Shown: positions 1-64,000, counted from the first letter of the stretch. The stretch: DNA of 64,000 nt from Dehalococcoidia bacterium (GCA_963555985.3 OY820591.1:1152001-1216000); one strand, 5' to 3'. Notes: a model not told the origin generated them from the letters alone. A program made the numbers and translations.

Positions 1-2
1 CG

Positions 3-881
3 GCTCTGAATCGGGCCGACATGATGCAGCGGATGGGCGGCTATCCGCCGCAGCACGGGGCGTCGGAGATTCTCGGCCTTGAACTCGCCGGGGAGGTGAT
101 TGAGGCCGGGTCGCGCGTGCGCTCGCTGTCGGTGGGTGATCGGGTGTATGGGCTGTCGGGCGGGGGCGGCTATGCGGAGTTGGCGACTTTGCACGAATCG
201 CTGGCGATGCCGATCCCCGATGCGTTGTCGTGGCATGAGGCGGCGTCGATTCCCGAGGTGTTTTTCACGGCGAATACGGCAGTGCGGACGCTTGGGCAGA
301 CTGAGCCGGGTGAGCGCATCTTGATCCATGCGGGCGGGAGCGGAGTTGGGATCGCGGCGATCCAGATCGCGCGGCTGATCGGGGCGGAAGTCTGGATCAC
401 GGCGGGCAGCGCAGAGAAGTGCGCACGCGCTGCGGAGTTGGGAGCTGATGTCACGATCAACTACCGCGAAGCCGACTTCGCCGAGGTTGTGCGCGAACGG
501 ACGGGGGCCGATGGCGTCAACGTGATTCTTGACGTGATCGGTCGGGATTATTGGGAGGCCAACCTGCGCTCGCTGGGGACGGCGGGGCGGCTGGTGTTGG
601 TCGGTCTGATGGGGGGCGCGCAGGCGGAGACCAATCTTGGGCTGATTCTGTCGAAGCGGTTGCAGATTTTCGGGACGGTGATGCGTTCGCGTCCGCTGAT
701 CGATCGGGCAGCGATCACGCGGGATTATCAGCTGCACCTGGAACCGGCGATCGTGAACGGGGAGATGAAGCCGGTGATCGACTCGGTGTTCCCGCTGAGT
801 CAGGCGGCGGCTGCGCATCAGTACATGGCGGAGAACCGGAATTTCGGGAAGATTCTGCTTGACTGCATTGAGGTCGATTAG
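3..881 (+). CDS. NAD(P)H-quinone oxidoreductase, MDR/PIG3 family (5'-truncated by the window edge)
   Basis: Frame is open from the window start (ALNRAD precedes the ORF Met); ILGLE.AG, HAGGSGVG Rossmann motif, C-terminal NFGKILL. Confidence 0.9.
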   Translation, partial: ALNRADMMQRMGGYPPQHGASEILGLELAGEVIEAGSRVRSLSVGDRVYGLSGGGGYAELATLHESLAMPIPDALSWHEAASIPEVFFTANTAVRTLGQTEPGERILIHAGGSGVGIAAIQIARLIGAEVWITAGSAEKCARAAELGADVTINYREADFAEVVRERTGADGVNVILDVIGRDYWEANLRSLGTAGRLVLVGLMGGAQAETNLGLILSKRLQIFGTVMRSRPLIDRAAITRDYQLHLEPAIVNGEMKPVIDSVFPLSQAAAAHQYMAENRNFGKILLDCIEVD

Positions 882-899
882 GGCTAGAGATCGGGTGAG

Positions 900-1005
900 A
901 GGTAGTCCGGAGTAGTCCAGATATGTCCAGATCCGTCTGGATTTCGGGGGTGTTTGGAGCGGAATTATTGGTGTTGATCCGAGTTTGTCCTGAGGCGTCT
1001 GGACT
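900..1005. repeat. 10-bp-phased array GTCYRGA-N3 (element copy 1)
   Basis: GTCCGGAGTA GTCCAGATAT GTCCAGATCC GTCTGGATTT at 905-944 plus three further phased units at ~976-1005; 29-bp core 915-943 matches 31018-31046 with 1 mismatch. Confidence 0.8.
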
Positions 1006-1120
1006 GGTGCCAGTGGTCATGGCTGGCGGCCTTCCGTTTGTGAATACAGAACTGGAGTGCTTGAGCTTAGCAGCCTAAAGGTTGGATGGAGGAGCGTGTG
1101 TGTTTCTGGGGCTGCATTGG

Positions 1121-1193
1121 GGACCACCCTCTGTCCTCTGTTCGGGCCAGAGCGGGCACTTCGAGGCATCTCACCCCGGAAGAGGAGACGAGG
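1121..1193. repeat. Degenerate palindromic REP-like element (family B)
   Basis: GGACCACCCTCTGTC...CATCTCACCCCGGAAGAGGAGACGAGG resembles the reverse complement of 59521-59575. Confidence 0.5.
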
Positions 1194-1296
1194 ATGGGTT
1201 GCGGGACGGTTCCTCCCGGTAGGGGGCTTGTCCTGTTGGGAGGTTCGGGATTCTTTAGTCTCAGGGGCGACCTGCGGCAGCTGATGGAGGTGGATT

Positions 1297-2340
1297 ATGG
1301 GAGCGCGACGGCGAGTGGGGGTGTTGGGGACCGGTTGGGGGACTCGGGTCTCGGTAGATGCGTTTCGGGCGGCTGGGTGGGAGGTGGCGGGGCTGTGGAG
1401 CCGTCGTCCCGAGCGGGCGGCGGCGGAAGCGGCACGGTTGGAGATTCCGTTCGCCACGCATGAGGCGGCGGCGCTGATCGAGCGAGCGGAGATTGATGCG
1501 GTCGCGATCCACACGCCGCCCCACTTGCATCTGGAGTTCTGCCGCGCCGCTTTTGCCGCGAGCAAGCATGTGCTCTGCGACAAGCCGTTTGCGACTAATG
1601 TGGCGGATGCGCGGGCGCTGTTGGCGGCATCAGAGGCATCCGATCGAACGGCGATGGTGAACTTCGAGTTCCGCTTTGCGCCGCTGCGTTTGGAGGTTGG
1701 GAGGTTGCTGGCTGAGGGTGCGATTGGGGAGGTGCGGCACGTGAGCGTGGACTTGCAGACCACGAACCCACTGCTGGAGTTGGGGCGTCCGTGGCGGTTG
1801 GATCCGGCGCTTGGCGGCGGGCTGCTGAATGAGCTGGGGTCTCATGCGATTGATCGCTTGCGGCAATGGTTCGGGGAGTTGGCGACGGTTTCGGCGCAGC
1901 TGGGGTCGTTTCCTCCTGCGGAGTTGGAGCCGGGCCTCAGCAGCGAGGATCACATCAGCGCGAGTTTTAGCTTGGCTTCGGGCGGGATTGCGACGTTGGC
2001 GATGTCTTGGGTCTCGGATCCACCGCTGGGGCTGCGGATTGTGATCACCGGTTCGGAGGGGGTGATTCGGGCGACGTCGCCGGGCAGCATGTTGAGCGAG
2101 GGCGAAGTGACCCTGGGCCAGGCTGGCGAGGAGGGCTTCAGGCAGGTTGATATTCCAGTCGATCAGACGGTGACTGCGGTGGGCGCGTCGGCGGCGCTGA
2201 TTGAGGCGTTTGCGGAGGGGATTGAGGCTGGCGTCTCGCCGTCGCCGAATTTTGTGGACGGGTTGCGCTCGCAGATCGCACTTGAGGGGGTACGGGAGTC
2301 GGCGGCGACTGGGCGGATCGTGGAGTTGGCTCGGGTGTAG
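1297..2340 (+). CDS. Gfo/Idh/MocA family oxidoreductase
   Basis: N-terminal VGVLGTGWG, IHTPPHLH, KHVLCDKP, GGGLLNELGSHAID. Confidence 0.9.
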   Translation: MGARRRVGVLGTGWGTRVSVDAFRAAGWEVAGLWSRRPERAAAEAARLEIPFATHEAAALIERAEIDAVAIHTPPHLHLEFCRAAFAASKHVLCDKPFATNVADARALLAASEASDRTAMVNFEFRFAPLRLEVGRLLAEGAIGEVRHVSVDLQTTNPLLELGRPWRLDPALGGGLLNELGSHAIDRLRQWFGELATVSAQLGSFPPAELEPGLSSEDHISASFSLASGGIATLAMSWVSDPPLGLRIVITGSEGVIRATSPGSMLSEGEVTLGQAGEEGFRQVDIPVDQTVTAVGASAALIEAFAEGIEAGVSPSPNFVDGLRSQIALEGVRESAATGRIVELARV

Positions 2341-2361
2341 GACGTGGGGCGGCAGTCGGCG

Positions 2362-2540
2362 GGATTCCCGCTTACGGGGAGTTTTGCGAAAGCCTATCCC
2401 GGTGCGTTGAGGCCTTGGAAGAAGGGATTGCGCGATGGGAGGTCGGTAGTACGACCAGATTAGGAGTCGCTTCATGCTTGGTTGCTTCGAGATTCCCGCC
2501 TGCGCGGGAATGACGGATATGGGGATTTTGCAACGGTCTC
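2362..2540. repeat. Composite palindromic repeat / MITE-like element (ATTCCC-N8-GGGAAT hairpin plus terminal TTTTGCAACGGTCTC)
   Basis: 2488-2516 is the exact reverse complement of 32999-33027; 2488-2540 is homologous to 60453-60504; partial second copy at 2362-2395. Confidence 0.8.
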
Positions 2541-2571
2541 CTCACGAGGGAGTAACGGAAGTGAGCTCGCG

Positions 2572-3759
2572 CTAGAGCAGGGCGGGATCGAAGAGGCGGA
2601 CGAAGATTTCGTTTGCGACGGCGCGTCCGCGAGCGGTGAGCGTCAGCCGGTTTTGGGAGCGGCTTGCGAGGCTCGATTTGACGGCCCAATCGAGCGTTGC
2701 CGCTACGACGCCGTACTCGTTCGGGTAGTCCCACTTGAGGGCTGACTCGTCCACGCCTTCGGTGAGGCGCAGACCGGATGTGAGTGTGTCGACGACCGAG
2801 TCGAAGGGTGTGACGGATTCGGCCTGATCGATTGCCGGGGAGGGCAGGCCGTGGGCGGGGACGCCTTGGGCGAGGCGCTCGATGTAGGCGCGGGGGGAGC
2901 GGATCACGCTGTAGCGCACGCCGTCGATGAATCCATGAGCGCCTGGGCCGATTGCGAGGTACTCCTGATTGCGCCAGTAGATCAGATTGTGACGGCAGGC
3001 CAAGCCGTTGCGGGCGTAGTTGCTGATCTCGTAGTGCTCATAGCCTGCTCGTGTGAGCCGCGCCGCGGTCCAGTCGGCGAGTTCGGCTACGTGATCCGGA
3101 TCGGCTTCTACGATCGTTCCGGCGACGACACGGGCGGCGAGCGGGGTGCCTTCTTCGACCGTCAGGGCGTAGCAGGAGAGGTGGTCGGGGCCGCGCTCGT
3201 CCGGGCCCCAGGCCAAGACACCCTCAAGGGTTTTGCGCCAGGTTTGGAAGGATTGATTTGGTAAGCCGTAGATGAGGTCGAGATTGATGTTCTCGAACCC
3301 GCTCGCGCGGACTTGCTCGAAGGCTGCTTGGGCGCGCTCTGCGCTGTGGAGCCGATCGAGGAATGCGAGTTCGCCGCTGTTGAGAGATTGCACGCCCATG
3401 GAGATGCGATTGACTCCGGCGGTTCGGTAGGCAGCGAGACGGCTTGGCTCCACGCTCTCCGGGTTTGCCTCGAGGGTGATTTCCGCGTCGGGAGCAAGAC
3501 AGAACAGGTCTCGGACGGTATTGAGAACTCTTTGGACGGCTACGCCTTCCAGCAGACTGGGGGTGCCGCCACCGAAGAAGACGGTGCTGAATTCTCGGTC
3601 GGCCAGACGGTCAGCCCAGAGCGACAACTCGCGGCGCGCGGCTCGCTCCCAGGCGTCGCGGAGGTTTTCGATCCCCGCGAAAGAGTTGAAGTCGCAATAG
3701 GCGCACTTGACGGTGCAGAAGGGGACGTGAATGTAGAGGCCGACGGTGTGATCGGGCAT
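2572..3759 (-). CDS. hemW: Radical SAM heme chaperone HemW (HemN-like)
   Basis: LYIHVPFCTVKCAYCDF (CxxxCxxC), GGGTPS, EITLEANP, YEISNYAR, HNLIYW. Confidence 0.92.
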   Translation of the reverse strand: MPDHTVGLYIHVPFCTVKCAYCDFNSFAGIENLRDAWERAARRELSLWADRLADREFSTVFFGGGTPSLLEGVAVQRVLNTVRDLFCLAPDAEITLEANPESVEPSRLAAYRTAGVNRISMGVQSLNSGELAFLDRLHSAERAQAAFEQVRASGFENINLDLIYGLPNQSFQTWRKTLEGVLAWGPDERGPDHLSCYALTVEEGTPLAARVVAGTIVEADPDHVAELADWTAARLTRAGYEHYEISNYARNGLACRHNLIYWRNQEYLAIGPGAHGFIDGVRYSVIRSPRAYIERLAQGVPAHGLPSPAIDQAESVTPFDSVVDTLTSGLRLTEGVDESALKWDYPNEYGVVAATLDWAVKSSLASRSQNRLTLTARGRAVANEIFVRLFDPALL

Positions 3760-3840
3760 GTGTTGAGTGTATGAGTGTCGCCAAGCTGATACCCGCGCGG
3801 GCCTGGCGGTGGGACACTCGCACTATCACTGATCGTCAGG

Positions 3841-5652
3841 ATGGGTGGGATTGCGGTGCTCAAATCTCATGCGTGCGGAACGCTGCGCAGCGAACACGTA
3901 GGCGAGCAGGTCATGTTGGCGGGATGGGTTCACCGTCGGCGTGATCACGGAGGACTGATTTTTCTCGATCTGCGCGACCGCGACGGGATCGTGCAGGTGG
4001 TGGTGCGTCCGGACGACTATCCGGATGCTCACGCTGCGGCGAACCAGGTTCGGAACGAGTACGTCCTGCTTGTGAGCGGGCGCGTGGTGGCTCGGAACGA
4101 GCAGGCGGTGAATCCGAATCTCGCTACAGGCGAGATCGAAGTGGTCGCTGAAGGTGTGGAAGTGCTCAACGCGGCCAAGACGCCTCCGTTCTCAGTGAAC
4201 GAAGAGTCGTCGGTGGACGAGCTGGTGCGTCTGCAATACCGGTACATCGATCTTCGCCGGCCGGAGATGGTGACCACGCTCGAGCTGCGCGACCGGCTCA
4301 ACCAGTACCTGCGCTCGTATATGTCTGCGCGCGGCTTTTTGGAAGTAGAGACGCCGATCATGGTCGCGGCGACGCCGGAAGGGGCGCGGGATTACGTGGT
4401 GCCGAGTCGGTTGCAGCCGGGTGCGTTCTATGCGCTGCCGCAGGCGCCGCAGCAGTTCAAGCAGTTGCTGATGGTCGCGGGAGTGGAGCGGTATTTCCAA
4501 ATCGCACGCTGTTTTCGTGATGAAGATCTGCGGGCGGATCGTCAGCCGGAGTTTGCGCAGCTGGATTTGGAGTGGTCGTTCTGCGAGGAAGAGGATATTC
4601 TCGAGCTGTTGGAAGGATTGTTCGCGGGTCTGACCGAAGCGTTGCGGCCCGACCTGACGGTTCCGCGCCCGTTTCCGCGTCTGAGTTGGCATGAGGCGAT
4701 GGAGCGGTACGGCTCGGATAAGCCCGACCTGCGGTACGGGCTGGAATTGTCGGATTGTTCGGAGATTGCGGCGCGGTCGTCGTTTGGGGTGTTCAGCGGT
4801 GCGATCGCGTCCGGCGGGCGGGTGCGGGGGATTGTGATGCCTGTCGGGGCGGCGTTGTCACGGCGTGAAGTGGATGGCTTTACGCAGCTTGCGCGGACGC
4901 TCGGCGCACCGGGTCTGGTGTCGTTCCAATTCAGCGCCGATCCTGAGGTTGCCGAGGAGGATGACATTCGCTCGCCGGTGCTGCGGCATGTAGGGATTGA
5001 GGATGCGCGGGCGATTGGGGTGCGCTGCGGCGCGAAAGCGGGCGATCTGGTGCTGTTGGCGGCGGGTGAGAACGGGATGGTCTCGACGGTGCTGGACGGG
5101 CTGCGGCGCGAGTTGGCGCGGCGGCTTGAGCTGGCTGATCCGAACGTACTCCAGTTTGCGTTCGTGACTGATTTTCCCTTGGCGGAATGGGATGAGGACG
5201 GCGAGCGCTGGGATGCCTTGCATCACCCGTTCACCGCGCCTCAGGCGGAGGATCTGCGGCTGTTGGACAGCGATCCTGCGGCTGTGCGCGCTCGCGCGTA
5301 TGACACGATCGCGAACGGGTTTGAGCTCGGCTCAGGTTCGATCCGGATTCACGAGCGCGAGTTGCAGGAGCGGGTGTTCGCGTTGCTGGGAATTGGAGCG
5401 GAAGAGGCGCAGGCGCGGTTTGGTCACATGCTCGATGCGTTCGAGTATGGAGCGCCGCCGCACGGCGGGTTTGCGTTCGGGATCGATCGGGTGGCGATGT
5501 TGCTGGCGGGACGGGACAACATCCGTGAGGTGATCGCATTTCCGAAGACGCAATCCGCGTCCGATCCGCTGACCGGCGCGCCGATGCCAATTCCGCCTGA
5601 GCAGCTTGTGGAACTGCATCTCAAACTCGATGTTCCGACGGAGGCGTCGTAG
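3841..5652 (+). CDS. aspS: Aspartate-tRNA ligase (possibly non-discriminating Asp/Asn)
   Basis: GWVHRRRDHGG OB fold, FRDEDLRADRQPEF motif 2, GAD insert, PPHGGFAFGIDR motif 3. Confidence 0.97.
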   Translation: MGGIAVLKSHACGTLRSEHVGEQVMLAGWVHRRRDHGGLIFLDLRDRDGIVQVVVRPDDYPDAHAAANQVRNEYVLLVSGRVVARNEQAVNPNLATGEIEVVAEGVEVLNAAKTPPFSVNEESSVDELVRLQYRYIDLRRPEMVTTLELRDRLNQYLRSYMSARGFLEVETPIMVAATPEGARDYVVPSRLQPGAFYALPQAPQQFKQLLMVAGVERYFQIARCFRDEDLRADRQPEFAQLDLEWSFCEEEDILELLEGLFAGLTEALRPDLTVPRPFPRLSWHEAMERYGSDKPDLRYGLELSDCSEIAARSSFGVFSGAIASGGRVRGIVMPVGAALSRREVDGFTQLARTLGAPGLVSFQFSADPEVAEEDDIRSPVLRHVGIEDARAIGVRCGAKAGDLVLLAAGENGMVSTVLDGLRRELARRLELADPNVLQFAFVTDFPLAEWDEDGERWDALHHPFTAPQAEDLRLLDSDPAAVRARAYDTIANGFELGSGSIRIHERELQERVFALLGIGAEEAQARFGHMLDAFEYGAPPHGGFAFGIDRVAMLLAGRDNIREVIAFPKTQSASDPLTGAPMPIPPEQLVELHLKLDVPTEAS

Positions 5653-5755
5653 CGGATCGAGTGCGCCGCCGGAGACGGGTTTGCGTGATACTGTTGCCTA
5701 CGATGCACATGTGCGGATGCGGGTGGGAACGCACAAATGCAGGGGAGGTTGACGA

Positions 5756-7591
5756 GTGATTGTTCGGTTGTGTCAGACCATGATCCACTTCCTGCGAACG
5801 AATTCTCTGCCCAGACCGATGCGCTTGCCGGCGGCCGCCCTGGTGGCGGCTGTGTTGGTTGGCGGTGTCTTAGTCGCGTGCGGCGGAGACGACGGCGCGC
5901 AGCAGCAGGACGCTCAGACTGCCCGGACAGAGCGTCAAGAGAGCCAGGAACAAGAGGCTGAACAGCCGTCGCAGCAGCAGGAGGCCGCCGAGGAGCGCCA
6001 GGAGCGCGAGTCGACCGTTCAGCAGCAGCAACAAGAGGCGACGGGTGATCAGACCGCGCAAGCGGAAGCGGTGGCGGTCAGGCCGCGTGAGGCGGGGGAA
6101 TTCCGGATCGCGCGAGGCGAGCCGATCAACCTTGATCCCGCGCAGATCACGGATGTCGATTCGGCTGTAATCGCGGTCGAGGTCTTCGGCGGTCTGCTGG
6201 TGCTCAACCGCGACCTCGCGATCGCGCCGGATATCGCGGAATCCGTGCCCGCGGGGGTCGAGAATCCGGACGGGACTGTCACCTACACCTTCACGATTCG
6301 GCGCAATGCGACGTTCCACGACGGCAAGCGGATTACGGCGCAGGATTTCAAGTGGAGTCTCGAGCGCCATGCCCACCCGGAGACGTTGTCGCCGACGGCG
6401 CCGGACTTCCTCGGCGATATTCTCGGCGCGTCCGAGTACGTGCGCGGACGTGCAGATGAGATCGTCGGGATTGAGGTGATTGACGACCTGACGCTGAGCA
6501 TCACGATCGTGCGGCAGACGCCGGTGTTTCTGTACAAGCTGACTTACCCGACCGCGTTTGTGGTGGATCGCGAACAGGTCGAAGAAGACCCGGAGCGGTG
6601 GGCGCTTGCTCCGAACGGTTCCGGTCCGTTCCGGCTGACCGAGTGGACCCTGGGCGAAGGTCTGGTACTGGAGCGGTTCGACGACTATCACCTGGAGCCG
6701 GCGAAGGTGGAGAAGGTGACGATTCGGTTCGCCGGCGGCTCGCTGGAGCAGTTTGAGAATGACGAGGTGGATCAGGCCTTCGTGGGCGTGAACGACATTG
6801 AGCGGGTGCGCGATCCGGCGTCGGACTTGAACGAGTACTACGTCACGCGGACCGAGCTCTCGATCTTCTATCTCGCCTTCAATGTGAGTCAGCCGCCGTT
6901 CGATGATCCGTTGGTGCGACAAGCGCTCGCGCACGCGATTGACAAGACCACGATCCAGGAGGAAGTCCTGACCGGATTGTTGAGGACGGCGCATCAGATC
7001 ATCCCGCCCGGGCTGGCTGCGCATGACAACGAGTACCGAGGGATCGTTTTCGACCCCGAGCTGGCTGCCGAGATGCTCGCCGAGTCACGTTACGCAGGCA
7101 CGCCGTTGCTGGAGGAGATTCGACTGACGATCCCGGGCGCGGGCGCGACCCCCGGCCCGACGATTGAGGCGATCCAGGACATGTGGCGGGTGCACCTGGG
7201 GCTGGAAGTGGAGATCCAGCAGGTGGAGTTCGCCAGCTTCATCTCCGAGCTGGATCGGGGCCTCTACGGCTTCTTCAGTCTGGGTTGGAGCCTCGACTAT
7301 CCGGATCCGCACAACGTGATCGACTACAAGTTCCACAGCGCCTCGCTGGGCAACGATGTGCAATTGGACGATCCGGAGATCGATGCGCTGCTCGAGGAAG
7401 CGCGCTACTCGCTTGATCAGGAACGCCGGACGGCGATCTACACGGACGTGGACAAGCGTCTAGTCGAGTCGGCGATCTGGATTCCGCTGTACTACTCGGT
7501 GGCGAATGAGGTGGTGAAGCCGTACGTGCGCGGCTACGAGCCAAGCCGGATGGTGATTCCGGTGCTGCGCTACGTCAGCATTGACGAGTAG
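5756..7591 (+). CDS. Opp/Dpp family 5 ABC substrate-binding lipoprotein (start uncertain: 5756, 5780 or 5819)
   Basis: Lipobox LVAC, Gln/Glu-rich linker, EPINLDPA, FHDGKRITAQD, PNGSGPF, GWSLDYPDP. Confidence 0.9.
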   Translation: MIVRLCQTMIHFLRTNSLPRPMRLPAAALVAAVLVGGVLVACGGDDGAQQQDAQTARTERQESQEQEAEQPSQQQEAAEERQERESTVQQQQQEATGDQTAQAEAVAVRPREAGEFRIARGEPINLDPAQITDVDSAVIAVEVFGGLLVLNRDLAIAPDIAESVPAGVENPDGTVTYTFTIRRNATFHDGKRITAQDFKWSLERHAHPETLSPTAPDFLGDILGASEYVRGRADEIVGIEVIDDLTLSITIVRQTPVFLYKLTYPTAFVVDREQVEEDPERWALAPNGSGPFRLTEWTLGEGLVLERFDDYHLEPAKVEKVTIRFAGGSLEQFENDEVDQAFVGVNDIERVRDPASDLNEYYVTRTELSIFYLAFNVSQPPFDDPLVRQALAHAIDKTTIQEEVLTGLLRTAHQIIPPGLAAHDNEYRGIVFDPELAAEMLAESRYAGTPLLEEIRLTIPGAGATPGPTIEAIQDMWRVHLGLEVEIQQVEFASFISELDRGLYGFFSLGWSLDYPDPHNVIDYKFHSASLGNDVQLDDPEIDALLEEARYSLDQERRTAIYTDVDKRLVESAIWIPLYYSVANEVVKPYVRGYEPSRMVIPVLRYVSIDE

Positions 7592-7657
7592 CGGTTAGCC
7601 TGCCGCGAAACGGAGGGCGGGCGCTCGCCGCTGGCAGCGAGCGATCGGAGGCGCAAT

Positions 7658-8644
7658 GTGCGAACCGGCGTCTTTCCGTTCCTCGCCCGCCGCCTTTCGC
7701 TGGTTCCGCTGCTCGTCTTCGTCGTACTCGCCCTCACGTATGCGCTGACGCAGTTCGCACCGGGCGATCCGGTGCGGATCATTGCCGGAGCGCGTCAGAT
7801 TGATCCGCAGCAGGCCGAGGAGATCCGGGAAGCGTTTGGCCTGAACGGCAACTACTTCGAACGGTTCGGCGATTACGTCTGGGGGATTCTGAGCGAGGGC
7901 GACCTTGGCCCTTCCTACTACTACCGCTCGCCCCAGCGCTCAGTTCAGGAGTTGCTTGGCGACCGGATCTGGGTCTCGGCTCAGATCAATCTGATTGTGC
8001 TCGCGCTGGTCTTCGGTTTAGGCATCCCCATAGGCGTCTACGCAGCGGTGCATCGGGGCCGCTGGCAGGATCCGACCTTGATCGGATTTCTCAAGATTTT
8101 CGATTCGATCCCGTCTCCGATCCTGATTGTGCTGATGGCGGCGCTCTTTGTCGATGGGTTGCGGGCACTGTTCGATTGGCTCGGATTCAACGTGCCCAAT
8201 GTCTGGACGCCAGGCGATCCAGCGTCGTACATCATTCCGGTTACGGCGCTGACACTGCCCTCGTTAGGCGGGATCGGACGCTTCGTGCGAGTGAGCATGT
8301 TGAGCACGATCGACGACGACTATGTGCGCACGGCGCGGGCAAAGGGTCTCGACGATCGGCGGGTGTTGTATGGGCACGTGCTGCGTAATGCACTGCTGCC
8401 GCTGAGCACGTCGATGGGGCTGGCGATCGTGGGAGTGATTGGCGGCTCGATCGTGATTGAGACCCGCTACGGAGTACCGGGCGTTGGTGCGTTCATGTTC
8501 GAGTCGATCACGCAGCGGGACTTCAATGTCGTGCTCGGGTTCACACTGCTCACGGCGACGTTGTTCATCGTCGCTAACGCTTTGATCGACGTGGCCTACA
8601 TCTTCATCGATCCGCGCATTCGCTACACGGAGCGTCACGCATGA
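7658..8644 (+). CDS. Opp/Dpp ABC permease (OppB-like)
   Basis: PGDP, GDLGPSY, DYVRTARAKGL..HVLRNAL, C-terminal DPRIR. Confidence 0.93.
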   Translation: MRTGVFPFLARRLSLVPLLVFVVLALTYALTQFAPGDPVRIIAGARQIDPQQAEEIREAFGLNGNYFERFGDYVWGILSEGDLGPSYYYRSPQRSVQELLGDRIWVSAQINLIVLALVFGLGIPIGVYAAVHRGRWQDPTLIGFLKIFDSIPSPILIVLMAALFVDGLRALFDWLGFNVPNVWTPGDPASYIIPVTALTLPSLGGIGRFVRVSMLSTIDDDYVRTARAKGLDDRRVLYGHVLRNALLPLSTSMGLAIVGVIGGSIVIETRYGVPGVGAFMFESITQRDFNVVLGFTLLTATLFIVANALIDVAYIFIDPRIRYTERHA

Positions 8645-9816
8645 GCGCGCGCGCAACAACTGAGCGAACGACGCCGGATTGGGCTGTTCCGGAGCGGCCG
8701 GAAGCGCCCTGGCTGCGGGCGACGCGAGCATTGCTTCGCAAGCGAATTGCGGTGGTGTGTCTGCTCACGATCATTGTTCTGTACGGAGCCGGCGCCTACA
8801 CCCTGCTTGACGCCTTCGGCGTTGACACCGGCCTCCAGGATCCAACCGCGTCAAACCTGAGCCAGCGAAGATCGATCCGGGATGTCGATGGATCGCCGGA
8901 GACCTTGGGTGCGTTCTCGGGGCGACTCAATGTGCCTATCAGCACGATCGCGGCCCTCAATCCGGAGATCGTTGAGGAGTACGGCCCGCTCAATGAAGGA
9001 ACGGTGCTCCCGGCCCGAACTGAGCTCCTGCTGCGAGAAGACGAGACATTGCAGGGGCCGTCCGCCCGGCACTGGTTCGGTACCGATCGCAACGGCCGTG
9101 ATCTGTTCGCGCGCGCGCTGTTTTCGTTGCGCACCACACTGATCATCAGCATTATCTCCGTCGTGTTCGGGAACATTTTCCTCGGGCTGGGCTTGGGCTT
9201 GTTGGCTGGATATCGCGGCGGTCGCATGGATCAGGTGATCATGCGCGTCGGCGACGTCGTGCTAGCGCTGCCGGGTCTCGTTTTTCTGATCGTGATTGTG
9301 GCCGTTTTTCGCGACCAATGGACAGAGTGGTTCCGTGTGATCGAGGACGAGACCGGTCTTGACTGGCTGATCGCTCAGGGAGTGGACGACTACGTCTTGA
9401 TCACATTTGCGTTGTCGTTTGTCGGCTGGGCAGGCTCGGCGAGATTTTATCGCGCGCAGGTGCTCGCGTTGCGCGAGACGGACTACATCCTGGCGGCCGA
9501 GACCATCGGCGCGCGAACTCCACGAATCCTCGTCCGCCATCTCTTCCCAGGCGTTGTGCCTTGGTTCGTGGTTGGGCTCAGCGCTTCGCTTGGAGAGATA
9601 GCCGGCGCTGAAGTCGTCCTGACTTGGCTTGGGATTGGGATCACGCCGCCGACCCCGTCCTTTGGCACGATGGTCGATGCGGCGGGGGGACGCACCTCGC
9701 TACTGCTGCACCCGCAGATGATGATTGTCCCGATGATGTTCCTGCTCGTGCTGATGCTGGCCTTCAATCTGCTTGGCGACGCGGTGAATGATGTCCTCAA
9801 TCCGCGTGGGCGTTGA
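8641..9816 (+). CDS. Opp/Dpp ABC permease (OppC-like) with LysM-like insert
   Basis: HWFGTDRNGRD, DYILAAETIGA..RHLFP, LGDA..D.LNP; ATGA overlap with the upstream gene; extra ~55-aa segment at 8872-9036. Confidence 0.9.
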   Translation: MSARATTERTTPDWAVPERPEAPWLRATRALLRKRIAVVCLLTIIVLYGAGAYTLLDAFGVDTGLQDPTASNLSQRRSIRDVDGSPETLGAFSGRLNVPISTIAALNPEIVEEYGPLNEGTVLPARTELLLREDETLQGPSARHWFGTDRNGRDLFARALFSLRTTLIISIISVVFGNIFLGLGLGLLAGYRGGRMDQVIMRVGDVVLALPGLVFLIVIVAVFRDQWTEWFRVIEDETGLDWLIAQGVDDYVLITFALSFVGWAGSARFYRAQVLALRETDYILAAETIGARTPRILVRHLFPGVVPWFVVGLSASLGEIAGAEVVLTWLGIGITPPTPSFGTMVDAAGGRTSLLLHPQMMIVPMMFLLVLMLAFNLLGDAVNDVLNPRGR

Positions 9817-9913
9817 TGGTCAAGTAGCTGCCCAACTCGCTGATATGCTCGGTGACTGAACACCGTTTCACGCTTGGCTTGGCGCGCCGGAGTGGGCGCA
9901 TGGAAGTGTACTG

Positions 9914-11296
9914 ATGAAAGTCACCGCTGAACGTATCCCTGAGGCGCAGATGCTGCTCGAGATCGAGTTGGACGACGCGCGTGTGAAGAAGTCATTGGAT
10001 CAGGCCGCTCGCCGGCTCTCCCAGCGGTACCGGATTCCGGGTTTTCGCAAGGGCAAGGCTCCTCGCCGTGTGGTCGAGCGGGCGCTGGGCGTCGACCTGG
10101 TGTTTGAGGAGGCGGCGGAGCGGATGATTCCGCAGGCGTTGCAGGAAGCGGTGGAGCAGGAGGGGTTGGAGCCGATCGCTCCGCCGAGCGTGGAGATCAC
10201 GGAACGGGAGCCGGTCACGTTCACGGCCACAGTACCGCTCGCGCCGGTGATTGACTTGGGCGATTACCGCGCCATCGCGGTCGCAAAGCCGGAGAGCGAG
10301 TTTTCCGACGAGCTGATCGAGAAGCAACTGCTAGAGCTGCGTCGCCAGCACGCAGTGCTGGAGCCGGTTGAGCGCGAGCCGCAGCTGAACGACCGCGTGA
10401 CCGCCGACGTGAAGGCGGAGGCGGGTGGAGAGCAGATCCTAGACCAGCCCGGGGCCGAGTTTCACCTGCGCGAGGAAGCGGTGATTGGGGTACCCGGATT
10501 GTGCGAGCGTCTGGTCGGGGTCGCGGTCGGGGAGGAGCACGTGATCAACATTGACGTAGACGAGGATTGGGACGATGAAGAAGTCGCCGGTAAGACGGTG
10601 ACCTTCACGGTCACGATTCACGATGTCAAGAGTGAAGAACTGCCCGAACCGGACGACGACTTTGCGATGGAGGTCTCGGAGGAATTCGAGACGTTCGCGG
10701 CGCTGCGCCAGCGCGTATCGGACAACCTGCGCGAACAGACCGATCGCCAGGTGGACGAACAGTTCAGCCGCGCGGTGTTGGAGGCGGTGATCGGACGGGC
10801 GTCGCTGGAGTACCCGCCGGCGCTGGTTGAGCACGAGATCGAGCACATGCGCCAGGACTTTGCGCGGCAGATGGGACAGGATCCGCAGACCTTCCTGGCC
10901 GGCGGCGGCGAGCAGGCCGATCAGCTCTTGAGCAGCTTCCGCGCGCAGGCTAATGAGCGTGTGATCAATACGCTGGTGCTGCAAGAGGTCGCGGAAGCCG
11001 AGCAGATCGAACTGGTTCACGAGGAGATCGAGGCAGAGCTTGAGCGGATGCTGGAGGTTACCCAGACGCCGCCGGAGACGGCGGAGGAGATGCGGAGCAA
11101 TGAGCAGGTGCGCGAGAACGTGCGCGGGCGATTGGTGCGGGAGCGGACGGTTGAGCGGCTTCAGCAGATCGCGTTGACGAACTATGCCGCGGCTCCGGCA
11201 GAGGATGCGGACGAGTTGGACGAACCCGACCTAGACGAGCCAGGGGCCGAAGCTGAAGCGGGAGTCGAGGCCGAAGCGGACGAGGCGGAGGAGTGA
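9914..11296 (+). CDS. tig: Trigger factor
   Basis: IPGFRKGKAP ribosome-binding signature; position upstream of clpP-clpX. Confidence 0.95.
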   Translation: MKVTAERIPEAQMLLEIELDDARVKKSLDQAARRLSQRYRIPGFRKGKAPRRVVERALGVDLVFEEAAERMIPQALQEAVEQEGLEPIAPPSVEITEREPVTFTATVPLAPVIDLGDYRAIAVAKPESEFSDELIEKQLLELRRQHAVLEPVEREPQLNDRVTADVKAEAGGEQILDQPGAEFHLREEAVIGVPGLCERLVGVAVGEEHVINIDVDEDWDDEEVAGKTVTFTVTIHDVKSEELPEPDDDFAMEVSEEFETFAALRQRVSDNLREQTDRQVDEQFSRAVLEAVIGRASLEYPPALVEHEIEHMRQDFARQMGQDPQTFLAGGGEQADQLLSSFRAQANERVINTLVLQEVAEAEQIELVHEEIEAELERMLEVTQTPPETAEEMRSNEQVRENVRGRLVRERTVERLQQIALTNYAAAPAEDADELDEPDLDEPGAEAEAGVEAEADEAEE

Positions 11297-11408
11297 GCGA
11301 CGCCTCTGTTGCCGGCGTCGCGTAACGCGCCTGCGCACGCTGTTCTGTCCCAATTGCGTCTCGCGCGTTCGCCAAGCCTGAGTACACTTGACGGCGAAGG
11401 AGGGCGAT

Positions 11409-12041
11409 ATGCCTCTGACCCATCCCAGCAGCATCATTCCGATGGTCGTGGAGACCACGAACCGCGGCGAGCGCGCCTACGACATCTACTCACTGCTTCT
11501 GCGCGAGCGCATCATTTTCCTCGGCACGCCGATCGATGATCAGATCGCCAACGTGATCGTCGCCCAGCTCCTCTACCTCGATCGTGAGGATCCCGACCGC
11601 GACATTCAGCTCTACGTCAACTCGCCGGGCGGCGTGATCACCGCCGGCCTCGCGATCTACGACACGATGCAGCTGATTAAGGCCGACGTCTCAACGATCT
11701 GCGTGGGCATGTCGGCGTCGATGGGCACAGTGCTGCTGTCGGCGGGGGCGCAGGGCAAGCGCTTCGCCTTGCCGCACGCGACGATCCATATGCACCAGGC
11801 GCTGGGCGGCGCGCGCGGGCAAGCGGCGGACATCGAAATCGCCGCGCGCGAAATTCTTCGCAACAACGAGACAATTCGCAGCATCCTCGCCCAACACACG
11901 GGCCAGCCGCTGGACCGGATCAAGGCGGACACCGACCGCGACTTCTATCTCGACGCGGAGCAGGCGCAGGAATACGGCCTCGTGGACGCGGTGCTCTCCA
12001 GCGAAGCGGCGGGGGATGCGGCCGCGGCCGCTGGAGCCTAA
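11409..12041 (+). CDS. clpP: ATP-dependent Clp protease proteolytic subunit
   Basis: [19 protein letters not shown] catalytic Ser, HQ, DRD; AAGGAGG RBS before ATG 11409. Confidence 0.97.
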
Positions 12042-12113
12042 TCTACGCACGGCCCAGTCACACTCCTGCACGCTGCCTGTTTCCACTCACGTGCAGCGCG
12101 GAGAGGATGCCCG

Positions 12114-13445
12114 ATGAGCTCAGCACACGGCGGTGGGCGTATTCAGTTCCACTGTTCTTTCTGCGCCAAGGATCAGTCCCAGGTCCGGCGGCTCGTGGCC
12201 GGACCCGGCGGCGTCTATATCTGCGACGAATGCGTCGAGGCTTGTCGCAGCGTGATCCGCGAAGAGGCCGTCAACAGCGGGGAAGCGCCCCCGGAACGCA
12301 GCGCGCCGCCAACCCAGACCCTACCCCCGCAGGCGATCTACGAGCGGCTTTGCGAACACGTCGTCGGCCAGGAAGACGCCAAGCGGGTGCTCGCCGTCGC
12401 CGTCTACAACCATTACAAACGGATCAACACCGTCATAGATCCCGACGACGGTGTTGAGCTTGAGAAGAGCAACATCTTGCTCGTCGGCCCCACCGGTTCG
12501 GGCAAGACGCTGCTCGCGGCTACGCTCGCGCGCATCCTCGATGTTCCCTTCTCGATCGCCGACGCCACTGCTCTGACTGAGGCCGGCTACGTCGGTGAGG
12601 ATGTCGAGAACATCCTGCTGCACCTGATCCAGGCTGCCGACTTCGACATCGCCCGCGCCGAGCGCGGGATCATCTACATCGACGAAATCGACAAGATCGC
12701 GCGCAAAGCAGACAACCCGTCGATTACACGCGATGTCTCGGGCGAGGGCGTCCAGCAGGCGCTGCTTAAGATCATCGAAGGAACGGTCGCGTCCGTCCCG
12801 CCGCAGGGCGGGCGCAAACATCCGCATCAAGAGTTCCTCCAGATCGACACCAGCAAGGTGCTGTTTATCTGCGGCGGCGCGTTTGAGGGACTCGACCAGA
12901 TCATTGACCGGCGCGTGACGACGGGTGTGCGCAGCATCGGCTTCGGCTCCGAGGTGCGCACCGTCGCCGACCAGGACCTCCTGTTGCATCAACTCAGCCA
13001 CGACGACTTGCAGAAGTACGGGCTGATCCCCGAGTTTGTGGGCCGCCTGCCGGTCGTCGTCACGCTGAACCAGCTTGACCAGGACTCGCTCGTTCGCATC
13101 CTGACCGAGCCGAAGAACGCGCTGATCCGGCAGTACGAACGCTTCTTCGGCATGGACGATGTCGAACTCAGCTTTACCCCGGAGGCGTTGGAAGCGATCG
13201 CGGAACGCGCGATCTCCGAGAAGACGGGAGCCCGCGGGCTGCGCACGGTCGTCGAGAGTCTGCTCCTGGATGTGATGTTCGAAGTGCCGAGCCGGCCGGA
13301 AGTGGTGAAGTGCGTCGTCAACGCGGACACGATCCGCCGCGACGAACGCCCGCTGCTGCTCAATGAGCACGGCCTCGCTGTGGAATACGAGGCCATTCGC
13401 CGGCGGTCGGACGGAGAGATTCCCCAGCGCCAGGAAAGCGCCTGA
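12114..13445 (+). CDS. clpX: ATP-dependent Clp protease ATPase subunit
   Basis: CSFC..CDEC zinc domain, [26 protein letters not shown] loop. Confidence 0.98.
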
Positions 13446-14221
13446 TGTCCGTTCGGGCTTCCACCGCCCAGACCACTCGCCGACCTGCGCCGAAGCGCGC
13501 CAGCCAACGCGCCGATCAGTTCCTCGTTGATCAAGGGCTCGCCCCCGACCTAGCCACCGCTCGCGCGCTGATCATGGCGGGCCGCGTCCACAGCGATGGA
13601 CGCCGCTACACACAGCCCGGTCAACAGGTGCGTGTCGATGTGCAGCTGCGCGTTCGCGGCCAGTCCGCCTATGTATCGCGCGGCGGGACTAAGCTCGCCG
13701 CCGCCCTGGACGCATGGCCGGTTGATCCGACCGGTCGCGTTTGTCTGGACGTTGGCGCCGCCGCTGGCGGCTTCACCGATGCGCTGTTGCAATATGGAGC
13801 GGCGCAGGTCACCGCTGTTGATGTCGGCTACGGACAGCTGCACCCGCGCCTGCGCAACGACTCTCGCGTGACGGTGCTGGAACGCACACACATCCGAGAC
13901 CTGCCGCCGCTATCGCCCGCTCCCACTCTGGCGGTCGCCGATCTGTCATTCATTGGCCTGCGGCAAGTCCTGCCCGCGATTGCGGAGGCTCTGAGTCCGC
14001 ACTCCGACATCATCGCGCTGGTCAAGCCGCAGTTCGAGGCTCCCGCCGACCGCGTCGATCCGGACGGCGTAGTTCGTGATCGACGAATACAGGCTGAAGC
14101 CGTGAGCAGCGTGATCGCCTGGGCAGTCGAACATCGCTGGCGCGTCGGCGGCGTACTGCGTTCACCGCTCAAGGGTCCGGCGGGTAATCATGAGTGGTTT
14201 CTCTGGCTGCGCACCCCATGA
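13445..14221 (+). CDS. tlyA: TlyA family rRNA 2'-O-methyltransferase
   Basis: S4-like N-terminus, YVSRGG.KL, LDVGA..GGFTD, DLSFI, LVKPQFE, GPAGN.E. Confidence 0.93.
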   Translation: MSVRASTAQTTRRPAPKRASQRADQFLVDQGLAPDLATARALIMAGRVHSDGRRYTQPGQQVRVDVQLRVRGQSAYVSRGGTKLAAALDAWPVDPTGRVCLDVGAAAGGFTDALLQYGAAQVTAVDVGYGQLHPRLRNDSRVTVLERTHIRDLPPLSPAPTLAVADLSFIGLRQVLPAIAEALSPHSDIIALVKPQFEAPADRVDPDGVVRDRRIQAEAVSSVIAWAVEHRWRVGGVLRSPLKGPAGNHEWFLWLRTP

Positions 14222-14258
14222 CTAGTCTGCGTCTATCCAACCTACGGCGGTCCGAGTC

Positions 14259-15173
14259 GTGAGCCATCCAACAATTCGCTGTATCGGCATCTACCACCAC
14301 CCGCGCTTGAAAGAGGCCAAGCGAAGTGCAGAGACGCTCGCTGCGCGCTTGCGCGAGCACCTCAGCGATGTCTGGCTCTCCGATCCCTGGGATTCGGACG
14401 CCTCCACAGCCCGCCTGCCGGAGACGGATCTGCTGATCTGCCTGGGAGGCGACGGTACCGTCCTCCGCGCCGCCCGAGCCACCGCGCCCTACCGCACTGT
14501 CATTCTCGGCGTCGATATGGGCAGACAAGCGTTTCTGACGGAGCTCACGCCCGAACAGATCGACGATCATCTGCCGGCGCTGCTTGACGGCGACTTCGAG
14601 ATTGAAGATCGCACGATGCTCGAGGCGCGACCGCAGGGTGCGATCGATCTCACCGGCGAGCCGATGCCGGCGCTCAACGACATCATGCTCGGCCGCGGCA
14701 GCCTCGGTCAGCCCGCCTACCTCTGGGTGCGCGTGAACGGTGATCTGATCGGCGTCGTCCGCGCCGACGCCATCGTCGTCGCCAGCGCGACCGGCAGCAC
14801 GGGCTACTCGCTCTCGGCTGGCGGGCCGATCCTGCACCCGCGCTCTCGCAGCGTAGTCCTCACGCCGGTCGCGCCCCATTTGGCTGCAGCTGCGCCGTTG
14901 GTGCTTCCCTCGGACGTGATCATCCAACTCAACCTGGGCCGGGAACATCCGGGCTCGCTTTCGGTCGATGGGCAAGGCCCGTACCGGCTCGAACCGGGCG
15001 GCGGCGTCGAAGTCAGACGCAGCGAGTACCTGGCCAGACTTGTGCGCTTCGGCGAGCGGCCATTCTTCCCTCAGCTCGGGCAGCGTCTCGCCTGGCTCGA
15101 AGAGCGGCGGCTGCGCGCTGCCTCGCGCACGGGGATTGAGTCGTTCGATTCCGAAGGCGCTGATCCCTCTTAA
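14259..15173 (+). CDS. nadK: NAD kinase
   Basis: GGDGT, ALND, A.ATGSTGYSLSAGGPI. Confidence 0.94.
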   Translation: MSHPTIRCIGIYHHPRLKEAKRSAETLAARLREHLSDVWLSDPWDSDASTARLPETDLLICLGGDGTVLRAARATAPYRTVILGVDMGRQAFLTELTPEQIDDHLPALLDGDFEIEDRTMLEARPQGAIDLTGEPMPALNDIMLGRGSLGQPAYLWVRVNGDLIGVVRADAIVVASATGSTGYSLSAGGPILHPRSRSVVLTPVAPHLAAAAPLVLPSDVIIQLNLGREHPGSLSVDGQGPYRLEPGGGVEVRRSEYLARLVRFGERPFFPQLGQRLAWLEERRLRAASRTGIESFDSEGADPS

Positions 15174-15188
15174 CGTTGCGGGGCGTCG

Positions 15189-15212
15189 CCGAACGGATGG
15201 TTCGGGTATCAT
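15189..15212 (+). promoter_or_regulatory. Palindrome CCGAAC-N5-GTTCGG adjoining a TATCAT -10-like hexamer upstream of recN
   Basis: Seen in sequence; resembles a GAAC-N4-GTTC SOS box with a spacer one base longer. Confidence 0.45.
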
Positions 15213-15250
15213 ACGCCTGAGAATCAAACGTCCAAGCTCGGAGCTCTACG

Positions 15251-17035
15251 GTGTTGATCGGTCTGCATCTGCGTGACTTCGCGCTGGCCGAGCGCGCTGA
15301 CCTTGAGTTGGCCTCGGGTCTCACCGTGATCACCGGTGAGACCGGAGCCGGCAAGAGCGTGCTGATCCAGGCGCTCGCGTTCACGCTCGGGGCCTCGCCT
15401 GACCTGGCGATGATCCGCCCCAGGGCAGCGCGTGCTCAAGTGGAGGCGGTCTTCGACCTCTCAGAAGCCGCGATCCGCCCGCAACTCGACCAGACCTTGG
15501 GCGAAGCGGAGATTCCCTTTGACGGGGAGCTAATCATTCGCCGCACAGTCTCACGTCCGCAGAACGGCAGCGGCCGTCTTAGCGCGCGGTTGCGGATCAA
15601 CGATCACGCCGCGCCGATCGCGACGCTGCGTGCAATTGCGCCGCTGCTCGCCGATATTCACGGGCAACGAGACAATCTGTCGTTGCTGCGGCCGCCGCAG
15701 CAATTGGCGCTGCTCGATCGCTATGCGGGTCTGGAGTCGCAGCGGTCTGAGTTCGGAGGCATGGTGCGGCGCTTGCAGGCACTCGACCGTCAGGTTGCCG
15801 AACTCAGCGGCAACGAGCGCGAACGGGCGCGGCGAATCGCTCTGCTCTTGCATGAGGCCGAAGAGATCGCCGACGCAGGTCTGACCCCCGGCGAAGACGA
15901 CGAACTGCGAGCGCTGCACACGCGCCTGGTTCACGCGCAACGACTCGCCCAGGAGGCCGAAACGACGCGGGCCGCGCTCGATGATGACTCGCTTGCTGCG
16001 GCTCTCGGAGCTACACAGCGGATGCTCGATCTGGATCCTTCGGCTGAGTCGTTGGTCGCCAGCCTGGAAGCGGCCGCTGAGTATGTCGCCGACGCTCAGC
16101 GCACACTCCGTGAGTACACCGACCGCCTCAGTCTCGACTCCGGGCAATTGAACGACGTCGAAGCGCGTTTGGCCCTGATCTCCGATATGCAGCGACGATA
16201 CGGCGATACGGTGACCGAAATCATCGCCTACAGCGAACGGGCCGCCAACGAAGCAGCGGCTCTGGAACAAGCAGGACATAACGTCGAGAGCCTCCAACAG
16301 GAGGCCGACGAACTCGCCCTCGAAGCAGCAGCCGCTGGCGTATCGCTCAGTGCTCGCAGGCGTGAGGCGGCGCGAGAACTATTGGCGCAAGTCCGCGCCG
16401 AGTGCGAATCGCTGCGGCTCACGAACGCCCAACTGCAACTCCGCTTCGAGCCGCTCTCCCCAGCCAACGAAGGGCGGAGTCTGCGTCCAGTGGACGATCC
16501 GGATGTGCTGGAACCGCAGTGCGTCAGTCCCGGCCAAACGCTGCCCGACGGCCCGCGCCGATCCACCGTCGGCTTTGACCAGACCGGGATCGAGCGGGTC
16601 GAAATGCTGGTCTCGTTCAATCCGGAGGCGTCCCCTCAGCCGCTGCGCCGGGTCGCCAGCGGCGGCGAGACGGCGCGGCTCATGCTGGCGCTCAAGGCGG
16701 CGTTGGGCGAGAACGACGAGATTCCGCTGCTCGTCTTCGACGAGGTCGATGTCGGCTTGGGTGGACGCAGCGGGGGCATCATCGGCGCTCGTCTCCACCA
16801 TCTCGCGCAGCGGCGGCAAGTGATCTGCATCACCCACTTGCCTCAAGTGGCAGCGCGAGCCGGCCAACACGTGATCGTCTCGAAGTCCGCTGACGAGTCC
16901 CGCACCGAAGTCGATGTGCGAACGCTTGACCAAGAACAGCGGTTGGTCGAACTAGCGGAGATGCTCGGCGGCGATTCCCCGGCAAACCGATCCAGCGCGG
17001 CAGAACTACTGAGGAACGCGGCGGTGGCGGCATGA
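15251..17035 (+). CDS. recN: DNA repair protein RecN
   Basis: TGETGAGKS Walker A, IHGQ, coiled coil, ASGGE, LVFDEVD, ITHLPQVAA. Confidence 0.96.
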   Translation: MLIGLHLRDFALAERADLELASGLTVITGETGAGKSVLIQALAFTLGASPDLAMIRPRAARAQVEAVFDLSEAAIRPQLDQTLGEAEIPFDGELIIRRTVSRPQNGSGRLSARLRINDHAAPIATLRAIAPLLADIHGQRDNLSLLRPPQQLALLDRYAGLESQRSEFGGMVRRLQALDRQVAELSGNERERARRIALLLHEAEEIADAGLTPGEDDELRALHTRLVHAQRLAQEAETTRAALDDDSLAAALGATQRMLDLDPSAESLVASLEAAAEYVADAQRTLREYTDRLSLDSGQLNDVEARLALISDMQRRYGDTVTEIIAYSERAANEAAALEQAGHNVESLQQEADELALEAAAAGVSLSARRREAARELLAQVRAECESLRLTNAQLQLRFEPLSPANEGRSLRPVDDPDVLEPQCVSPGQTLPDGPRRSTVGFDQTGIERVEMLVSFNPEASPQPLRRVASGGETARLMLALKAALGENDEIPLLVFDEVDVGLGGRSGGIIGARLHHLAQRRQVICITHLPQVAARAGQHVIVSKSADESRTEVDVRTLDQEQRLVELAEMLGGDSPANRSSAAELLRNAAVAA

Positions 17036-17634
17036 GCGCCGAAACGACATCGGAAGCCCCGGTTCCGGTTGCTGTCATCAGACAGCGCGAGTCGGAAGTA
17101 CACGCCCTCGAAGAACAGTCCGAGACCGGCGGAACACTCACCCCCTTGCGGGCGGTGCCGGCGGCGCTGGACGATGCACCGGAAATCCATCGGCTGATCC
17201 AGTACTGGTTCGAGCAGACTGGTGATGTTCTGCCTCGAACCGAAGGAGAAATCTACGAGACAATCCGTGACTTTCAGGTCATCCGCGATCCCGAAAGCCG
17301 CTCGTCGAAGAAGTTGCTCGCCGCCGGCGCGCTGCATGTCGTCTGGCGCGACTTGGCCGAGATCAAGTCCTTGGTCGTCGATCCCTCCACGCAGGGCAAG
17401 GGGCTGGGCCGGGTTGTGGTTGACGCCTGCCTCGAAGACGCGGTTGCACTCGGCCTCAAGACCGTGTTTGCGCTCACGACTACGCCGGCCTTCTTCGAGC
17501 GCTTGGGATTCCGCGTCGCCGGTGTGAGCGCCTTTCCGCGCAAGGTCTGGAACGAGTGCTTCCGCTGTCCCAAGTACAACGCCTGCGACGAGATCGCTGT
17601 CAGTATCGACCTGCGCGACAGGCTCAACACGTAA
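17032..17634 (+). CDS. GNAT N-acetyltransferase (short ArgA-like family)
   Basis: LPR..EIYE.IRDF, LAEIKSL, QGKGLG, VFALT, PRKVWNECFRCPK..CDE. Confidence 0.8.
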   Translation: MSAETTSEAPVPVAVIRQRESEVHALEEQSETGGTLTPLRAVPAALDDAPEIHRLIQYWFEQTGDVLPRTEGEIYETIRDFQVIRDPESRSSKKLLAAGALHVVWRDLAEIKSLVVDPSTQGKGLGRVVVDACLEDAVALGLKTVFALTTTPAFFERLGFRVAGVSAFPRKVWNECFRCPKYNACDEIAVSIDLRDRLNT

Positions 17635-17638
17635 GATG

Positions 17639-17698
17639 TCCCCTCTCCCTCGGGGAGAGAGCCTGTCCCCGCGACGGCGGGGAGTTAGGGTGAGGGCC
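17639..17698. repeat. Family B REP-like hairpin with nested module C
   Basis: CCCCTCTCCCTCGGGGAGAG + AGCCTGTCCCCGCGACGGCGGGG + AGTTAGGGTGAGGG. Confidence 0.75.
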
Positions 17699-18292
17699 AT
17701 GGCCGAGCAACATGACCCCCTCACCGAAACCGTGCTCACTTCTGAGCAGGTCTTCAGCGGCTCCCGCATCAACGTCCGCGTCGACGAGGTCGCTATGGCC
17801 GACGGCCGTCGTGCCCGCCGCGAAGTCGTTGAGCATCCCGACGCTGTCGTCATCCTCGCCATCCGAGACGATGGAAACATCGCCTTCGTTCGCCAGTGGC
17901 GACATCCGGCCGGCCGGCCGCTCCTGGAACTCCCGGCTGGGCGAATTGATCCCGGTGAATCGCCAGAAGAAACCGCCCGCCGCGAACTCAGGGAGGAAGT
18001 CGGCCTCAACCCCGGCCGCCTCGACTTCGCCCGCGGCTTCTACGTAGCCCCCGCCTCATTGGACGAGTTCCTGCACGGCTTCATCGCCCGCGATTGCACT
18101 GAATCGCCGCTGGAGGCCGACGAAGACGAGGAGCTGATCGTCGAGTGGAAGCCGCTCGGCGAAGCGATCGGCCTCGTCGAATCCGGCGAGATCATCGACG
18201 CGAAGTCCGTCATCCTGATCCAGTACTTGGCGCTGGAAGCGGTTGGCCCGCTCGGACGAAAGATCGTGCGTCACTACCGAGGACAGGAGTAG
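17699..18292 (+). CDS. NUDIX hydrolase (ADP-ribose pyrophosphatase-like)
   Basis: ELPAG.IDPGESPEETARRELREEVG Nudix box; REVVEHP; DAKS. Confidence 0.9.
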   Translation: MAEQHDPLTETVLTSEQVFSGSRINVRVDEVAMADGRRARREVVEHPDAVVILAIRDDGNIAFVRQWRHPAGRPLLELPAGRIDPGESPEETARRELREEVGLNPGRLDFARGFYVAPASLDEFLHGFIARDCTESPLEADEDEELIVEWKPLGEAIGLVESGEIIDAKSVILIQYLALEAVGPLGRKIVRHYRGQE

Positions 18293-18374
18293 GTTCTTGC
18301 CGCACACGCGACTACCGCCCAATGCCAATCAGTGCGAAACTTGAGAGGCACGATCCACTCGGAAGGTCTGAGCC

Positions 18375-20105
18375 ATGTTGCAGCACGATGTCCTGATCGT
18401 CGGCTCCGGTCTCGCGGGAATGCGAGCCGCGCTAGAGGTGTCGAGCGACCCCAGTCTTGACGTCGCCATCCTCTCCAAGGTCCACCCGCTGCGTTCGCAT
18501 TCGGGCGCCGCGCAAGGCGGCATCGCGGCCTCACTGGGCAACTCAGCTGAGGACTCGTGGGACCTGCACATGTTCGACACTGTGAAGGGCGGCGACTTCC
18601 TCGTCGATCAGAACGCGGCTGAGCTGCTCGCCCGCGAGGGGCCGGAGAACATCTTCGAGCTTGAGCACATGGGCTGTGCCTTCTCCCGCGACGATCAGGG
18701 TCGCGTCGCCCAGCGGCGCTTCGGCGGGCACACCGCGCCGCGCGCCTGCTACGCCGCTGACCGCACTGGCCACGCCGTCTTGACCGTGCTCTTCGAGCAG
18801 CTCTTGCGGCGCGGCGTTAAGGTCTACAGCGAGTGGTACGCGCTTGACCTCATCGTCCGCGATCGGGTCTGTCAGGGCATCGTCGCCTACGACATTCTCA
18901 GCGGACAGATTGAGGCGATCGCCGCCAAGGCCGTCATGTTTGGTACGGGCGGCTACGGGCGCGCCTTCCGCGTCACCACCAACGCCTTCGCCTCCACTGG
19001 CGATGGCGTGGTCATGGCCTACCGCGCAGGCATCCCGCTCGAAGACATGGAGTTCGTCCAGTTCCACCCGACCGGATTGCAAGGGTCGGGAATTCTGCTC
19101 TCCGAGGCGGCTCGCGGCGAGGGCGCCCACATCGTCAACTCCGACGGCTTCCGCTTCATGGAGAACTACGCGCCCGGCCGCATGGAGCTCGCCCCGCGCG
19201 ACATCGTGGCTCGGGCAGAGCAGTCGGAGATCGAGGCCGGACGCGGTGTGACGGAGCTTCGGGATTCGGTCTTCATGGATCTGCGCCCGATCGGCGAAGA
19301 GCGGATTCGCTACGCGCTTCCCTCCGTCCTCCATCTCGCCCGCGACTTCGCCGGCATTGACCCGCTCGAAGCGCCGGTACCGATCCAGCCAACCGCCCAC
19401 TACTCGATGGGCGGCATCCCCTGCGACATCCACGGCCAGGTGCGCATCAAAGACGAATCCGGCGCGCCCGAGATCACCGGCTTTTTCGCCGCCGGTGAAG
19501 CCTCCTGCGTCTCCGTGCACGGAGCCAACCGCTTGGGCACGAACTCGCTCCTCGAAGCGGTGGTCTTTGGTCGTCGCGCCGGACGCGGCATCCTCAATGT
19601 CGTGCACGACCTCGAACCGACGTCGATCAGCGAAGGCGACATGCAGCAGGCGATCGGCGAGGTTGACGGACTACTCACCGCCGAGGGCAGCGAGAAGGTT
19701 GGACAGATCCGGGCTGAACTGCGCGACACGATGATGGACAAGTGCGGTGTCTTCCGCGACGAAGCCGAACTGATCGAGTGCCTGGGCGAGGTCAAGGACT
19801 ACCAAGATCGCTATCGGAACGCCGCGATCGACGACAAAGGCTCGACCTTTAACACCGATCTGCTCGACGCGATCGAGCTGGGGCACATGCTCGAGTACTC
19901 GGAAGTGATCATCGCCGGCGCGCTCGCTCGCCAGGAATCGCGCGGCGGACACGCACGCCGCGACTTCCCCAACCGCGACGACGAGAACTGGTTCCGGCAC
20001 ACGCTCGCCTACCGCGAGGAGGACGCGCCGCGGCTTGAGTACTGCGAGGTCAACATGGAGCCGCAATTCCGCGAACCGTTCCCGCTCCAGGAGCGAACCT
20101 ACTAG
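18375..20105 (+). CDS. sdhA: Succinate dehydrogenase/fumarate reductase flavoprotein
   Basis: [16 protein letters not shown] (covalent-FAD His), [28 protein letters not shown]. Confidence 0.96.
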
Positions 20106-20110
20106 GCCGC

Positions 20111-20170
20111 AGCCGAACAGAATCGAACAGATCCGAACGCAGGCGAACAGCAACGAACGGGCGCGAACAT
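20111..20170 (+). repeat. Six CGAAC motifs at exact 10-bp spacing
   Basis: AGCCGAACAG AATCGAACAG ATCCGAACGC AGGCGAACAG CAACGAACGG GCGCGAACAT. Confidence 0.9.
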
Positions 20171-21224
20171 GGCTGAGCAGGAATTCATCATCCAGCGCTA
20201 CGACCCCGACACCGACGAGTCCTACGAGGAGTCGTTCAACGTTGAGGTACAGCCCGGACAGACGGTGCTGGATAGCCTCAACGCGATCAAGTGGGAGCAG
20301 GACGGCACACTCTCCTTCCGCATGTCCTGCCGCCACGCGATCTGCGGCTCCTGCGCCATGAAGATCAACGGTCAATCGATGCTCTCCTGCCAAACACAGG
20401 TCGATACAGCCGCAGAGCGCGGTGATCCGATCCGCGTCGGCCCGCAAGGGAACCAGAACGTGATCAAGGACTTGGTCGTCGACGTGTCCAAGTTTCTGCA
20501 CCAATTCGAACGTGCGCAGACCTGGCTGGAACCGTACGAAGATCAGGAACCGCCCCAGAAGGAATACCGCCAAAACGTGGAAGAGTTCGACCACTGGTCG
20601 CACGCCTCCACCTGCATCCACTGCGGTGCCTGCTACTCCGACTGCACCGTCGCCGCCGTGGACGAGAACTTCCTCGGCCCGGCTGCGCTCGCCAAGGCCT
20701 ATCGCTTCGTGATGGACAGCCGCGACTCCAAGCGCGAGGAACGTCTCCAATACCTCACCGAAACCGAAGGCGGCATCTGGGACTGCACCCGCTGCTACAT
20801 GTGCGTGCAGGCCTGCCCCAAGGACGTGCTGCCGATGGACGCGATCATGGAGCTGCGAACGCTCGCGATCGAGGCCGGCCACACCAACAATCACGGCACA
20901 CGCCATCACCAAGGATTCACGAGCGGCGTGCGTAAGCGTGGGCGTCTGGATGAGATGTCTTTGCCCGTCCAGTCGGTCGGCCTCGCCCGGCTGCTGACCC
21001 TGAATCCCGCCGCCCACAAGGAGATGATGGACTACACGCCCGGAGCGATCCGGCTGCTGAAGTCGCGCAAACTCCTCACGATCGCCCAGCGGCACGGCGC
21101 AAACGCCGAAGGCCGCGAACAGATCGAGCGCATCTTTGAAGAGGTCGAAACCGAAAAGCACCACCACGATGTCGACGCTGACGCCTTCGGCGCGGAGTTC
21201 GAGACCGCGCTCGGCAGCGGCTAG
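20169..21224 (+). CDS. sdhB: Succinate dehydrogenase iron-sulfur subunit (extra Cys, C-terminal extension)
   Basis: SCRHAICGSC, CIHCGACYSDC, CTRCYMCVQACP. Confidence 0.93.
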   Translation: MAEQEFIIQRYDPDTDESYEESFNVEVQPGQTVLDSLNAIKWEQDGTLSFRMSCRHAICGSCAMKINGQSMLSCQTQVDTAAERGDPIRVGPQGNQNVIKDLVVDVSKFLHQFERAQTWLEPYEDQEPPQKEYRQNVEEFDHWSHASTCIHCGACYSDCTVAAVDENFLGPAALAKAYRFVMDSRDSKREERLQYLTETEGGIWDCTRCYMCVQACPKDVLPMDAIMELRTLAIEAGHTNNHGTRHHQGFTSGVRKRGRLDEMSLPVQSVGLARLLTLNPAAHKEMMDYTPGAIRLLKSRKLLTIAQRHGANAEGREQIERIFEEVETEKHHHDVDADAFGAEFETALGSG

Positions 21225-21263
21225 CTCGAGCCATCCAGAGAGACGCATCTGAGGGAGCGGTCG

Positions 21264-22139
21264 ATGAAGTACGCATTCTGGCCTGGCTGTGTCGCGCGAG
21301 GGGCAGCGCCCGAGCTCTACACCTCTACGCTCGCGGTAGCGGAACATCTCGGCATGGACCTGGTCGAACTTGAGGCGGCGGCCTGCACCGGCGCGGGCAT
21401 CATCTCCGACGGCGAACCCTACCTCCAAGACGTGCTCAACGCGCGCACGATGGCGATGTCCGAGCAGATGGACTTGCCGCTGATGGATATCTGCTCCACC
21501 TGTGTCGGCGTCCACCGGCTCGCGGCGGAGAAACTTCGCAACGTCGATTACCGCATCCGCATCAACCACCACCTCAAGCCGGAGGGGCTTGAGTTTCGGG
21601 GTTCGGCCGACCCGCGCCACCTGCTTTGGATCCTGCTGGAGGATGTGGGGATCGACCGAATCAACTCGCTGATCAGACGACCGCTCGAAGAGCTCAACCT
21701 CGGCCCGTTCTACGGCTGTTACCTCGTCCGGCCTGAGCGCACGCTCGACTTCGACGCGCACCCGACTCGCCGCGACAGCCTCGAGCAACTGATTGACCTG
21801 CTCGGCGCGACCACTGTCACCTACGACGGCATGACCAAGTGCTGCGGCTTCCCCATCCTGACCATGAACAAGAAGAACTCGCTGACGATGGCGGGAACGC
21901 ACCTGAACGAGGCCCAGTCGCTGGGCGCCGATGCGCTCGTCACGCCTTGCCCGCTCTGCCACCTCAACCTCGACGCGCAGCAGCCTGACGCAGCCAAAGT
22001 GATCGACCGGCGGCTCAACCTGCCCATCCTGCATGTCCCGCAGCTACTCGGTCTGGCGATGGGAATTGAGCCGGAGAAGCTGGGCCTCACGCGGCACGTG
22101 GTGGACACCCGCAACCTGCTCAACAAGATCGGGGTTTAG
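21264..22139 (+). CDS. HdrB-like CCG-domain subunit (type E SQR-associated)
   Basis: YAFWPGC, CTG, CSTC, FYGCY, KCCG, TPCPLCHLNLD. Confidence 0.88.
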   Translation: MKYAFWPGCVARGAAPELYTSTLAVAEHLGMDLVELEAAACTGAGIISDGEPYLQDVLNARTMAMSEQMDLPLMDICSTCVGVHRLAAEKLRNVDYRIRINHHLKPEGLEFRGSADPRHLLWILLEDVGIDRINSLIRRPLEELNLGPFYGCYLVRPERTLDFDAHPTRRDSLEQLIDLLGATTVTYDGMTKCCGFPILTMNKKNSLTMAGTHLNEAQSLGADALVTPCPLCHLNLDAQQPDAAKVIDRRLNLPILHVPQLLGLAMGIEPEKLGLTRHVVDTRNLLNKIGV

Positions 22140-22155
22140 GCAGCCTCGAACGCAA

Positions 22156-22191
22156 CCGCGCCTCCGCCGTACAGGACCGGCGGAGGCGCGG
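22156..22191. terminator. 14-bp perfect stem hairpin between convergent operons
   Basis: CCGCGCCTCCGCCG-TACAGGAC-CGGCGGAGGCGCGG; no U tract. Confidence 0.55.
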
Positions 22192-22337
22192 AGCAGACAG
22201 TAGGAGGGCGGCCAAACGGGGGTTTCAGCCGGCGGGGGCGACCGTCGGCAGGCGGGCGGGGTGACAGTTAGACCGTCCGGCCGTCACGGGCCCTCCAGCC
22301 AGTACAACGACGGCGGGCCGCAATAGGTTCCCAGCCG

Positions 22338-23294
22338 CTACGCCCCAGCCCCTGTCCCCCGCAGGCGCGGGTCGAGGATGTCGCGCAGGGCGTCGCCGAA
22401 GACGTTGAAGGCGAAGACGACCAGCGTGATCGCAAAGCCGGGCGCGAGCGTCAGCCACGGCCAGCGGGGAATGTTCCCGCGCTGGGTCGCTTCGAGCAAG
22501 ACGAACCCCCAGGTTGGATTCTCTGCCGAGTTCGCGCCCAGGGCGAGGAATGAGAGTGCAGCCTCGGCGAGGATGGTACCGCCGATCGTGACCGTCGCCA
22601 GCACCATGATCGGGGCGACGATGTTGGGCACGATGTGGCGCAGCACGATCCGGGGGGAGGACGCCCCGATCGCTTTGGCCGCCTCGACGTAGGTGTATTC
22701 CTTGATCGAGAGCACCGTGCCCCGAATCACACGCTGTGTCCCGGGTATCAGGAAGATCACAATCACAAAGACGACGGTGCCGATCCCGGGTGACATCATC
22801 GTGACCAGCACCATCATCAAGACCAGCGGAGGTAAGGCCTGCATCGAGTCGGAGACGCGCTGGGTGAAGAGATCGCCCACGCCGCCGATATAGGCCGAGA
22901 TGGTGCCGATCAGGGTCCCGATCGCGATCCCGATCCCGGTGGCGGCGATCCCGATGATCATTGCCGTGCGGGCGCCGAAGATGACGCGGCTGAAGAGGTC
23001 GCGCCCGATCGCATCGGTGCCGGCGATATGGTCGGGCCACGAGGGCGCGGCCAGTTTGTTCAGCACGTCGGCCTGCTCGGCCGGGTAGGGTGCAAAGCCG
23101 GGCACGATCGTGTTGCCGTAGGCCGAGATGTCCTGGCCGAACAGGGCGGTCACGATCAGGATGAAGATGATCCCCGCCCCCAGCGCCCCCAGCGGGCGCT
23201 GGCGAGCCATCCGGCCCAGGCGGCGCATCCGGCTTGGTCCAGCCACCGGCAGAGCGGCGGCGATCTCGTCAGCGGTGCCGGCGGCGGTGGCCAT
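22338..23294 (-). CDS. Opp/Dpp ABC permease (OppC-like)
   Basis: GTDAIGRD, YVEAAKAIGAS..RHIVPN, GDALRDILDP. Confidence 0.93.
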   Translation of the reverse strand: MATAAGTADEIAAALPVAGPSRMRRLGRMARQRPLGALGAGIIFILIVTALFGQDISAYGNTIVPGFAPYPAEQADVLNKLAAPSWPDHIAGTDAIGRDLFSRVIFGARTAMIIGIAATGIGIAIGTLIGTISAYIGGVGDLFTQRVSDSMQALPPLVLMMVLVTMMSPGIGTVVFVIVIFLIPGTQRVIRGTVLSIKEYTYVEAAKAIGASSPRIVLRHIVPNIVAPIMVLATVTIGGTILAEAALSFLALGANSAENPTWGFVLLEATQRGNIPRWPWLTLAPGFAITLVVFAFNVFGDALRDILDPRLRGTGAGA

Positions 23295-23302
23295 ACTCGC
23301 TC

Positions 23303-24265
23303 CTAGCTGTAGCGAATGCGCGGGTCAATCGCCGCGTAGCTGAGGTCAACGATGAGGTTGATCAGGACGACGCCAAAGCCGATCACAACGACGATCCCGA
23401 CCACTTGCGAGAAGTCGGCCCGCCGAATCGACGTCACCAGCATGGCTCCGATCCCGTTGATCCGGAAGATGTACTCGACGATCACCGCGCCCGAGATCAG
23501 GAAGGCGAACTGATTGCCGAAGATCGTGAGCACCGGAATGAACGAGTTGCGCAAGGCGTGGTGCATCACCACCGCTCGTTCAGACAGACCCTTGGCGCGC
23601 GCGGTGCGCACATAATCCTCGTGTACGACCTCGAGCAACTGCGAGCGCTGCATCCGCATCAGAGTCGCCATCAGCGACGCGCCCAGCACCAGCGAAGGCG
23701 CGATGAACGCCTTCAGGTTGGTGACCGGATCGTCCCAGATGTACGGCGACGGCAACGTGGCTAACGAGAGGTTGAACCAGTCGGCCGCGAACGCCACCAC
23801 CAAGATCGCGAGTAGGAAGTTGGGGATCGCTAACCCCAGAATCGTGAAGATTCGCCCTCCGTAGTCCGCGGCGGAGTCCTGACGCACCGCCGAGATAATC
23901 CCGACCGGAATCGCGATGATGAACGCCAACAAGCTTGCAATGATCACCAGCTCGATGCTGCGAGGTAAGCGAATCTTGATTTCGTTGAGCACGCTTTCGG
24001 ACGTGGCGAAGGACCGTCCAAGGTCGCCCTGCAGCGCATTCCAGAGCCAGTCGCCGTAGCGCTCCAGCACCGGTTTGTCGAGTCCCAGCTCGCGGTTGAA
24101 ACGGTCGATCAGATCCTGCGTAATCGCGCCGCCCTGCGGACTCTCGGAGAGCAGCCGTTCGGCCGTGCTGCCGGGGAAGGCGTTCACGAGCATGAACGAG
24201 ATCAGCGAGAGGATAAAGACGACGATGATGACGCCGATCAGGCGACGGAAGATATAGCCGCTCAC
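23303..24265 (-). CDS. Opp/Dpp ABC permease (OppB-like)
   Basis: GLDKP, GDLGRS, DYVRTARAKGL..HALRNS, DPRIR; start assigned to GTG 24265. Confidence 0.93.
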   Translation of the reverse strand: MSGYIFRRLIGVIIVVFILSLISFMLVNAFPGSTAERLLSESPQGGAITQDLIDRFNRELGLDKPVLERYGDWLWNALQGDLGRSFATSESVLNEIKIRLPRSIELVIIASLLAFIIAIPVGIISAVRQDSAADYGGRIFTILGLAIPNFLLAILVVAFAADWFNLSLATLPSPYIWDDPVTNLKAFIAPSLVLGASLMATLMRMQRSQLLEVVHEDYVRTARAKGLSERAVVMHHALRNSFIPVLTIFGNQFAFLISGAVIVEYIFRINGIGAMLVTSIRRADFSQVVGIVVVIGFGVVLINLIVDLSYAAIDPRIRYS

Positions 24266-24352
24266 TGGTGTACGCCTCGGCTTCCCGCTCTCTTGCCGGA
24301 CACACGCGACGCCTGTCCGGACCACTCAGTGGTCGCCGTTCGCGGTTGTGGA

Positions 24353-26392
24353 TTAGGCATCCGCGCGCGGGAATTCGGGGAAGTTCTTCCAGATCCTCTC
24401 GGTGTTGGTCGCGCCCCAGCCGGGGTTCCAGGCGTTGTAGGTGTCCATCTCGTTGAACAGGTAGCCGCGCCGCGCCGCGATCCGGTAGGGGTTGACGGCG
24501 AAGATGCGCCACATGTTCTCGAGCTCGCGCACGCGGATCTTCTCGAGAATCTCCGAGCGCTTGTTGACGTCGAGCTCCTGGCGCTGTTCCAGGCACCACT
24601 GGTCGACATCCGGCTCCGAGATGCCGTAGAAGTTGCCCGGACTCTCGCTGTGCAGCTTGCCGTAAGAGAGTCCGTCGGCGTCCATCTCCGCGCCGATCAG
24701 CCAGGTGAACAGCGAGTCCTTGAAGTCGCGCGTGATCAGCCGCCCCAACCAAGTTTCGAGGTCGACCTGGAAGTGGTTGACCTGAATGCCGAGGTTCGTG
24801 TTCCACTGCTGGCGGCAGAGCTCGAACAGGTTCAGGTAGACGCCCGCGACGGCGTGGAAGGTCGCCTCGAACTCGAGCGGGTTGTCCTCGTTGTAGCCGG
24901 CGGCATCGAGCAGCTGTCGCCCCCTGGCGGCGTCGAAGTCGCCGAACTCGCCCAACTCGGCCGGAGTCCAGGGCCACTCGCGGAAGCCCCAGGGCGATTC
25001 GAGGTCTTCGAAGAAGGTCCAGTTCTGGCCGTAACCGGCGGCGGCGAGGCCGTCGTAGACGCCCAGCTTCTGCTCTTCGCGGTTCAGTCCGACCGCGAGC
25101 GCCTGGCGCACGCGGATGTCGTTGAAGGGCGGCTCGTCAAGGTTGTGGAAGGACAGGTAGGGCTGCCAGCCGGGAGGCGGCGCGCAGACCTGTACGGTCG
25201 AATCCGGTTGCGTCTCAAACACGCGCTCCAAGTCGGCCAGGTCCTGAACCGTGAGCCGGTCGATCACATCGCTTTCCCAGGCAGCCCACTCGGACTCGCG
25301 CTGGTTGACGAAGTCGGGGCCGTGCAGACCGTCCATGTAGGGCAGCTGGTTGCCGTTGCGCGGGTCCTTCTTGAAGTAGGTCGGGTTCTTCGACGCTTTC
25401 CACTCCGCGCCCTGTTCCACGAAATCGAGGACGAAGGGACCGGTGCCGACCGTGTTGCGCCAGTCGTCGAGCACGGTGTAGTCGGTTGTGATGAACTCCG
25501 GCGCCGCGATCACGTGGAACGGGTTCATCATGTTGTTGAGCAGGTAGGCTGCCGGCTCCAACAGGTTGAAGCGGACCGTGTTGGAGGCGTTGTCGAAGCC
25601 GATGTCCTTGACCGCCGTGTACGAAGACGCCTGCACCGGGACCGGGTCGACTTCGCCCTCATGCGCCAGGAATGAACCGTCGCGCAGCGCGTCATAGGCG
25701 ATCTTCACGTCCTCGGCGGTCAGCGCGCGCCCGTTCAGCGGCGGCTTGTCCTGCCACTTGACCCCGTCGTGAATGGTGAAGACCACGGTCAGCTCGTCGG
25801 GGATCTCCCATGCCTCGGCGACGTCGCCTTCCAGCTCGTAGTAGTGCGCGTTGGCCCAGTCGTCCATCGGGAAGACGACCAACTGCGAATAGAACATCGG
25901 TGCAAAGGCGGCCATGATGTTCGCCTGCGGCCCGACCACGTTCCAGTTGGCCACCGGCAGGTGAGCGAGCGTCCAGGTACCGCCGTAGCGTGGGCCGTCC
26001 GCCTGACCGGGGAGATTTTGCAGCTTGCTCCAGTGATAGCGGAGGCGATACTCCTCCTCCGGCGTCATCGTCATCGCCTCTTCTTGGGCAGTCAACTGAC
26101 CGGGAAGCAGCTTCACCGACTCCTCTTCGGCGGCTTCCTGCTGCGTCGCCGCCTGCTGCGCCGCCGCCTGCTGGGCTTGCTGCTGCGCCTGCTGCTGCGC
26201 GGCGGGCTGAGGCTGCGCCTGCTGCTGCGGTTGAGCCTGAGCTGCCGCCGGCTGGCCGTCGTCATCATCATCCCCACAGCCGACCAAGGCCAAACCGGTG
26301 GCGCCCACGCCAGCCCGAGCGGAGGCGCTCATCAGCGCCCGACGGCTCATTCGCTTCCGGCGCATTCGCGTCCAATAGTTCTGTTCTGACAT
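24353..26392 (-). CDS. Family 5 ABC substrate-binding Tat lipoprotein
   Basis: MSEQNYW..SRR..LALVGC signal, Q/A-rich linker, PRYGG, GTGPF, PFNDIRVRQAL. Confidence 0.9.
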   Translation of the reverse strand: MSEQNYWTRMRRKRMSRRALMSASARAGVGATGLALVGCGDDDDDGQPAAAQAQPQQQAQPQPAAQQQAQQQAQQAAAQQAATQQEAAEEESVKLLPGQLTAQEEAMTMTPEEEYRLRYHWSKLQNLPGQADGPRYGGTWTLAHLPVANWNVVGPQANIMAAFAPMFYSQLVVFPMDDWANAHYYELEGDVAEAWEIPDELTVVFTIHDGVKWQDKPPLNGRALTAEDVKIAYDALRDGSFLAHEGEVDPVPVQASSYTAVKDIGFDNASNTVRFNLLEPAAYLLNNMMNPFHVIAAPEFITTDYTVLDDWRNTVGTGPFVLDFVEQGAEWKASKNPTYFKKDPRNGNQLPYMDGLHGPDFVNQRESEWAAWESDVIDRLTVQDLADLERVFETQPDSTVQVCAPPPGWQPYLSFHNLDEPPFNDIRVRQALAVGLNREEQKLGVYDGLAAAGYGQNWTFFEDLESPWGFREWPWTPAELGEFGDFDAARGRQLLDAAGYNEDNPLEFEATFHAVAGVYLNLFELCRQQWNTNLGIQVNHFQVDLETWLGRLITRDFKDSLFTWLIGAEMDADGLSYGKLHSESPGNFYGISEPDVDQWCLEQRQELDVNKRSEILEKIRVRELENMWRIFAVNPYRIAARRGYLFNEMDTYNAWNPGWGATNTERIWKNFPEFPRADA

Positions 26393-26491
26393 CGCTCTCT
26401 CCTTCTCAACGCGACGTGTGCCGACACGTCCCGCGCGTAGGTGCGGGTAAGATAGCGTCTTGCCAGTCAAATTGCTACGAGGGGCGGAAAC

Positions 26492-27007
26492 ATGCCGGAA
26501 CGCGACCGTGCCGACACCGACCCGGAGGCGATTGAAGCGCGAGTCCGCGATTCCCTCGCCGACGCCGACATTCCTTACGAGACCATCGCCTGCCGCCCGG
26601 ATCAGGCGGACACGTCCGTCTTCTGCGAAGTCTTCGGGATCGCGCCGGAAGCCTCGGTCAATACGATCTTGGTCGCCTCCAAGAAAGCCCCCAAGACATA
26701 TGCCGCCTGTCTCGTGCTGGCCAACACGCGCCTTGACGTCAACCGCACCGTGCGCAAGGAGATGGGCGTGCGCAAGTGCTCATTCGCTTCGTTCGAGGAG
26801 ACTGAGGCCGTGACCGGCATGATCTCCGGCGGCGTGACCGCGTTCGCGCTGCCGCCCGAAATTCCGATTCTGATCGACGCGCGCATCCGCGGTTCCGAGA
26901 CCATGTGGCTGGGCGGCGGCAGCCGCTCATTGAAGGTCGGCGTGGCCGCCGACGATCTCGCACGCTTGCCCAATGCGCGCATCGTCGAGGGGCTGGCAAC
27001 TGGCTGA
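26492..27007 (+). CDS. YbaK/EbsC (aminoacyl-tRNA editing-like) family protein
   Basis: NTILV, TGMISGGVT.F.LP, GGGSRSLK. Confidence 0.82.
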   Translation: MPERDRADTDPEAIEARVRDSLADADIPYETIACRPDQADTSVFCEVFGIAPEASVNTILVASKKAPKTYAACLVLANTRLDVNRTVRKEMGVRKCSFASFEETEAVTGMISGGVTAFALPPEIPILIDARIRGSETMWLGGGSRSLKVGVAADDLARLPNARIVEGLATG

Positions 27008-27015
27008 CCGGCCAG

Positions 27016-28008
27016 TTAGCCGAGCTCCCGCTCCAGTCTGAGAATCTCCTCGAGCGGAGTCTCGCCGACTCCTTCTCCCGCAATCAGCGCGCGCTTGGCG
27101 GCGATCTGCAAGGCGCGGTTCGCCGGCGTGGGCACGCCGTGCTCTAAACCGAGCAGCGCGATCTCGCCGTTCAGCCAATCCGTCTCAATGCTGGGTACCC
27201 CGCGCCGGAACGACTGCCAGGTCGAACTGCCGCCCCGTTCGACCCCCTCAATCTCGCCAGACGTAAACGTCGCCTTGCGCCGCTCGCCAATCTCGGCGCG
27301 TGGCGCGTAATCAATCCCCGCCGCCTCATAACAGGCGATCGCCTCATCGCGCATCCGTCGCATAAAGGCGCGTACATCGTCGCTGCCTACCCGCAGCGCC
27401 CGCTCACCGCAGAGCGCTCCAACCGCATTACCCAGATTGTCGAGTAACTTGCCGTACTTCAACCGCATCACGTCCGGGTCGGGCTGCGCGTTGAAGCCCG
27501 CCGCTGAGAGATCGGCGCAGAGCTGCGTGACGGTCTGATCGACGCCCTGCGGAAAACGGCCGCTGTCAAGCAACCCCGGCTTGGGCGCGCCGAAGAGCGC
27601 AATCTCGCCCGCCACCAGGAAGGTCGCGGGCATCACCACCAGCATCCCGTAGACGTTCAGAAACCGCCGCGCCGCTGTGCGCTCGTTGCCGACCCCGTTC
27701 TGTCCACAGACGATCGGTATCTCCAAACCCGCCGTCCGCTCAAGATCGTCGAGCGCTGACGCCGTGTCCTGCCCCTTCATGGTCAGGATCACGACATCAC
27801 CGTCCCGAAAGTCGATCTCCGAAGGATGTCCGACGGCGCTCACGCCAATCCGCTGAGCCTCGTGCGGCGTGCGGATGAGCAGTCCGTTCTCTTGCATCGC
27901 CAGCAGATGCGCGCCCCGTGCGATCAGAACGACCTCGCAGCCGGCTAGTTGCAGCAGGCCGCCGATACCCGCGCCAATCCCGCCGGCCCCATAGACGATG
28001 TAACGCAC
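27016..28008 (-). CDS. Ketopantoate reductase (PanE/ApbA) family protein
   Basis: GAGGIG, ARGAHL, MKGQD, QNGV.NE, K.GKLL.N, STWQS, E.D.LNGEI, TPAN. Confidence 0.88.
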   Translation of the reverse strand: MRYIVYGAGGIGAGIGGLLQLAGCEVVLIARGAHLLAMQENGLLIRTPHEAQRIGVSAVGHPSEIDFRDGDVVILTMKGQDTASALDDLERTAGLEIPIVCGQNGVGNERTAARRFLNVYGMLVVMPATFLVAGEIALFGAPKPGLLDSGRFPQGVDQTVTQLCADLSAAGFNAQPDPDVMRLKYGKLLDNLGNAVGALCGERALRVGSDDVRAFMRRMRDEAIACYEAAGIDYAPRAEIGERRKATFTSGEIEGVERGGSSTWQSFRRGVPSIETDWLNGEIALLGLEHGVPTPANRALQIAAKRALIAGEGVGETPLEEILRLERELG

Positions 28009-28012
28009 GCGG

Positions 28013-29212
28013 CTACTCCTCCGAACCGCTCGTCTCCGGCGTCGGGCCGGTGAACAGCGGCAGCAAATCCGACACCCGCACGCGGTCGGCCACGGTTGGA
28101 TCGAGCAGTACCCGCGCCCCGTTGAGGAAGACCCGCGGATGCAGCTCGTTGTAGTCCAACAAGTACGCCAACATCATCGCCGAGACCGAGAGGTAGCCCT
28201 GGATCAGCGGGTGGTCCCAAACGAGGAACTGCACATTACCTGCCTCCACTTCGGCGGCCAGCGCTTCGCTGAAGCCGAAGCTGCCCAGGGGAATCTCCAG
28301 CTCCAGCGCCTGCAACTCGGACAGCACGGTCAACGCGGTGTCGGCGTTCAGGGTCAGGATCGCGCCGATCCCGCCTTCCGCGATCCGCGCCGCGATCGCC
28401 GCTTGCGCCGCTCCCAGATCGGGCGCGCCCTGCGGATCAATCGTCAGCCGCTCCACTTGGCCGCCGTCGTAGCCGTCCGCGAGGCCTTCGCAGCGCTCGT
28501 CGAGGCCGATGTTGTTGGCTTCATGCACGACGCAGAGCACCGTGCCCTCGACGTCGTGCGCGTCGAACTGATTGCCCGCGCGGAGACCGCCGGCATAGTC
28601 GTCCACGCCCACGTGAATCACCGAACCGACCCGAGCCGCCTCGCGGTTGCCGGAGTTGAAGGTCGCCACGATCATGCCGGCCTCAGCAGCTTCCGCCAGC
28701 ACCGGCGCCAAGTCGTCGGGGTACGGCAACGAGCTGGCGATCGCGACCGGGTTGTAGGCCAGACAGTTGCGTATGTCATTGATGTGTTCAGCGCTATCGC
28801 GTCCGGCGTAGATCCGCAGGTCAATTCCGCTCACGTATCCGGCGGCGTCGGCGACCGCCAGCAGCCACGCCCAGAAACGATCGTCCTCCGGATAAGCGTG
28901 CCCGTGGATGCACATCACCGTGCGCTCTGGCTCCGGCGCTGCGGCCTCGACAGCCACCGGCGAACTCCAATGCCATGTGCCCACCTCGGCCTCGGCGGAT
29001 AGGTACCGCGCCTCCGGCCGCTGGGTCTCCTGCCACGCGCCATCCGCTCCTCGCTGTTGGACTGCGACTTCCACCCGCCCATCCTCGACATGGCGCACGC
29101 CGACGCGCACATCGGTGGTCGCGGTCAAGGCGCTGATCACGCCCAGCGCCAGCGCGCCCAGCACCAGCCCGACGACCAGAGTGATCAGATGGGACTGCCC
29201 GACTCGCTGCAT
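28013..29212 (-). CDS. Orphan type 1 periplasmic-binding protein with N-terminal DGRxE domain (paralogue 1)
   Basis: N-terminal hydrophobic segment; DGRVE..W..P.ARYL..W..SS; HG..D.FW, TFNSG, CVVHEANNIGLDERC, DHP.IQGY. Confidence 0.8.
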   Translation of the reverse strand: MQRVGQSHLITLVVGLVLGALALGVISALTATTDVRVGVRHVEDGRVEVAVQQRGADGAWQETQRPEARYLSAEAEVGTWHWSSPVAVEAAAPEPERTVMCIHGHAYPEDDRFWAWLLAVADAAGYVSGIDLRIYAGRDSAEHINDIRNCLAYNPVAIASSLPYPDDLAPVLAEAAEAGMIVATFNSGNREAARVGSVIHVGVDDYAGGLRAGNQFDAHDVEGTVLCVVHEANNIGLDERCEGLADGYDGGQVERLTIDPQGAPDLGAAQAAIAARIAEGGIGAILTLNADTALTVLSELQALELEIPLGSFGFSEALAAEVEAGNVQFLVWDHPLIQGYLSVSAMMLAYLLDYNELHPRVFLNGARVLLDPTVADRVRVSDLLPLFTGPTPETSGSEE

Positions 29213-29292
29213 CGCGTTCCCCGCTCATACTCGTCTGGCTCTGTCTCACCAGAGCATAAGCGGGGAACGGCTCTGAACCCGATCGGCGCGGC

Positions 29293-30849
29293 TCAGCGCG
29301 GCGACACCAATCCCTGCAACAACGCCAGGGCGACCGCCTGATCCGCGATCCGCGGCACGATGTACAGGACCGAACTGCCCAGGTAGACATCAGCCGGCGC
29401 ATCGAGGATGTTGGCCAGGCTCATCGTGGCCGTCGTCAGGTAGCCCTGCACCAGCGGGTGATCCTCGACCACGAACAGCAGCGCGCCGCTCAACACCTGC
29501 GTCACGTTGACCAACTCAACCCCGAACGTCGCCCCGACCACGTCGGATCCCGTGCGGGAGATCGCGACGCCGAGCAGGATGCCCGTGTTCCCGTTCAACG
29601 TGATGATCCCGGCCGGCGCGTCCGGGCCGCTGACCAATCCGAAGAATGTCTGGGCCACGGCGTTCCGGTCGGCCAGATGATGAATCGGGAACCGCTCGAC
29701 CTCGCCGCCGTAGCCCTCGGCGAACCCATCGCAGCGCTGCTCCAGGCCGACGTTGTTCGCCTCATGCAGGACGCAGAGCACCTTGCCCTCTACGCCTTCC
29801 GCCTGGAAGCGCTCGCCGGCGAGCACGCCGCCGCGATAATCGTCCAACGCGATGTGCAACACAGATCCGACCCGCGCCGCGCTCTCGGCGCCGGAGTTGT
29901 ACGTGACGACCGGGATGCCCGCCGCTCGCGCCGCCGCGATCGGCTCGGCCACCTGCTCCGCATCCGCCAGCGTCGTCGCGATCACGCTCGCCCCGGCCTC
30001 GATGCACTCGCCGATCGCCGCCGCTTGCCCGTCGCTGCCGCCGTGAATGACCCGGGCATTGGTCCCCAGGTCGGCGCCCGCCGTCCCAGCGGTCGCTCCC
30101 AGGCGTCCCCAGAACGTGTCGGTCGTTGAGTCGCCGAACGCGCCGGGTGGACCGTGACCGACGATGCAGAACAGATCGTCCGCCGGAGTTCGATTGGGAC
30201 GGAACTCGCGAACGAACGCGTAGAACGCGGGCGACTCGCCCGGTGGCGGCGGTGCCTGCGCGGCCATGATCGCAGTCGACAGACTCGTGGCGATGCCGAA
30301 GTCCACCGCTTCCGACGCCGCCATTGCCGCGCTGTACTGCCCGATCAATTCCGCCGGGTTCAGCGACGAGATCGTGGTCACCTCGCCGTCGTGCAGCTCC
30401 CGAATGGTGTCGCAGATGCGGTGCAGATCGTCTCCATGCGTGTCCGAGACGAGGCACAAGACCGGTTGGCCCGGAGCAATGTGCCCCGACTCTACGAACT
30501 CCCTGGGATCAGCGGTGATGTCATAGCGCGCGCCCGTGTGCGCCGCGCCGACCGGCGCATCGACGGCAACCGGCGAACTGTTGCGCCAGACATTCGCTTC
30601 GGCGTCAGCCGCGAGGAATCGCGCCGCCGGCAGCAGCCGCTCGCCCCAGCCGTCGCCCTCGCGCTGCTGTACTCCGACCTCTACGCGCCCGTCGTCCAGC
30701 CGCTTGGCTAGAACCCGAACCTCCAGTTCATTTCCGCTGCTGTTGTCATCGTTGGATTGCACGACCCCCAGCACGAGCGCGCCGACGGCCATGCTCAGCA
30801 GCGATGTGAGCAACAACGCAGACGCGAACAGACGCTTGGAGATAGTCAT
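29293..30849 (-). CDS. Orphan type 1 periplasmic-binding protein with DGRxE domain and extra internal module (paralogue 2)
   Basis: Same motifs as paralogue 1 plus ~100 extra residues. Confidence 0.8.
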   Translation of the reverse strand: MTISKRLFASALLLTSLLSMAVGALVLGVVQSNDDNSSGNELEVRVLAKRLDDGRVEVGVQQREGDGWGERLLPAARFLAADAEANVWRNSSPVAVDAPVGAAHTGARYDITADPREFVESGHIAPGQPVLCLVSDTHGDDLHRICDTIRELHDGEVTTISSLNPAELIGQYSAAMAASEAVDFGIATSLSTAIMAAQAPPPPGESPAFYAFVREFRPNRTPADDLFCIVGHGPPGAFGDSTTDTFWGRLGATAGTAGADLGTNARVIHGGSDGQAAAIGECIEAGASVIATTLADAEQVAEPIAAARAAGIPVVTYNSGAESAARVGSVLHIALDDYRGGVLAGERFQAEGVEGKVLCVLHEANNVGLEQRCDGFAEGYGGEVERFPIHHLADRNAVAQTFFGLVSGPDAPAGIITLNGNTGILLGVAISRTGSDVVGATFGVELVNVTQVLSGALLFVVEDHPLVQGYLTTATMSLANILDAPADVYLGSSVLYIVPRIADQAVALALLQGLVSPR

Positions 30850-30900
30850 GACGAACTCTCAATCTGCCTAGACAATGCGCCTTAGTCGAACGCGCGCAGG

Positions 30901-31131
30901 CTAGGACATGTTCAGACTGCGCGAAGTGTATCGGCGCTGTTTGGCGGGAGAATTTCGGAGGGATTGAGCGGATCTCCTGGCGAGCGCTGAGGATCGTGCG
31001 TTCGCGGGTCTGGATTTGTCCAGATTTGTCCAGATCCGTCTGGATTCATCTCGATTCGGGCGGATTTTTTCCAGGCGAATCCGGGCTTGTCCAGCACTGT
31101 TCAGGTTTGGCGCGAGTCGCGCATGGGACAC
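30901..31131 (-). CDS. Possible small ORF spanning the phased array (may be non-coding)
   Basis: GGGAGA RBS before GTG; TATAAT at 31170-31175 on the minus strand; low-complexity product. Confidence 0.3.
   Translation of the reverse strand: MSHARLAPNLNSAGQARIRLEKIRPNRDESRRIWTNLDKSRPANARSSALARRSAQSLRNSPAKQRRYTSRSLNMS
31008..31110. repeat. 10-bp-phased array (element copy 2)
   Basis: GTCTGGATTT GTCCAGATTT GTCCAGATCC GTCTGGATTC ATCTCGATTC, then TTCCAG/ATCCGG/GTCCAG/GTTCAG at 10-bp spacing. Confidence 0.8.
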
Positions 31132-31215
31132 AGCGGTCTCCCATTGGCTTCGTGCGTGTATATGTTCTGATTATACCCGGTTTCGCCTCGGTGGAGGAGG
31201 GCGGGGCGGGGACCG

Positions 31216-31232
31216 CCGAGGCTCAGCCTCGG
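31216..31232. repeat. Perfect 17-bp palindrome
   Basis: CCGAGGCT-C-AGCCTCGG in the divergent intergenic region. Confidence 0.5.
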
Positions 31233-31379
31233 GACCAGCGCGCGTGCGGGCCGGCCGCGCTCGTGGTTGTGTGAACAGGCCCGAGCCCGTGACGACGGCG
31301 CGCGTGAAAGTCGGGGCTACCCTGCAGTCAAGCGGATCAATTCGAGACCGCCGCCGCCAGCCCGATCGGAGCGTCTTCC

Positions 31380-33689
31380 ATGCCGTCCACCTCGTCGACG
31401 ATGTCAACCCTGCCCCAGATCGACGGAGAGCTGACCGCCGACGGTCTGGAAGCTCCCGTCCGCATTGTCCGCGACCGCTGGGGCGTGCCCCACGCCGAGG
31501 CGCAATCGGCCCGCGACGCCTTCTTCGCGCAGGGCTTCTGCCTCGGACAGGATCGCGGCTGGCAGCTTGAGTTGTACCGGCACATGGCGCACGGACGCGC
31601 TGCGTCGCTGCTGAACAAGGGGCTGCTGCGGATCGACAAGCTCAACCGCACGCTCGGCTTCGGCCGCGACGCCGCGCGCGAGTGGGAGGAGCAGTCGGAC
31701 GAGGCGCGCATGATCTTGCAGGCCTACGCCGACGGCGTGAACGCGGCCATTGCCGCCGGACCTGATCCGGTCGAATTCGGGCTGCTGGATCACACGATGC
31801 AACCGTGGTCGCCGGTCGACTCGCTCGCGATCCTCAAGATGGTGTCAGCCAACGTGCACTGGGGGATCAAGATCGGCAACGGCGAAGTCGCCTCGCGGCT
31901 TGGGCTCGAGGGATTGCAAGCACTGATCCCCGACGTGCCCGCCGACGCCGCGCTGATCGCGCCCGCCGGCGCATCGTGGACCAACGGCGCCCACGCCTTC
32001 GCCGGCGCGCTCGCCGACCTCGAATCCGAGCCGGGCACGCGGCGCGGCGGACTGGATGGCTCCAACTGCTGGGTGATCGACGGCGCGCACACCGCCAGCG
32101 GCAAGCCGCTGGTCGTCGGCGACCCGCATCTCGCCTTCAGCGTCCCCCCGCAGTGGTACGTCATGCATATGCAGTGCCCCGAGTTCACCGTCGCCGGGCC
32201 GTGCAGCCCCGGCTATCCGGGACCGGTCTACTACGGACATAACACGCAGATCGGCTGGACGATGACCCACGCCCAGGGCGACCGCTGGGACGTCTACCGC
32301 GAGCGGATCGTGCGCAACGGCTCGGGCCCCGAGGCCAAATGGCTCGACAGCTCAGAACCGCTGCAACGGCGCGACGAAGTGATCGAGATCCGCGATGAGG
32401 AGCCGATCACCCAGACCGTCTGGTCAACGCGGCACGGCCCGGTCGTGCACGGCGACCCTGAGTCCGACGACGAAGTCCTTGCCGCCCGATTTGGCCTTGC
32501 TGACCCCTGCCACGACTTCGACGGAATGCTGACCATCTTCACCGCCGACAACATCCACGACGCGCGGCAAGGGTTCCGCCGCTACGACTCGATCTCAGGC
32601 AACTTCTGCTTCGCCGACCAGCAAGGCGACATCGGCTACCAGTACACCGGTCGCATCCCGATCCGCGCGGCCAAGCTCACGCCGGTCAACGGCTGGGACG
32701 GCGAGCACGAATGGAACGGCGATATCCCCGCCGACGAGCTGCCGCAAGACCTGAACCCAGCCGACGGTGTGATTATCACCGCCAACAATCGCACGACGAC
32801 CGACGACTACCCCTACTACCTCAGCTTCAGCCAGACGCCCTACCGCGCCGACCGCCTGCGCGAACTGCTGCAAGGCCGCGACGACTGGTCGCCCGAAGAC
32901 ATGCCCGAAATCCAGTCCGACCAGACCAGCCTGCACGCCCGCTACATTGCCGCTCGCGTCGGACGGGCCAACATCGGCAACGGAACCGCCGCCCCCTCCC
33001 GTCATTCCCGCGCAGGCGGGAATCTCGCCTCCGAGCTACAGGCGATGCTGGCCAACTGGGACGGCCACATGGCCGTTGATTCCGCCGCCGCGCTGGCCTA
33101 CTACGAGTTCTGCGAGCAACTGATCGCGCTGACCGTCCGTCCCTACTTCAATGCCCCGTCGCGGATTCCTCAGAGCTCGTACGAGGAGATGCGCATCCTC
33201 CACGAGCAATTGAAGGCGGATAGTTCGCTCACCCTGCCCAATGGCAAGTCTTGGAACGACGCGATCGCCGAAGCGCTCACCACCACCGCCGCAGTGCTGA
33301 CCGAGCGCCACGGCCCCGATCGCAGCCAATGGCAGTACGGCGACGCGCATCCCGTCACCTGGCGGCACAACCTCGGCCGCGATCCTGAACGCGCCGCTCG
33401 CTTCAATGTCGGCGATTTTCCCAAGGGCGGAGACGGCAACACGCCCAACAACGCAACCGGCTTGATCAACAAGCCCGCCGACCACGGCGTGAGTTACCGC
33501 CAAATCTTCGACCTGTCCGATCTCAACGGCGCACGGATCGTACTGCCGCCGGGCAACTCCGGCCGGCCCGACAGCCCGCATTACAGCGACCACATCCACA
33601 AGTGGCTGGAGATGGAGTACTTCCCGCTCTACATCGAGTGGGCCGACATCGAAGCCAACGCGGAGGGCGCGCTGACCCTGCGCTCGTAA
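31380..33689 (+). CDS. Penicillin acylase family Ntn-hydrolase
   Basis: RDRWGVPH, QDR.WQ, GSNCW nucleophile Ser, GDPHL, GHN, TRHGP, TANN, GNSG..SPHY; no clear signal peptide. Confidence 0.93.
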   Translation: MPSTSSTMSTLPQIDGELTADGLEAPVRIVRDRWGVPHAEAQSARDAFFAQGFCLGQDRGWQLELYRHMAHGRAASLLNKGLLRIDKLNRTLGFGRDAAREWEEQSDEARMILQAYADGVNAAIAAGPDPVEFGLLDHTMQPWSPVDSLAILKMVSANVHWGIKIGNGEVASRLGLEGLQALIPDVPADAALIAPAGASWTNGAHAFAGALADLESEPGTRRGGLDGSNCWVIDGAHTASGKPLVVGDPHLAFSVPPQWYVMHMQCPEFTVAGPCSPGYPGPVYYGHNTQIGWTMTHAQGDRWDVYRERIVRNGSGPEAKWLDSSEPLQRRDEVIEIRDEEPITQTVWSTRHGPVVHGDPESDDEVLAARFGLADPCHDFDGMLTIFTADNIHDARQGFRRYDSISGNFCFADQQGDIGYQYTGRIPIRAAKLTPVNGWDGEHEWNGDIPADELPQDLNPADGVIITANNRTTTDDYPYYLSFSQTPYRADRLRELLQGRDDWSPEDMPEIQSDQTSLHARYIAARVGRANIGNGTAAPSRHSRAGGNLASELQAMLANWDGHMAVDSAAALAYYEFCEQLIALTVRPYFNAPSRIPQSSYEEMRILHEQLKADSSLTLPNGKSWNDAIAEALTTTAAVLTERHGPDRSQWQYGDAHPVTWRHNLGRDPERAARFNVGDFPKGGDGNTPNNATGLINKPADHGVSYRQIFDLSDLNGARIVLPPGNSGRPDSPHYSDHIHKWLEMEYFPLYIEWADIEANAEGALTLRS
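32999..33027 (+). repeat. Family A palindromic repeat inserted in-frame in the acylase gene
   Basis: CCGTCATTCCCGCGCAGGCGGGAATCTCG, identical to the reverse complement of 2488-2516; read as RHSRAGGNL. Confidence 0.9.
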
Positions 33690-33734
33690 CACCCGCCCGT
33701 TCAATGCCTGGCGGGGTTGGCGGGGCCGTTGCGT

Positions 33735-34994
33735 TCACTCGCCTGTCGGCGGGGTGAACGGATACAGGTCGCCGACGGGCCGGAAGTAGCGCGCCATGAA
33801 CAACGCCTGTTCGCGCAAGAACACCCTCGGCGTCAGCAGCAGTGGCGCCGATCCGTAAGTGTTCGCGCCCGCGGCGGATGAACCGCCCCATGACGGCAAC
33901 GTTTCCTGCGTCAGTTTCATCATTGCGACCGCGGCGTAGCCCTGCGTCGTCGGCTCGTCCCAGATGAAGAAGAGCATCCGGCCATCGATCACCGCCTCGA
34001 TCGAATGGCGACCCACGCCGAATGTGGCCAGCGGGATTCGCAGATCGAATCTCTCCATGATTTCCAGGACGACATCACCGATCGCCCCGTTGAGCGTGAC
34101 GACGACGCCAACCCTCGGTAGGTCGGGTCGGGCCATTCGCGCTCCGATGGCGCGCGCGATGCCTTCCCAGTCGCCGATCTCCGGTGTGTAGAGGCGCTCA
34201 ACCTCGCCCCCGTATGCGTCGGCGAGTCCGTCGCAGCGGCGCTCGAGGCCCGTGTTCTGCGCCTCGTGGATGACGCAGAGCGCGAGGCCGCTGGTCCCGG
34301 CCGCGGTCAAGTGCTCGCCCGCCAGTTGTCCGCCCGTGACGTTGTCGAGGCCGACATGCATGACCGTGCCGACGGCCGAGGCCGCTTCAACCCCGGAGTT
34401 GAAGCTGACCAGGGCGATGCCCGCCTGGTCCGCGGCGGCCAGCGAATCCTTCAGCGGATCGGGATCCGCCAGCGTTGTCGCGATTCCGACTGCCCCGTCG
34501 GCGACGCACTGGTCGATCAATGCCGCCTGCTGTTCGGCGTCGTCGTGGCCGCCGATGCGAAGGTTCAGGTTCATGTCTCGAGCGGCAACGGCGGCGGCTG
34601 CGCGGGCGAAGCGCCAGAACACATCCTCCGCCGCGCCGTGGTGAATGAAGCAGTACAGGTCGTCGCTGCCCGGCGAATCGACCGCCAGGCCCGCTAACGA
34701 AACGGCGGACGATGATCTCCATTCGCCTACGGTTGCGTCACCGGGCAGGAACCGGGCCGTCGGCAGCAGACGCTCGCTCCAACCATCTACGCCGCCCTGT
34801 TGCAGTCCGACCTCCGTACGTCCGTCTGCAAGTACCCGGGCCTGGACGCGCACCTCATTGTCGTTGGTTCCGCCCTGCTGCGCTTGCGTCTGGCCGAGCA
34901 GATACGCCCCCAGCCCGAGTCCGACGACCACGAACAGGGCGAATACGCCCGCACTGAGCAGCCTTGGCTGTTGAATCAACGAATGCCATCTCAT
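33735..34994 (-). CDS. Orphan type 1 periplasmic-binding protein with DGRxE domain (paralogue 3)
   Basis: DGRTE..WSERLLPTARFL..W.SSS; HHG..D.FW; SFNSG; CVIHE..N.GLERRCDG; AAGGAG RBS. Confidence 0.8.
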   Translation of the reverse strand: MRWHSLIQQPRLLSAGVFALFVVVGLGLGAYLLGQTQAQQGGTNDNEVRVQARVLADGRTEVGLQQGGVDGWSERLLPTARFLPGDATVGEWRSSSAVSLAGLAVDSPGSDDLYCFIHHGAAEDVFWRFARAAAAVAARDMNLNLRIGGHDDAEQQAALIDQCVADGAVGIATTLADPDPLKDSLAAADQAGIALVSFNSGVEAASAVGTVMHVGLDNVTGGQLAGEHLTAAGTSGLALCVIHEAQNTGLERRCDGLADAYGGEVERLYTPEIGDWEGIARAIGARMARPDLPRVGVVVTLNGAIGDVVLEIMERFDLRIPLATFGVGRHSIEAVIDGRMLFFIWDEPTTQGYAAVAMMKLTQETLPSWGGSSAAGANTYGSAPLLLTPRVFLREQALFMARYFRPVGDLYPFTPPTGE

Positions 34995-35140
34995 GTCTGT
35001 ACTCCTTCTTGAGCGGCATTAACCGTCCAGTGCGGGCTGACGCCGCCAACGCTTTCTCGGTTTCGGCTGCCAGGATCGCGCGGAGGGCGTGATCCGGTCG
35101 TCGCCCGTCTAACAGCCGCGCCGTCACAGCGGTGCGTTCA

Positions 35141-36343
35141 TCAAGGCGCTCCCTCGCCTTCGCCGCCCGATCGCTGCCCGCCCCGGAATCGCTCGACCAT
35201 GCCGGCGAGCGCTTGGGCTGTCGCTTGCGCCCGAGCAAGATCAAACACTACCGGTTCCAGCAGCACCTTCGTGCCGCCGAGCACCAGCGACGCATCCCCG
35301 AAGCGTCCGTGAAATCCTGCCTGAGCCAGTGCACCCGCTGTCGTATACGCCTGCACGTGGGGATGGTCGTAGACCACGAAGAGCAGCTGACGCTCCAGGA
35401 CCTCGAAGATGGCGGCTAAGTCCAATCCGAAGGTGGCAAGGACGATCTGCCGCTCGCCAATCGCGTTTCGGGCGATCCCGCGCAAGCCGCCATTGAGCAG
35501 CAAGATGCCGCTCACGCCCCCAGCCTCAAGTCGTTCCGCGATCTGCGCCTGCGACCCTGCCAGATCGGAGACGCCGGTCGAGTCGATCCGCAGGCGCTCG
35601 ACCGTCCCCTCGAACGTCGCCTCCAGACCGTCGCAACGCTCTTCCAGTCCGACGTTTTCGGCTTCGTGAATGATGCAGAGGATGCGGCCCTCAATCCCGT
35701 TCGCGTTGAACGTTTCGCCGGAGCGCTCGCCGCCCAGGCGATCGTCCAGGCCAATATGCATGGCGCTGCTGCTGGCCGCGGCGTATTCCGCGCCGGAGTT
35801 GAAGGTCACGATTTGCACGCCCGCGGCGCGCGCCTCAGCCAGGGCCGGCGCCAGCGTTTCAGGCGCGGCCAACGTTGAGGCGATCGCAACCGCGCCGTCT
35901 TCGACGCACTCTCGTACCAATCCCGCTTGCTTGTCTGGCGTTGACCCGGTGACGAAGCGGAGGTTCATCTTCATGTCTTCGGCGGCCTGCTCGGAGCCGG
36001 TATCAACCCCGGACCAGAAGATGTCGTCCGCCTGACCGTGACCGACGATGCAGAACAATGCGCCGTCCTGATACCGCCCTGCGCCGACATCGAGCGGGGA
36101 ACTCACCAACCATCTGCCGGCCTCGGCTTCGGCCGATAGGAAGCGCGCGTTGGGCAGTTGCCGCTCGCTCCAGCCGCCGCCCGCTTCGCGTTCCTGCAAG
36201 CCAATTTCGACCCGGCCATCCCCATGCCGCTGCGCGACGAGCCGCACCTCGCCGCCGCCGGTGTGCATCGCCAACGCTGTTCCTGCCGCTCCAATGAGCA
36301 GGCAGACGATGCCGACCAGGACATACTTGTACAGGTCTCTCAT
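35141..36343 (-). CDS. Orphan type 1 periplasmic-binding protein with DGRxE domain (paralogue 4)
   Basis: DGRVE..WSERQLPNARFL..W.VSSP; GHG..D.FW; TFNSG; CIIHE.EN.GLEERCDG. Confidence 0.8.
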   Translation of the reverse strand: MRDLYKYVLVGIVCLLIGAAGTALAMHTGGGEVRLVAQRHGDGRVEIGLQEREAGGGWSERQLPNARFLSAEAEAGRWLVSSPLDVGAGRYQDGALFCIVGHGQADDIFWSGVDTGSEQAAEDMKMNLRFVTGSTPDKQAGLVRECVEDGAVAIASTLAAPETLAPALAEARAAGVQIVTFNSGAEYAAASSSAMHIGLDDRLGGERSGETFNANGIEGRILCIIHEAENVGLEERCDGLEATFEGTVERLRIDSTGVSDLAGSQAQIAERLEAGGVSGILLLNGGLRGIARNAIGERQIVLATFGLDLAAIFEVLERQLLFVVYDHPHVQAYTTAGALAQAGFHGRFGDASLVLGGTKVLLEPVVFDLARAQATAQALAGMVERFRGGQRSGGEGEGAP

Positions 36344-36410
36344 GCGACACCACCATTCACTAGGATATCAGTGTGGCGTAATGATAGTGCCGTTAAATCG
36401 TGAAGTTCTG

Positions 36411-37673
36411 CTACGTCGTCGCCTCAACGCTGGCTCGCAGAATCGATAGCCCGCGCTCGAGATCCGCATCCTCAATCGTCAGCGGCGGCATCAGCTTGAC
36501 CACATCCGAGGCCGCGCCGCCCGAAGTCTCCATCAACAGACCGCGCTCAAACGCCGCCTCGGTAATCCGTGACGCCATCCCGTCAACCGGTGTATGTAGA
36601 CCTTGAAGCAACCCACGACCGCGCACCGTCGCGCGCAAACCTTCATGTTCCGACGCGATCGATTCCAGTTCCTCGCGGACGATCATCCCCTTGCGCCGCA
36701 CTTCATTCGAGAGCGAGTCGTCGCCCCACCAGTTCAGCGCCTCGGTCGCGGTCACAAACGCAGCGTTGTTCCCGCGAAACGTCCCGTTGTGCTCGCCCGG
36801 CTCCCAGATATCCAGCTCCGGCCGAATCAGCGTCAGCGCCATCGGCAGCCCCGCGCCTGAGATCGACTTCGAGAGGCAGATCAGGTCGGGCTGAATCTCC
36901 GCCGGCTCGAAGGAGAAGAACGTCCCCGTCCGTCCGCAGCCGGCCTGGATGTCATCCACGATCAGCAGCACGCCGTGGCGCTGGCAGCATTCCGACAATC
37001 CGCTCAGCCAGTCGAAGCTGGCGGTATGGAGGCCGCCCTCACCTTGCACCGTTTCGACAATCACGGCGGCAGGCGGTTCGCTACTGGTCAGGATCGCATC
37101 CAGCATCGAGATTGTATCCACCTCGGGACCGAGCTCACCATCGAATGGCGCTGTGATCTGGTACTCCAGCGGCACGCCCGCCGACTCGCGCTTGACGACA
37201 TTGCCGCTCAGCGCCAATGCGCCGAGCGTCATGCCGTGGAATGCGTTGCTGAACGAGACGATCGTCCGCCGTCCGGTCACCTTCCGCGCTAGCTTGAGCG
37301 CCGCCTCGACTGCGTTGGTGCCGGTCGGACCGGGGAACTGCACCTTGTACGACATCCCCCGCGGCCGCAGGATCACTTCATCAAAGCGCCGCAGGAAATC
37401 GCGCTTCGCGGGCGTCGCCATGTCCAGGCTGTGCAGTACCCCGCCCGATTGCAGATAGCGAATCAGCGCCTCAATCATCTCCGGCGGATTGTGACCGTAG
37501 TTGAGGCCGCCGGCGCCGCTGAAAAAATCCAGATAGGCGCGCCCCTGCTCGTCCCAGAGCGTTGCCCCCTGCGCACGCTCCCAGACGGTCGGCCAGGAGC
37601 GAATGTAAGAGCGTACGCTCGACTCGAGCTCCGAGAACGTGTCCATCGAATCACAGACCGTCGTTCTCGGCAT
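36411..37673 (-). CDS. ectB: Diaminobutyrate-2-oxoglutarate transaminase (start may be 37646)
   Basis: LESSVRSYIRSWP, DFFSGAG.LNYGHN, QFPGPTGTNAVE, ETVQGEGG, DDIQAGCGRTG, LSKS, PGEHNGTFRGN. Confidence 0.9.
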   Translation of the reverse strand: MPRTTVCDSMDTFSELESSVRSYIRSWPTVWERAQGATLWDEQGRAYLDFFSGAGGLNYGHNPPEMIEALIRYLQSGGVLHSLDMATPAKRDFLRRFDEVILRPRGMSYKVQFPGPTGTNAVEAALKLARKVTGRRTIVSFSNAFHGMTLGALALSGNVVKRESAGVPLEYQITAPFDGELGPEVDTISMLDAILTSSEPPAAVIVETVQGEGGLHTASFDWLSGLSECCQRHGVLLIVDDIQAGCGRTGTFFSFEPAEIQPDLICLSKSISGAGLPMALTLIRPELDIWEPGEHNGTFRGNNAAFVTATEALNWWGDDSLSNEVRRKGMIVREELESIASEHEGLRATVRGRGLLQGLHTPVDGMASRITEAAFERGLLMETSGGAASDVVKLMPPLTIEDADLERGLSILRASVEATT

Positions 37674-37757
37674 TGACCGCCCTCACCTTCGCTCCCGACC
37701 GCCTCCTTCCACTATGCACCATCATCAGGTCGCTGTCAGGCTCAGCAAGCCGGTGTG

Positions 37758-39773
37758 TCAGTCGCCGCCCGCGTGATCGCCGTGCTCGTGATGCGCGGCG
37801 TGGTCGTGCTGATCGTGACCCTCGTGCTCGTCGTGAGCGCAGTGATCGGGCATCGGCACGTCCAGGCCCGGATTGCGGTCGAAGAAGCCCCACGGCTTCA
37901 GCTTGAAGCCCGCGCGGTGAACCGGCGCCACCGGCCAATCCTCCGGACAAACGATGTGGTTCATCCCCACCGTGTACCAGACCACGACATCCTCGTCCTG
38001 GAGCGAACGATCAGCCGCCATCCAGGCCGGAATGCCCTGGCCGGGTTCGCTCTGATTCGGATAGTCGCCCGCCGGGTAAAACTCGTCCGGCGAATACGGC
38101 GTCACGTGCAGCTGCTTGCGCGCGAACTTGGCCCGACCGCCGACCGCCGACTGCTCGTCCGCCATCATCCCGACCGTCTCGCCCGGAACCAGCACGTACG
38201 CCGGCGGCTGACCGAGCGGATTCGTCGTCGTGTCGTTGGCGATCCGCCAGTGGCGCGCCGAGGCCGAGTTGACCACGCTCGCCGCCTCCGACTCCCGCGA
38301 CAGCAGCCGCGCCTCCGCCGTGAAACCGTTCAGCAGCGGATTGTCCGGACCCGCCGGCAGCGGCACCGTGTCCACCTCGTAGACGCTGTTCGCGTCGCCG
38401 TCGACTTCCATGTCCAGGCGGAAACAGTAGAAGTGCTGGTGAATCGTGCCCGCCAGCCCGGGCTGAATGATGTGCCGCGTGATCTGCGGGTCATCCTCCG
38501 CAATCGCCGTCGTCTGGATGATCCCGGTCGCCTTGACCTCCTGCTCCCACGACCCGTCCTGGTAGAAGTACCAATAGAAGCCGTAGTCGTAGTTCCCCAC
38601 CGTCGCGATCGCCGACACCACCAGCCGCCGCGATCGCCGCACCCAGGACTCAGGACCGCGCTTCGTATCCGCGTACGTGTGCTTCCAGAGGATGCCAAAG
38701 TCCTCCTCGTGGATGCAGACTGCGTTCTTGATCGTGCGCGCGCCGCCGAATTCGTTCGTCACATGCGCATCCATGTAGACGATCTCGCCCAGACAGTCGC
38801 AGCCAAGTTCGAGCGAGTTCGTCAACCGGCCCAGGCCGCCCACCTCGCCGCTGTCGAAGGCGTTCTTGAAGTTCTGCGTGATCCGCGGGTCGCCGTAGGG
38901 CACGACCATCTCCGCCATCGACGCCCGGTAGCAGATCGGCCGCAGCCGGCCGTCGTCGTCATACGCGATCTGGTGCAACACCAGACCCTCGCGCGGATGC
39001 AGCGAGACCCGCATCTGCCACTTCTGCCACTTCAGCAGCTGACCCTCGAGCGTGAATGACACGCCCTCCGGCTGCACGATCTCCAGCGGCTTCAGGTCCT
39101 CGCGCGGATGCGCCGCCGCGTGTTCCCCGTCAAAGCGCAGCGTGCTCGTGGGAATCGGAACCGCATCTTCCTCGACCACTTCCAGCACTTTGTTGTTGAT
39201 CAGGTCGACTACCGCCATCACGCCCTCAACCGGGCGCCCATAGCCGTTGTCGTCCTCCGAGTCGCGCAGGTAGGCGATCCCCTTGAGGATGCGGTGCTCG
39301 GTCTCCCACTTGTTGCCGAAGTTGCCCGCCGGCCAGGGGTCGATCTGGATGTGCTCGAACTGATCCTCAGTCACGCCCTTGCGCATCATCGCCGCGCGCC
39401 ACTCAGGATCGTTCTTGATCGTCTCCTGCGCCCGTCCAAACTCCTCCCCCAGCGGGAACGGCTGAACGTCATTCCGGGCAACCCAGGACTCAACCGAGTC
39501 GTCGCCAAGATTGACCACCGCCTCATGCGTGTCGCCGTTGGACGTGTCGAAGACAATGACAAACGCCCGCCGCTCAATCGGATCCCCAGCGGAGAACGAC
39601 TTGACGGCCCGCTTGTCCGGCTCATGCAGAGCGACCAGAGGGAAGCGGATGGATTCCTGTCCACCAGCTCTGGCCTTAGCCAGTTCCGAGGCGCGGCTGA
39701 TCTCGTCAGGGGTCAGAGGATCGAGAGGGTGCGCAGTAGTTGCAGGCGCTGCGGGTTTGGTTTCGGTGACCAT
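37758..39773 (-). CDS. tynA: Copper-containing primary amine oxidase (TPQ) with His-rich tail
   Basis: HPLDPL, KNAFDSGE, LGCDCLG, TVGNYDY (TPQ Tyr), HQH and NH copper ligands, EDWPV; CAGGAG RBS before ATG 39773. Confidence 0.93.
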   Translation of the reverse strand: MVTETKPAAPATTAHPLDPLTPDEISRASELAKARAGGQESIRFPLVALHEPDKRAVKSFSAGDPIERRAFVIVFDTSNGDTHEAVVNLGDDSVESWVARNDVQPFPLGEEFGRAQETIKNDPEWRAAMMRKGVTEDQFEHIQIDPWPAGNFGNKWETEHRILKGIAYLRDSEDDNGYGRPVEGVMAVVDLINNKVLEVVEEDAVPIPTSTLRFDGEHAAAHPREDLKPLEIVQPEGVSFTLEGQLLKWQKWQMRVSLHPREGLVLHQIAYDDDGRLRPICYRASMAEMVVPYGDPRITQNFKNAFDSGEVGGLGRLTNSLELGCDCLGEIVYMDAHVTNEFGGARTIKNAVCIHEEDFGILWKHTYADTKRGPESWVRRSRRLVVSAIATVGNYDYGFYWYFYQDGSWEQEVKATGIIQTTAIAEDDPQITRHIIQPGLAGTIHQHFYCFRLDMEVDGDANSVYEVDTVPLPAGPDNPLLNGFTAEARLLSRESEAASVVNSASARHWRIANDTTTNPLGQPPAYVLVPGETVGMMADEQSAVGGRAKFARKQLHVTPYSPDEFYPAGDYPNQSEPGQGIPAWMAADRSLQDEDVVVWYTVGMNHIVCPEDWPVAPVHRAGFKLKPWGFFDRNPGLDVPMPDHCAHDEHEGHDQHDHAAHHEHGDHAGGD

Positions 39774-39864
39774 GGTGGGTGTCTCCTGTGTTCCGGTCTT
39801 GAGCGGAGAGTAACCGAATTTGAGCAGACGTGAGACATGTCCTGAGACAGACACACTGGAGGTA

Positions 39865-39895
39865 TTGACATCATTGCCAGCATTGAGACACAATG
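39865..39895 (+). promoter_or_regulatory. Sigma70-like promoter TTGACA-N18-CACAAT overlapped by inverted repeat CATTG-N5-CAATG
   Basis: TTGACA 39865-39870, CACAAT 39889-39894, inverted repeat 39881-39895; AGGAGG RBS downstream. Confidence 0.6.
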
Positions 39896-39917
39896 CCGAA
39901 CGAGATAGGAGGAACAG

Positions 39918-40469
39918 ATGAACATCGAGGTAGACAGCGAGGTATTCGCAGCCCTCCAGAGGGAGGCGGTGCCGCTAGTGGACAATCCCAATGACGTATT
40001 GCGGCGTCTGTTGGGACTCGATCCGACTGAAGAAAGAGCCTCGGCCGGTGATCAGATTGTCTTTCAGCCGCCTCTCCCACGCAGGCCTGCACAGCGTGCC
40101 GCCTCCTCGAATGGAGCTGCGGGGACTGGGAGTGCCAAGCGCCCTTCAAAGTCCAGACGCGCTGCGGGCGAATTGCTCCCCTTGGAGGCGTACTGCCCAC
40201 ACATCTTGCAAGCGCTGATTGCCAGTGGCGGAGAGCTCCGTAGTCGCGAGGTGCCCGACGCGCTCGCGCCCTTGCTCGAACCTCACCTGTTTGCCGCAGA
40301 TAAAGGACTGGATGCTGATGGTGTTCCTGTCTGGCATGGACGAGTCGGCTGGGCCGGAAGCCTCTGTCGCAAGGCGGGTCACCTGGATCTAGCAGCCCCA
40401 CGAGGCATTTGGCGGATCACCCACGACGGCCGCGAAGCAGCGGCGAATGCGAATGGAGAATCGAGATGA
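39918..40469 (+). CDS. DNA-binding protein: SeqA-N/RHH-like N-terminus plus Mrr_N-like winged helix, no nuclease domain
   Basis: IEVDSEVF..DVLRRLL N-terminus; PHILQAL..GG..W.GRVGWA...RKAGHL...RGIWRIT.DG. Confidence 0.7.
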   Translation: MNIEVDSEVFAALQREAVPLVDNPNDVLRRLLGLDPTEERASAGDQIVFQPPLPRRPAQRAASSNGAAGTGSAKRPSKSRRAAGELLPLEAYCPHILQALIASGGELRSREVPDALAPLLEPHLFAADKGLDADGVPVWHGRVGWAGSLCRKAGHLDLAAPRGIWRITHDGREAAANANGESR

Positions 40470-42904
40470 CCGATGTCAACAAGCAGCTTTGCCTTGCCTT
40501 GATGGGTGCTGAGTCAGGAAAGGAGATCATCGATCTGCTTACGGACGCTGGCTACTGGGAAGACTCCTCTGCTTGGCGACTGCTGGGCGATGCTGAGAAC
40601 AATTTCTCAGTGGTGGGAAGCCAACAGAGCGAGCCAATACCTGCTCTCGTTGAGAAGATCGTGAACTCCATCGATGCGCTGCTGCTCGGCGAGTGTCGCG
40701 CGCGGGGAATCGATCCAGAGAGCGACTTAGCGCCAAAGTCGCCGCAGCAGGCCGTAGCGGAGTTCTTTGAGAATCGTCTACACGGCGAATTCAACCCCGC
40801 TCAAGACGGCCAGATCGAGTATTGGCATGAAGACCGCGTTAGAGAGGTAGCGAGACATCTCACAGTCACGGCGAGCGGTGCCAAACCCAGAGAGGGAAAT
40901 CCATCGGTCTCTATTGCCGACGGCGGTGAAGGGCAGTCGCCAGACGAATTTCCGAATACGCTCCTTTCGCTTACCAAGTCGAACAAGCTTCGAATTCCAT
41001 TTGTGCAGGGCAAGTTCAACATGGGAGGCACAGGTGCACTGCAGTTCTGTGGGACACCTCAGAATTTCCAACTCATCGTGTCCAAGCGGCGGCAAGACAT
41101 TCCGGCGACCGATACGGATCCGCGGCGTGGCGAGTGGGGCTTCACGATTGTGCGACGCGACGATCCCGCCGGATCTGAACGTAGTTCGGTCTACAGGTAC
41201 CTTGCCCCTGATAGAGCCGTTCTCTCATTCCACGCTCCGGAGCTTGGGATCTTTCCAGACGAGACTACGGGCCAGCCCTATGGACGAAGCAGCTCGCACG
41301 GCACGCTCATCAAGCTCTATGCATATCAGGTTGGATCGAATCGCTCGACCATCACCAGGCGGGGAGGGCTGTTCCGACGAATCGACGCTGCCCTCTCACG
41401 AGCGATTCTCCCCGCACGATACCTAGACACTCGTTATCCAGGAAAGCAGGGTACGCAAGAAAGCAGGGAAAACGGTTTCGGAGTTGAAACGCTTTTGCAT
41501 CGAAGGCGTGCTGAGCTCCTAGAGCCGATGTTTCCACATGTCGGCGAGATTTCGGTTGATGGTGAGCGACTGACAGTGCGAGCTTATGCGTTCCTTCCTC
41601 CGAAGAGCACGAGGAGCACGGGACGCCGTCCCGCTGAGTTGTATCGGTCTCGCAGCAATGCGGTTCTCTTCCTAATCAACGGCCAAATGCACGCAGCACA
41701 AGACACTCGCTTCTTCGCGTCGTCGCGTGTTGGTCTCGATTATCTGCGGCAAGACCTGTTTGTGACAGTCGATTGCACTTCTCTATCCCGTCGATCTAGG
41801 GAAGACCTATTCATGAACAGCCGCGATCGCATGCGCGATGTACCACTGCGCCGTGATCTCGTTACAGCCTTGGAGGAGTTCCTCCGCGATCACCCCGCCT
41901 TGCAGGCACTCAACAGAGCGCGCGGGGATGCGCTTCGTAGCCAAAACGAATCGGAACACGCGGTCAAGAGTTTGGTTGAGCAATTGCTCAAGGATCATCC
42001 CGAGCTACAACGGGTCCTGTTAGGTGGACGCGCGATCCGGCCGATAGTCGATCCGCCACCGCCTCCCCCGTTCAAAGGGAAGGAGTTTCCAACGTTCTTT
42101 TCGCTTGAGTCTCCTAAAGAGAAGGACGGAATCGCTTCCACCGCAACTGCAAGAACTTCGCGGCTGCGCCTTCAGTTTCGTACCAATGCCGAAGATGGGT
42201 ACTTCACTAGGCTCAATGACCCTGGCTCCATGTCCATCTGCGATGCGGAGACAGGGAGAGAGCTTACTCAGCACTTCTCGCGCACGGGTCCGGTGTCTGG
42301 AGTTTGTACGATCGTGGCTCGGCACTTGCTGGCGGAGCGCCAAGTCGGGGATGTGGTTGCGCTCAGGATCATCGTCTCTGACAACAATCCGAAGCTAAGG
42401 CCTTCCTTTGAATCCTGCGTGCGGGTAACGGTCAAGGAAGAGGCGTCCCCGCCGAATCCACCTTCACCACCCGCTCCGAAGCTCGACCTGCCTGTAGTCA
42501 CGGAGGTTTGGAAGACAGGATCGCCGGGTTGGGCTGATCTTCACGACTCCGAAGAGTTCGTCTTCAATCATCAGACCGCTGTGCAGATACGGCGGAACTC
42601 TAGTGGAGCCACAGTTGCGGCGTTTGACATCTTCATCAACATGGATAACGCGAACCTCGATCGGGCAAGACGGCGCGCGCGATCCCCGGACGAAATCGAG
42701 ATGCTCAATACACGCTGGCGCCAGGTCTTTGAGTTCCTCACGCTTGGATTCATCTCGGACCACAGTCGATCACTGGCCGAAGACAACGGGAAGAAGGCCG
42801 AGCAATGGTACGAGGAGTCGCCCGGCTCCTTCGTCTATCATGCGACCCGATCCCTCGCTCCCCTTGTCCCGGTGCTGGGCAGTCTGTTCATTGCGAAGGC
42901 CTGA
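40466..42904 (+). CDS. GHKL (MORC/MutL/TopoVIB-like) ATPase with uncharacterised C-terminal domains
   Basis: ALVEKIVNSIDA (motif I), IADGGEGQ (II), GKFNMGGTG (III), HGTLIKL (IV); ATGA overlap with the upstream gene. Confidence 0.75.
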   Translation: MTDVNKQLCLALMGAESGKEIIDLLTDAGYWEDSSAWRLLGDAENNFSVVGSQQSEPIPALVEKIVNSIDALLLGECRARGIDPESDLAPKSPQQAVAEFFENRLHGEFNPAQDGQIEYWHEDRVREVARHLTVTASGAKPREGNPSVSIADGGEGQSPDEFPNTLLSLTKSNKLRIPFVQGKFNMGGTGALQFCGTPQNFQLIVSKRRQDIPATDTDPRRGEWGFTIVRRDDPAGSERSSVYRYLAPDRAVLSFHAPELGIFPDETTGQPYGRSSSHGTLIKLYAYQVGSNRSTITRRGGLFRRIDAALSRAILPARYLDTRYPGKQGTQESRENGFGVETLLHRRRAELLEPMFPHVGEISVDGERLTVRAYAFLPPKSTRSTGRRPAELYRSRSNAVLFLINGQMHAAQDTRFFASSRVGLDYLRQDLFVTVDCTSLSRRSREDLFMNSRDRMRDVPLRRDLVTALEEFLRDHPALQALNRARGDALRSQNESEHAVKSLVEQLLKDHPELQRVLLGGRAIRPIVDPPPPPPFKGKEFPTFFSLESPKEKDGIASTATARTSRLRLQFRTNAEDGYFTRLNDPGSMSICDAETGRELTQHFSRTGPVSGVCTIVARHLLAERQVGDVVALRIIVSDNNPKLRPSFESCVRVTVKEEASPPNPPSPPAPKLDLPVVTEVWKTGSPGWADLHDSEEFVFNHQTAVQIRRNSSGATVAAFDIFINMDNANLDRARRRARSPDEIEMLNTRWRQVFEFLTLGFISDHSRSLAEDNGKKAEQWYEESPGSFVYHATRSLAPLVPVLGSLFIAKA

Positions 42905-42931
42905 ACACGGTTCACTTTGGACGATGAAAGG

Positions 42932-42963
42932 CAGGGGCGCGACCCCATCGGGGCCGCCCCTTG
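42932..42963. terminator. Imperfect GC-rich hairpin between convergent genes
   Basis: CAGGGGCGCGACCCCATCGGGGCCGCCCCTTG with short T runs on both strands. Confidence 0.45.
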
Positions 42964-42983
42964 ATTTGGTGCCTGACCACCGC

Positions 42984-44261
42984 CTACTCGTGACAGAAGG
43001 ACGGCGCCTGATCCGGCGCCAACTGCATCGCCAGGGCGCAGACCTGCTGCTGCCAGCCCTCGGGCAGGTGGCTGATGTACTCCTGATTGACCGCCCAGGG
43101 GCGAACCAGCATCGTGGTCGTTTCGGGAGCTTGCTGCGCGGTCAGCGCGAGCATGGCGCGAATACTGGGGCTGGAGTCGACGTTCTTGAGCGAGAGCATC
43201 ACGTGGCTGGCCTGGGCGTTGCCGCCGTCGTCGATGACGAAGAGCAACTGACCCTCGTAGACCTGAACGAGCGCGAACTGAGAGCGTCCGACGACGCCGA
43301 CGAGCGTGTCGCTGCCGAGGAATTGCACGACCCCGATGGCGGTGTTGATCAATGCGCCATTGAGGATCAGCACGCCGGCGGCCTCGTGCGTCGCGATTGC
43401 CTCGCCGATCGCCCGGCCCGACGCCACGGGGTCGGTCAGGCTGCCCGCCGGGAGCATGACCTGCACCACCGAGCCGCCGTACACGCTTTCGAGGCCCTCG
43501 CAGCGCTCCGGCAGCGCGAGGTTCACCTCTTCATGGATGATGCAGAGCACCGCGCCGGTCGCGCCCGCGTCGTTGAACTCGCGGCCCGCAAGTTCGCCTG
43601 CGGCGCGATCGTTCAGTCCGTAGTGGACCGTTGAACCGACCAGCCCGGCGACTTCGTCGCCGGAGTTGAAGGTGACGAGGAACGCGCCGCTGGTTCGGAC
43701 GGCGATCAGCGCCTCTTGCAGCCCCTCCAAGTCGGGAATCGATGAGGCGACGCCCAGCGCGCCGCGATCGATGCAGTCCATGATCATTGCTGCGTGCTCA
43801 GCGATGTCCGTCGTACTCTGAATCTCCACATTACTCAGGCCAAGCTCGTAGGCGTTGGCCTGAGCCACGGTGTCGAAATCGACCCAGAAGGGGTCATCGG
43901 CCCGGCCGTGGTGGATCACGCAGTAAAGGTTGTCCGACCCGGCCGGCGCGTCGGGCATAGCGCTCATCGCGTCCGTCGCTTGGGCGACGGTCAAGCCGAC
44001 CGGCGAAGACATACGCCACTCGCCGCTCACATCGGCCGGCAGGAAGCGAGCCTCAGGTCGTTGCAGTTCGCCCCAGCCGCCCTCGGCGTCGCGCTGCTGG
44101 AGAGCGACCTCGACGCGGCCGTCGTCGAGGCGCTTGGCTCCGATCCGAACTTCGGCGTCGGAACTGTGGCCGGCGGCGTAGATCACCCCGGCGATGATCG
44201 CGACGAGCGCGCTGAGCGCGAGGACTGCGGCGCTGATTCGTCGTTTCGTGTTCAGGAACAT
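42984..44261 (-). CDS. Orphan type 1 periplasmic-binding protein with DGRxE domain (paralogue 5)
   Basis: AAAGGAGG RBS; DGRVEVALQQR..W..PEARFL..W.MSSP; HHG..DPFW; TFNSG; CIIHE..N.AL.ERC. Confidence 0.82.
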   Translation of the reverse strand: MFLNTKRRISAAVLALSALVAIIAGVIYAAGHSSDAEVRIGAKRLDDGRVEVALQQRDAEGGWGELQRPEARFLPADVSGEWRMSSPVGLTVAQATDAMSAMPDAPAGSDNLYCVIHHGRADDPFWVDFDTVAQANAYELGLSNVEIQSTTDIAEHAAMIMDCIDRGALGVASSIPDLEGLQEALIAVRTSGAFLVTFNSGDEVAGLVGSTVHYGLNDRAAGELAGREFNDAGATGAVLCIIHEEVNLALPERCEGLESVYGGSVVQVMLPAGSLTDPVASGRAIGEAIATHEAAGVLILNGALINTAIGVVQFLGSDTLVGVVGRSQFALVQVYEGQLLFVIDDGGNAQASHVMLSLKNVDSSPSIRAMLALTAQQAPETTTMLVRPWAVNQEYISHLPEGWQQQVCALAMQLAPDQAPSFCHE

Positions 44262-44343
44262 GAAGCGTCCTCCTTTCCGTACGAGGGTTGCATGATAATC
44301 AGAAATCCAACGGCAAAGGCCGGTGTTTCCACCGGATAGCAAA

Positions 44344-44372
44344 CGGGCGCGGGGGACAAACCCCCGCGCCCG
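44344..44372. terminator. 12-bp perfect hairpin downstream of the thiolase gene (terminator or REP-like)
   Basis: CGGGCGCGGGGG-ACAAA-CCCCCGCGCCCG, followed by TTT on the minus strand. Confidence 0.55.
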
Positions 44373-44406
44373 CGAATGCGCTCCTGTGACGGAGTGAAGT
44401 CGGCGA

Positions 44407-45711
44407 CTACACCGCCTCAAGAATCGTCGAAATCCCCATCCCGGCGCCGATGCATTGCGTCGCCAGACCGTAGCGTGTCCCCGAACGCTTCAGCTCACGA
44501 CTCACCGTCGTGACCAACCGCGTCCCGGTCGCGCCCAGCGGGTGACCGATGGCCAGCGAGCCGCCGTTGACGTTCACGCGCTCCATCGGGATGCCCAGCT
44601 CTTTGACCGACGGGATCACCTGCGCCGCGAAGGCCTCGTTGAACTCGACCCGGTCGATCTCCGAAGCGTCGATGCCCGCGTGCGCCAGCGCCTTGCGGGT
44701 CGCCGGAATCGGGCCAAGACCCATTACCTGCGGCTTCACGCCGCCGACGCCGAAGCCCGCGATCCGCGCCAGCGGCTCCAGACCCAGCTCTTCCGCCCGC
44801 CGCTCGCTCATCAGCAGCGCTGCGGTGAAGCCGTCGTTGGTCGGGCAGGAGTTGCCCGCCGTGATCCGGATCTCGCTCTGCGTGTGCGAGACCGTCCCGC
44901 GCACCGTGCGCAGACCGGCCAGACCCTCGAAGTTCGTGCCCGGGCGGTAGCCCTCGTCCACGCTCACGACGCGCTTCTCGCCGCGCTCCTCGAGCACCAG
45001 GTTGCGCTCTTCGTCGAAGACCGGCGTCTCCACCTCGATCGGCACGATCTCGCGCTCGTAGAAGCCCGAAGCCAGCGCTTCGCCGTACTTGCGGTGCGAC
45101 TCGACCGCGAACTCGTCCAGCGTCTCGCGCGAGATGTCGTACATCTCGGCCACGTTCTGCGCCGTTTGCAGCATCGAGCAGACCGGCGAACTGTCCAGAA
45201 TCTCGTCCGGAATCGGCACCGAGAAGTCGAGGCCGTGGCTCGGCAGCAAATTGCGCTGGTCCGGCGACTGCTGGTGGCGATCCTGGTTGAACTCGGTGAT
45301 CCGCGTCGGAGCCGCGCCGCCGCCGCCGCCAAGCTGACGGCCCATGCGCTCCACGCCCAGCGCGACCCCAATGTCAATCGCGCCGACCATGATCTCCTGC
45401 GCCACCCGGTGCAGCGTCTCCATCGACGAGCCGCACTGACGGTTCGAGTCGAACGTGCAGACCGACTCCGGCAGCCCGGCCAGGCGCACGATGTGGTTCG
45501 CGCCGATCCCGGCCAGCTCGGTCACGCCCCCGACGCAGCCCATGCCCACGTCTTCGATCTCATGCGGCGACACCTGCGGGTAGCGCGACAGCAACTCCTG
45601 CAAGACCTGCACGCCAATCGTGTCCAGGCGAGTCGCCGTGAACGCCCCGCGTCCGCCCCGAGTAAAGGCGGAACGCACGCCGTCCACAATCACTACGTTC
45701 TGCATCTCCAT
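44407..45711 (-). CDS. Thiolase (acetyl-CoA acyltransferase)
   Basis: NRQCGSS, TAGNS, NEAFA, GHPLGATG, CIGAG. Confidence 0.95.
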   Translation of the reverse strand: MEMQNVVIVDGVRSAFTRGGRGAFTATRLDTIGVQVLQELLSRYPQVSPHEIEDVGMGCVGGVTELAGIGANHIVRLAGLPESVCTFDSNRQCGSSMETLHRVAQEIMVGAIDIGVALGVERMGRQLGGGGGAAPTRITEFNQDRHQQSPDQRNLLPSHGLDFSVPIPDEILDSSPVCSMLQTAQNVAEMYDISRETLDEFAVESHRKYGEALASGFYEREIVPIEVETPVFDEERNLVLEERGEKRVVSVDEGYRPGTNFEGLAGLRTVRGTVSHTQSEIRITAGNSCPTNDGFTAALLMSERRAEELGLEPLARIAGFGVGGVKPQVMGLGPIPATRKALAHAGIDASEIDRVEFNEAFAAQVIPSVKELGIPMERVNVNGGSLAIGHPLGATGTRLVTTVSRELKRSGTRYGLATQCIGAGMGISTILEAV

Positions 45712-45786
45712 CGTTCGATTCCTCTCTCTGAGGCGCCCACGCGCCGTCTGTTGCGAGTCAAACGCAGTGTAGCGCCTCAGATCAGA

Positions 45787-45851
45787 CCTCCCCCTCCGGG
45801 GGAAGTGCCGCGCAGGGACGGAGGGAGATCCCCAATTCCCGCTTCATGCGG
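45787..45851. repeat. Family B hairpin plus partial family A repeat at the vapC 3' end
   Basis: CCTCCCCCTCCGGGGGAAG..GGAGGGAG, then TTCCCGCTTCATGCGG (45836-45851), which contains the vapC stop codon. Confidence 0.6.
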
Positions 45852-46245
45852 TCTCGATGCGCAGCCCGTCGATGCGCCGGAAATGCCGGGCGTTGTTGGT
45901 CAACATGGTCAGGTCGTATTGCAGCGCAGTCGCGGCGATCATCGCGTCGAAGTTGCCGATCGGATTGCCTTGCTGCTGTAGCCGCGCTCTGATCCGACCG
46001 AAGACCTCGCAGGTCTCCGGGTCAATGTTGAGCAAGGTGAATTGCGCAACGAAATCAAGCATCTCTGCGCGTTGGCGGAATGCGTCTGCCACCAGATTTG
46101 GCCCGACAGACAGCTCGGCCAGGGAGATCACGCTGATCGCGATGCCCTGTGGGGCGAGCTCATCAATACGGCGGCGAGTCCGACTAGAGGCGCGGCCGCC
46201 TCTGAGCGCATTGATCACCCAGTCGCTGTCCAGCAAGTAGCGCAC
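45844..46245 (-). CDS. vapC: VapC family PIN-domain toxin
   Basis: YLLDSD, SLAEL, IGNFDAMIAATAL, LTNN.RHF.RIDGL. Confidence 0.92.
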   Translation of the reverse strand: MRYLLDSDWVINALRGGRASSRTRRRIDELAPQGIAISVISLAELSVGPNLVADAFRQRAEMLDFVAQFTLLNIDPETCEVFGRIRARLQQQGNPIGNFDAMIAATALQYDLTMLTNNARHFRRIDGLRIETA

Positions 46246-46248
46246 TGG

Positions 46249-46446
46249 CTAATCGTCGACGTCGTTCTCAGCGCACAGCGCACACTTGCAGGAGCCGTAG
46301 ATCTCCTCAAAGTGCGGATTGTCCTCGAAGTGTTGCGCCCACGCGCCGGCAGCGCGGTCGCGTCGCTTGCGCGCTTCTTCCGGGTCCAGTGGCGGTCCGC
46401 CGTGAACCGCTTCCCAGACAGTCAGGAACTTGCCCTGTTCCGACAT
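46249..46446 (-). CDS. Putative antitoxin, small acidic protein with CxCxxC tail
   Basis: Ends 3 bp upstream of vapC; AAGAW..EEIY pattern; start could be 46470. Confidence 0.55.
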   Translation of the reverse strand: MSEQGKFLTVWEAVHGGPPLDPEEARKRRDRAAGAWAQHFEDNPHFEEIYGSCKCALCAENDVDD

Positions 46447-46514
46447 CGCGCGACCCTTCTCACTCACCATGCACCCAGCCTACAGCGTCTGACCCGCCCG
46501 ACTCCGCCGCCTCA

Positions 46515-46652
46515 GTTCCCGCTTCACGCGGGAACCCGCCCCCTTCCACTCTCCCCCGCAGGAGGAGACATCGCAAACCCCCTCCCCCCTCTGCGGGGGG
46601 AGAATGTCACGTAGAGCCTGCCCCCGCGAAGGCGGGGGACAGAGGGGGGGCT
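46515..46652. repeat. Cluster of family A, TIR-like, family B and nested module C repeats
   Basis: GTTCCCGCTTCACGCGGGAAC; GAGACATCGCAAAC; CCCCTCCCCCCTCTGCGGGGGGAG..GTAG-AGCCTGCCCCCGCGAAGGCGGGG-GACAGAGGGGGGG. Confidence 0.8.
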
Positions 46653-47202
46653 ACGCCCCAAAGACAGCCGCCAAGGGACAGCGAAACCCAGGCAACACAT
46701 CCAACCCGTCCAACTCCCCGTCCCCGCCAATCACCTCAACCGCTTGACCGCCATAGTGCACCTCCACGCTGCGCCGGTCGGGATACACGACCCAGACCAG
46801 CCGCACGCCAAAGCTCAGCCACATCCGCGCCTTGTCATAGACCTCACGCGCGCCTCGGTTGAATCCCTGCACTTCCACCACCAGATCAGGGACAACCTCG
46901 GCATACCCCGTGATCCGCCGATCAAGCGGGAGCTTGTCCAACGACGTGTAGGCGATCGGCGCTTCCCGCACGGTGTCGGGCCCGCGTTCCAACAGATACC
47001 CCGATCCGATCGTCCCGCGCCCCAGCTGATGTTGATGCAAGAAGTTGCTGATCTGAAACCCCAGGCTGGCGATAATCGCCCCGCTCTCGAACCCACCCGG
47101 CTGACGCTCGCACAACACCCCTCGAACCAGTTCGCCGCGAACACCCTCGCTGTGCAAGCGCAACAGATCGTCGGCGGTCAGCAACTGAGGCTGGATCGTC
47201 AT
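46651..47202 (-). CDS. Uma2 family endonuclease-fold protein (motifs partly degenerate)
   Basis: RGELVRG, PDLVVEV, K.RMWL..GVRLVWVV.P, DVLPGF; the usual PDVAF reads APIAY; ATGA overlap with the upstream gene. Confidence 0.85.
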   Translation of the reverse strand: MTIQPQLLTADDLLRLHSEGVRGELVRGVLCERQPGGFESGAIIASLGFQISNFLHQHQLGRGTIGSGYLLERGPDTVREAPIAYTSLDKLPLDRRITGYAEVVPDLVVEVQGFNRGAREVYDKARMWLSFGVRLVWVVYPDRRSVEVHYGGQAVEVIGGDGELDGLDVLPGFRCPLAAVFGA

Positions 47203-48284
47203 TGCGCCGCCTTTCTCCGATTGTCTTTCTTGCAGAGCATCTGGCAGTTCTCTTCCACCGTCTTGCCACCTTCCGACCAGGGAGTGATGTGGTCCGCCTC
47301 CATCCCTCGAATGTCGAACGACTCTTTGCAGATCGGGCATATCCCATCTTGCTTCTCATAAACCTTCTGCTTCATCGACGGCGAGAATGCTCGGATGTTC
47401 AGATGCTTCTCGTCACGAGTCAGCACATACGGATAGATGCCGGACTTCCTCTGGACATCATCGTCCGCCACGAGGCGAGCCACTTCGCGCTCAATCGCCT
47501 CTGGATCGTACGGCGCGTTCTTGTATTCGTCGTACAGCTGACCCCACTCGACGCCTTTCGTGAACTTCGGACGCCGCTTGGTAAAACGCGACTCCACCCA
47601 CTCAATCACTGATTGGAAATGATCCCACAGGGGTTCCGCCTTGAGTTCGTGCTGATGCGTCGCCATATAATCGGTGATGTTGCCCCGACTCGCCCAGTGA
47701 ATAGCCGTTTCAAGGTACTCCTGCCGGTTCACAGCGCCTTGGACGTAATGCTGACCAATCTGGTAGGCGGCGCATCCGTTCCGGCTGAAGTACCTCTTGG
47801 CATCGGACAGCCATGAGCCCGCATAGACTGCGTTGCGAAGTTCCTGATTCGTCAGCTTCACTCCGGCGATATTGACGGTCTCGAACCAATCCAGCTTCTC
47901 GCTGTCAGCGCCGCTGCAAACATAAACCATCAGTTCGTAATCGAGGAACTGAGCTTTCCTGTCTGACGGCAGATTGTGGAAGTACAACTCCTGGTGGGAG
48001 AAATCACCAACGACGTACTGAGCGACAGAGATCGTCCGTTGCTGGCCATCGATGATCTCATACGTGTCGTCGTCTCGGGCGGCCCAATACATCACATTGA
48101 GCGGAAATCCCTTGATGACCGTATCGATCACCGCGTCCCGCTGTTTGGCCTTGTAGACGAATTCGCGCTGATATGGAGGGCGGATATCCAACTTGCCCCC
48201 GAACCCTGTGACGCCGCCCTCGCCGTCGTCGGAGTAGCCCTCGACCAGATCACGGATCGTCAACTCCTTCAGCTGGATGTCCAT
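47199..48284 (-). CDS. DUF262 (GmrS/ParB-like) plus C-terminal HNH endonuclease
   Basis: RPPYQREFVY, IIDGQQR, FETVN.AG..L, CPIC..ADHITPWS.GG.T..NCQMLC..DN. Confidence 0.9.
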   Translation of the reverse strand: MDIQLKELTIRDLVEGYSDDGEGGVTGFGGKLDIRPPYQREFVYKAKQRDAVIDTVIKGFPLNVMYWAARDDDTYEIIDGQQRTISVAQYVVGDFSHQELYFHNLPSDRKAQFLDYELMVYVCSGADSEKLDWFETVNIAGVKLTNQELRNAVYAGSWLSDAKRYFSRNGCAAYQIGQHYVQGAVNRQEYLETAIHWASRGNITDYMATHQHELKAEPLWDHFQSVIEWVESRFTKRRPKFTKGVEWGQLYDEYKNAPYDPEAIEREVARLVADDDVQRKSGIYPYVLTRDEKHLNIRAFSPSMKQKVYEKQDGICPICKESFDIRGMEADHITPWSEGGKTVEENCQMLCKKDNRRKAAQ

Positions 48285-48286
48285 TG

Positions 48287-49285
48287 CTACGCACCTTGTC
48301 GCTGGATGACGATTCGGAAATACGGCTCTTTTCCATTGACCCGCAAGTCTCTATCATCATCTCCCTTGCGGAACTTGACGATGCGGAACTGCTCTGGATT
48401 GTGTTTATCCAGGAACGTGATCGGCACTCCCATTGCGCCGCCGTAGTCACGCGGGATGTTCGCCACGCGGTTCACGTCGATCGCGTCGTAGTTGTCATAG
48501 GTCGGGTAATCCTCGGGCGCGTACTTCTTCACGAGGATCAGTTCCTCGTGCCGCTTGCGGTGGTCGAGGTTGGTGAACCAGTTGATGCTGCCCATGCTGA
48601 AATACTTGAGGCCGTCGACGATCCTCTTGCGGGATTCCGTCTTGATGTCGTAGTCCATTGGGACGCGAAACCACTTTTCCCCCCCATTGTTGTTACCCAG
48701 CCACATCCGCCCGTCCTTGAGCAGCGGAAAGATCTCCTTGTAGGTGATCGCGTTCTGTTGGCCCAGAATGAGGAACTGCTTGCTGTGTTCCATGAGCTGT
48801 GCCACATACTCGCGGAACAGCGAGAACGGAGGGTTCGTCACCACGACATCCGCCTCCTCAAGCAGAGCGACGCACTCCGCGCTGCGGAAATCACCGTCAC
48901 CCTCGAGCTGCGTCACGGCGCTGGGGTCGCTCTCCAGAAGGCGGCGAACGTCGCTGAGTCCGGTAGCGCCGTCCCCGTCGAGGTCGTCCACACGGGTAAT
49001 CTCAGTCTTGTAGGCGGGTGCCAGGCGCAACGCTAGTTGCTCACCGGCGATAGATGAGCCCGCATAGCTGGTTGCGGCGAGCTTCTTGAGGCCCAAGGCG
49101 TTGAAGTTCGAGGCGAAATACTTGAAGAAGCTGCTCTCGAAGGGATCATCGCAGTTCAGGTACACGACCTTGCCGCGGAAATGCGCTCTGTAATGGCGCA
49201 ATTCGTTCTCGATGTCGGCCAACTGGGTGTAGAACTCATCGTTCTTCTGGCGTTTGGCCTGGTGCAGAAAACGGTTGTTGCTCAC
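48287..49285 (-). CDS. M.EcoRI-family adenine-specific DNA methyltransferase
   Basis: AK..KNDEFYT, VYLNCDDP.ES.F, GDFRS.EC, VVTNPPFSLFREY, MGVPITFLDK. Confidence 0.9.
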   Translation of the reverse strand: MSNNRFLHQAKRQKNDEFYTQLADIENELRHYRAHFRGKVVYLNCDDPFESSFFKYFASNFNALGLKKLAATSYAGSSIAGEQLALRLAPAYKTEITRVDDLDGDGATGLSDVRRLLESDPSAVTQLEGDGDFRSAECVALLEEADVVVTNPPFSLFREYVAQLMEHSKQFLILGQQNAITYKEIFPLLKDGRMWLGNNNGGEKWFRVPMDYDIKTESRKRIVDGLKYFSMGSINWFTNLDHRKRHEELILVKKYAPEDYPTYDNYDAIDVNRVANIPRDYGGAMGVPITFLDKHNPEQFRIVKFRKGDDDRDLRVNGKEPYFRIVIQRQGA

Positions 49286-49376
49286 TTACGGCCTCCAGAC
49301 CCTGGCTGTGCAAGCGAGTCCGCGCCGGACCCCCGAAGGAGCCCGGCGCAGCGATTGGTCATCCAACGGCTCAGAC

Positions 49377-50558
49377 CTACACCTCGAAGTTGTAGACCTT
49401 CGCCGCGTTCCGCTGCAACACGTTCAGCAGATCCTCCTCGGGCAGCACGCTCAGCACCTCTTCCACGTGCTGCTTCGGATTCCGCGCCACGCTGTTCGGA
49501 CCCGGCGACATCGAGGTCGGGTGCGGGAAGTCGGTCTCGAACATGAAGTTCTCGGAGCCGAGATTCTCGATCGCCTTCACGACCGAGTCCTCCTCGAACC
49601 AGAAGCAGCCGTAGCACTGGCGCTTGAAGTACTCCGAGGGCAGCAGGTCCATCTCCGGGTGCTCCTCGCGGCAGCCCGAATTCAGCCACTGCCAGTCCAT
49701 CGCCTCCAGCAGGTACGGAATCCAGCCCACGCCCGACTCGACCGAGACGAACTTCAGCTCCGGGAAGCGGTGGCACATCCCCGACAGGATGATGTCGAGA
49801 ATCGCGTTCGAGTTGTCCAGGAACAGCTTCACCGTCGACTTCGCGTAAGCCGCCTGCCGGCCGTTGTCCACCGTCACGTTGCGCAGCTCGGTCAGGTCGC
49901 CGGAGCCGATGTGGAAGTTGATCGACAGGCCCATCTCCTGCGCCTGGTGCCAGATCGGGTCCCAGTGCTGCTCGGTGATCCGAGGCAGCCCAAACGTGTG
50001 CGGCTGATTCGTCATCAGCACGCCCTTGTGCCCGCGGTCATACGCCCGCTGCATCTCGTCCACGCAGGCCTGCACATCCCAGAACGGCATCGCCATGATC
50101 GGAATGAAGCGCTTGGGCTCCACCGACGTCCACTCCACCAGGAAGTCGTTGTACGCCCGCACGCAGTCGAGCCGCAGCTCGTCGTCCGTCAGCTGCAAGA
50201 AGTTGCCCGAACCGAAGCCGCCCACGTTCGGATAGACGACCTGCGCGTACATCCCGTACTCGTCCATCCGCTCCAGGCGCTCGTGGATCTCCCAAGAGCC
50301 GTGATCCGCCTCCTTCAGCGACGGCGGATGATTCGGCGGCGGCGACTTCCAGCCCGCCATCGCCGCCCCCGCCGTGGGCATGAACTTCTTCCCGCCCATC
50401 ACCCAGCGGTCTTCGTTGATCTCCGGGTCGAAGATCACGTGAGGCACCAGATCGCCCCACTTCCTCGTCGAAATCCGGTCGGTCCAAAGCGTCTCCGGCT
50501 CCGACACATGCGTATCGGAATCGATCACCTTGATCCGGTCGCAGATCAGCTCAGCCAT
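49377..50558 (-). CDS. Amidohydrolase_2 family protein
   Basis: IDSDTHV, RAYND, FHIG, VESGVGW, FETDFPH. Confidence 0.9.
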   Translation of the reverse strand: MAELICDRIKVIDSDTHVSEPETLWTDRISTRKWGDLVPHVIFDPEINEDRWVMGGKKFMPTAGAAMAGWKSPPPNHPPSLKEADHGSWEIHERLERMDEYGMYAQVVYPNVGGFGSGNFLQLTDDELRLDCVRAYNDFLVEWTSVEPKRFIPIMAMPFWDVQACVDEMQRAYDRGHKGVLMTNQPHTFGLPRITEQHWDPIWHQAQEMGLSINFHIGSGDLTELRNVTVDNGRQAAYAKSTVKLFLDNSNAILDIILSGMCHRFPELKFVSVESGVGWIPYLLEAMDWQWLNSGCREEHPEMDLLPSEYFKRQCYGCFWFEEDSVVKAIENLGSENFMFETDFPHPTSMSPGPNSVARNPKQHVEEVLSVLPEEDLLNVLQRNAAKVYNFEV

Positions 50559-50746
50559 GCTCCAGTCCTTTCCGATGAGCGACAGTGATTGGGCACAGGC
50601 TAGCAGGTTCGCTGCGCTGAGACATTTGGCGACGAGGAGCGGCCGGCGTCGCCGGGAGACAGAGAATTCCCTTGCCCAAAGGCCGAGCTGACCCTACATT
50701 GCCGCCTGGCGCAGCAAGCAAGCACCTTCCTGAACGGGTCTAGGCC

Positions 50747-53700
50747 ATGAGACAACGGATCGGACGCAGACAGCACCCCCACCGAGCGAGCGCGTCGGGT
50801 CTCCGCGGCGTCTTGCTGCGGATGCTCGTCGCCCTCGGCCTTGTCGCGGTGGGTGTAGCGGCGGCACTGGCGTTGGGCATGGACTTGACACACGCCGAGC
50901 GCCCTTGTTTCCTTAGCGTGAATGGGGTGACCACGCAGATTACCCAAGATTCGCACGAATATGGCCTGAATGGGGCACCATACTGGCGAATCACGATACC
51001 GGACTCGAGCATACACGCGGCCGCCCAAAATCGCCACTTAAACGTCCAGATAAGCATGAGAGTGGATCTCTCCGCCACTAATTCGTCGCTTCCAAGTGGC
51101 CCGTGTCTATCCGGACAGCAAGAAGCGGACGACTGGAAGGACAATGAAGCCGACTTTCGCGTGCGGGTCAATGTCAACGAATCGAACAACATAAGAGGCA
51201 TTTGGACCCATGATGAGCCCCAAGGACACGATGGAGCGAACGATGCGGAATTGCGACATAACAGTTTAATGCTGGCAAAGTGGGGTCACCGCGGTATTCG
51301 AAGCCGCGGGAACTACGGTTCAAGTGCCGGCCGTCCTGCGGAGCTTAAACAGAGTGCCAAAAGAGGCGAGACTCGAACGACATCCATTCCCTTGATGTTT
51401 CGCTTTCCAGTAACTCCGGACGAAACGAGTGGGAGCCCTTTCGTCGACGACAAAACGCGCCATAAGGACTGGTACGCCTTTGCGTTGGACTTGCAACAAA
51501 AGGATCGTAGATACAGGTTTCGCGGACGGGACGATCTCGCTAGCGATAAGTGGCGCGATTCTACGCACACGTTCGTCGTGATCGTGGTTGAACCCGGAAA
51601 GTACACGACAATTGGCGGAAAACACCGCACACACCTCCATGACATTACTCATGATACGGTTGATCTCGCTCTTGGTACCGCGAAAAATCTTGCGAAGCGC
51701 GAAACGTATCAGCAGACCTTCGAACTCTGGAAGGAGTTGAGTGCTTGGGCGGTAAACAAGTTGAAGGAGGTGGCTGGGAATTGGGTATGGAATAAACTGG
51801 GCCTGCCTGGGCAGTTGGATTTACATTGTGAGCCGAAAGCTAGCTATGATACGAGGGATGAGAATGAGGAGCGAGGGCCTTTGAATTTTAGTGACGATCT
51901 GTGGAGGAACACACTTGATGGGTGCCCGGAACAGGACAATGCTAATGTTATATTTGTGCTTGGCAATCCTAGTCGAATATGGGTTGATGTGTTTCCCTCC
52001 GGTCCCGATGTAGGGAGAGTAGAGCAACCTCACTCTCGTTTGTCGGGGGCGCTCAGCGACTATGAGAAGGGAGCGCTTCTTGGGCCCGGGCAGATAACAC
52101 GATGGTTGGGCAGCGTCGACGACGTCGAGATGGTCAATTTCCGAGCAGATCATTCTACGACTGAAGCTGCCGTGCTTACTTTGCTTTGGGAGCCGCTCAA
52201 AGACATTACGCAAATTGCTGTGGACATGGCCGTGCATGGCAGGCCTGTGACGGATCAGGTCGTGAGTAACATCACCACTCAAGCCTTATTCAGTCTGTTG
52301 GAGGAGGCCGAAGTCCGAGACGCACTTGATAGTTTTCGAGATGGTCAGTTCGATCTTGACCATGTTTGGCGCGTCATTGAGACAATAGTGGCGCCGGGAG
52401 TAATAGGTCCCATTGTAGGTGAGGCGATTGCGGAGTGGTTTGAGCAACCTGACGAAGTCGTGAGGCAAACAGAAAGCTCTGTTAGCGAGGTGCTGGACAA
52501 GGCAGAGATCACCGGTACGACTGGGAAGCTGTTTGTCAAGATCAAAGCGGCGGTAGCTGGATGGCAAGCTGGGGTCCGCACTGTACAGTGGATAGCATTG
52601 CGCCTTGATCGTGATGATGTGATGAAGGAGAATACGGTCAAGTTCACTAGGGAGCGTGAGCAGGTGACACTGACCCTGCACGCCATCGGCGAAGGCACGG
52701 TTACGCTAGATGGCCAAGAGTACGGCGGGCAGCACGTGCTTAAGGTCGACAAAGGCAGCCGGCAACGTCTAATGGCAATTCCTGAAAGTGGCCATCACTT
52801 TTCCGCCTGGATTGCTGGGAATACGGTCGAATTCAATCATGTGATTGATGTGCAGGTCGACACAGATACGACAGTAGTCGCCAACTTTTTTGAAGGCAAT
52901 AAACCGAGCGTGACGCTGAGGATTGAGGCCGGCAGAGGCGGAACAGTTGAACCAACCGCCGGAACCACACTGCGCGTTCCACGGAATAGCAGGCAGCCTG
53001 TCGTGGCCACACCGGAGGAAGGTTACTACTTCACTGGATGGGCCGGTTCACATGGCCTGAGCGATGCAGACAAGGTAGAGCCAGAGATATGGCTAGACAT
53101 GGATCGAGACCGGCGGGTGATCGCGCAATTCAAGCGCGGTAGCGTTCCTGGGTCTGGTGCCAGCAGTGGCGCGAAGCGGACCCTGCACATCGAGAAAACG
53201 CCCGCTGCGGGCGGCCGCGTAACACTGTCGCCGTATGCCGGAACAGGCAATGAGTATGCGCACGGAACAACCGTGACTGTCACCGCCAGACCGAGCACAG
53301 GCTATCGGTTTGTTCGGTGGGAGGGGGACCGCGAACTGACGCGCAGCTCCGTGAGCGTGCGGATGGACGGGGACAAAAGGCTGCGAGCGGTGTTTGAGTC
53401 GCTCCTAACCCAGCCCACTCTGACTGTGAGTGCCCAGCCCGCTGGCGGAGAAGCTGGCTGGATCGAGGTGTTGAACGGAACCGGATCGACGTCGGGCCAA
53501 CGGCTTTTCCAGCGTGGCGAGACGGCGAGAATCCGCGCTCATACCAATGCCGGTTGGCGCTTCACGGGTTGGTCAGGCGATGCCAGCGGGACCAGCGTGC
53601 AAGTGAACGTGACGATGAACGGGGACAAGCGGGTGATGGCGCATTGGCAGCGAGCGCAGGCTCAGCCAGGAACCTACACCCTGACGGTGAGCGCGAATCC

Positions 53701-54955
53701 GAGCGGGGGCGCGGCGGGCTATGTGGAGATTGTCGGCGGGAGCGGGAACACGCCTGGTCAGCGCGATTTCGCCTCTGGTCAATCGGCGCGGATCGTGGCG
53801 CACACCAACGCCGGTTGGCGCTTCACGGGCTGGTCGGGGGACGCGAGCGGAGGCAGTGTGCAGACGAACGTGACGATGAACGGGGACAAGCGGGTGACGG
53901 CGCATTGGGAACGTGTGCAGGCACAGCCCGGGACCTACACATTGACGGTGAGCGCGAATCCGAGCGGGGGCGCGGCGGGCTACGTGGAGATCGTGGGCGG
54001 TAGCGGGAGCATCCCCGGCCAACGTAACTTCAGTGCTGGTCAATCGGCGCGGATCGTGGCGCATACGAACGCGGGCTGGCGCTTCGCGGGCTGGTCGGGG
54101 GACGCGAGCGGAGGCGGCGCGCAGACGAATGTGACGATGAACGGGGACAAGGCGGTGACGGCGCATTGGGAGCGCGTGCAGCCGTCGACCTACACGCTGA
54201 CGGTGAGCGCGAATCCGAGCGGGGGCGCGGCGGGCTACGTGGAGATCGTGGGCGGCAGCGGGAGCATCCCTGGCCAACGTAACTTCAGTGCTGGTCAATC
54301 GGCGCGAATCGTGGCGCATACGAACGCGGGCTGGCGCTTCACGGGCTGGTCGGGGGACGCGAGCGGCGGCGGCGCGCAGACGAACGTGACGATGAATCGG
54401 GACAAGGCGGTGACGGCGCATTGGGAGCGCGTGCAGCCGTCGACCTACACATTGACGGTGAGCGCGAATCCGAACAACGGCAGCGGCGGCTATGTGGAGG
54501 TGCACAACGGGAGCGGCACAACGCCAGGCCAGCGGGTGTTCGACGCTGGCGAGTTTGCGAATCTGGAGGCGCGGCCGAATTCGGGCTGGCGGTTCGTGCG
54601 TTGGGAATTGGACGCAAGCGGGAGCAACACGCGCGCGAGTGTGTTGATGAATCGAGACAAGCGAGTACGCGCGGTGTTCGAGCAAGTGCACGCGTCAACA
54701 TACACACTAATGGTCGCGTCATCCCCCAGCAGCGCAGGGCAAGTGCTGATACACAACGGAAGTGGGAATATCCCTGGCCAACGAACGTTCAACACCGGCG
54801 ATGTTGCCCAGCTGGAAGCAGTGGCCTGGAGCGGATGGTGCTTCTGGCGTTGGACGACCTCTTGGAACTCATGGACTGGAACGCTCCCGAGCGTGAACTT
54901 GAACATAGGAGGTCCGGGCAGCGGTACGATGACAGCTCACTTCTATGGATGTTGA
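50747..54955 (+). CDS. Large exported protein: unknown N-terminal region plus about nine InlB-B-repeat-like beta domains
   Basis: Basic plus hydrophobic N-terminal signal; repeats YTLTV.A.P..G...GW.F.GWSGD...V.M.GDK.V.A. Confidence 0.8.
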   Translation: MRQRIGRRQHPHRASASGLRGVLLRMLVALGLVAVGVAAALALGMDLTHAERPCFLSVNGVTTQITQDSHEYGLNGAPYWRITIPDSSIHAAAQNRHLNVQISMRVDLSATNSSLPSGPCLSGQQEADDWKDNEADFRVRVNVNESNNIRGIWTHDEPQGHDGANDAELRHNSLMLAKWGHRGIRSRGNYGSSAGRPAELKQSAKRGETRTTSIPLMFRFPVTPDETSGSPFVDDKTRHKDWYAFALDLQQKDRRYRFRGRDDLASDKWRDSTHTFVVIVVEPGKYTTIGGKHRTHLHDITHDTVDLALGTAKNLAKRETYQQTFELWKELSAWAVNKLKEVAGNWVWNKLGLPGQLDLHCEPKASYDTRDENEERGPLNFSDDLWRNTLDGCPEQDNANVIFVLGNPSRIWVDVFPSGPDVGRVEQPHSRLSGALSDYEKGALLGPGQITRWLGSVDDVEMVNFRADHSTTEAAVLTLLWEPLKDITQIAVDMAVHGRPVTDQVVSNITTQALFSLLEEAEVRDALDSFRDGQFDLDHVWRVIETIVAPGVIGPIVGEAIAEWFEQPDEVVRQTESSVSEVLDKAEITGTTGKLFVKIKAAVAGWQAGVRTVQWIALRLDRDDVMKENTVKFTREREQVTLTLHAIGEGTVTLDGQEYGGQHVLKVDKGSRQRLMAIPESGHHFSAWIAGNTVEFNHVIDVQVDTDTTVVANFFEGNKPSVTLRIEAGRGGTVEPTAGTTLRVPRNSRQPVVATPEEGYYFTGWAGSHGLSDADKVEPEIWLDMDRDRRVIAQFKRGSVPGSGASSGAKRTLHIEKTPAAGGRVTLSPYAGTGNEYAHGTTVTVTARPSTGYRFVRWEGDRELTRSSVSVRMDGDKRLRAVFESLLTQPTLTVSAQPAGGEAGWIEVLNGTGSTSGQRLFQRGETARIRAHTNAGWRFTGWSGDASGTSVQVNVTMNGDKRVMAHWQRAQAQPGTYTLTVSANPSGGAAGYVEIVGGSGNTPGQRDFASGQSARIVAHTNAGWRFTGWSGDASGGSVQTNVTMNGDKRVTAHWERVQAQPGTYTLTVSANPSGGAAGYVEIVGGSGSIPGQRNFSAGQSARIVAHTNAGWRFAGWSGDASGGGAQTNVTMNGDKAVTAHWERVQPSTYTLTVSANPSGGAAGYVEIVGGSGSIPGQRNFSAGQSARIVAHTNAGWRFTGWSGDASGGGAQTNVTMNRDKAVTAHWERVQPSTYTLTVSANPNNGSGGYVEVHNGSGTTPGQRVFDAGEFANLEARPNSGWRFVRWELDASGSNTRASVLMNRDKRVRAVFEQVHASTYTLMVASSPSSAGQVLIHNGSGNIPGQRTFNTGDVAQLEAVAWSGWCFWRWTTSWNSWTGTLPSVNLNIGGPGSGTMTAHFYGC
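53672..54950 (+). repeat. Coding tandem repeats of 255-261 bp
   Basis: Units start at 53672, 53933, 54188, 54443 and 54698; units 2 and 3 are near-identical. Confidence 0.9.
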
Positions 54956-55077
54956 GTTGGCTTCTCTGGTCTGGCTCATCGAAGCGAGGGGCGCAGCGAA
55001 AGCAGGCTGTGTACAGAGCGCGGCATCTGCCGAGACGATAGGCTGAGAATCTGTTCGCCCCCACGAAATAACTGGCC

Positions 55078-56913
55078 TTGACCGTTCTCACATCCGATCC
55101 CGCCGCCGACCGACCGCTCGGCCTCGATCTCCCCCGTCGCACCAAGCGCCTGATCATCATCGGCGCGATGTTGGGCATGTTCATGGCTGCGCTCGAACAG
55201 AGCGTGGTCAGCCCCGCCATGCCCCAGATCGTCTCCGACCTGGGCGGCCTCGAGCTCTACCCCTGGCTCGTCCAGTCCTTCATCATGGCCCAGGTCGTCA
55301 CGATCCCGGTCGCCGGCACGCTCAGCGACATGTTCGGGCGCAAGCCGCTCCTGCTGACCGGGATGACCATCTTCCTCTTGGGTTCAGCCCTCTGCGGCTT
55401 CGCGCCCGGCATCTACGAGTTGATCGCCTTCCGCGCCGTCCAGGGCGTCGGCGCCGCGATCCTGATGACCTCTACCTTCTCCGTTGTCGGCGACCTCTAC
55501 GCCCCCGCCGAGCGCGGACGCTTCATCGGCCTCTTCGGCGGCGTCTTCGCGCTCAGCAGCCTGATCGGCGCGCCGATCGGCGGCGTCCTCACCGAAACCC
55601 TCTCCTGGCGCTGGGTCTTCTGGATCATGTTGATCCTCGGGCCGCTGGTGATCGCCATCGTCGCCATCAAGGTGCCCTGGCTGCGACCGCCCAAGCGCGA
55701 GCTCAAGATCGACGCCGCCGGCGTTCTCACCCTGTCGGTCACGCTGATCCCGGCCCTGATCGCGCTCAGCCTCGCCTCCGAGTGGGGCTGGCTCGCCCCG
55801 CAGACCCTGCTGCTGTTCGTCGTCTCCGCCATCGCGCTCATGCTCTTCATCCGTGTCGAACGCCGCGCCGAGCAGCCCATCGTCCCCCTCCAACTGTTCC
55901 GCATCCACACCATCGCCACCGCCGCAATCGTCAACTTCTTCATCGGCGTCGGCATGATGGGCGTCTTCGTCTACCTCCAGTTCTACCTCCAGGTCGGCAT
56001 CGGCGTCGACGCCGCCACCGCCGGCCTCGTCATGGGGCCGATGATCATCGTCTCCGTCGCCGGCTCGATCGTCTCCGGACAGATCATGTCGCGCACCGGG
56101 CGCTACAAGTATCTGGCCGTCACCGGCTCGCTGATGATGTTCGGTTCGATGCTGCTGCTCTCCACCATGACCCGCGAGACCACGATCCCCGGTGTGCTCG
56201 GGCGGATGTTCCTCTTCGGCATCGGCATGGGCCTGATGATGCCTGTCATGTCCATCGCCTCCCAGAACGCCGCTCCGCAGAAGTTCCTCGGCATCGTCTC
56301 CGCCTTCAACCAGTTCTTCCAGCAGGTCGGAGGCGTGATCGGCATCGGCGTGATCGGAGCGCTCTTCAACGCCCGCCTCGCCAACGGACTGATCGAACGC
56401 CTCACCCCCGACCTGGTCGACAAAATCCAGCCCGAAAAGCTGGTCGATCCCCTCTTCCGCGAAGGCTTGGTCGAAGACCTCGGCGCCGAGGTCTGGGCGG
56501 TAGCCGAGCCTCAAGTGCAGACCGCCGTCGCCAACGCCATCACCGACAACTTCCTCCTCGCCGCCGCCATCGTCCTGATCTCCGTGCTCGCCATCCTCAG
56601 GATGAAAGAAATCAGACTGCGAAGCGCCGAGTTGCCCGCCCCCGCCAGCATCGAATCTCCGGACCTACCGCCTGCACTCGTCGCCGCCCCGGTCCCATCC
56701 TCGCCACCGAGCAGAGCCCAACTCCCGCTCAACGGAGCCGCCGAGATCTTCGCCCTAGAGCTCCGCGACCAATACGAGCCGCCGCCAACCCCGGCAGTCA
56801 ACGGAACCGAACGCGCAACGTCCCTCCGACGCAACGCCATCGCCGCCGCCATGATCGGTGCCGGCCTCGGTTTGGCCCTCTCCCTGGTCTACCCGCGCAA
56901 CCGCTCGCGCTAG
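55078..56913 (+). CDS. MFS DHA2 (EmrB/QacA-like) efflux transporter with C-terminal extension
   Basis: LEQSVV.PAMP.I, G.LSD.FGRK, RAVQGVG, GP/GG..WRWVF, 14-TM pattern. Confidence 0.92.
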   Translation: MTVLTSDPAADRPLGLDLPRRTKRLIIIGAMLGMFMAALEQSVVSPAMPQIVSDLGGLELYPWLVQSFIMAQVVTIPVAGTLSDMFGRKPLLLTGMTIFLLGSALCGFAPGIYELIAFRAVQGVGAAILMTSTFSVVGDLYAPAERGRFIGLFGGVFALSSLIGAPIGGVLTETLSWRWVFWIMLILGPLVIAIVAIKVPWLRPPKRELKIDAAGVLTLSVTLIPALIALSLASEWGWLAPQTLLLFVVSAIALMLFIRVERRAEQPIVPLQLFRIHTIATAAIVNFFIGVGMMGVFVYLQFYLQVGIGVDAATAGLVMGPMIIVSVAGSIVSGQIMSRTGRYKYLAVTGSLMMFGSMLLLSTMTRETTIPGVLGRMFLFGIGMGLMMPVMSIASQNAAPQKFLGIVSAFNQFFQQVGGVIGIGVIGALFNARLANGLIERLTPDLVDKIQPEKLVDPLFREGLVEDLGAEVWAVAEPQVQTAVANAITDNFLLAAAIVLISVLAILRMKEIRLRSAELPAPASIESPDLPPALVAAPVPSSPPSRAQLPLNGAAEIFALELRDQYEPPPTPAVNGTERATSLRRNAIAAAMIGAGLGLALSLVYPRNRSR

Positions 56914-58154
56914 TCCCCGAACTCCGACGCCACCACCGCAAACGCCTCCTCCGACGCCTCCAACGTGTGCGCCACATCCTCGTCCGACAGCGCCGTCGAC
57001 AAGAACCCGTTGTGGATCGGATGCAGATACACGCCCCGCTCCGCCAACTCTGCCGAGAACCGATACGCGCGCGGCACATCCCGCGTCGACATATCGTCGC
57101 CGTCGAAGAGCATCAGCGGAATCGACACCGGTCCTGTCTGCCGAATCCCGACCCCGTGAGAATCGGCGGCCTGTTGCCAGCCCTGACGCAGCGCATTCCC
57201 AACCCGCCCCAAATGCGCGATCCCGTCCGTCTCCAGCATCGTCTCGATCGTCGCTTGCGCCGCCGCCATCGGCGCGCCCGTGAACCAGTAGGAACCGGTC
57301 GCCATCGTCTTGGCCACCGCCTCGCTCAGACTCTCCCGACCCATCAGCGCCGAGATCGGATGCCCGTTGCCGATCGCCTTGCAGTACGCGCTCAGGTCCG
57401 GATCAACGCCCAGCGGCGCCCAACTCCCCGCCATGTCGATCCGGAAACCGCCGCGCACGTCGTCGAGGATCAGCACGATCCCGTTCGCGTCGCATAGCTC
57501 CCGCACCCCGCGCGCAAAGTCAACCGTCGGCAGTTCTTGATCGAAGCCCACATCGTGCCGGAACGCCGAAACGATGATCGCCGCTGCGTCGCCCTCAGCC
57601 GCCTCAATCGCCGCCCGCACCGAGCCGAGGTCATTGAACTCGTACTCGATCGTGCCGTCCGCCTGGAGCGTCATGTCGCCGCCGCTGATCCACGTCGGCG
57701 ACGCCCCGTGATACGCCCCGTGCGCGCGCAGAATCGTCCCCCTGCCCGTCGCCGTCCGCGAGACCGAGGCCGCGTACACGGTCGCGTCGGTGCCATTCTT
57801 CGCCATCCAGGCCCAGTCCGCCCAAGGCGTGATCTCGACCAGCAACTCAGCCAACTCGACCATCTTCGCCGAAGGACCGTTGAAGCAATCCCCCGCGCCT
57901 TGCGCTTCCGCAGCCGCCTGATCAACCGCCGGATGCTGGTACCCAAGCAGAATCGGACCGTAGGCGCAGAGATAATCGATGTACTCGTTGCCGTCCACGT
58001 CCCACAGGTGCGAACCTTCCCCCCGCGCGAAGAACTGCGGGAAATTCTCCGGCAGGTACGACGCGTTCTGATGCCCGTACATCCCGTTCGGAATCACCGC
58101 GCGGGCGCGCTCACGCAACCCCGTGTCAATCGACCGATCCCGCCGACTGGTCAT
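56910..58154 (-). CDS. Class III aminotransferase (GSA-aminomutase-like)
   Basis: G..LWDVDGNEYIDY, GPILLG, KNGTDA, YHG, LDDVRGGFR, CKAIGNG. Confidence 0.88.
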   Translation of the reverse strand: MTSRRDRSIDTGLRERARAVIPNGMYGHQNASYLPENFPQFFARGEGSHLWDVDGNEYIDYLCAYGPILLGYQHPAVDQAAAEAQGAGDCFNGPSAKMVELAELLVEITPWADWAWMAKNGTDATVYAASVSRTATGRGTILRAHGAYHGASPTWISGGDMTLQADGTIEYEFNDLGSVRAAIEAAEGDAAAIIVSAFRHDVGFDQELPTVDFARGVRELCDANGIVLILDDVRGGFRIDMAGSWAPLGVDPDLSAYCKAIGNGHPISALMGRESLSEAVAKTMATGSYWFTGAPMAAAQATIETMLETDGIAHLGRVGNALRQGWQQAADSHGVGIRQTGPVSIPLMLFDGDDMSTRDVPRAYRFSAELAERGVYLHPIHNGFLSTALSDEDVAHTLEASEEAFAVVASEFGD

Positions 58155-58218
58155 CTCATCCCTCAATTCCACGATCCTGACTGCGCCTCAGTCTACGCCC
58201 CGCCGATACCCTGCGCTC

Positions 58219-59406
58219 ATGCCCCGCCGCGAAGAAACAGCCGCCAAGCACGAGTGCCATCCTCTGGTGCTCGCCGCACGCGAACTGCAACCGCAAATCC
58301 GCGCCTGCGCCAACGAGACCGAAGCAAACCGCCGCGTACCAAGCCGACTCATCGACGCCTTCACCGATCGCGGCCTCTACCGCCTCAACATCCCCGCCGC
58401 AGCCTACGGAGAACAAGCCCACCCGCTGGTCGTCTTCCACGTCATCGAAGCCATCTCCCAAGCCGACCCCTCCACCGCCTGGGTCGTGATGATCGCAACC
58501 GAAGTCTCGCTCACCACCGGTTGGCTCCCCAACGCCGTCCTCAGCCAGATGATCGGCGGCGAAGAACCCGGCGGCCCACGCTGCCGAATCGCCGGCTCCT
58601 CCAGAGCCCTCGCAACCGCCGCGACCGACCCGAGCGGCAGCGGATATCGACTCAGCGGACAACTCAACTACCTCAGCGGAATCGAGCACGCCAACTTCGT
58701 CCTGGTCACCTTCCCCGATCCCGAAGACGACAGCGTGCGCATGGCGCTCCTCCCCCAACGCGCCGGCGAAATCGTGCATACCTGGGACACGATGGGCCTG
58801 CGCGGCACCGGCAGCCACGACTGGCGCCTCGAAGACGCATTCGTCCAGACCGCCCACACCTGGCGCCCGACCGATCCACCCTACGCAGACGGCCCCCACT
58901 GGCGCGTGCCCGATCGCTCCTTGGTCGCTTGGATCGCCAATGCCGGCCACGCGCTCGGCGGCGCGCAGGGCGCGATCGACGAGCTGGTCGAACTCGCCAC
59001 CTCAAGCAGCAGCGGCGACGCCACGCCCTTACGCGAGCGCGAACCGTTCCGACTCGCGCTCGCAGACGCCCAGGCGCGGGTAGCCGCCGCCAAGGCCTTC
59101 GTCCGCACAGCCTGGACCGAACTCTGGACGGCAATGGAGAACTCCGCCGCGGAGGTCCCCGAATCGCATTTGCGCCACCTGCTCGGCATGGCCCGGCTCG
59201 CAAACGTCCACGCCGTCCACGCCGGCGCCGACGCAGTCGAAACCCTTTTCCGCGCCGCAGGCGCCAACGCCGCCCACAAACGCTGGCCCCTCGAACGCCG
59301 CTGGCGAGACCTCCAAGTCGCCCGCCAACACGGCGCCGGCCTCAACTGGAACTACGACGCCGCAATCCGCCCCGCACTACACCTAGAACCCCGCCGCGCC
59401 CGCTAA
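58219..59406 (+). CDS. Acyl-CoA dehydrogenase-fold flavin-dependent monooxygenase (HsaA-like)
   Basis: GLYR..IP..YG, DPSTAW, SGIEHA, WDTMGLRGTGSHD, LERRWRD. Confidence 0.85.
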   Translation: MPRREETAAKHECHPLVLAARELQPQIRACANETEANRRVPSRLIDAFTDRGLYRLNIPAAAYGEQAHPLVVFHVIEAISQADPSTAWVVMIATEVSLTTGWLPNAVLSQMIGGEEPGGPRCRIAGSSRALATAATDPSGSGYRLSGQLNYLSGIEHANFVLVTFPDPEDDSVRMALLPQRAGEIVHTWDTMGLRGTGSHDWRLEDAFVQTAHTWRPTDPPYADGPHWRVPDRSLVAWIANAGHALGGAQGAIDELVELATSSSSGDATPLREREPFRLALADAQARVAAAKAFVRTAWTELWTAMENSAAEVPESHLRHLLGMARLANVHAVHAGADAVETLFRAAGANAAHKRWPLERRWRDLQVARQHGAGLNWNYDAAIRPALHLEPRRAR

Positions 59407-59435
59407 TCAAGCCCAAAACGCAACTCCTCCCCGAC

Positions 59436-59575
59436 CGCTCTCCCCCTTGAGGGGGAGATGCCCCAACGGGGCAGAGGGGGTGAAAACGCCACACCCAGCA
59501 CAGACGCCCCAACCCAGATCCCCTCTCTCCCCCTTGCGGGGGGAGATGTCACGTAGTGACAGAGGGGGGGTCCTC
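59436..59575. repeat. Two family B REP-like hairpins without module C
   Basis: CTCTCCCCCTTGAGGGGGAGATGCCCCAACGGGGCAGAGGGGG and CTCTCTCCCCCTTGCGGGGGGAGATGTCACGTAGTGACAGAGGGGGGG. Confidence 0.85.
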
Positions 59576-59613
59576 TGCCCCCGGCCTAAGCGAGGAGACA
59601 GAAAGAAACCAAA

Positions 59614-59682
59614 CGAACCCAAGTTCCGCTTCTGTCACCCAGACAACACCCGCGACATAGCCCAACCAGCTATCATCAGAAC
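59614..59682 (+). promoter_or_regulatory. Candidate LexA box (GAAC-CCAA-GTTC) and TATCAT-CAGAAC promoter element
   Basis: GAAC 59615-59618, GTTC 59623-59626; TATCAT 59671-59676. Confidence 0.5.
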
Positions 59683-59721
59683 AAGTAAGCCACACAACCG
59701 TACTCAGAAGGAGCACCGCTC

Positions 59722-60402
59722 ATGAACCTCTCGCCCCAGCGCCGACGACGAGCCCTCGAAGCCCACCATCTCCGCCAGCACGGCCTCCCCCTGCGCGTCA
59801 TCGCCAAGCAACTCGGCGTCTCCCACGCCACCGTGCACAGCGACCTCAAGCTGCTCGAGACCCACTGGAGCGAGATCGCCCAGGCGGTCGCCGACGACCT
59901 CCTGCTCGACCAGCTCAGCCAGCTCCGTCAGCGGCTCGCTCAGCACATGGAGTCCAACCCCTACGAGCTGCTCCAGGGCGAGCAGCTGCGCCCGCCCGAC
60001 CAGATCCGCCTCTTCGCCGTGCAGATGCAGGAGTTCAACACGCTCTGCCGCGAGATTCGGCGCACCGCCGAAGCGGTCCAACGCCGCGCCCGCCAGCGCC
60101 TCAAGGAGCAACCCGCCGAAGCCCCGGACTATCCCGAGGCCGAACTGACGGACGCGCCCCGGACTCGCAAGCGGGCCCGTCCCCAGCCGAGCGAGCGTCC
60201 AACCCCGGCTGAACCGGGCCAACCGGAGCTGACCACGGCTAACCACGTCAACGGGCGTTCGCCCCAGCCGGCAAAGGAAATGCGTCCAATCGCAGCGTCG
60301 CAAGAAAATGCTCCCGCCGACCCCGACTTCGAGCGTCTCCTGAGCGAAGCCCAGACCTTCCTCGCACAGCTCTCCCCCTTCGCCGACGCCGCCGGCGGCT
60401 GA
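59722..60402 (+). CDS. Helix-turn-helix protein with helical middle and disordered tail
   Basis: AAGGAG RBS; LRQHGLPLRVIAKQLGVSHATVHSDLK HTH. Confidence 0.75.
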   Translation: MNLSPQRRRRALEAHHLRQHGLPLRVIAKQLGVSHATVHSDLKLLETHWSEIAQAVADDLLLDQLSQLRQRLAQHMESNPYELLQGEQLRPPDQIRLFAVQMQEFNTLCREIRRTAEAVQRRARQRLKEQPAEAPDYPEAELTDAPRTRKRARPQPSERPTPAEPGQPELTTANHVNGRSPQPAKEMRPIAASQENAPADPDFERLLSEAQTFLAQLSPFADAAGG

Positions 60403-60419
60403 CTCCGCCCCTCCCTGAC

Positions 60420-60645
60420 CGCTCTCCCCCTTGAGAGCCTGTCCCCGCGCAGGGAGACCGTCGCAACACTCCCATCTCCGTCATTCCCGCGAACGCGGGA
60501 ATCCATACGGCGTCTCGAGTGGGACGTGGATTCCCGCCTGCGGAGAGCGTTGCCAAAGGCGCGATCTCCCCTCTCCCCCTGCATCGCGGGGGGAGATGTC
60601 GCGCAGAGCCTGCCCCCGCGAAGGCGGGGGACAGAGGGGGGTCCC
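60420..60645. repeat. Composite repeat cluster (B, C, TIR-like and A modules)
   Basis: GAGACCGTCGCAAC..CCGTCATTCCCGCGAACGCGGGAATCC..GGATTCCCGCCTG..TTGCCAAAGG, then a family B hairpin with nested AGCCTGCCCCCGCGAAGGCGGGG. Confidence 0.85.
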
Positions 60646-60774
60646 AACCAACCTTCACCGACACCCACACATACCAACCCCCACCCCGCCCTAGCTGGAA
60701 ATCCCCATTTCGCCTTAGCATTGTCCCGATCGTTCGTGCGAGCGCCCCATCCCGCTCGCAGACTGAGGCGGATC

Positions 60775-63354
60775 ATGCCCGGACCGCTTGACGGCATTCG
60801 CGTCCTCGACCTGTCACGCCACGTGGCCGGCCCCTACGCATCCAAGCTGCTGGCCGACTACGGCGCTCGCGTGATCAAAGCCGAGCCGCGCGGCGGCGAC
60901 CCCGCACGCCGTTTCGGACCCTTCCCCAATCGCAAGCCCAACCCCGAAGCCTCCGGACTCTTCCTCTTTCTCAACACCAACAAACAATCGATCGTGGTCG
61001 ATCCGCACACCGACGACGGCGCCGCGACCGTCCGCCGACTCGCCCGCCAGGTCGACGTCGTGATTGAAGACCTGCCGCCGGGTGAGGCAGCCGAGGCGGG
61101 CTGGGGTTGGGAAGTCCTGCACGCGCTCAATCCGAGGCTGGTGCTGTGCTCGATCACGCCGTTCGGCCAGACCGGACCCTATCGCGGCTACCGCGGCTCC
61201 GAACTGACCCTGCAAGCGATCGGCGGCCCGCTCCACGCCACCGGCGCGGCCGACCGCGAACCGCTCAAACTGGCTGGCCACTATGCCCAATACCACGCCG
61301 GCGCGACCGCCGCGCTTGCCATTCTCCTGGCTCTGCGGCGTACCGCTGGGCATCGGCGCGCCGGCGACTGGATCGACCTCTCCATCTACCGCTGTCAGGC
61401 TGGCTGCCGCGATCGGCGCACGATCCATCTCACCGCTGCCGCCTACAGCGGCGTCAGCCCCAAGCGCGCGCAGCCGGGCAGCAGGCCGGTTGGCTTCGGC
61501 ATCTACTCCTGCGCCGACGGCTCCGTCAATCTGATGGGCGCCGGCAATCGTTTGCCCCGCCTGCTCCGCTGGATCGGACGCGAAGACCTGCTTGAAGATC
61601 CCGACTACCTCGCCGGCCCCCGACCGGGCTCCGGCTTCGGCCGGCGCGTCGATCAAGCCGTAGAAGCGTTCCTGGCCGAAATCGGGAAGGTAGAGGCCAC
61701 CGCTCAGGCGCAGGCCGCCGGACTGCTCGCAGGCGCAGTCATGACCGTTGCCGACGTGCTCGACGACCCCCAGCTCGCCGCGCGCGAGTGGTGGCGGCCA
61801 ATCGCCCACTGGCACGGTGACGAACTGCCTTACCCGGGATTGCCCTTCCGCCTCAGCGCCAGCCCGCCCGATCCGCCCAAGCGAGCGCCCCGGTTGGGCG
61901 AACATTCGCGGATCGTGTTCGACTTCGCCCCGCCCGATCCCGCAGAGGCCGCCCCCCCTCCCGTGCGGCCCGACGCCGACGATCCGCTCCCGCTGCCGCT
62001 CGAGGGCATCCGCGTTGCCGCGATCACAGTCGTTTGGGCCGGACCCCACGTCGCCCAGCTGCTCGCGGAGTGGGGCGCGGACGTGATCCAGGTCGAACCC
62101 GTCAACCGCATCCAGCCCTACACCAGAGGAGCCGAAAACGTTCCCACTCGTGACGCGCTGGAGCGCGGCGCCGCGCGCGGTGTCCAACCCCAATACCCGG
62201 ACGCAGACCCCGGTGATGACCCTTGGAACCGCTTCGCCTCCTTCAACTCCCACGCGCGCAACAAACGATCCATGACCTGCGACATCATGTCGCCGGAGGG
62301 ACGCGAAGCGTTTCTGAAGCTGATTCGGCATTGCGACGTACTCGTCGAAAACAACGTCCCCCAGACCATCGCCAAGGCCGGGATCACCTGGGAAGAGCTG
62401 CGCGAGGTCAATCCACGCCTGATCATGCTGCGAATGCCCGCCTTCGGCCTCGAAGGGCCGTACAGCTCCTACCGCGCCTTTGGGCTGCACGTCGAAGCCA
62501 TGGTCGGCCACACCCATCTGCGCGGATATCCCGATCGCGGGCCGGAAGGAATCGGCGAAACGCTCGCCTCCGACGGCATGTCCGGCGTGCAGGGGGCAGT
62601 CGCAGTGCTGATGGCGCTGCGCCAGCGCGACCTCAGCGGCGAGGGCCAGCAGATCGAGATGCCGCTCACCGAAGGATTCATCCCCACCCTGGCCGAATAC
62701 CTCTTCGACTACACCATGAACGGCGAGAATCCGCCTCCGCAGGCGAACTCGCACCGCTGGAGCGCCCCCCACGGCGTCTACCCCTGTGAGGGCGACGATC
62801 AGTGGATCGCGATTGACGTTGGTTCCGATGCGGAGTTCGTAGCGCTCTGCACCGCGCTCGCCGCCGGACCCGGCAAGGCCGCGGTCCAGTCTGAGATCAC
62901 GCACGCCCCGCTCGACACCCGTTTCGCCCACGCCGAAGGGCGGCGCGCCCACCGCATCGAACTCGACCGCCTGATCGCGATCGAGACTCAAGCCTGGAAC
63001 AAACAGGATCTCTTCCACGCCCTCCAACAAGCCGGCGTCTGCGCCGCGCCCCTGAACGATCCCTTGGAAGCGATGGCTGATCCCCACCTGAACGCGGTCG
63101 GCTTTTTCGAGGAACAGACAATCGAGGGCGTGGGTACGCACCGCTATCCCGGCCTCACCATTCAGATGCGGCGCACATCCAATCAGCTGCGCACGCCGCC
63201 CTCCAAACTGGGCGAACATAACCGTGAGCTCTACCTCGACTTGCTCGGATACAGCGAAGCTCAACTCGCTGCGCTGGAAGCGCGCGGGCTGGTGGGCGAC
63301 GCCTATCCGGACGAACTCCTGCCCCGACACATGCGCAGAGATCCCGCCTCCTGA
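60775..63354 (+). CDS. Family III (CaiB/BaiF) CoA-transferase, two fused domains
   Basis: Two PL.GIRV..AGP..LLA..GA.VI..EP units, NKQS/NKRS, PRLGEH/KLGEH. Confidence 0.92.
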   Translation: MPGPLDGIRVLDLSRHVAGPYASKLLADYGARVIKAEPRGGDPARRFGPFPNRKPNPEASGLFLFLNTNKQSIVVDPHTDDGAATVRRLARQVDVVIEDLPPGEAAEAGWGWEVLHALNPRLVLCSITPFGQTGPYRGYRGSELTLQAIGGPLHATGAADREPLKLAGHYAQYHAGATAALAILLALRRTAGHRRAGDWIDLSIYRCQAGCRDRRTIHLTAAAYSGVSPKRAQPGSRPVGFGIYSCADGSVNLMGAGNRLPRLLRWIGREDLLEDPDYLAGPRPGSGFGRRVDQAVEAFLAEIGKVEATAQAQAAGLLAGAVMTVADVLDDPQLAAREWWRPIAHWHGDELPYPGLPFRLSASPPDPPKRAPRLGEHSRIVFDFAPPDPAEAAPPPVRPDADDPLPLPLEGIRVAAITVVWAGPHVAQLLAEWGADVIQVEPVNRIQPYTRGAENVPTRDALERGAARGVQPQYPDADPGDDPWNRFASFNSHARNKRSMTCDIMSPEGREAFLKLIRHCDVLVENNVPQTIAKAGITWEELREVNPRLIMLRMPAFGLEGPYSSYRAFGLHVEAMVGHTHLRGYPDRGPEGIGETLASDGMSGVQGAVAVLMALRQRDLSGEGQQIEMPLTEGFIPTLAEYLFDYTMNGENPPPQANSHRWSAPHGVYPCEGDDQWIAIDVGSDAEFVALCTALAAGPGKAAVQSEITHAPLDTRFAHAEGRRAHRIELDRLIAIETQAWNKQDLFHALQQAGVCAAPLNDPLEAMADPHLNAVGFFEEQTIEGVGTHRYPGLTIQMRRTSNQLRTPPSKLGEHNRELYLDLLGYSEAQLAALEARGLVGDAYPDELLPRHMRRDPAS

Positions 63355-63375
63355 CACACTCTCGATCGGAGAACG

Positions 63376-63978
63376 ATGATGCCTGAACCACGCCTCGCCC
63401 CACAGACCTTCGAGACGCTGGACGACGCCCAGCGAACGCTCTGGGACAACATCACAACGGGGCCGCGCGCCAACCCCGATCGCCCTCACGGCGGACTCGC
63501 CGGCTCGGACGGCGCTCTGATTGGTCCCTTCAACGCCCTCTTCCTCTCGCCCGAAATCGGCGACGCCGCCCAGAAGCTGGGCGCGGCCCTGCGCTACAGC
63601 ACGGAGCTCCCCGCCGACCTGCTGGAAACCGCGATCATCACCATCGGCGGTCACTGGCGCGCCAACTTCGAGTTCTGGGCGCACGCCCGCCTCGCCGCCA
63701 ATGCAGGCGTCGACCAAGACGCGATCGAGGCCGTCCACGACGGCAAGTCGGCCAACTTTGGCAACGACGCCCAGCAGACCGTGTACCAGTTCGGTCGGGA
63801 ACTGATCGAGAACCAACGGGTGTCCAACGAGACCTACGAAGCGCTCAAGGCCCTCGTCGGCGAGCGGGGCGTCTTCGAAATCGCAACCGTGATGGGCTAC
63901 TACTCCCTGGTCTCAATCGGCCTCAACGCCTTCAACGTCGCCATGCCCCCAGGCGTCGAAGCCCCCTTCGACGACTAG
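63376..63978 (+). CDS. Carboxymuconolactone decarboxylase/AhpD-like family protein
   Basis: GPR, LIGPFNA.L.SP, E.AI..IG.HW.A.FEF.AH...A..AG, MGYY. Confidence 0.85.
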   Translation: MMPEPRLAPQTFETLDDAQRTLWDNITTGPRANPDRPHGGLAGSDGALIGPFNALFLSPEIGDAAQKLGAALRYSTELPADLLETAIITIGGHWRANFEFWAHARLAANAGVDQDAIEAVHDGKSANFGNDAQQTVYQFGRELIENQRVSNETYEALKALVGERGVFEIATVMGYYSLVSIGLNAFNVAMPPGVEAPFDD

Positions 63979-64000
63979 AGGCGCCTAGAACTGCAACCAG

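Follow-up and report, generated by a model that had tools for sequence, protein, structure and literature searches.

A juxtamembrane and possibly self-pairing domain on orphan sugar-type binding proteins of uncultured Chloroflexota

It is well established that several binding proteins can serve one ABC translocator, as illustrated by HisJ/ArgT, LivJ/LivK and OppA1-5 of Borrelia, and GlnPQ is a tethered multi-receptor importer in which two binding domains are fused to the permease. The closest solved relative of the proteins described here is Acel_1806 of Acidothermus cellulolyticus (PDB 4RU1), a CUT2-family monosaccharide ABC substrate-binding protein with a PF13407 domain. The window, i.e. 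the whole stretch of 64,000 nucleotides analysed in this work (Dehalococcoidia bacterium, OY820591.1:1152001-1216000), contains five genes for proteins of this kind, each with a short conserved module ahead of the binding domain. We propose that the products of these genes are binding proteins of the CUT2 sugar/cyclitol class with a type-II membrane tether, that is, orphan receptors mounted on a juxtamembrane self-pairing module and probably feeding one shared importer, the chances that this explanation holds as a whole being about even.

The ORF check of the window found all five genes on the minus strand (Table 1), as the original prediction had placed them. For paralogue 5, the ATG is a likelier start than the longer TTG frame, because the latter overlaps the thiolase gene. 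In each protein an uncharged hydrophobic run of 20–25 residues ends 0–12 residues before the module, and inspection of the five sequences revealed no signal peptide ending in a lipobox cysteine, as had been anticipated; the neighbouring SBP_bac_5 protein, by contrast, possesses the lipobox L-V-G-C. In every case the module is preceded by the anchor or signal and followed by a low-complexity linker leading to the passenger domain. The motif first noticed in these proteins proved real: 17 of its columns are invariant in the five-way alignment (V35, R36, D44, G45, R46, E48, Q52, G58, W60, E62, P66, A68, R69, L71, W80, S83 and S84, P0001 numbering), and a profile of the five copies recovered each of them from the six-frame genome with E-values of 5e-31 to 2e-28, far beyond chance. 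As also predicted, the binding domains are more diverged than the module (mean pairwise identity among the five proteins of 37.5% versus 55.8%).

Table 1. Position of the five paralogues, their module copies and context genes in the window
Feature	Coordinates	Strand	Description	E-value
Ketopantoate-reductase-family (ApbA) gene	27016..28008	-	co-oriented with paralogues 1 and 2; context gene, outside the module family	
Paralogue 1	28013..29212	-	399 aa; signal-anchor helix, module, Peripla_BP_4	5.1e-21 (PF13407)
Module copy, paralogue 1	28934..29125	-	core plus 3 flanking residues on each side	2.2e-25
Paralogue 2	29293..30849	-	518 aa; anchor, module, extra insert of ~125 residues, Peripla_BP_4	3.7e-20 (PF13407)
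Module copy, paralogue 2	30547..30738	-		2e-25
Paralogue 3	33735..34994	-	419 aa	2.7e-26 (PF13407)
Module copy, paralogue 3	34680..34868	-		4.2e-24
Paralogue 4	35141..36343	-	400 aa	5.1e-21 (PF13407)
Module copy, paralogue 4	36071..36262	-		9.2e-25
Class-III aminotransferase	36411-37673	-	upstream of paralogues 4 and 3	
Copper amine oxidase	37758-39893	-	upstream of paralogues 4 and 3	
Paralogue 5	42984..44261	-	425 aa from the ATG at 44261; open frame up to 44420	2.9e-10 (PF13407)
Module copy, paralogue 5	43977..44165	-		4.7e-24
Thiolase gene	44407..45711	-	directly upstream of paralogue 5	

All five proteins match Peripla_BP_4 (PF13407) above its gathering cut-off of 35.1 bits (40.6 to 93.1 bits, E-values of 3e-10 to 3e-26). 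The two expected cysteine pairs are present, since C101, C150, C227 and C241 (P0001 numbering) are invariant in the five proteins as well as in 33 relatives. The full-length AF2 model of paralogue 3 comprises a helix (residues 11–38), the module from residue 47 and the binding domain (residues 113–405), the latter with pLDDT mostly above 90 and the module region with only 52–77. Foldseek aligned this model to 4RU1 (E 8.3e-23, TMt 0.85–0.88, ~25% identity) and, at E 1e-14 to 1e-16, to ribose-, glucose- and arabinose-binding proteins, while a profile of the 33 relatives retrieved 4RU1 from the PDB sequences at E 6.1e-54, the next best match being at 5e-16. The modelled domain thus adopts a type I periplasmic binding fold of two hinged alpha/beta lobes that can be superposed on sugar-binding proteins of known structure, in line with the fold originally suspected. 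The best NCBIfam model for all five was NF052284 (rhizopine catabolism ABC transporter substrate-binding protein, equivalog), with scores of 64.5 to 95.3 bits that remain below its cut-off of 420. Paralogue 3 has orthologues of 84–91% identity in other genomes, and paralogues reach 45% or less; by this sequence measure, the binding-protein paralogues are old and specialised.

The module of ~55–60 residues is an undescribed extracytoplasmic domain. It matched no Pfam-A or NCBIfam family in the five proteins, module-only proteins had no Pfam or NCBIfam match at E up to 1, and the best match of its profile among PDB sequences reached only E 0.12. None of the family models for SLH, LysM, G5, SH3b, PG_binding and CWB2 matches its sequence, and the structural comparison gave no fold match above noise level (rmsd 5–6.7 Å). 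Modelled alone, it is small, beta-rich and confidently predicted (pLDDT 92.9). Its profile detected 42 copies in 33 ORFs of the source genome, where partners are Peripla_BP_4, Peripla_BP_6 and SBP_bac_1-type domains, i.e. three solute-binding-protein classes, as well as Cu/Zn SOD, M23, RCC1, Cache and AhpC/TSA. The SBP_bac_1-type carrier sits in a complete SBP-permease-ATPase operon, the M23 peptidase has two modules, and RCC1 proteins carry theirs at the extreme C-terminus. Thus, the five binding-protein paralogues do share the module, as proposed at the outset, but it is confined neither to them nor to binding proteins: it is a general extracytoplasmic domain attached to many different passengers, which agrees with the idea of a diversified display. 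Among 1.84 billion proteins, 1733 representative clusters match it at E<=1e-3. In the best 150 representatives it is N-terminal in 104 and C-terminal in 14, with 30 consisting of modules only, and among 99 of these 150 the passenger domains include RCC1 (20), trypsin-like (11), LRR (8), SLH (4) and ankyrin (3). The four SLH-bearing cases fit a surface role and do not discriminate between the readings considered below. The module occurs in 58 of the 65 genomes of the order and in 9 of 401 sampled across the phylum, and all named carriers are Chloroflexota or Acidimicrobiia. It is therefore lineage-restricted, as foreseen; one group of uncultured Chloroflexota has multiplied it strongly, and it is probably a novel component of the surface of their cells.

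Several observations suggest that the module works as a pair. Copy numbers in the best 150 representatives, a set biased to multi-copy proteins because scores sum over copies, are mostly even (two copies in 129, four in 16, three in 4 and five in 1). Tandem pairs have no linker, the median gap between paired modules being -2 residues, which fits the contact predicted in a two-copy complex model, where residues 48–56 run antiparallel to residues 7–12. This model obtained an ipSAE of 0.79 versus 0.01 for the best of three controls, a score that is the model's own confidence, may replay the tandem-repeat neighbour contact in the alignment and is calibrated on only 23 single chains. Three runs shared at least 97% of contacts, with a partner pLDDT of at least 88. 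In the calibration of the complex tool the mark was reached by 20 of 30 proteins with a solved structure of two identical chains versus 1 of 23 solved as a single chain, counts that apply only roughly here because our own alignment was used. Where the nearest relative of a module was not its own partner, it occupied the corresponding position of a different protein in 130 cases and the other position in 23, indicating that pairs are inherited as units. Module identity is 76% within a protein versus 57% between proteins, and the former value could reflect recent duplication instead of a need for symmetry. Single-module proteins of the genome mostly have uncharged hydrophobic runs of 19–26 residues, and two-module proteins mostly runs of 14–20 residues followed by Ala-x-Ala-like sites.

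We thus suggest that two modules interlock through an antiparallel contact between the first strand of one and, in its partner, the C-terminal W-x-x-S-S segment. In secreted proteins, the linker-free tandem pair would supply the two halves within a single chain. The binding proteins each have one module, close against the membrane surface, and would therefore stand on the outer side of the membrane as homo- or heterodimers, or at any rate on a defined foot. The docking role put forward in the original prediction would then survive in a changed form, as the self-pairing of the two-copy model, and not as it was worded. Pairs on secreted RCC1, LRR and protease proteins have no obvious reason under pairing.

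The alternative that survives best, although unlikely, is that the module, alone or as a tandem, retains secreted proteins non-covalently at the envelope surface of a cell with one membrane, its ligand being peptidoglycan, a secondary wall polymer or a component of the S-layer. This would parallel SLH, LysM, CWB2, GW and SH3b and be compatible with pairing. The terminal placement of the module and its tandem copies on many unrelated extracytoplasmic passengers, the M23 peptidase among them, agree with such a role, as does the taxonomic range of the named carriers. In many two-module proteins no anchor accompanies the cleavable-looking signal peptide; the genome encodes wall synthesis (four transpeptidase-bearing ORFs and six Mur-ligase matches) and has no SLH domains. 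A C-terminal LPxTG-type signal with a hydrophobic tail is absent from the final 60 residues of all module ORFs of the genome, which has one sortase match, and is present in 1 of the 150 representatives. However, in the five proteins and in most single-module proteins the wall is out of reach of a module located 0–12 residues past a membrane helix. Many polymer-binding modules are consistently charged, whereas the charge of this one is not conserved (pI 4.3 to 12.0, mean net charge -0.6 over 38 copies). Its presence in only 8 of the 400 other Chloroflexota genomes sampled implies that it does not follow a wall component shared throughout the phylum, the SLH-bearing representatives would have no need of a second anchor, and the structural comparison stays at noise level. 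For the same reason of distance, the surface-anchoring role initially assigned to the module does not suit the five proteins, whose own helix is the simplest anchor, and a sorting role is at odds with one to five copies at either protein end and no accompanying LPxTG-type signal.

A bolder extension, which we regard as improbable, is that a new self-recognising pairing domain organises the cell surface, the 16 binding-protein paralogues of the genome together with SOD, Cache and other single-module proteins forming combinatorial homo- and heterodimers. Tethered proteins would carry one half and have to find the second, secreted ones would carry both, and the adjacent genes (28013/29293 and 33735/35141) would encode preferred partners; the module may have spread between Chloroflexota and Acidimicrobiia sharing a habitat. 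If true, such pairing would assemble two-headed solute receptors in a manner not seen before.

The other part of the explanation that we favour, an importer shared by the paired receptors, concerns their orphan status. Neither ABC_tran (PF00005) nor BPD_transp_2 (PF02653) has a match in the whole window, in which the sole permeases are two BPD_transp_1 genes (22338-24325) belonging to the neighbouring SBP_bac_5 gene; the reported absence of permease and ATPase neighbours thus stands. The genome has 18 distinct Peripla_BP_4 genes, 16 of which carry the module and are all unlinked to transporter genes, and only seven BPD_transp_2 matches, a single one of which adjoins binding proteins of the orphans' subfamily. 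In other genomes, a gene combining module and binding domain was found in 71 of 79 related loci. Using profiles built from the source genome's own genes, an ABC ATPase was detected within 3 kb or less in 1 of these 71 loci and a BPD_transp_2-like (CUT2-type) permease in none. The gene linkage expected of a CUT2 ABC importer (binding protein, BPD_transp_2 permease and ATPase) was therefore missing in the window, around the 16 paralogues and in related loci, and, judged from gene content, orphan status is conserved across relatives. One operon, at C1:2908102-2911920, encodes one BPD_transp_2 match, one ATPase match and two module-less binding proteins, which reach 207 and 146 bits with the profile of the orphans (305–422 for the orphans themselves) and are their nearest module-less relatives in the genome. 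Each paralogue would most likely capture a different small polar solute and probably hand it to one shared CUT2 translocator encoded by this operon, a proposal drawn only from family resemblance and the known precedent for shared importers.

The genes that recur beside the orphans encode catabolic enzymes, not signalling proteins. The stop of paralogue 1 is 4 bases from the downstream ApbA-family gene on the same strand, and paralogue 4 follows the aminotransferase and copper amine oxidase genes. Neighbours that recur in the related loci are thiolase (15 loci), 2-oxoacid:ferredoxin oxidoreductase (17), SDR (17), amidohydrolase (10), amine oxidase (11), aminotransferase (7, by clustering only) and an ApbA-like protein (7, by clustering only and recognised by eye from its N-terminus). 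This context argues against the orphans being sensors or ligand sinks, in which case the tethered receptors would either pass a signal on to a kinase, a chemoreceptor or a regulator or simply retain host-derived compounds on the cell exterior, a reading to which we give a low probability. It would account for the lack of transporter genes alongside, here and in 70 of 71 related loci, and for the excess of paralogues over permease matches; moreover, a Cache-domain protein also carries the module, and XylFII-LytS (PDB 5XSJ), among the weaker structural matches of the window protein, is a precedent. Against it also stand the kinship of the orphans with the binding proteins of a complete importer and the established precedents for several binding proteins per translocator.

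Finally, a passive foot or spacer, i.e. a small rigid domain without binding partner that sets the distance or orientation of the passenger relative to the membrane or the mature N-terminus, is very unlikely: the confident stand-alone model, the constant position before the linker and the carrier within an ordinary complete importer operon would suit it, but a spacer could do without the near-invariant residues of surface type (R, D-G-R, E, W, P, R, W, S-S) that 38 diverged copies retain, and would not favour even copy numbers, sit at the extreme C-terminus of RCC1 proteins or yield a two-copy model that passes its controls.

Compared with known systems, the window proteins share with 4RU1 the two-lobe binding fold and the motifs H-x5-6-D-x-F-W, F-N-(S/A)-G and C-V...R-C, which include the second cysteine pair. 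Unlike them, 4RU1 lacks the first pair, and nothing in its deposited chain corresponds to the module (profile positions 102–395 align to chain residues 11–299); conversely, the window proteins are helix-tethered and orphan. In its small size, terminal position, tandem copies and promiscuous passengers, the module resembles SLH (PF00395), LysM, CWB2 and G5. GlnPQ differs in that the tether here is a separate helix with an unnamed, putative pairing module and no permease fusion, and in that 16 receptors are encoded, beside catabolic genes. The likeness to GlnPQ is that receptors of differing specificity are held at the membrane, presumably serving one translocator, and the predicted dimer would place two binding domains side by side, as they are in GlnPQ.

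The five minus-strand ORFs singled out in the original prediction are paralogues that share 35-40% identity across their full length. As had been claimed, each opens with an N-terminal hydrophobic segment lacking a lipobox, which we delimited as an uncharged run of 20-25 residues; the shared ~55-60-residue module begins 0-12 residues past it. The ATG at 44261 first chosen for paralogue 5 is the sensible start, since beginning at the upstream TTG would extend the frame into the thiolase gene. The consensus motif described for the module agrees with the invariant columns of a five-way alignment, and a profile of the five copies recovered every one of them from the six-frame translation of the genome with E-values of 5e-31 to 2e-28, which excludes a chance match. 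The sugar-binding-like fold was recovered as PF13407 (Peripla_BP_4), above the cut-off in all five (E = 2.9e-10 to 2.7e-26), and the two Cys pairs correspond to four cysteines invariant in the five paralogues and in 33 relatives. The small domain is indeed the better conserved of the two, with a mean pairwise identity of 55.8% for the module versus 37.5% for the binding domain. In paralogue 2, an extra stretch of ~120-150 or more residues separates module and binding domain, and a similar insert is found in four tandem paralogues elsewhere in the genome. The paralogue 2 insert includes C-x-V-x-x-T-H-G-D-D, reminiscent of the start of the binding domain, and judging from this sequence it may be a degenerate partial duplication of that domain.

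Coordinates of the features discussed, in the window and on the main contig of this genome (C1)
Feature	Sequence	Position	Strand
Paralogue 1	window	28013-29212	minus
Paralogue 2	window	29293-30849	minus
Paralogue 3	window	33735-34994	minus
Paralogue 4	window	35141-36343	minus
Paralogue 5	window	42984-44261	minus
SBP_bac_5 lipoprotein and permease genes	window	22338-26470	
Two BPD_transp_1 permease genes	window	22338-24325	
Lower-GC stretches	window	39918-42904, 46651-49285	
InlB B-repeat protein	window	50747-54955	
C-terminal motif carrier L007	C1	979544-981562	
RCC1, M23 and Mur-ligase-family genes	C1	1055082-1059440	
Module gene(s) repeated on small contigs C3 and C5	C1	1359578-1361059, 2546052-2547293	
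C-terminal motif carrier L013	C1	1917148-1918002	
C-terminal motif carrier L004	C1	2017373-2020813	
Four tandem paralogues with insert (L008, L010, L011, L012)	C1	2122165-2129281	
C-terminal motif carrier L022	C1	2151049-2153196	
C-terminal motif carrier L023	C1	2348652-2349293	
Operon with two module-less Peripla_BP_4 genes	C1	2908102-2911920	

Searches with the module against Pfam-A, NCBIfam and the PDB sequences gave zero matches, even for proteins consisting solely of two modules. Its AF2 model, based on 38 copies from this genome, reached a pLDDT of 92.9 and comprises a beta-hairpin and a third short strand with ordered loops. No convincing fold match to this model was returned by Foldseek (best E-value in the PDB, 0.36) or by VIA-align, in a wide search and a second look, and the ESM Atlas, queried with a two-module protein, yielded unnamed clusters only (best score 0.84). 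No published description was found in the literature searched; paper supplements may list such proteins. The module is an undescribed domain family with a confident predicted model and a strong lineage-specific multiplication.

The genome (3.33 Mb in 11 contigs, 96% completeness, 7.5% contamination) holds 42 copies at E ≤ 1e-5 on 33 distinct ORFs, 24 of them with one copy and nine with two. Near-identical repeats of module genes on the small contigs were counted once; they fit the contamination or redundancy figure. The partners are 16 Peripla_BP_4 proteins, a Peripla_BP_6 protein, an SBP_bac_1-type protein inside a complete SBP-permease-ATPase operon, a Cu/Zn superoxide dismutase, an M23 peptidase, two RCC1-repeat proteins with the module pair at their extreme C-terminus, a Cache protein, an AhpC/TSA protein, a propeller protein and several proteins without known domain. 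In five module proteins that have no Pfam domain, the C-terminus bears a shared motif, approximately (D/E)-T-P-V-Q-P-N-L-D-x-C-G, which looks like a second undescribed C-terminal domain travelling with the module.

Among 1.84 billion representative proteins, the profile found 1733 at E ≤ 1e-3, 1401 at E ≤ 1e-10 and 391 at E ≤ 1e-30. Within the best 150 of the 1733, the module stands straight after an N-terminal hydrophobic segment in 104 and at the C-terminus in 14, and 30 contain little else. The partners of 99 of these 150, picked by length under a size limit, include RCC1 (20), trypsin-like peptidases (11), LRR (8), SLH (4), ankyrin (3) and cadherin (2). Two scans of viral contigs produced 77 and 114 pattern matches, none of them a relative, and no phage lysin or tail protein carrying it was among the contigs scanned. 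The named records are almost all Chloroflexota/Dehalococcoidia MAGs, the exceptions being a Tepidiformaceae MAG, two Acidimicrobiia (one a Candidatus Poriferisodalis) and one unclassified bin. When up to 15 candidates per genome were scored in an even sampling of the phylum, 9 of 401 genomes, this one included, contained the module. Within the order of the window (one family, 10 genera) it occurs in 58 of 65 genomes, with 2 to 66 matches each; the seven genomes without it include all six genomes of four genera. Many of the carrier bins bear names that we take to resemble a sponge-metagenome series; a literature search for a paper on Poriferisodalis found none. Repeat proteins of the RCC1, LRR, ankyrin and cadherin types, which feature in discussions of how sponge symbionts interact with their hosts, are among the clusters whose annotation would gain from defining the module, at least 1733 in all. 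Few extracytoplasmic domains are as heavily multiplied as the module across an entire family of uncultured Dehalococcoidia, and it has no name, model or structure in the databases.

Several features of the module concern its occurrence in pairs. First, the best 150 representatives carry two copies in 129 cases, four in 16, three in 4 and five in 1; this list favours multi-copy proteins, yet not even over odd counts. Second, paired modules follow each other directly, their envelopes being separated by a median of -2 residues. Third, the closest relative of a module, when not its own partner, was in 130 cases a module at the same position of another protein and in 23 cases one at the other position, and the pairs are thus inherited as units. 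Fourth, a two-copy complex was modelled with an ipSAE of 0.79 versus 0.01 for the best of three controls, at least 97% of the contacts being common to three runs and the partner pLDDT being at least 88; in the calibration of the tool, this level was attained by 20 of 30 proteins whose solved structures are pairs of one chain, versus 1 of 23 whose structures are single chains, rates that apply only roughly here because our own alignment was used. In the model, residues 7-12 (V-R-I-x-A-R, first strand) run antiparallel to residues 48-56 of the partner (G-x-W-x-x-S-S), reciprocally, which is the geometry expected from a hairpin-like, linker-free tandem junction. Finally, the single-module proteins of this genome mostly have long hydrophobic runs (19-26 residues), which suggests signal anchors, and the two-module proteins mostly have runs of 14-20 residues followed by Ala-x-Ala-like sites, which suggests cleaved signal peptides. 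Taken together, copy number, spacing, inheritance, complex model and anchor type point, through models and counts, to module pairs. Secreted proteins would supply both halves within one chain, and tethered proteins would contribute one half each and pair at the membrane. We consider this mechanistic core about evenly balanced between right and wrong. If true, it would provide a simple, testable rule for surface-protein assembly in these cells, and the module would be a compact dimerisation tag.

Binding of the module to the cell wall, which could coexist with pairing, appears rather unlikely. Its terminal, tandem and promiscuous use would suit such a role, as would the many two-module proteins without any other anchor; however, in paralogues 1-5 it lies 0-12 residues from the membrane helix, it is missing from 392 of the 400 other sampled Chloroflexota genomes, and it co-occurs with SLH in 4 of 99 module proteins. 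Module charge is not conserved either (pI 4.3 to 12.0), which weakens an electrostatic form of wall binding. This genome encodes four transpeptidase-bearing ORFs and six Mur-ligase matches, with one sortase match and no SLH domain; sponge SAR202 genomes are described as being without peptidoglycan genes (PMC6306507). An RCC1 gene (C-terminal module pair), an M23 peptidase gene (N-terminal pair) and a Mur-ligase-family gene lie together on C1, a possible wall-remodelling neighbourhood that bears on this alternative. A passive spacer is very improbable, as it would leave the near-invariant polar and aromatic residues and the even copy numbers unexplained. The sorting signal initially envisaged is rejected because copy number varies, either terminus is used and LPxTG is missing.

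The binding proteins had been described as lacking permease or ATPase neighbours, and the window contains zero matches to PF00005 or PF02653 (CUT2-type permease). Its only permeases are the two BPD_transp_1 genes, which follow and belong with the adjacent SBP_bac_5 lipoprotein gene. This lipoprotein combines a signal of twin-arginine-like type with a lipobox (L-V-G-C) and an extended linker rich in Gln, Ala and Pro; with no ABC ATPase match in the window, its importer likewise appears to depend on ATPases from other loci. The paralogues stand in same-strand rows with enzyme genes: amine oxidase, aminotransferase, paralogue 4 and paralogue 3; thiolase, then paralogue 5; and paralogue 2, paralogue 1 and an ApbA-family reductase. 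The cluster is interrupted by lower-GC stretches (0.58-0.60 versus about 0.65), likely acquired islands, which hold defence-type genes (an Mrr_N-domain ORF, an 831-aa ORF without clear domain, Uma2, GmrSD_N plus HNH, an EcoRI-type adenine methylase). Another large surface-type repeat protein of the window, of 1402 aa, has eight divergent InlB B-repeat (Flg_new_2) matches and is without the module.

Genome-wide, 16 of 18 distinct Peripla_BP_4 genes carry the module, all 16 without linkage to a transporter; BPD_transp_2 permease matches number only seven. The paralogue at C1:2546052 comes nearest, but its assignment to the adjoining ABC operon (two permease genes, two ATPase genes, one lipoprotein) was rejected: two genes, one for an oxidoreductase and one on the opposite strand, stand between them, and the operon already encodes a lipoprotein receptor. 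Of the 79 module loci recovered from other genomes, 71 combine module and binding domain, often in two or three consecutive genes. Using profiles built from this genome's own genes and flanks of up to 3 kb, an ABC ATPase was found near 1 of these 71 loci and a BPD_transp_2-like permease near none. The recurrent neighbours were instead 2-oxoacid:ferredoxin oxidoreductase and short-chain dehydrogenase (17 loci each), thiolase (15), copper amine oxidase (11) and amidohydrolase (10), paralleling the gene rows of the window; a search for a membrane partner shared between loci, made by clustering the flanking ORFs, gave only enzyme families and spurious high-GC frames. The orphan state of the binding proteins is real and conserved. 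Paralogue 3 shares 84-91% identity with its orthologues in other genomes, versus at most 45% between paralogues; this makes it an old family with each of its members conserved, as would be expected for proteins of different specificities.

Two module-less Peripla_BP_4 genes sit directly upstream of BPD_transp_2 and ATPase matches on C1. Their products score 207 and 146 bits on the profile of the orphans and are the orphans' nearest module-less relatives within the genome. We infer that the orphans may deliver ligand to the single translocator encoded there; one importer served by several binding proteins is a familiar arrangement. That the orphans are sensors rather than transport receptors seems quite improbable, their neighbours being catabolic, not signalling, genes. 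Sixteen orphans beside catabolic genes offer a handle on the dissolved organic compounds taken up by these bacteria.

The top NCBIfam model for all five binding proteins is NF052284 (rhizopine binding protein), at 64-95 bits, far under its cut-off of 420, which places them outside this equivalog. Source names among 19 homologues and 13 cluster members were limited to one, a distant JGI 'simple sugar transport system substrate-binding protein'. Against solved structures, the profile of the 33 relatives matched 4RU1 (CUT2-family Acel_1806) with an E-value of 6.1e-54, the runner-up being at 5e-16; a literature search gave no description of the 4RU1 ligand. The AF2 model of paralogue 3 (mean pLDDT 82.4, mostly >90 in the binding domain) agrees with 4RU1 (Foldseek E = 8.3e-23, TMt 0.85-0.88). 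The motifs H...D-x-F-W, F-N-(S/A)-G and C-V...R-C occur in both 4RU1 and the window family. So does the second Cys pair, which is thus a subfamily feature, whereas the first is missing from 4RU1. The binding domains add new members to a known class and depart from it in one feature, operon linkage.
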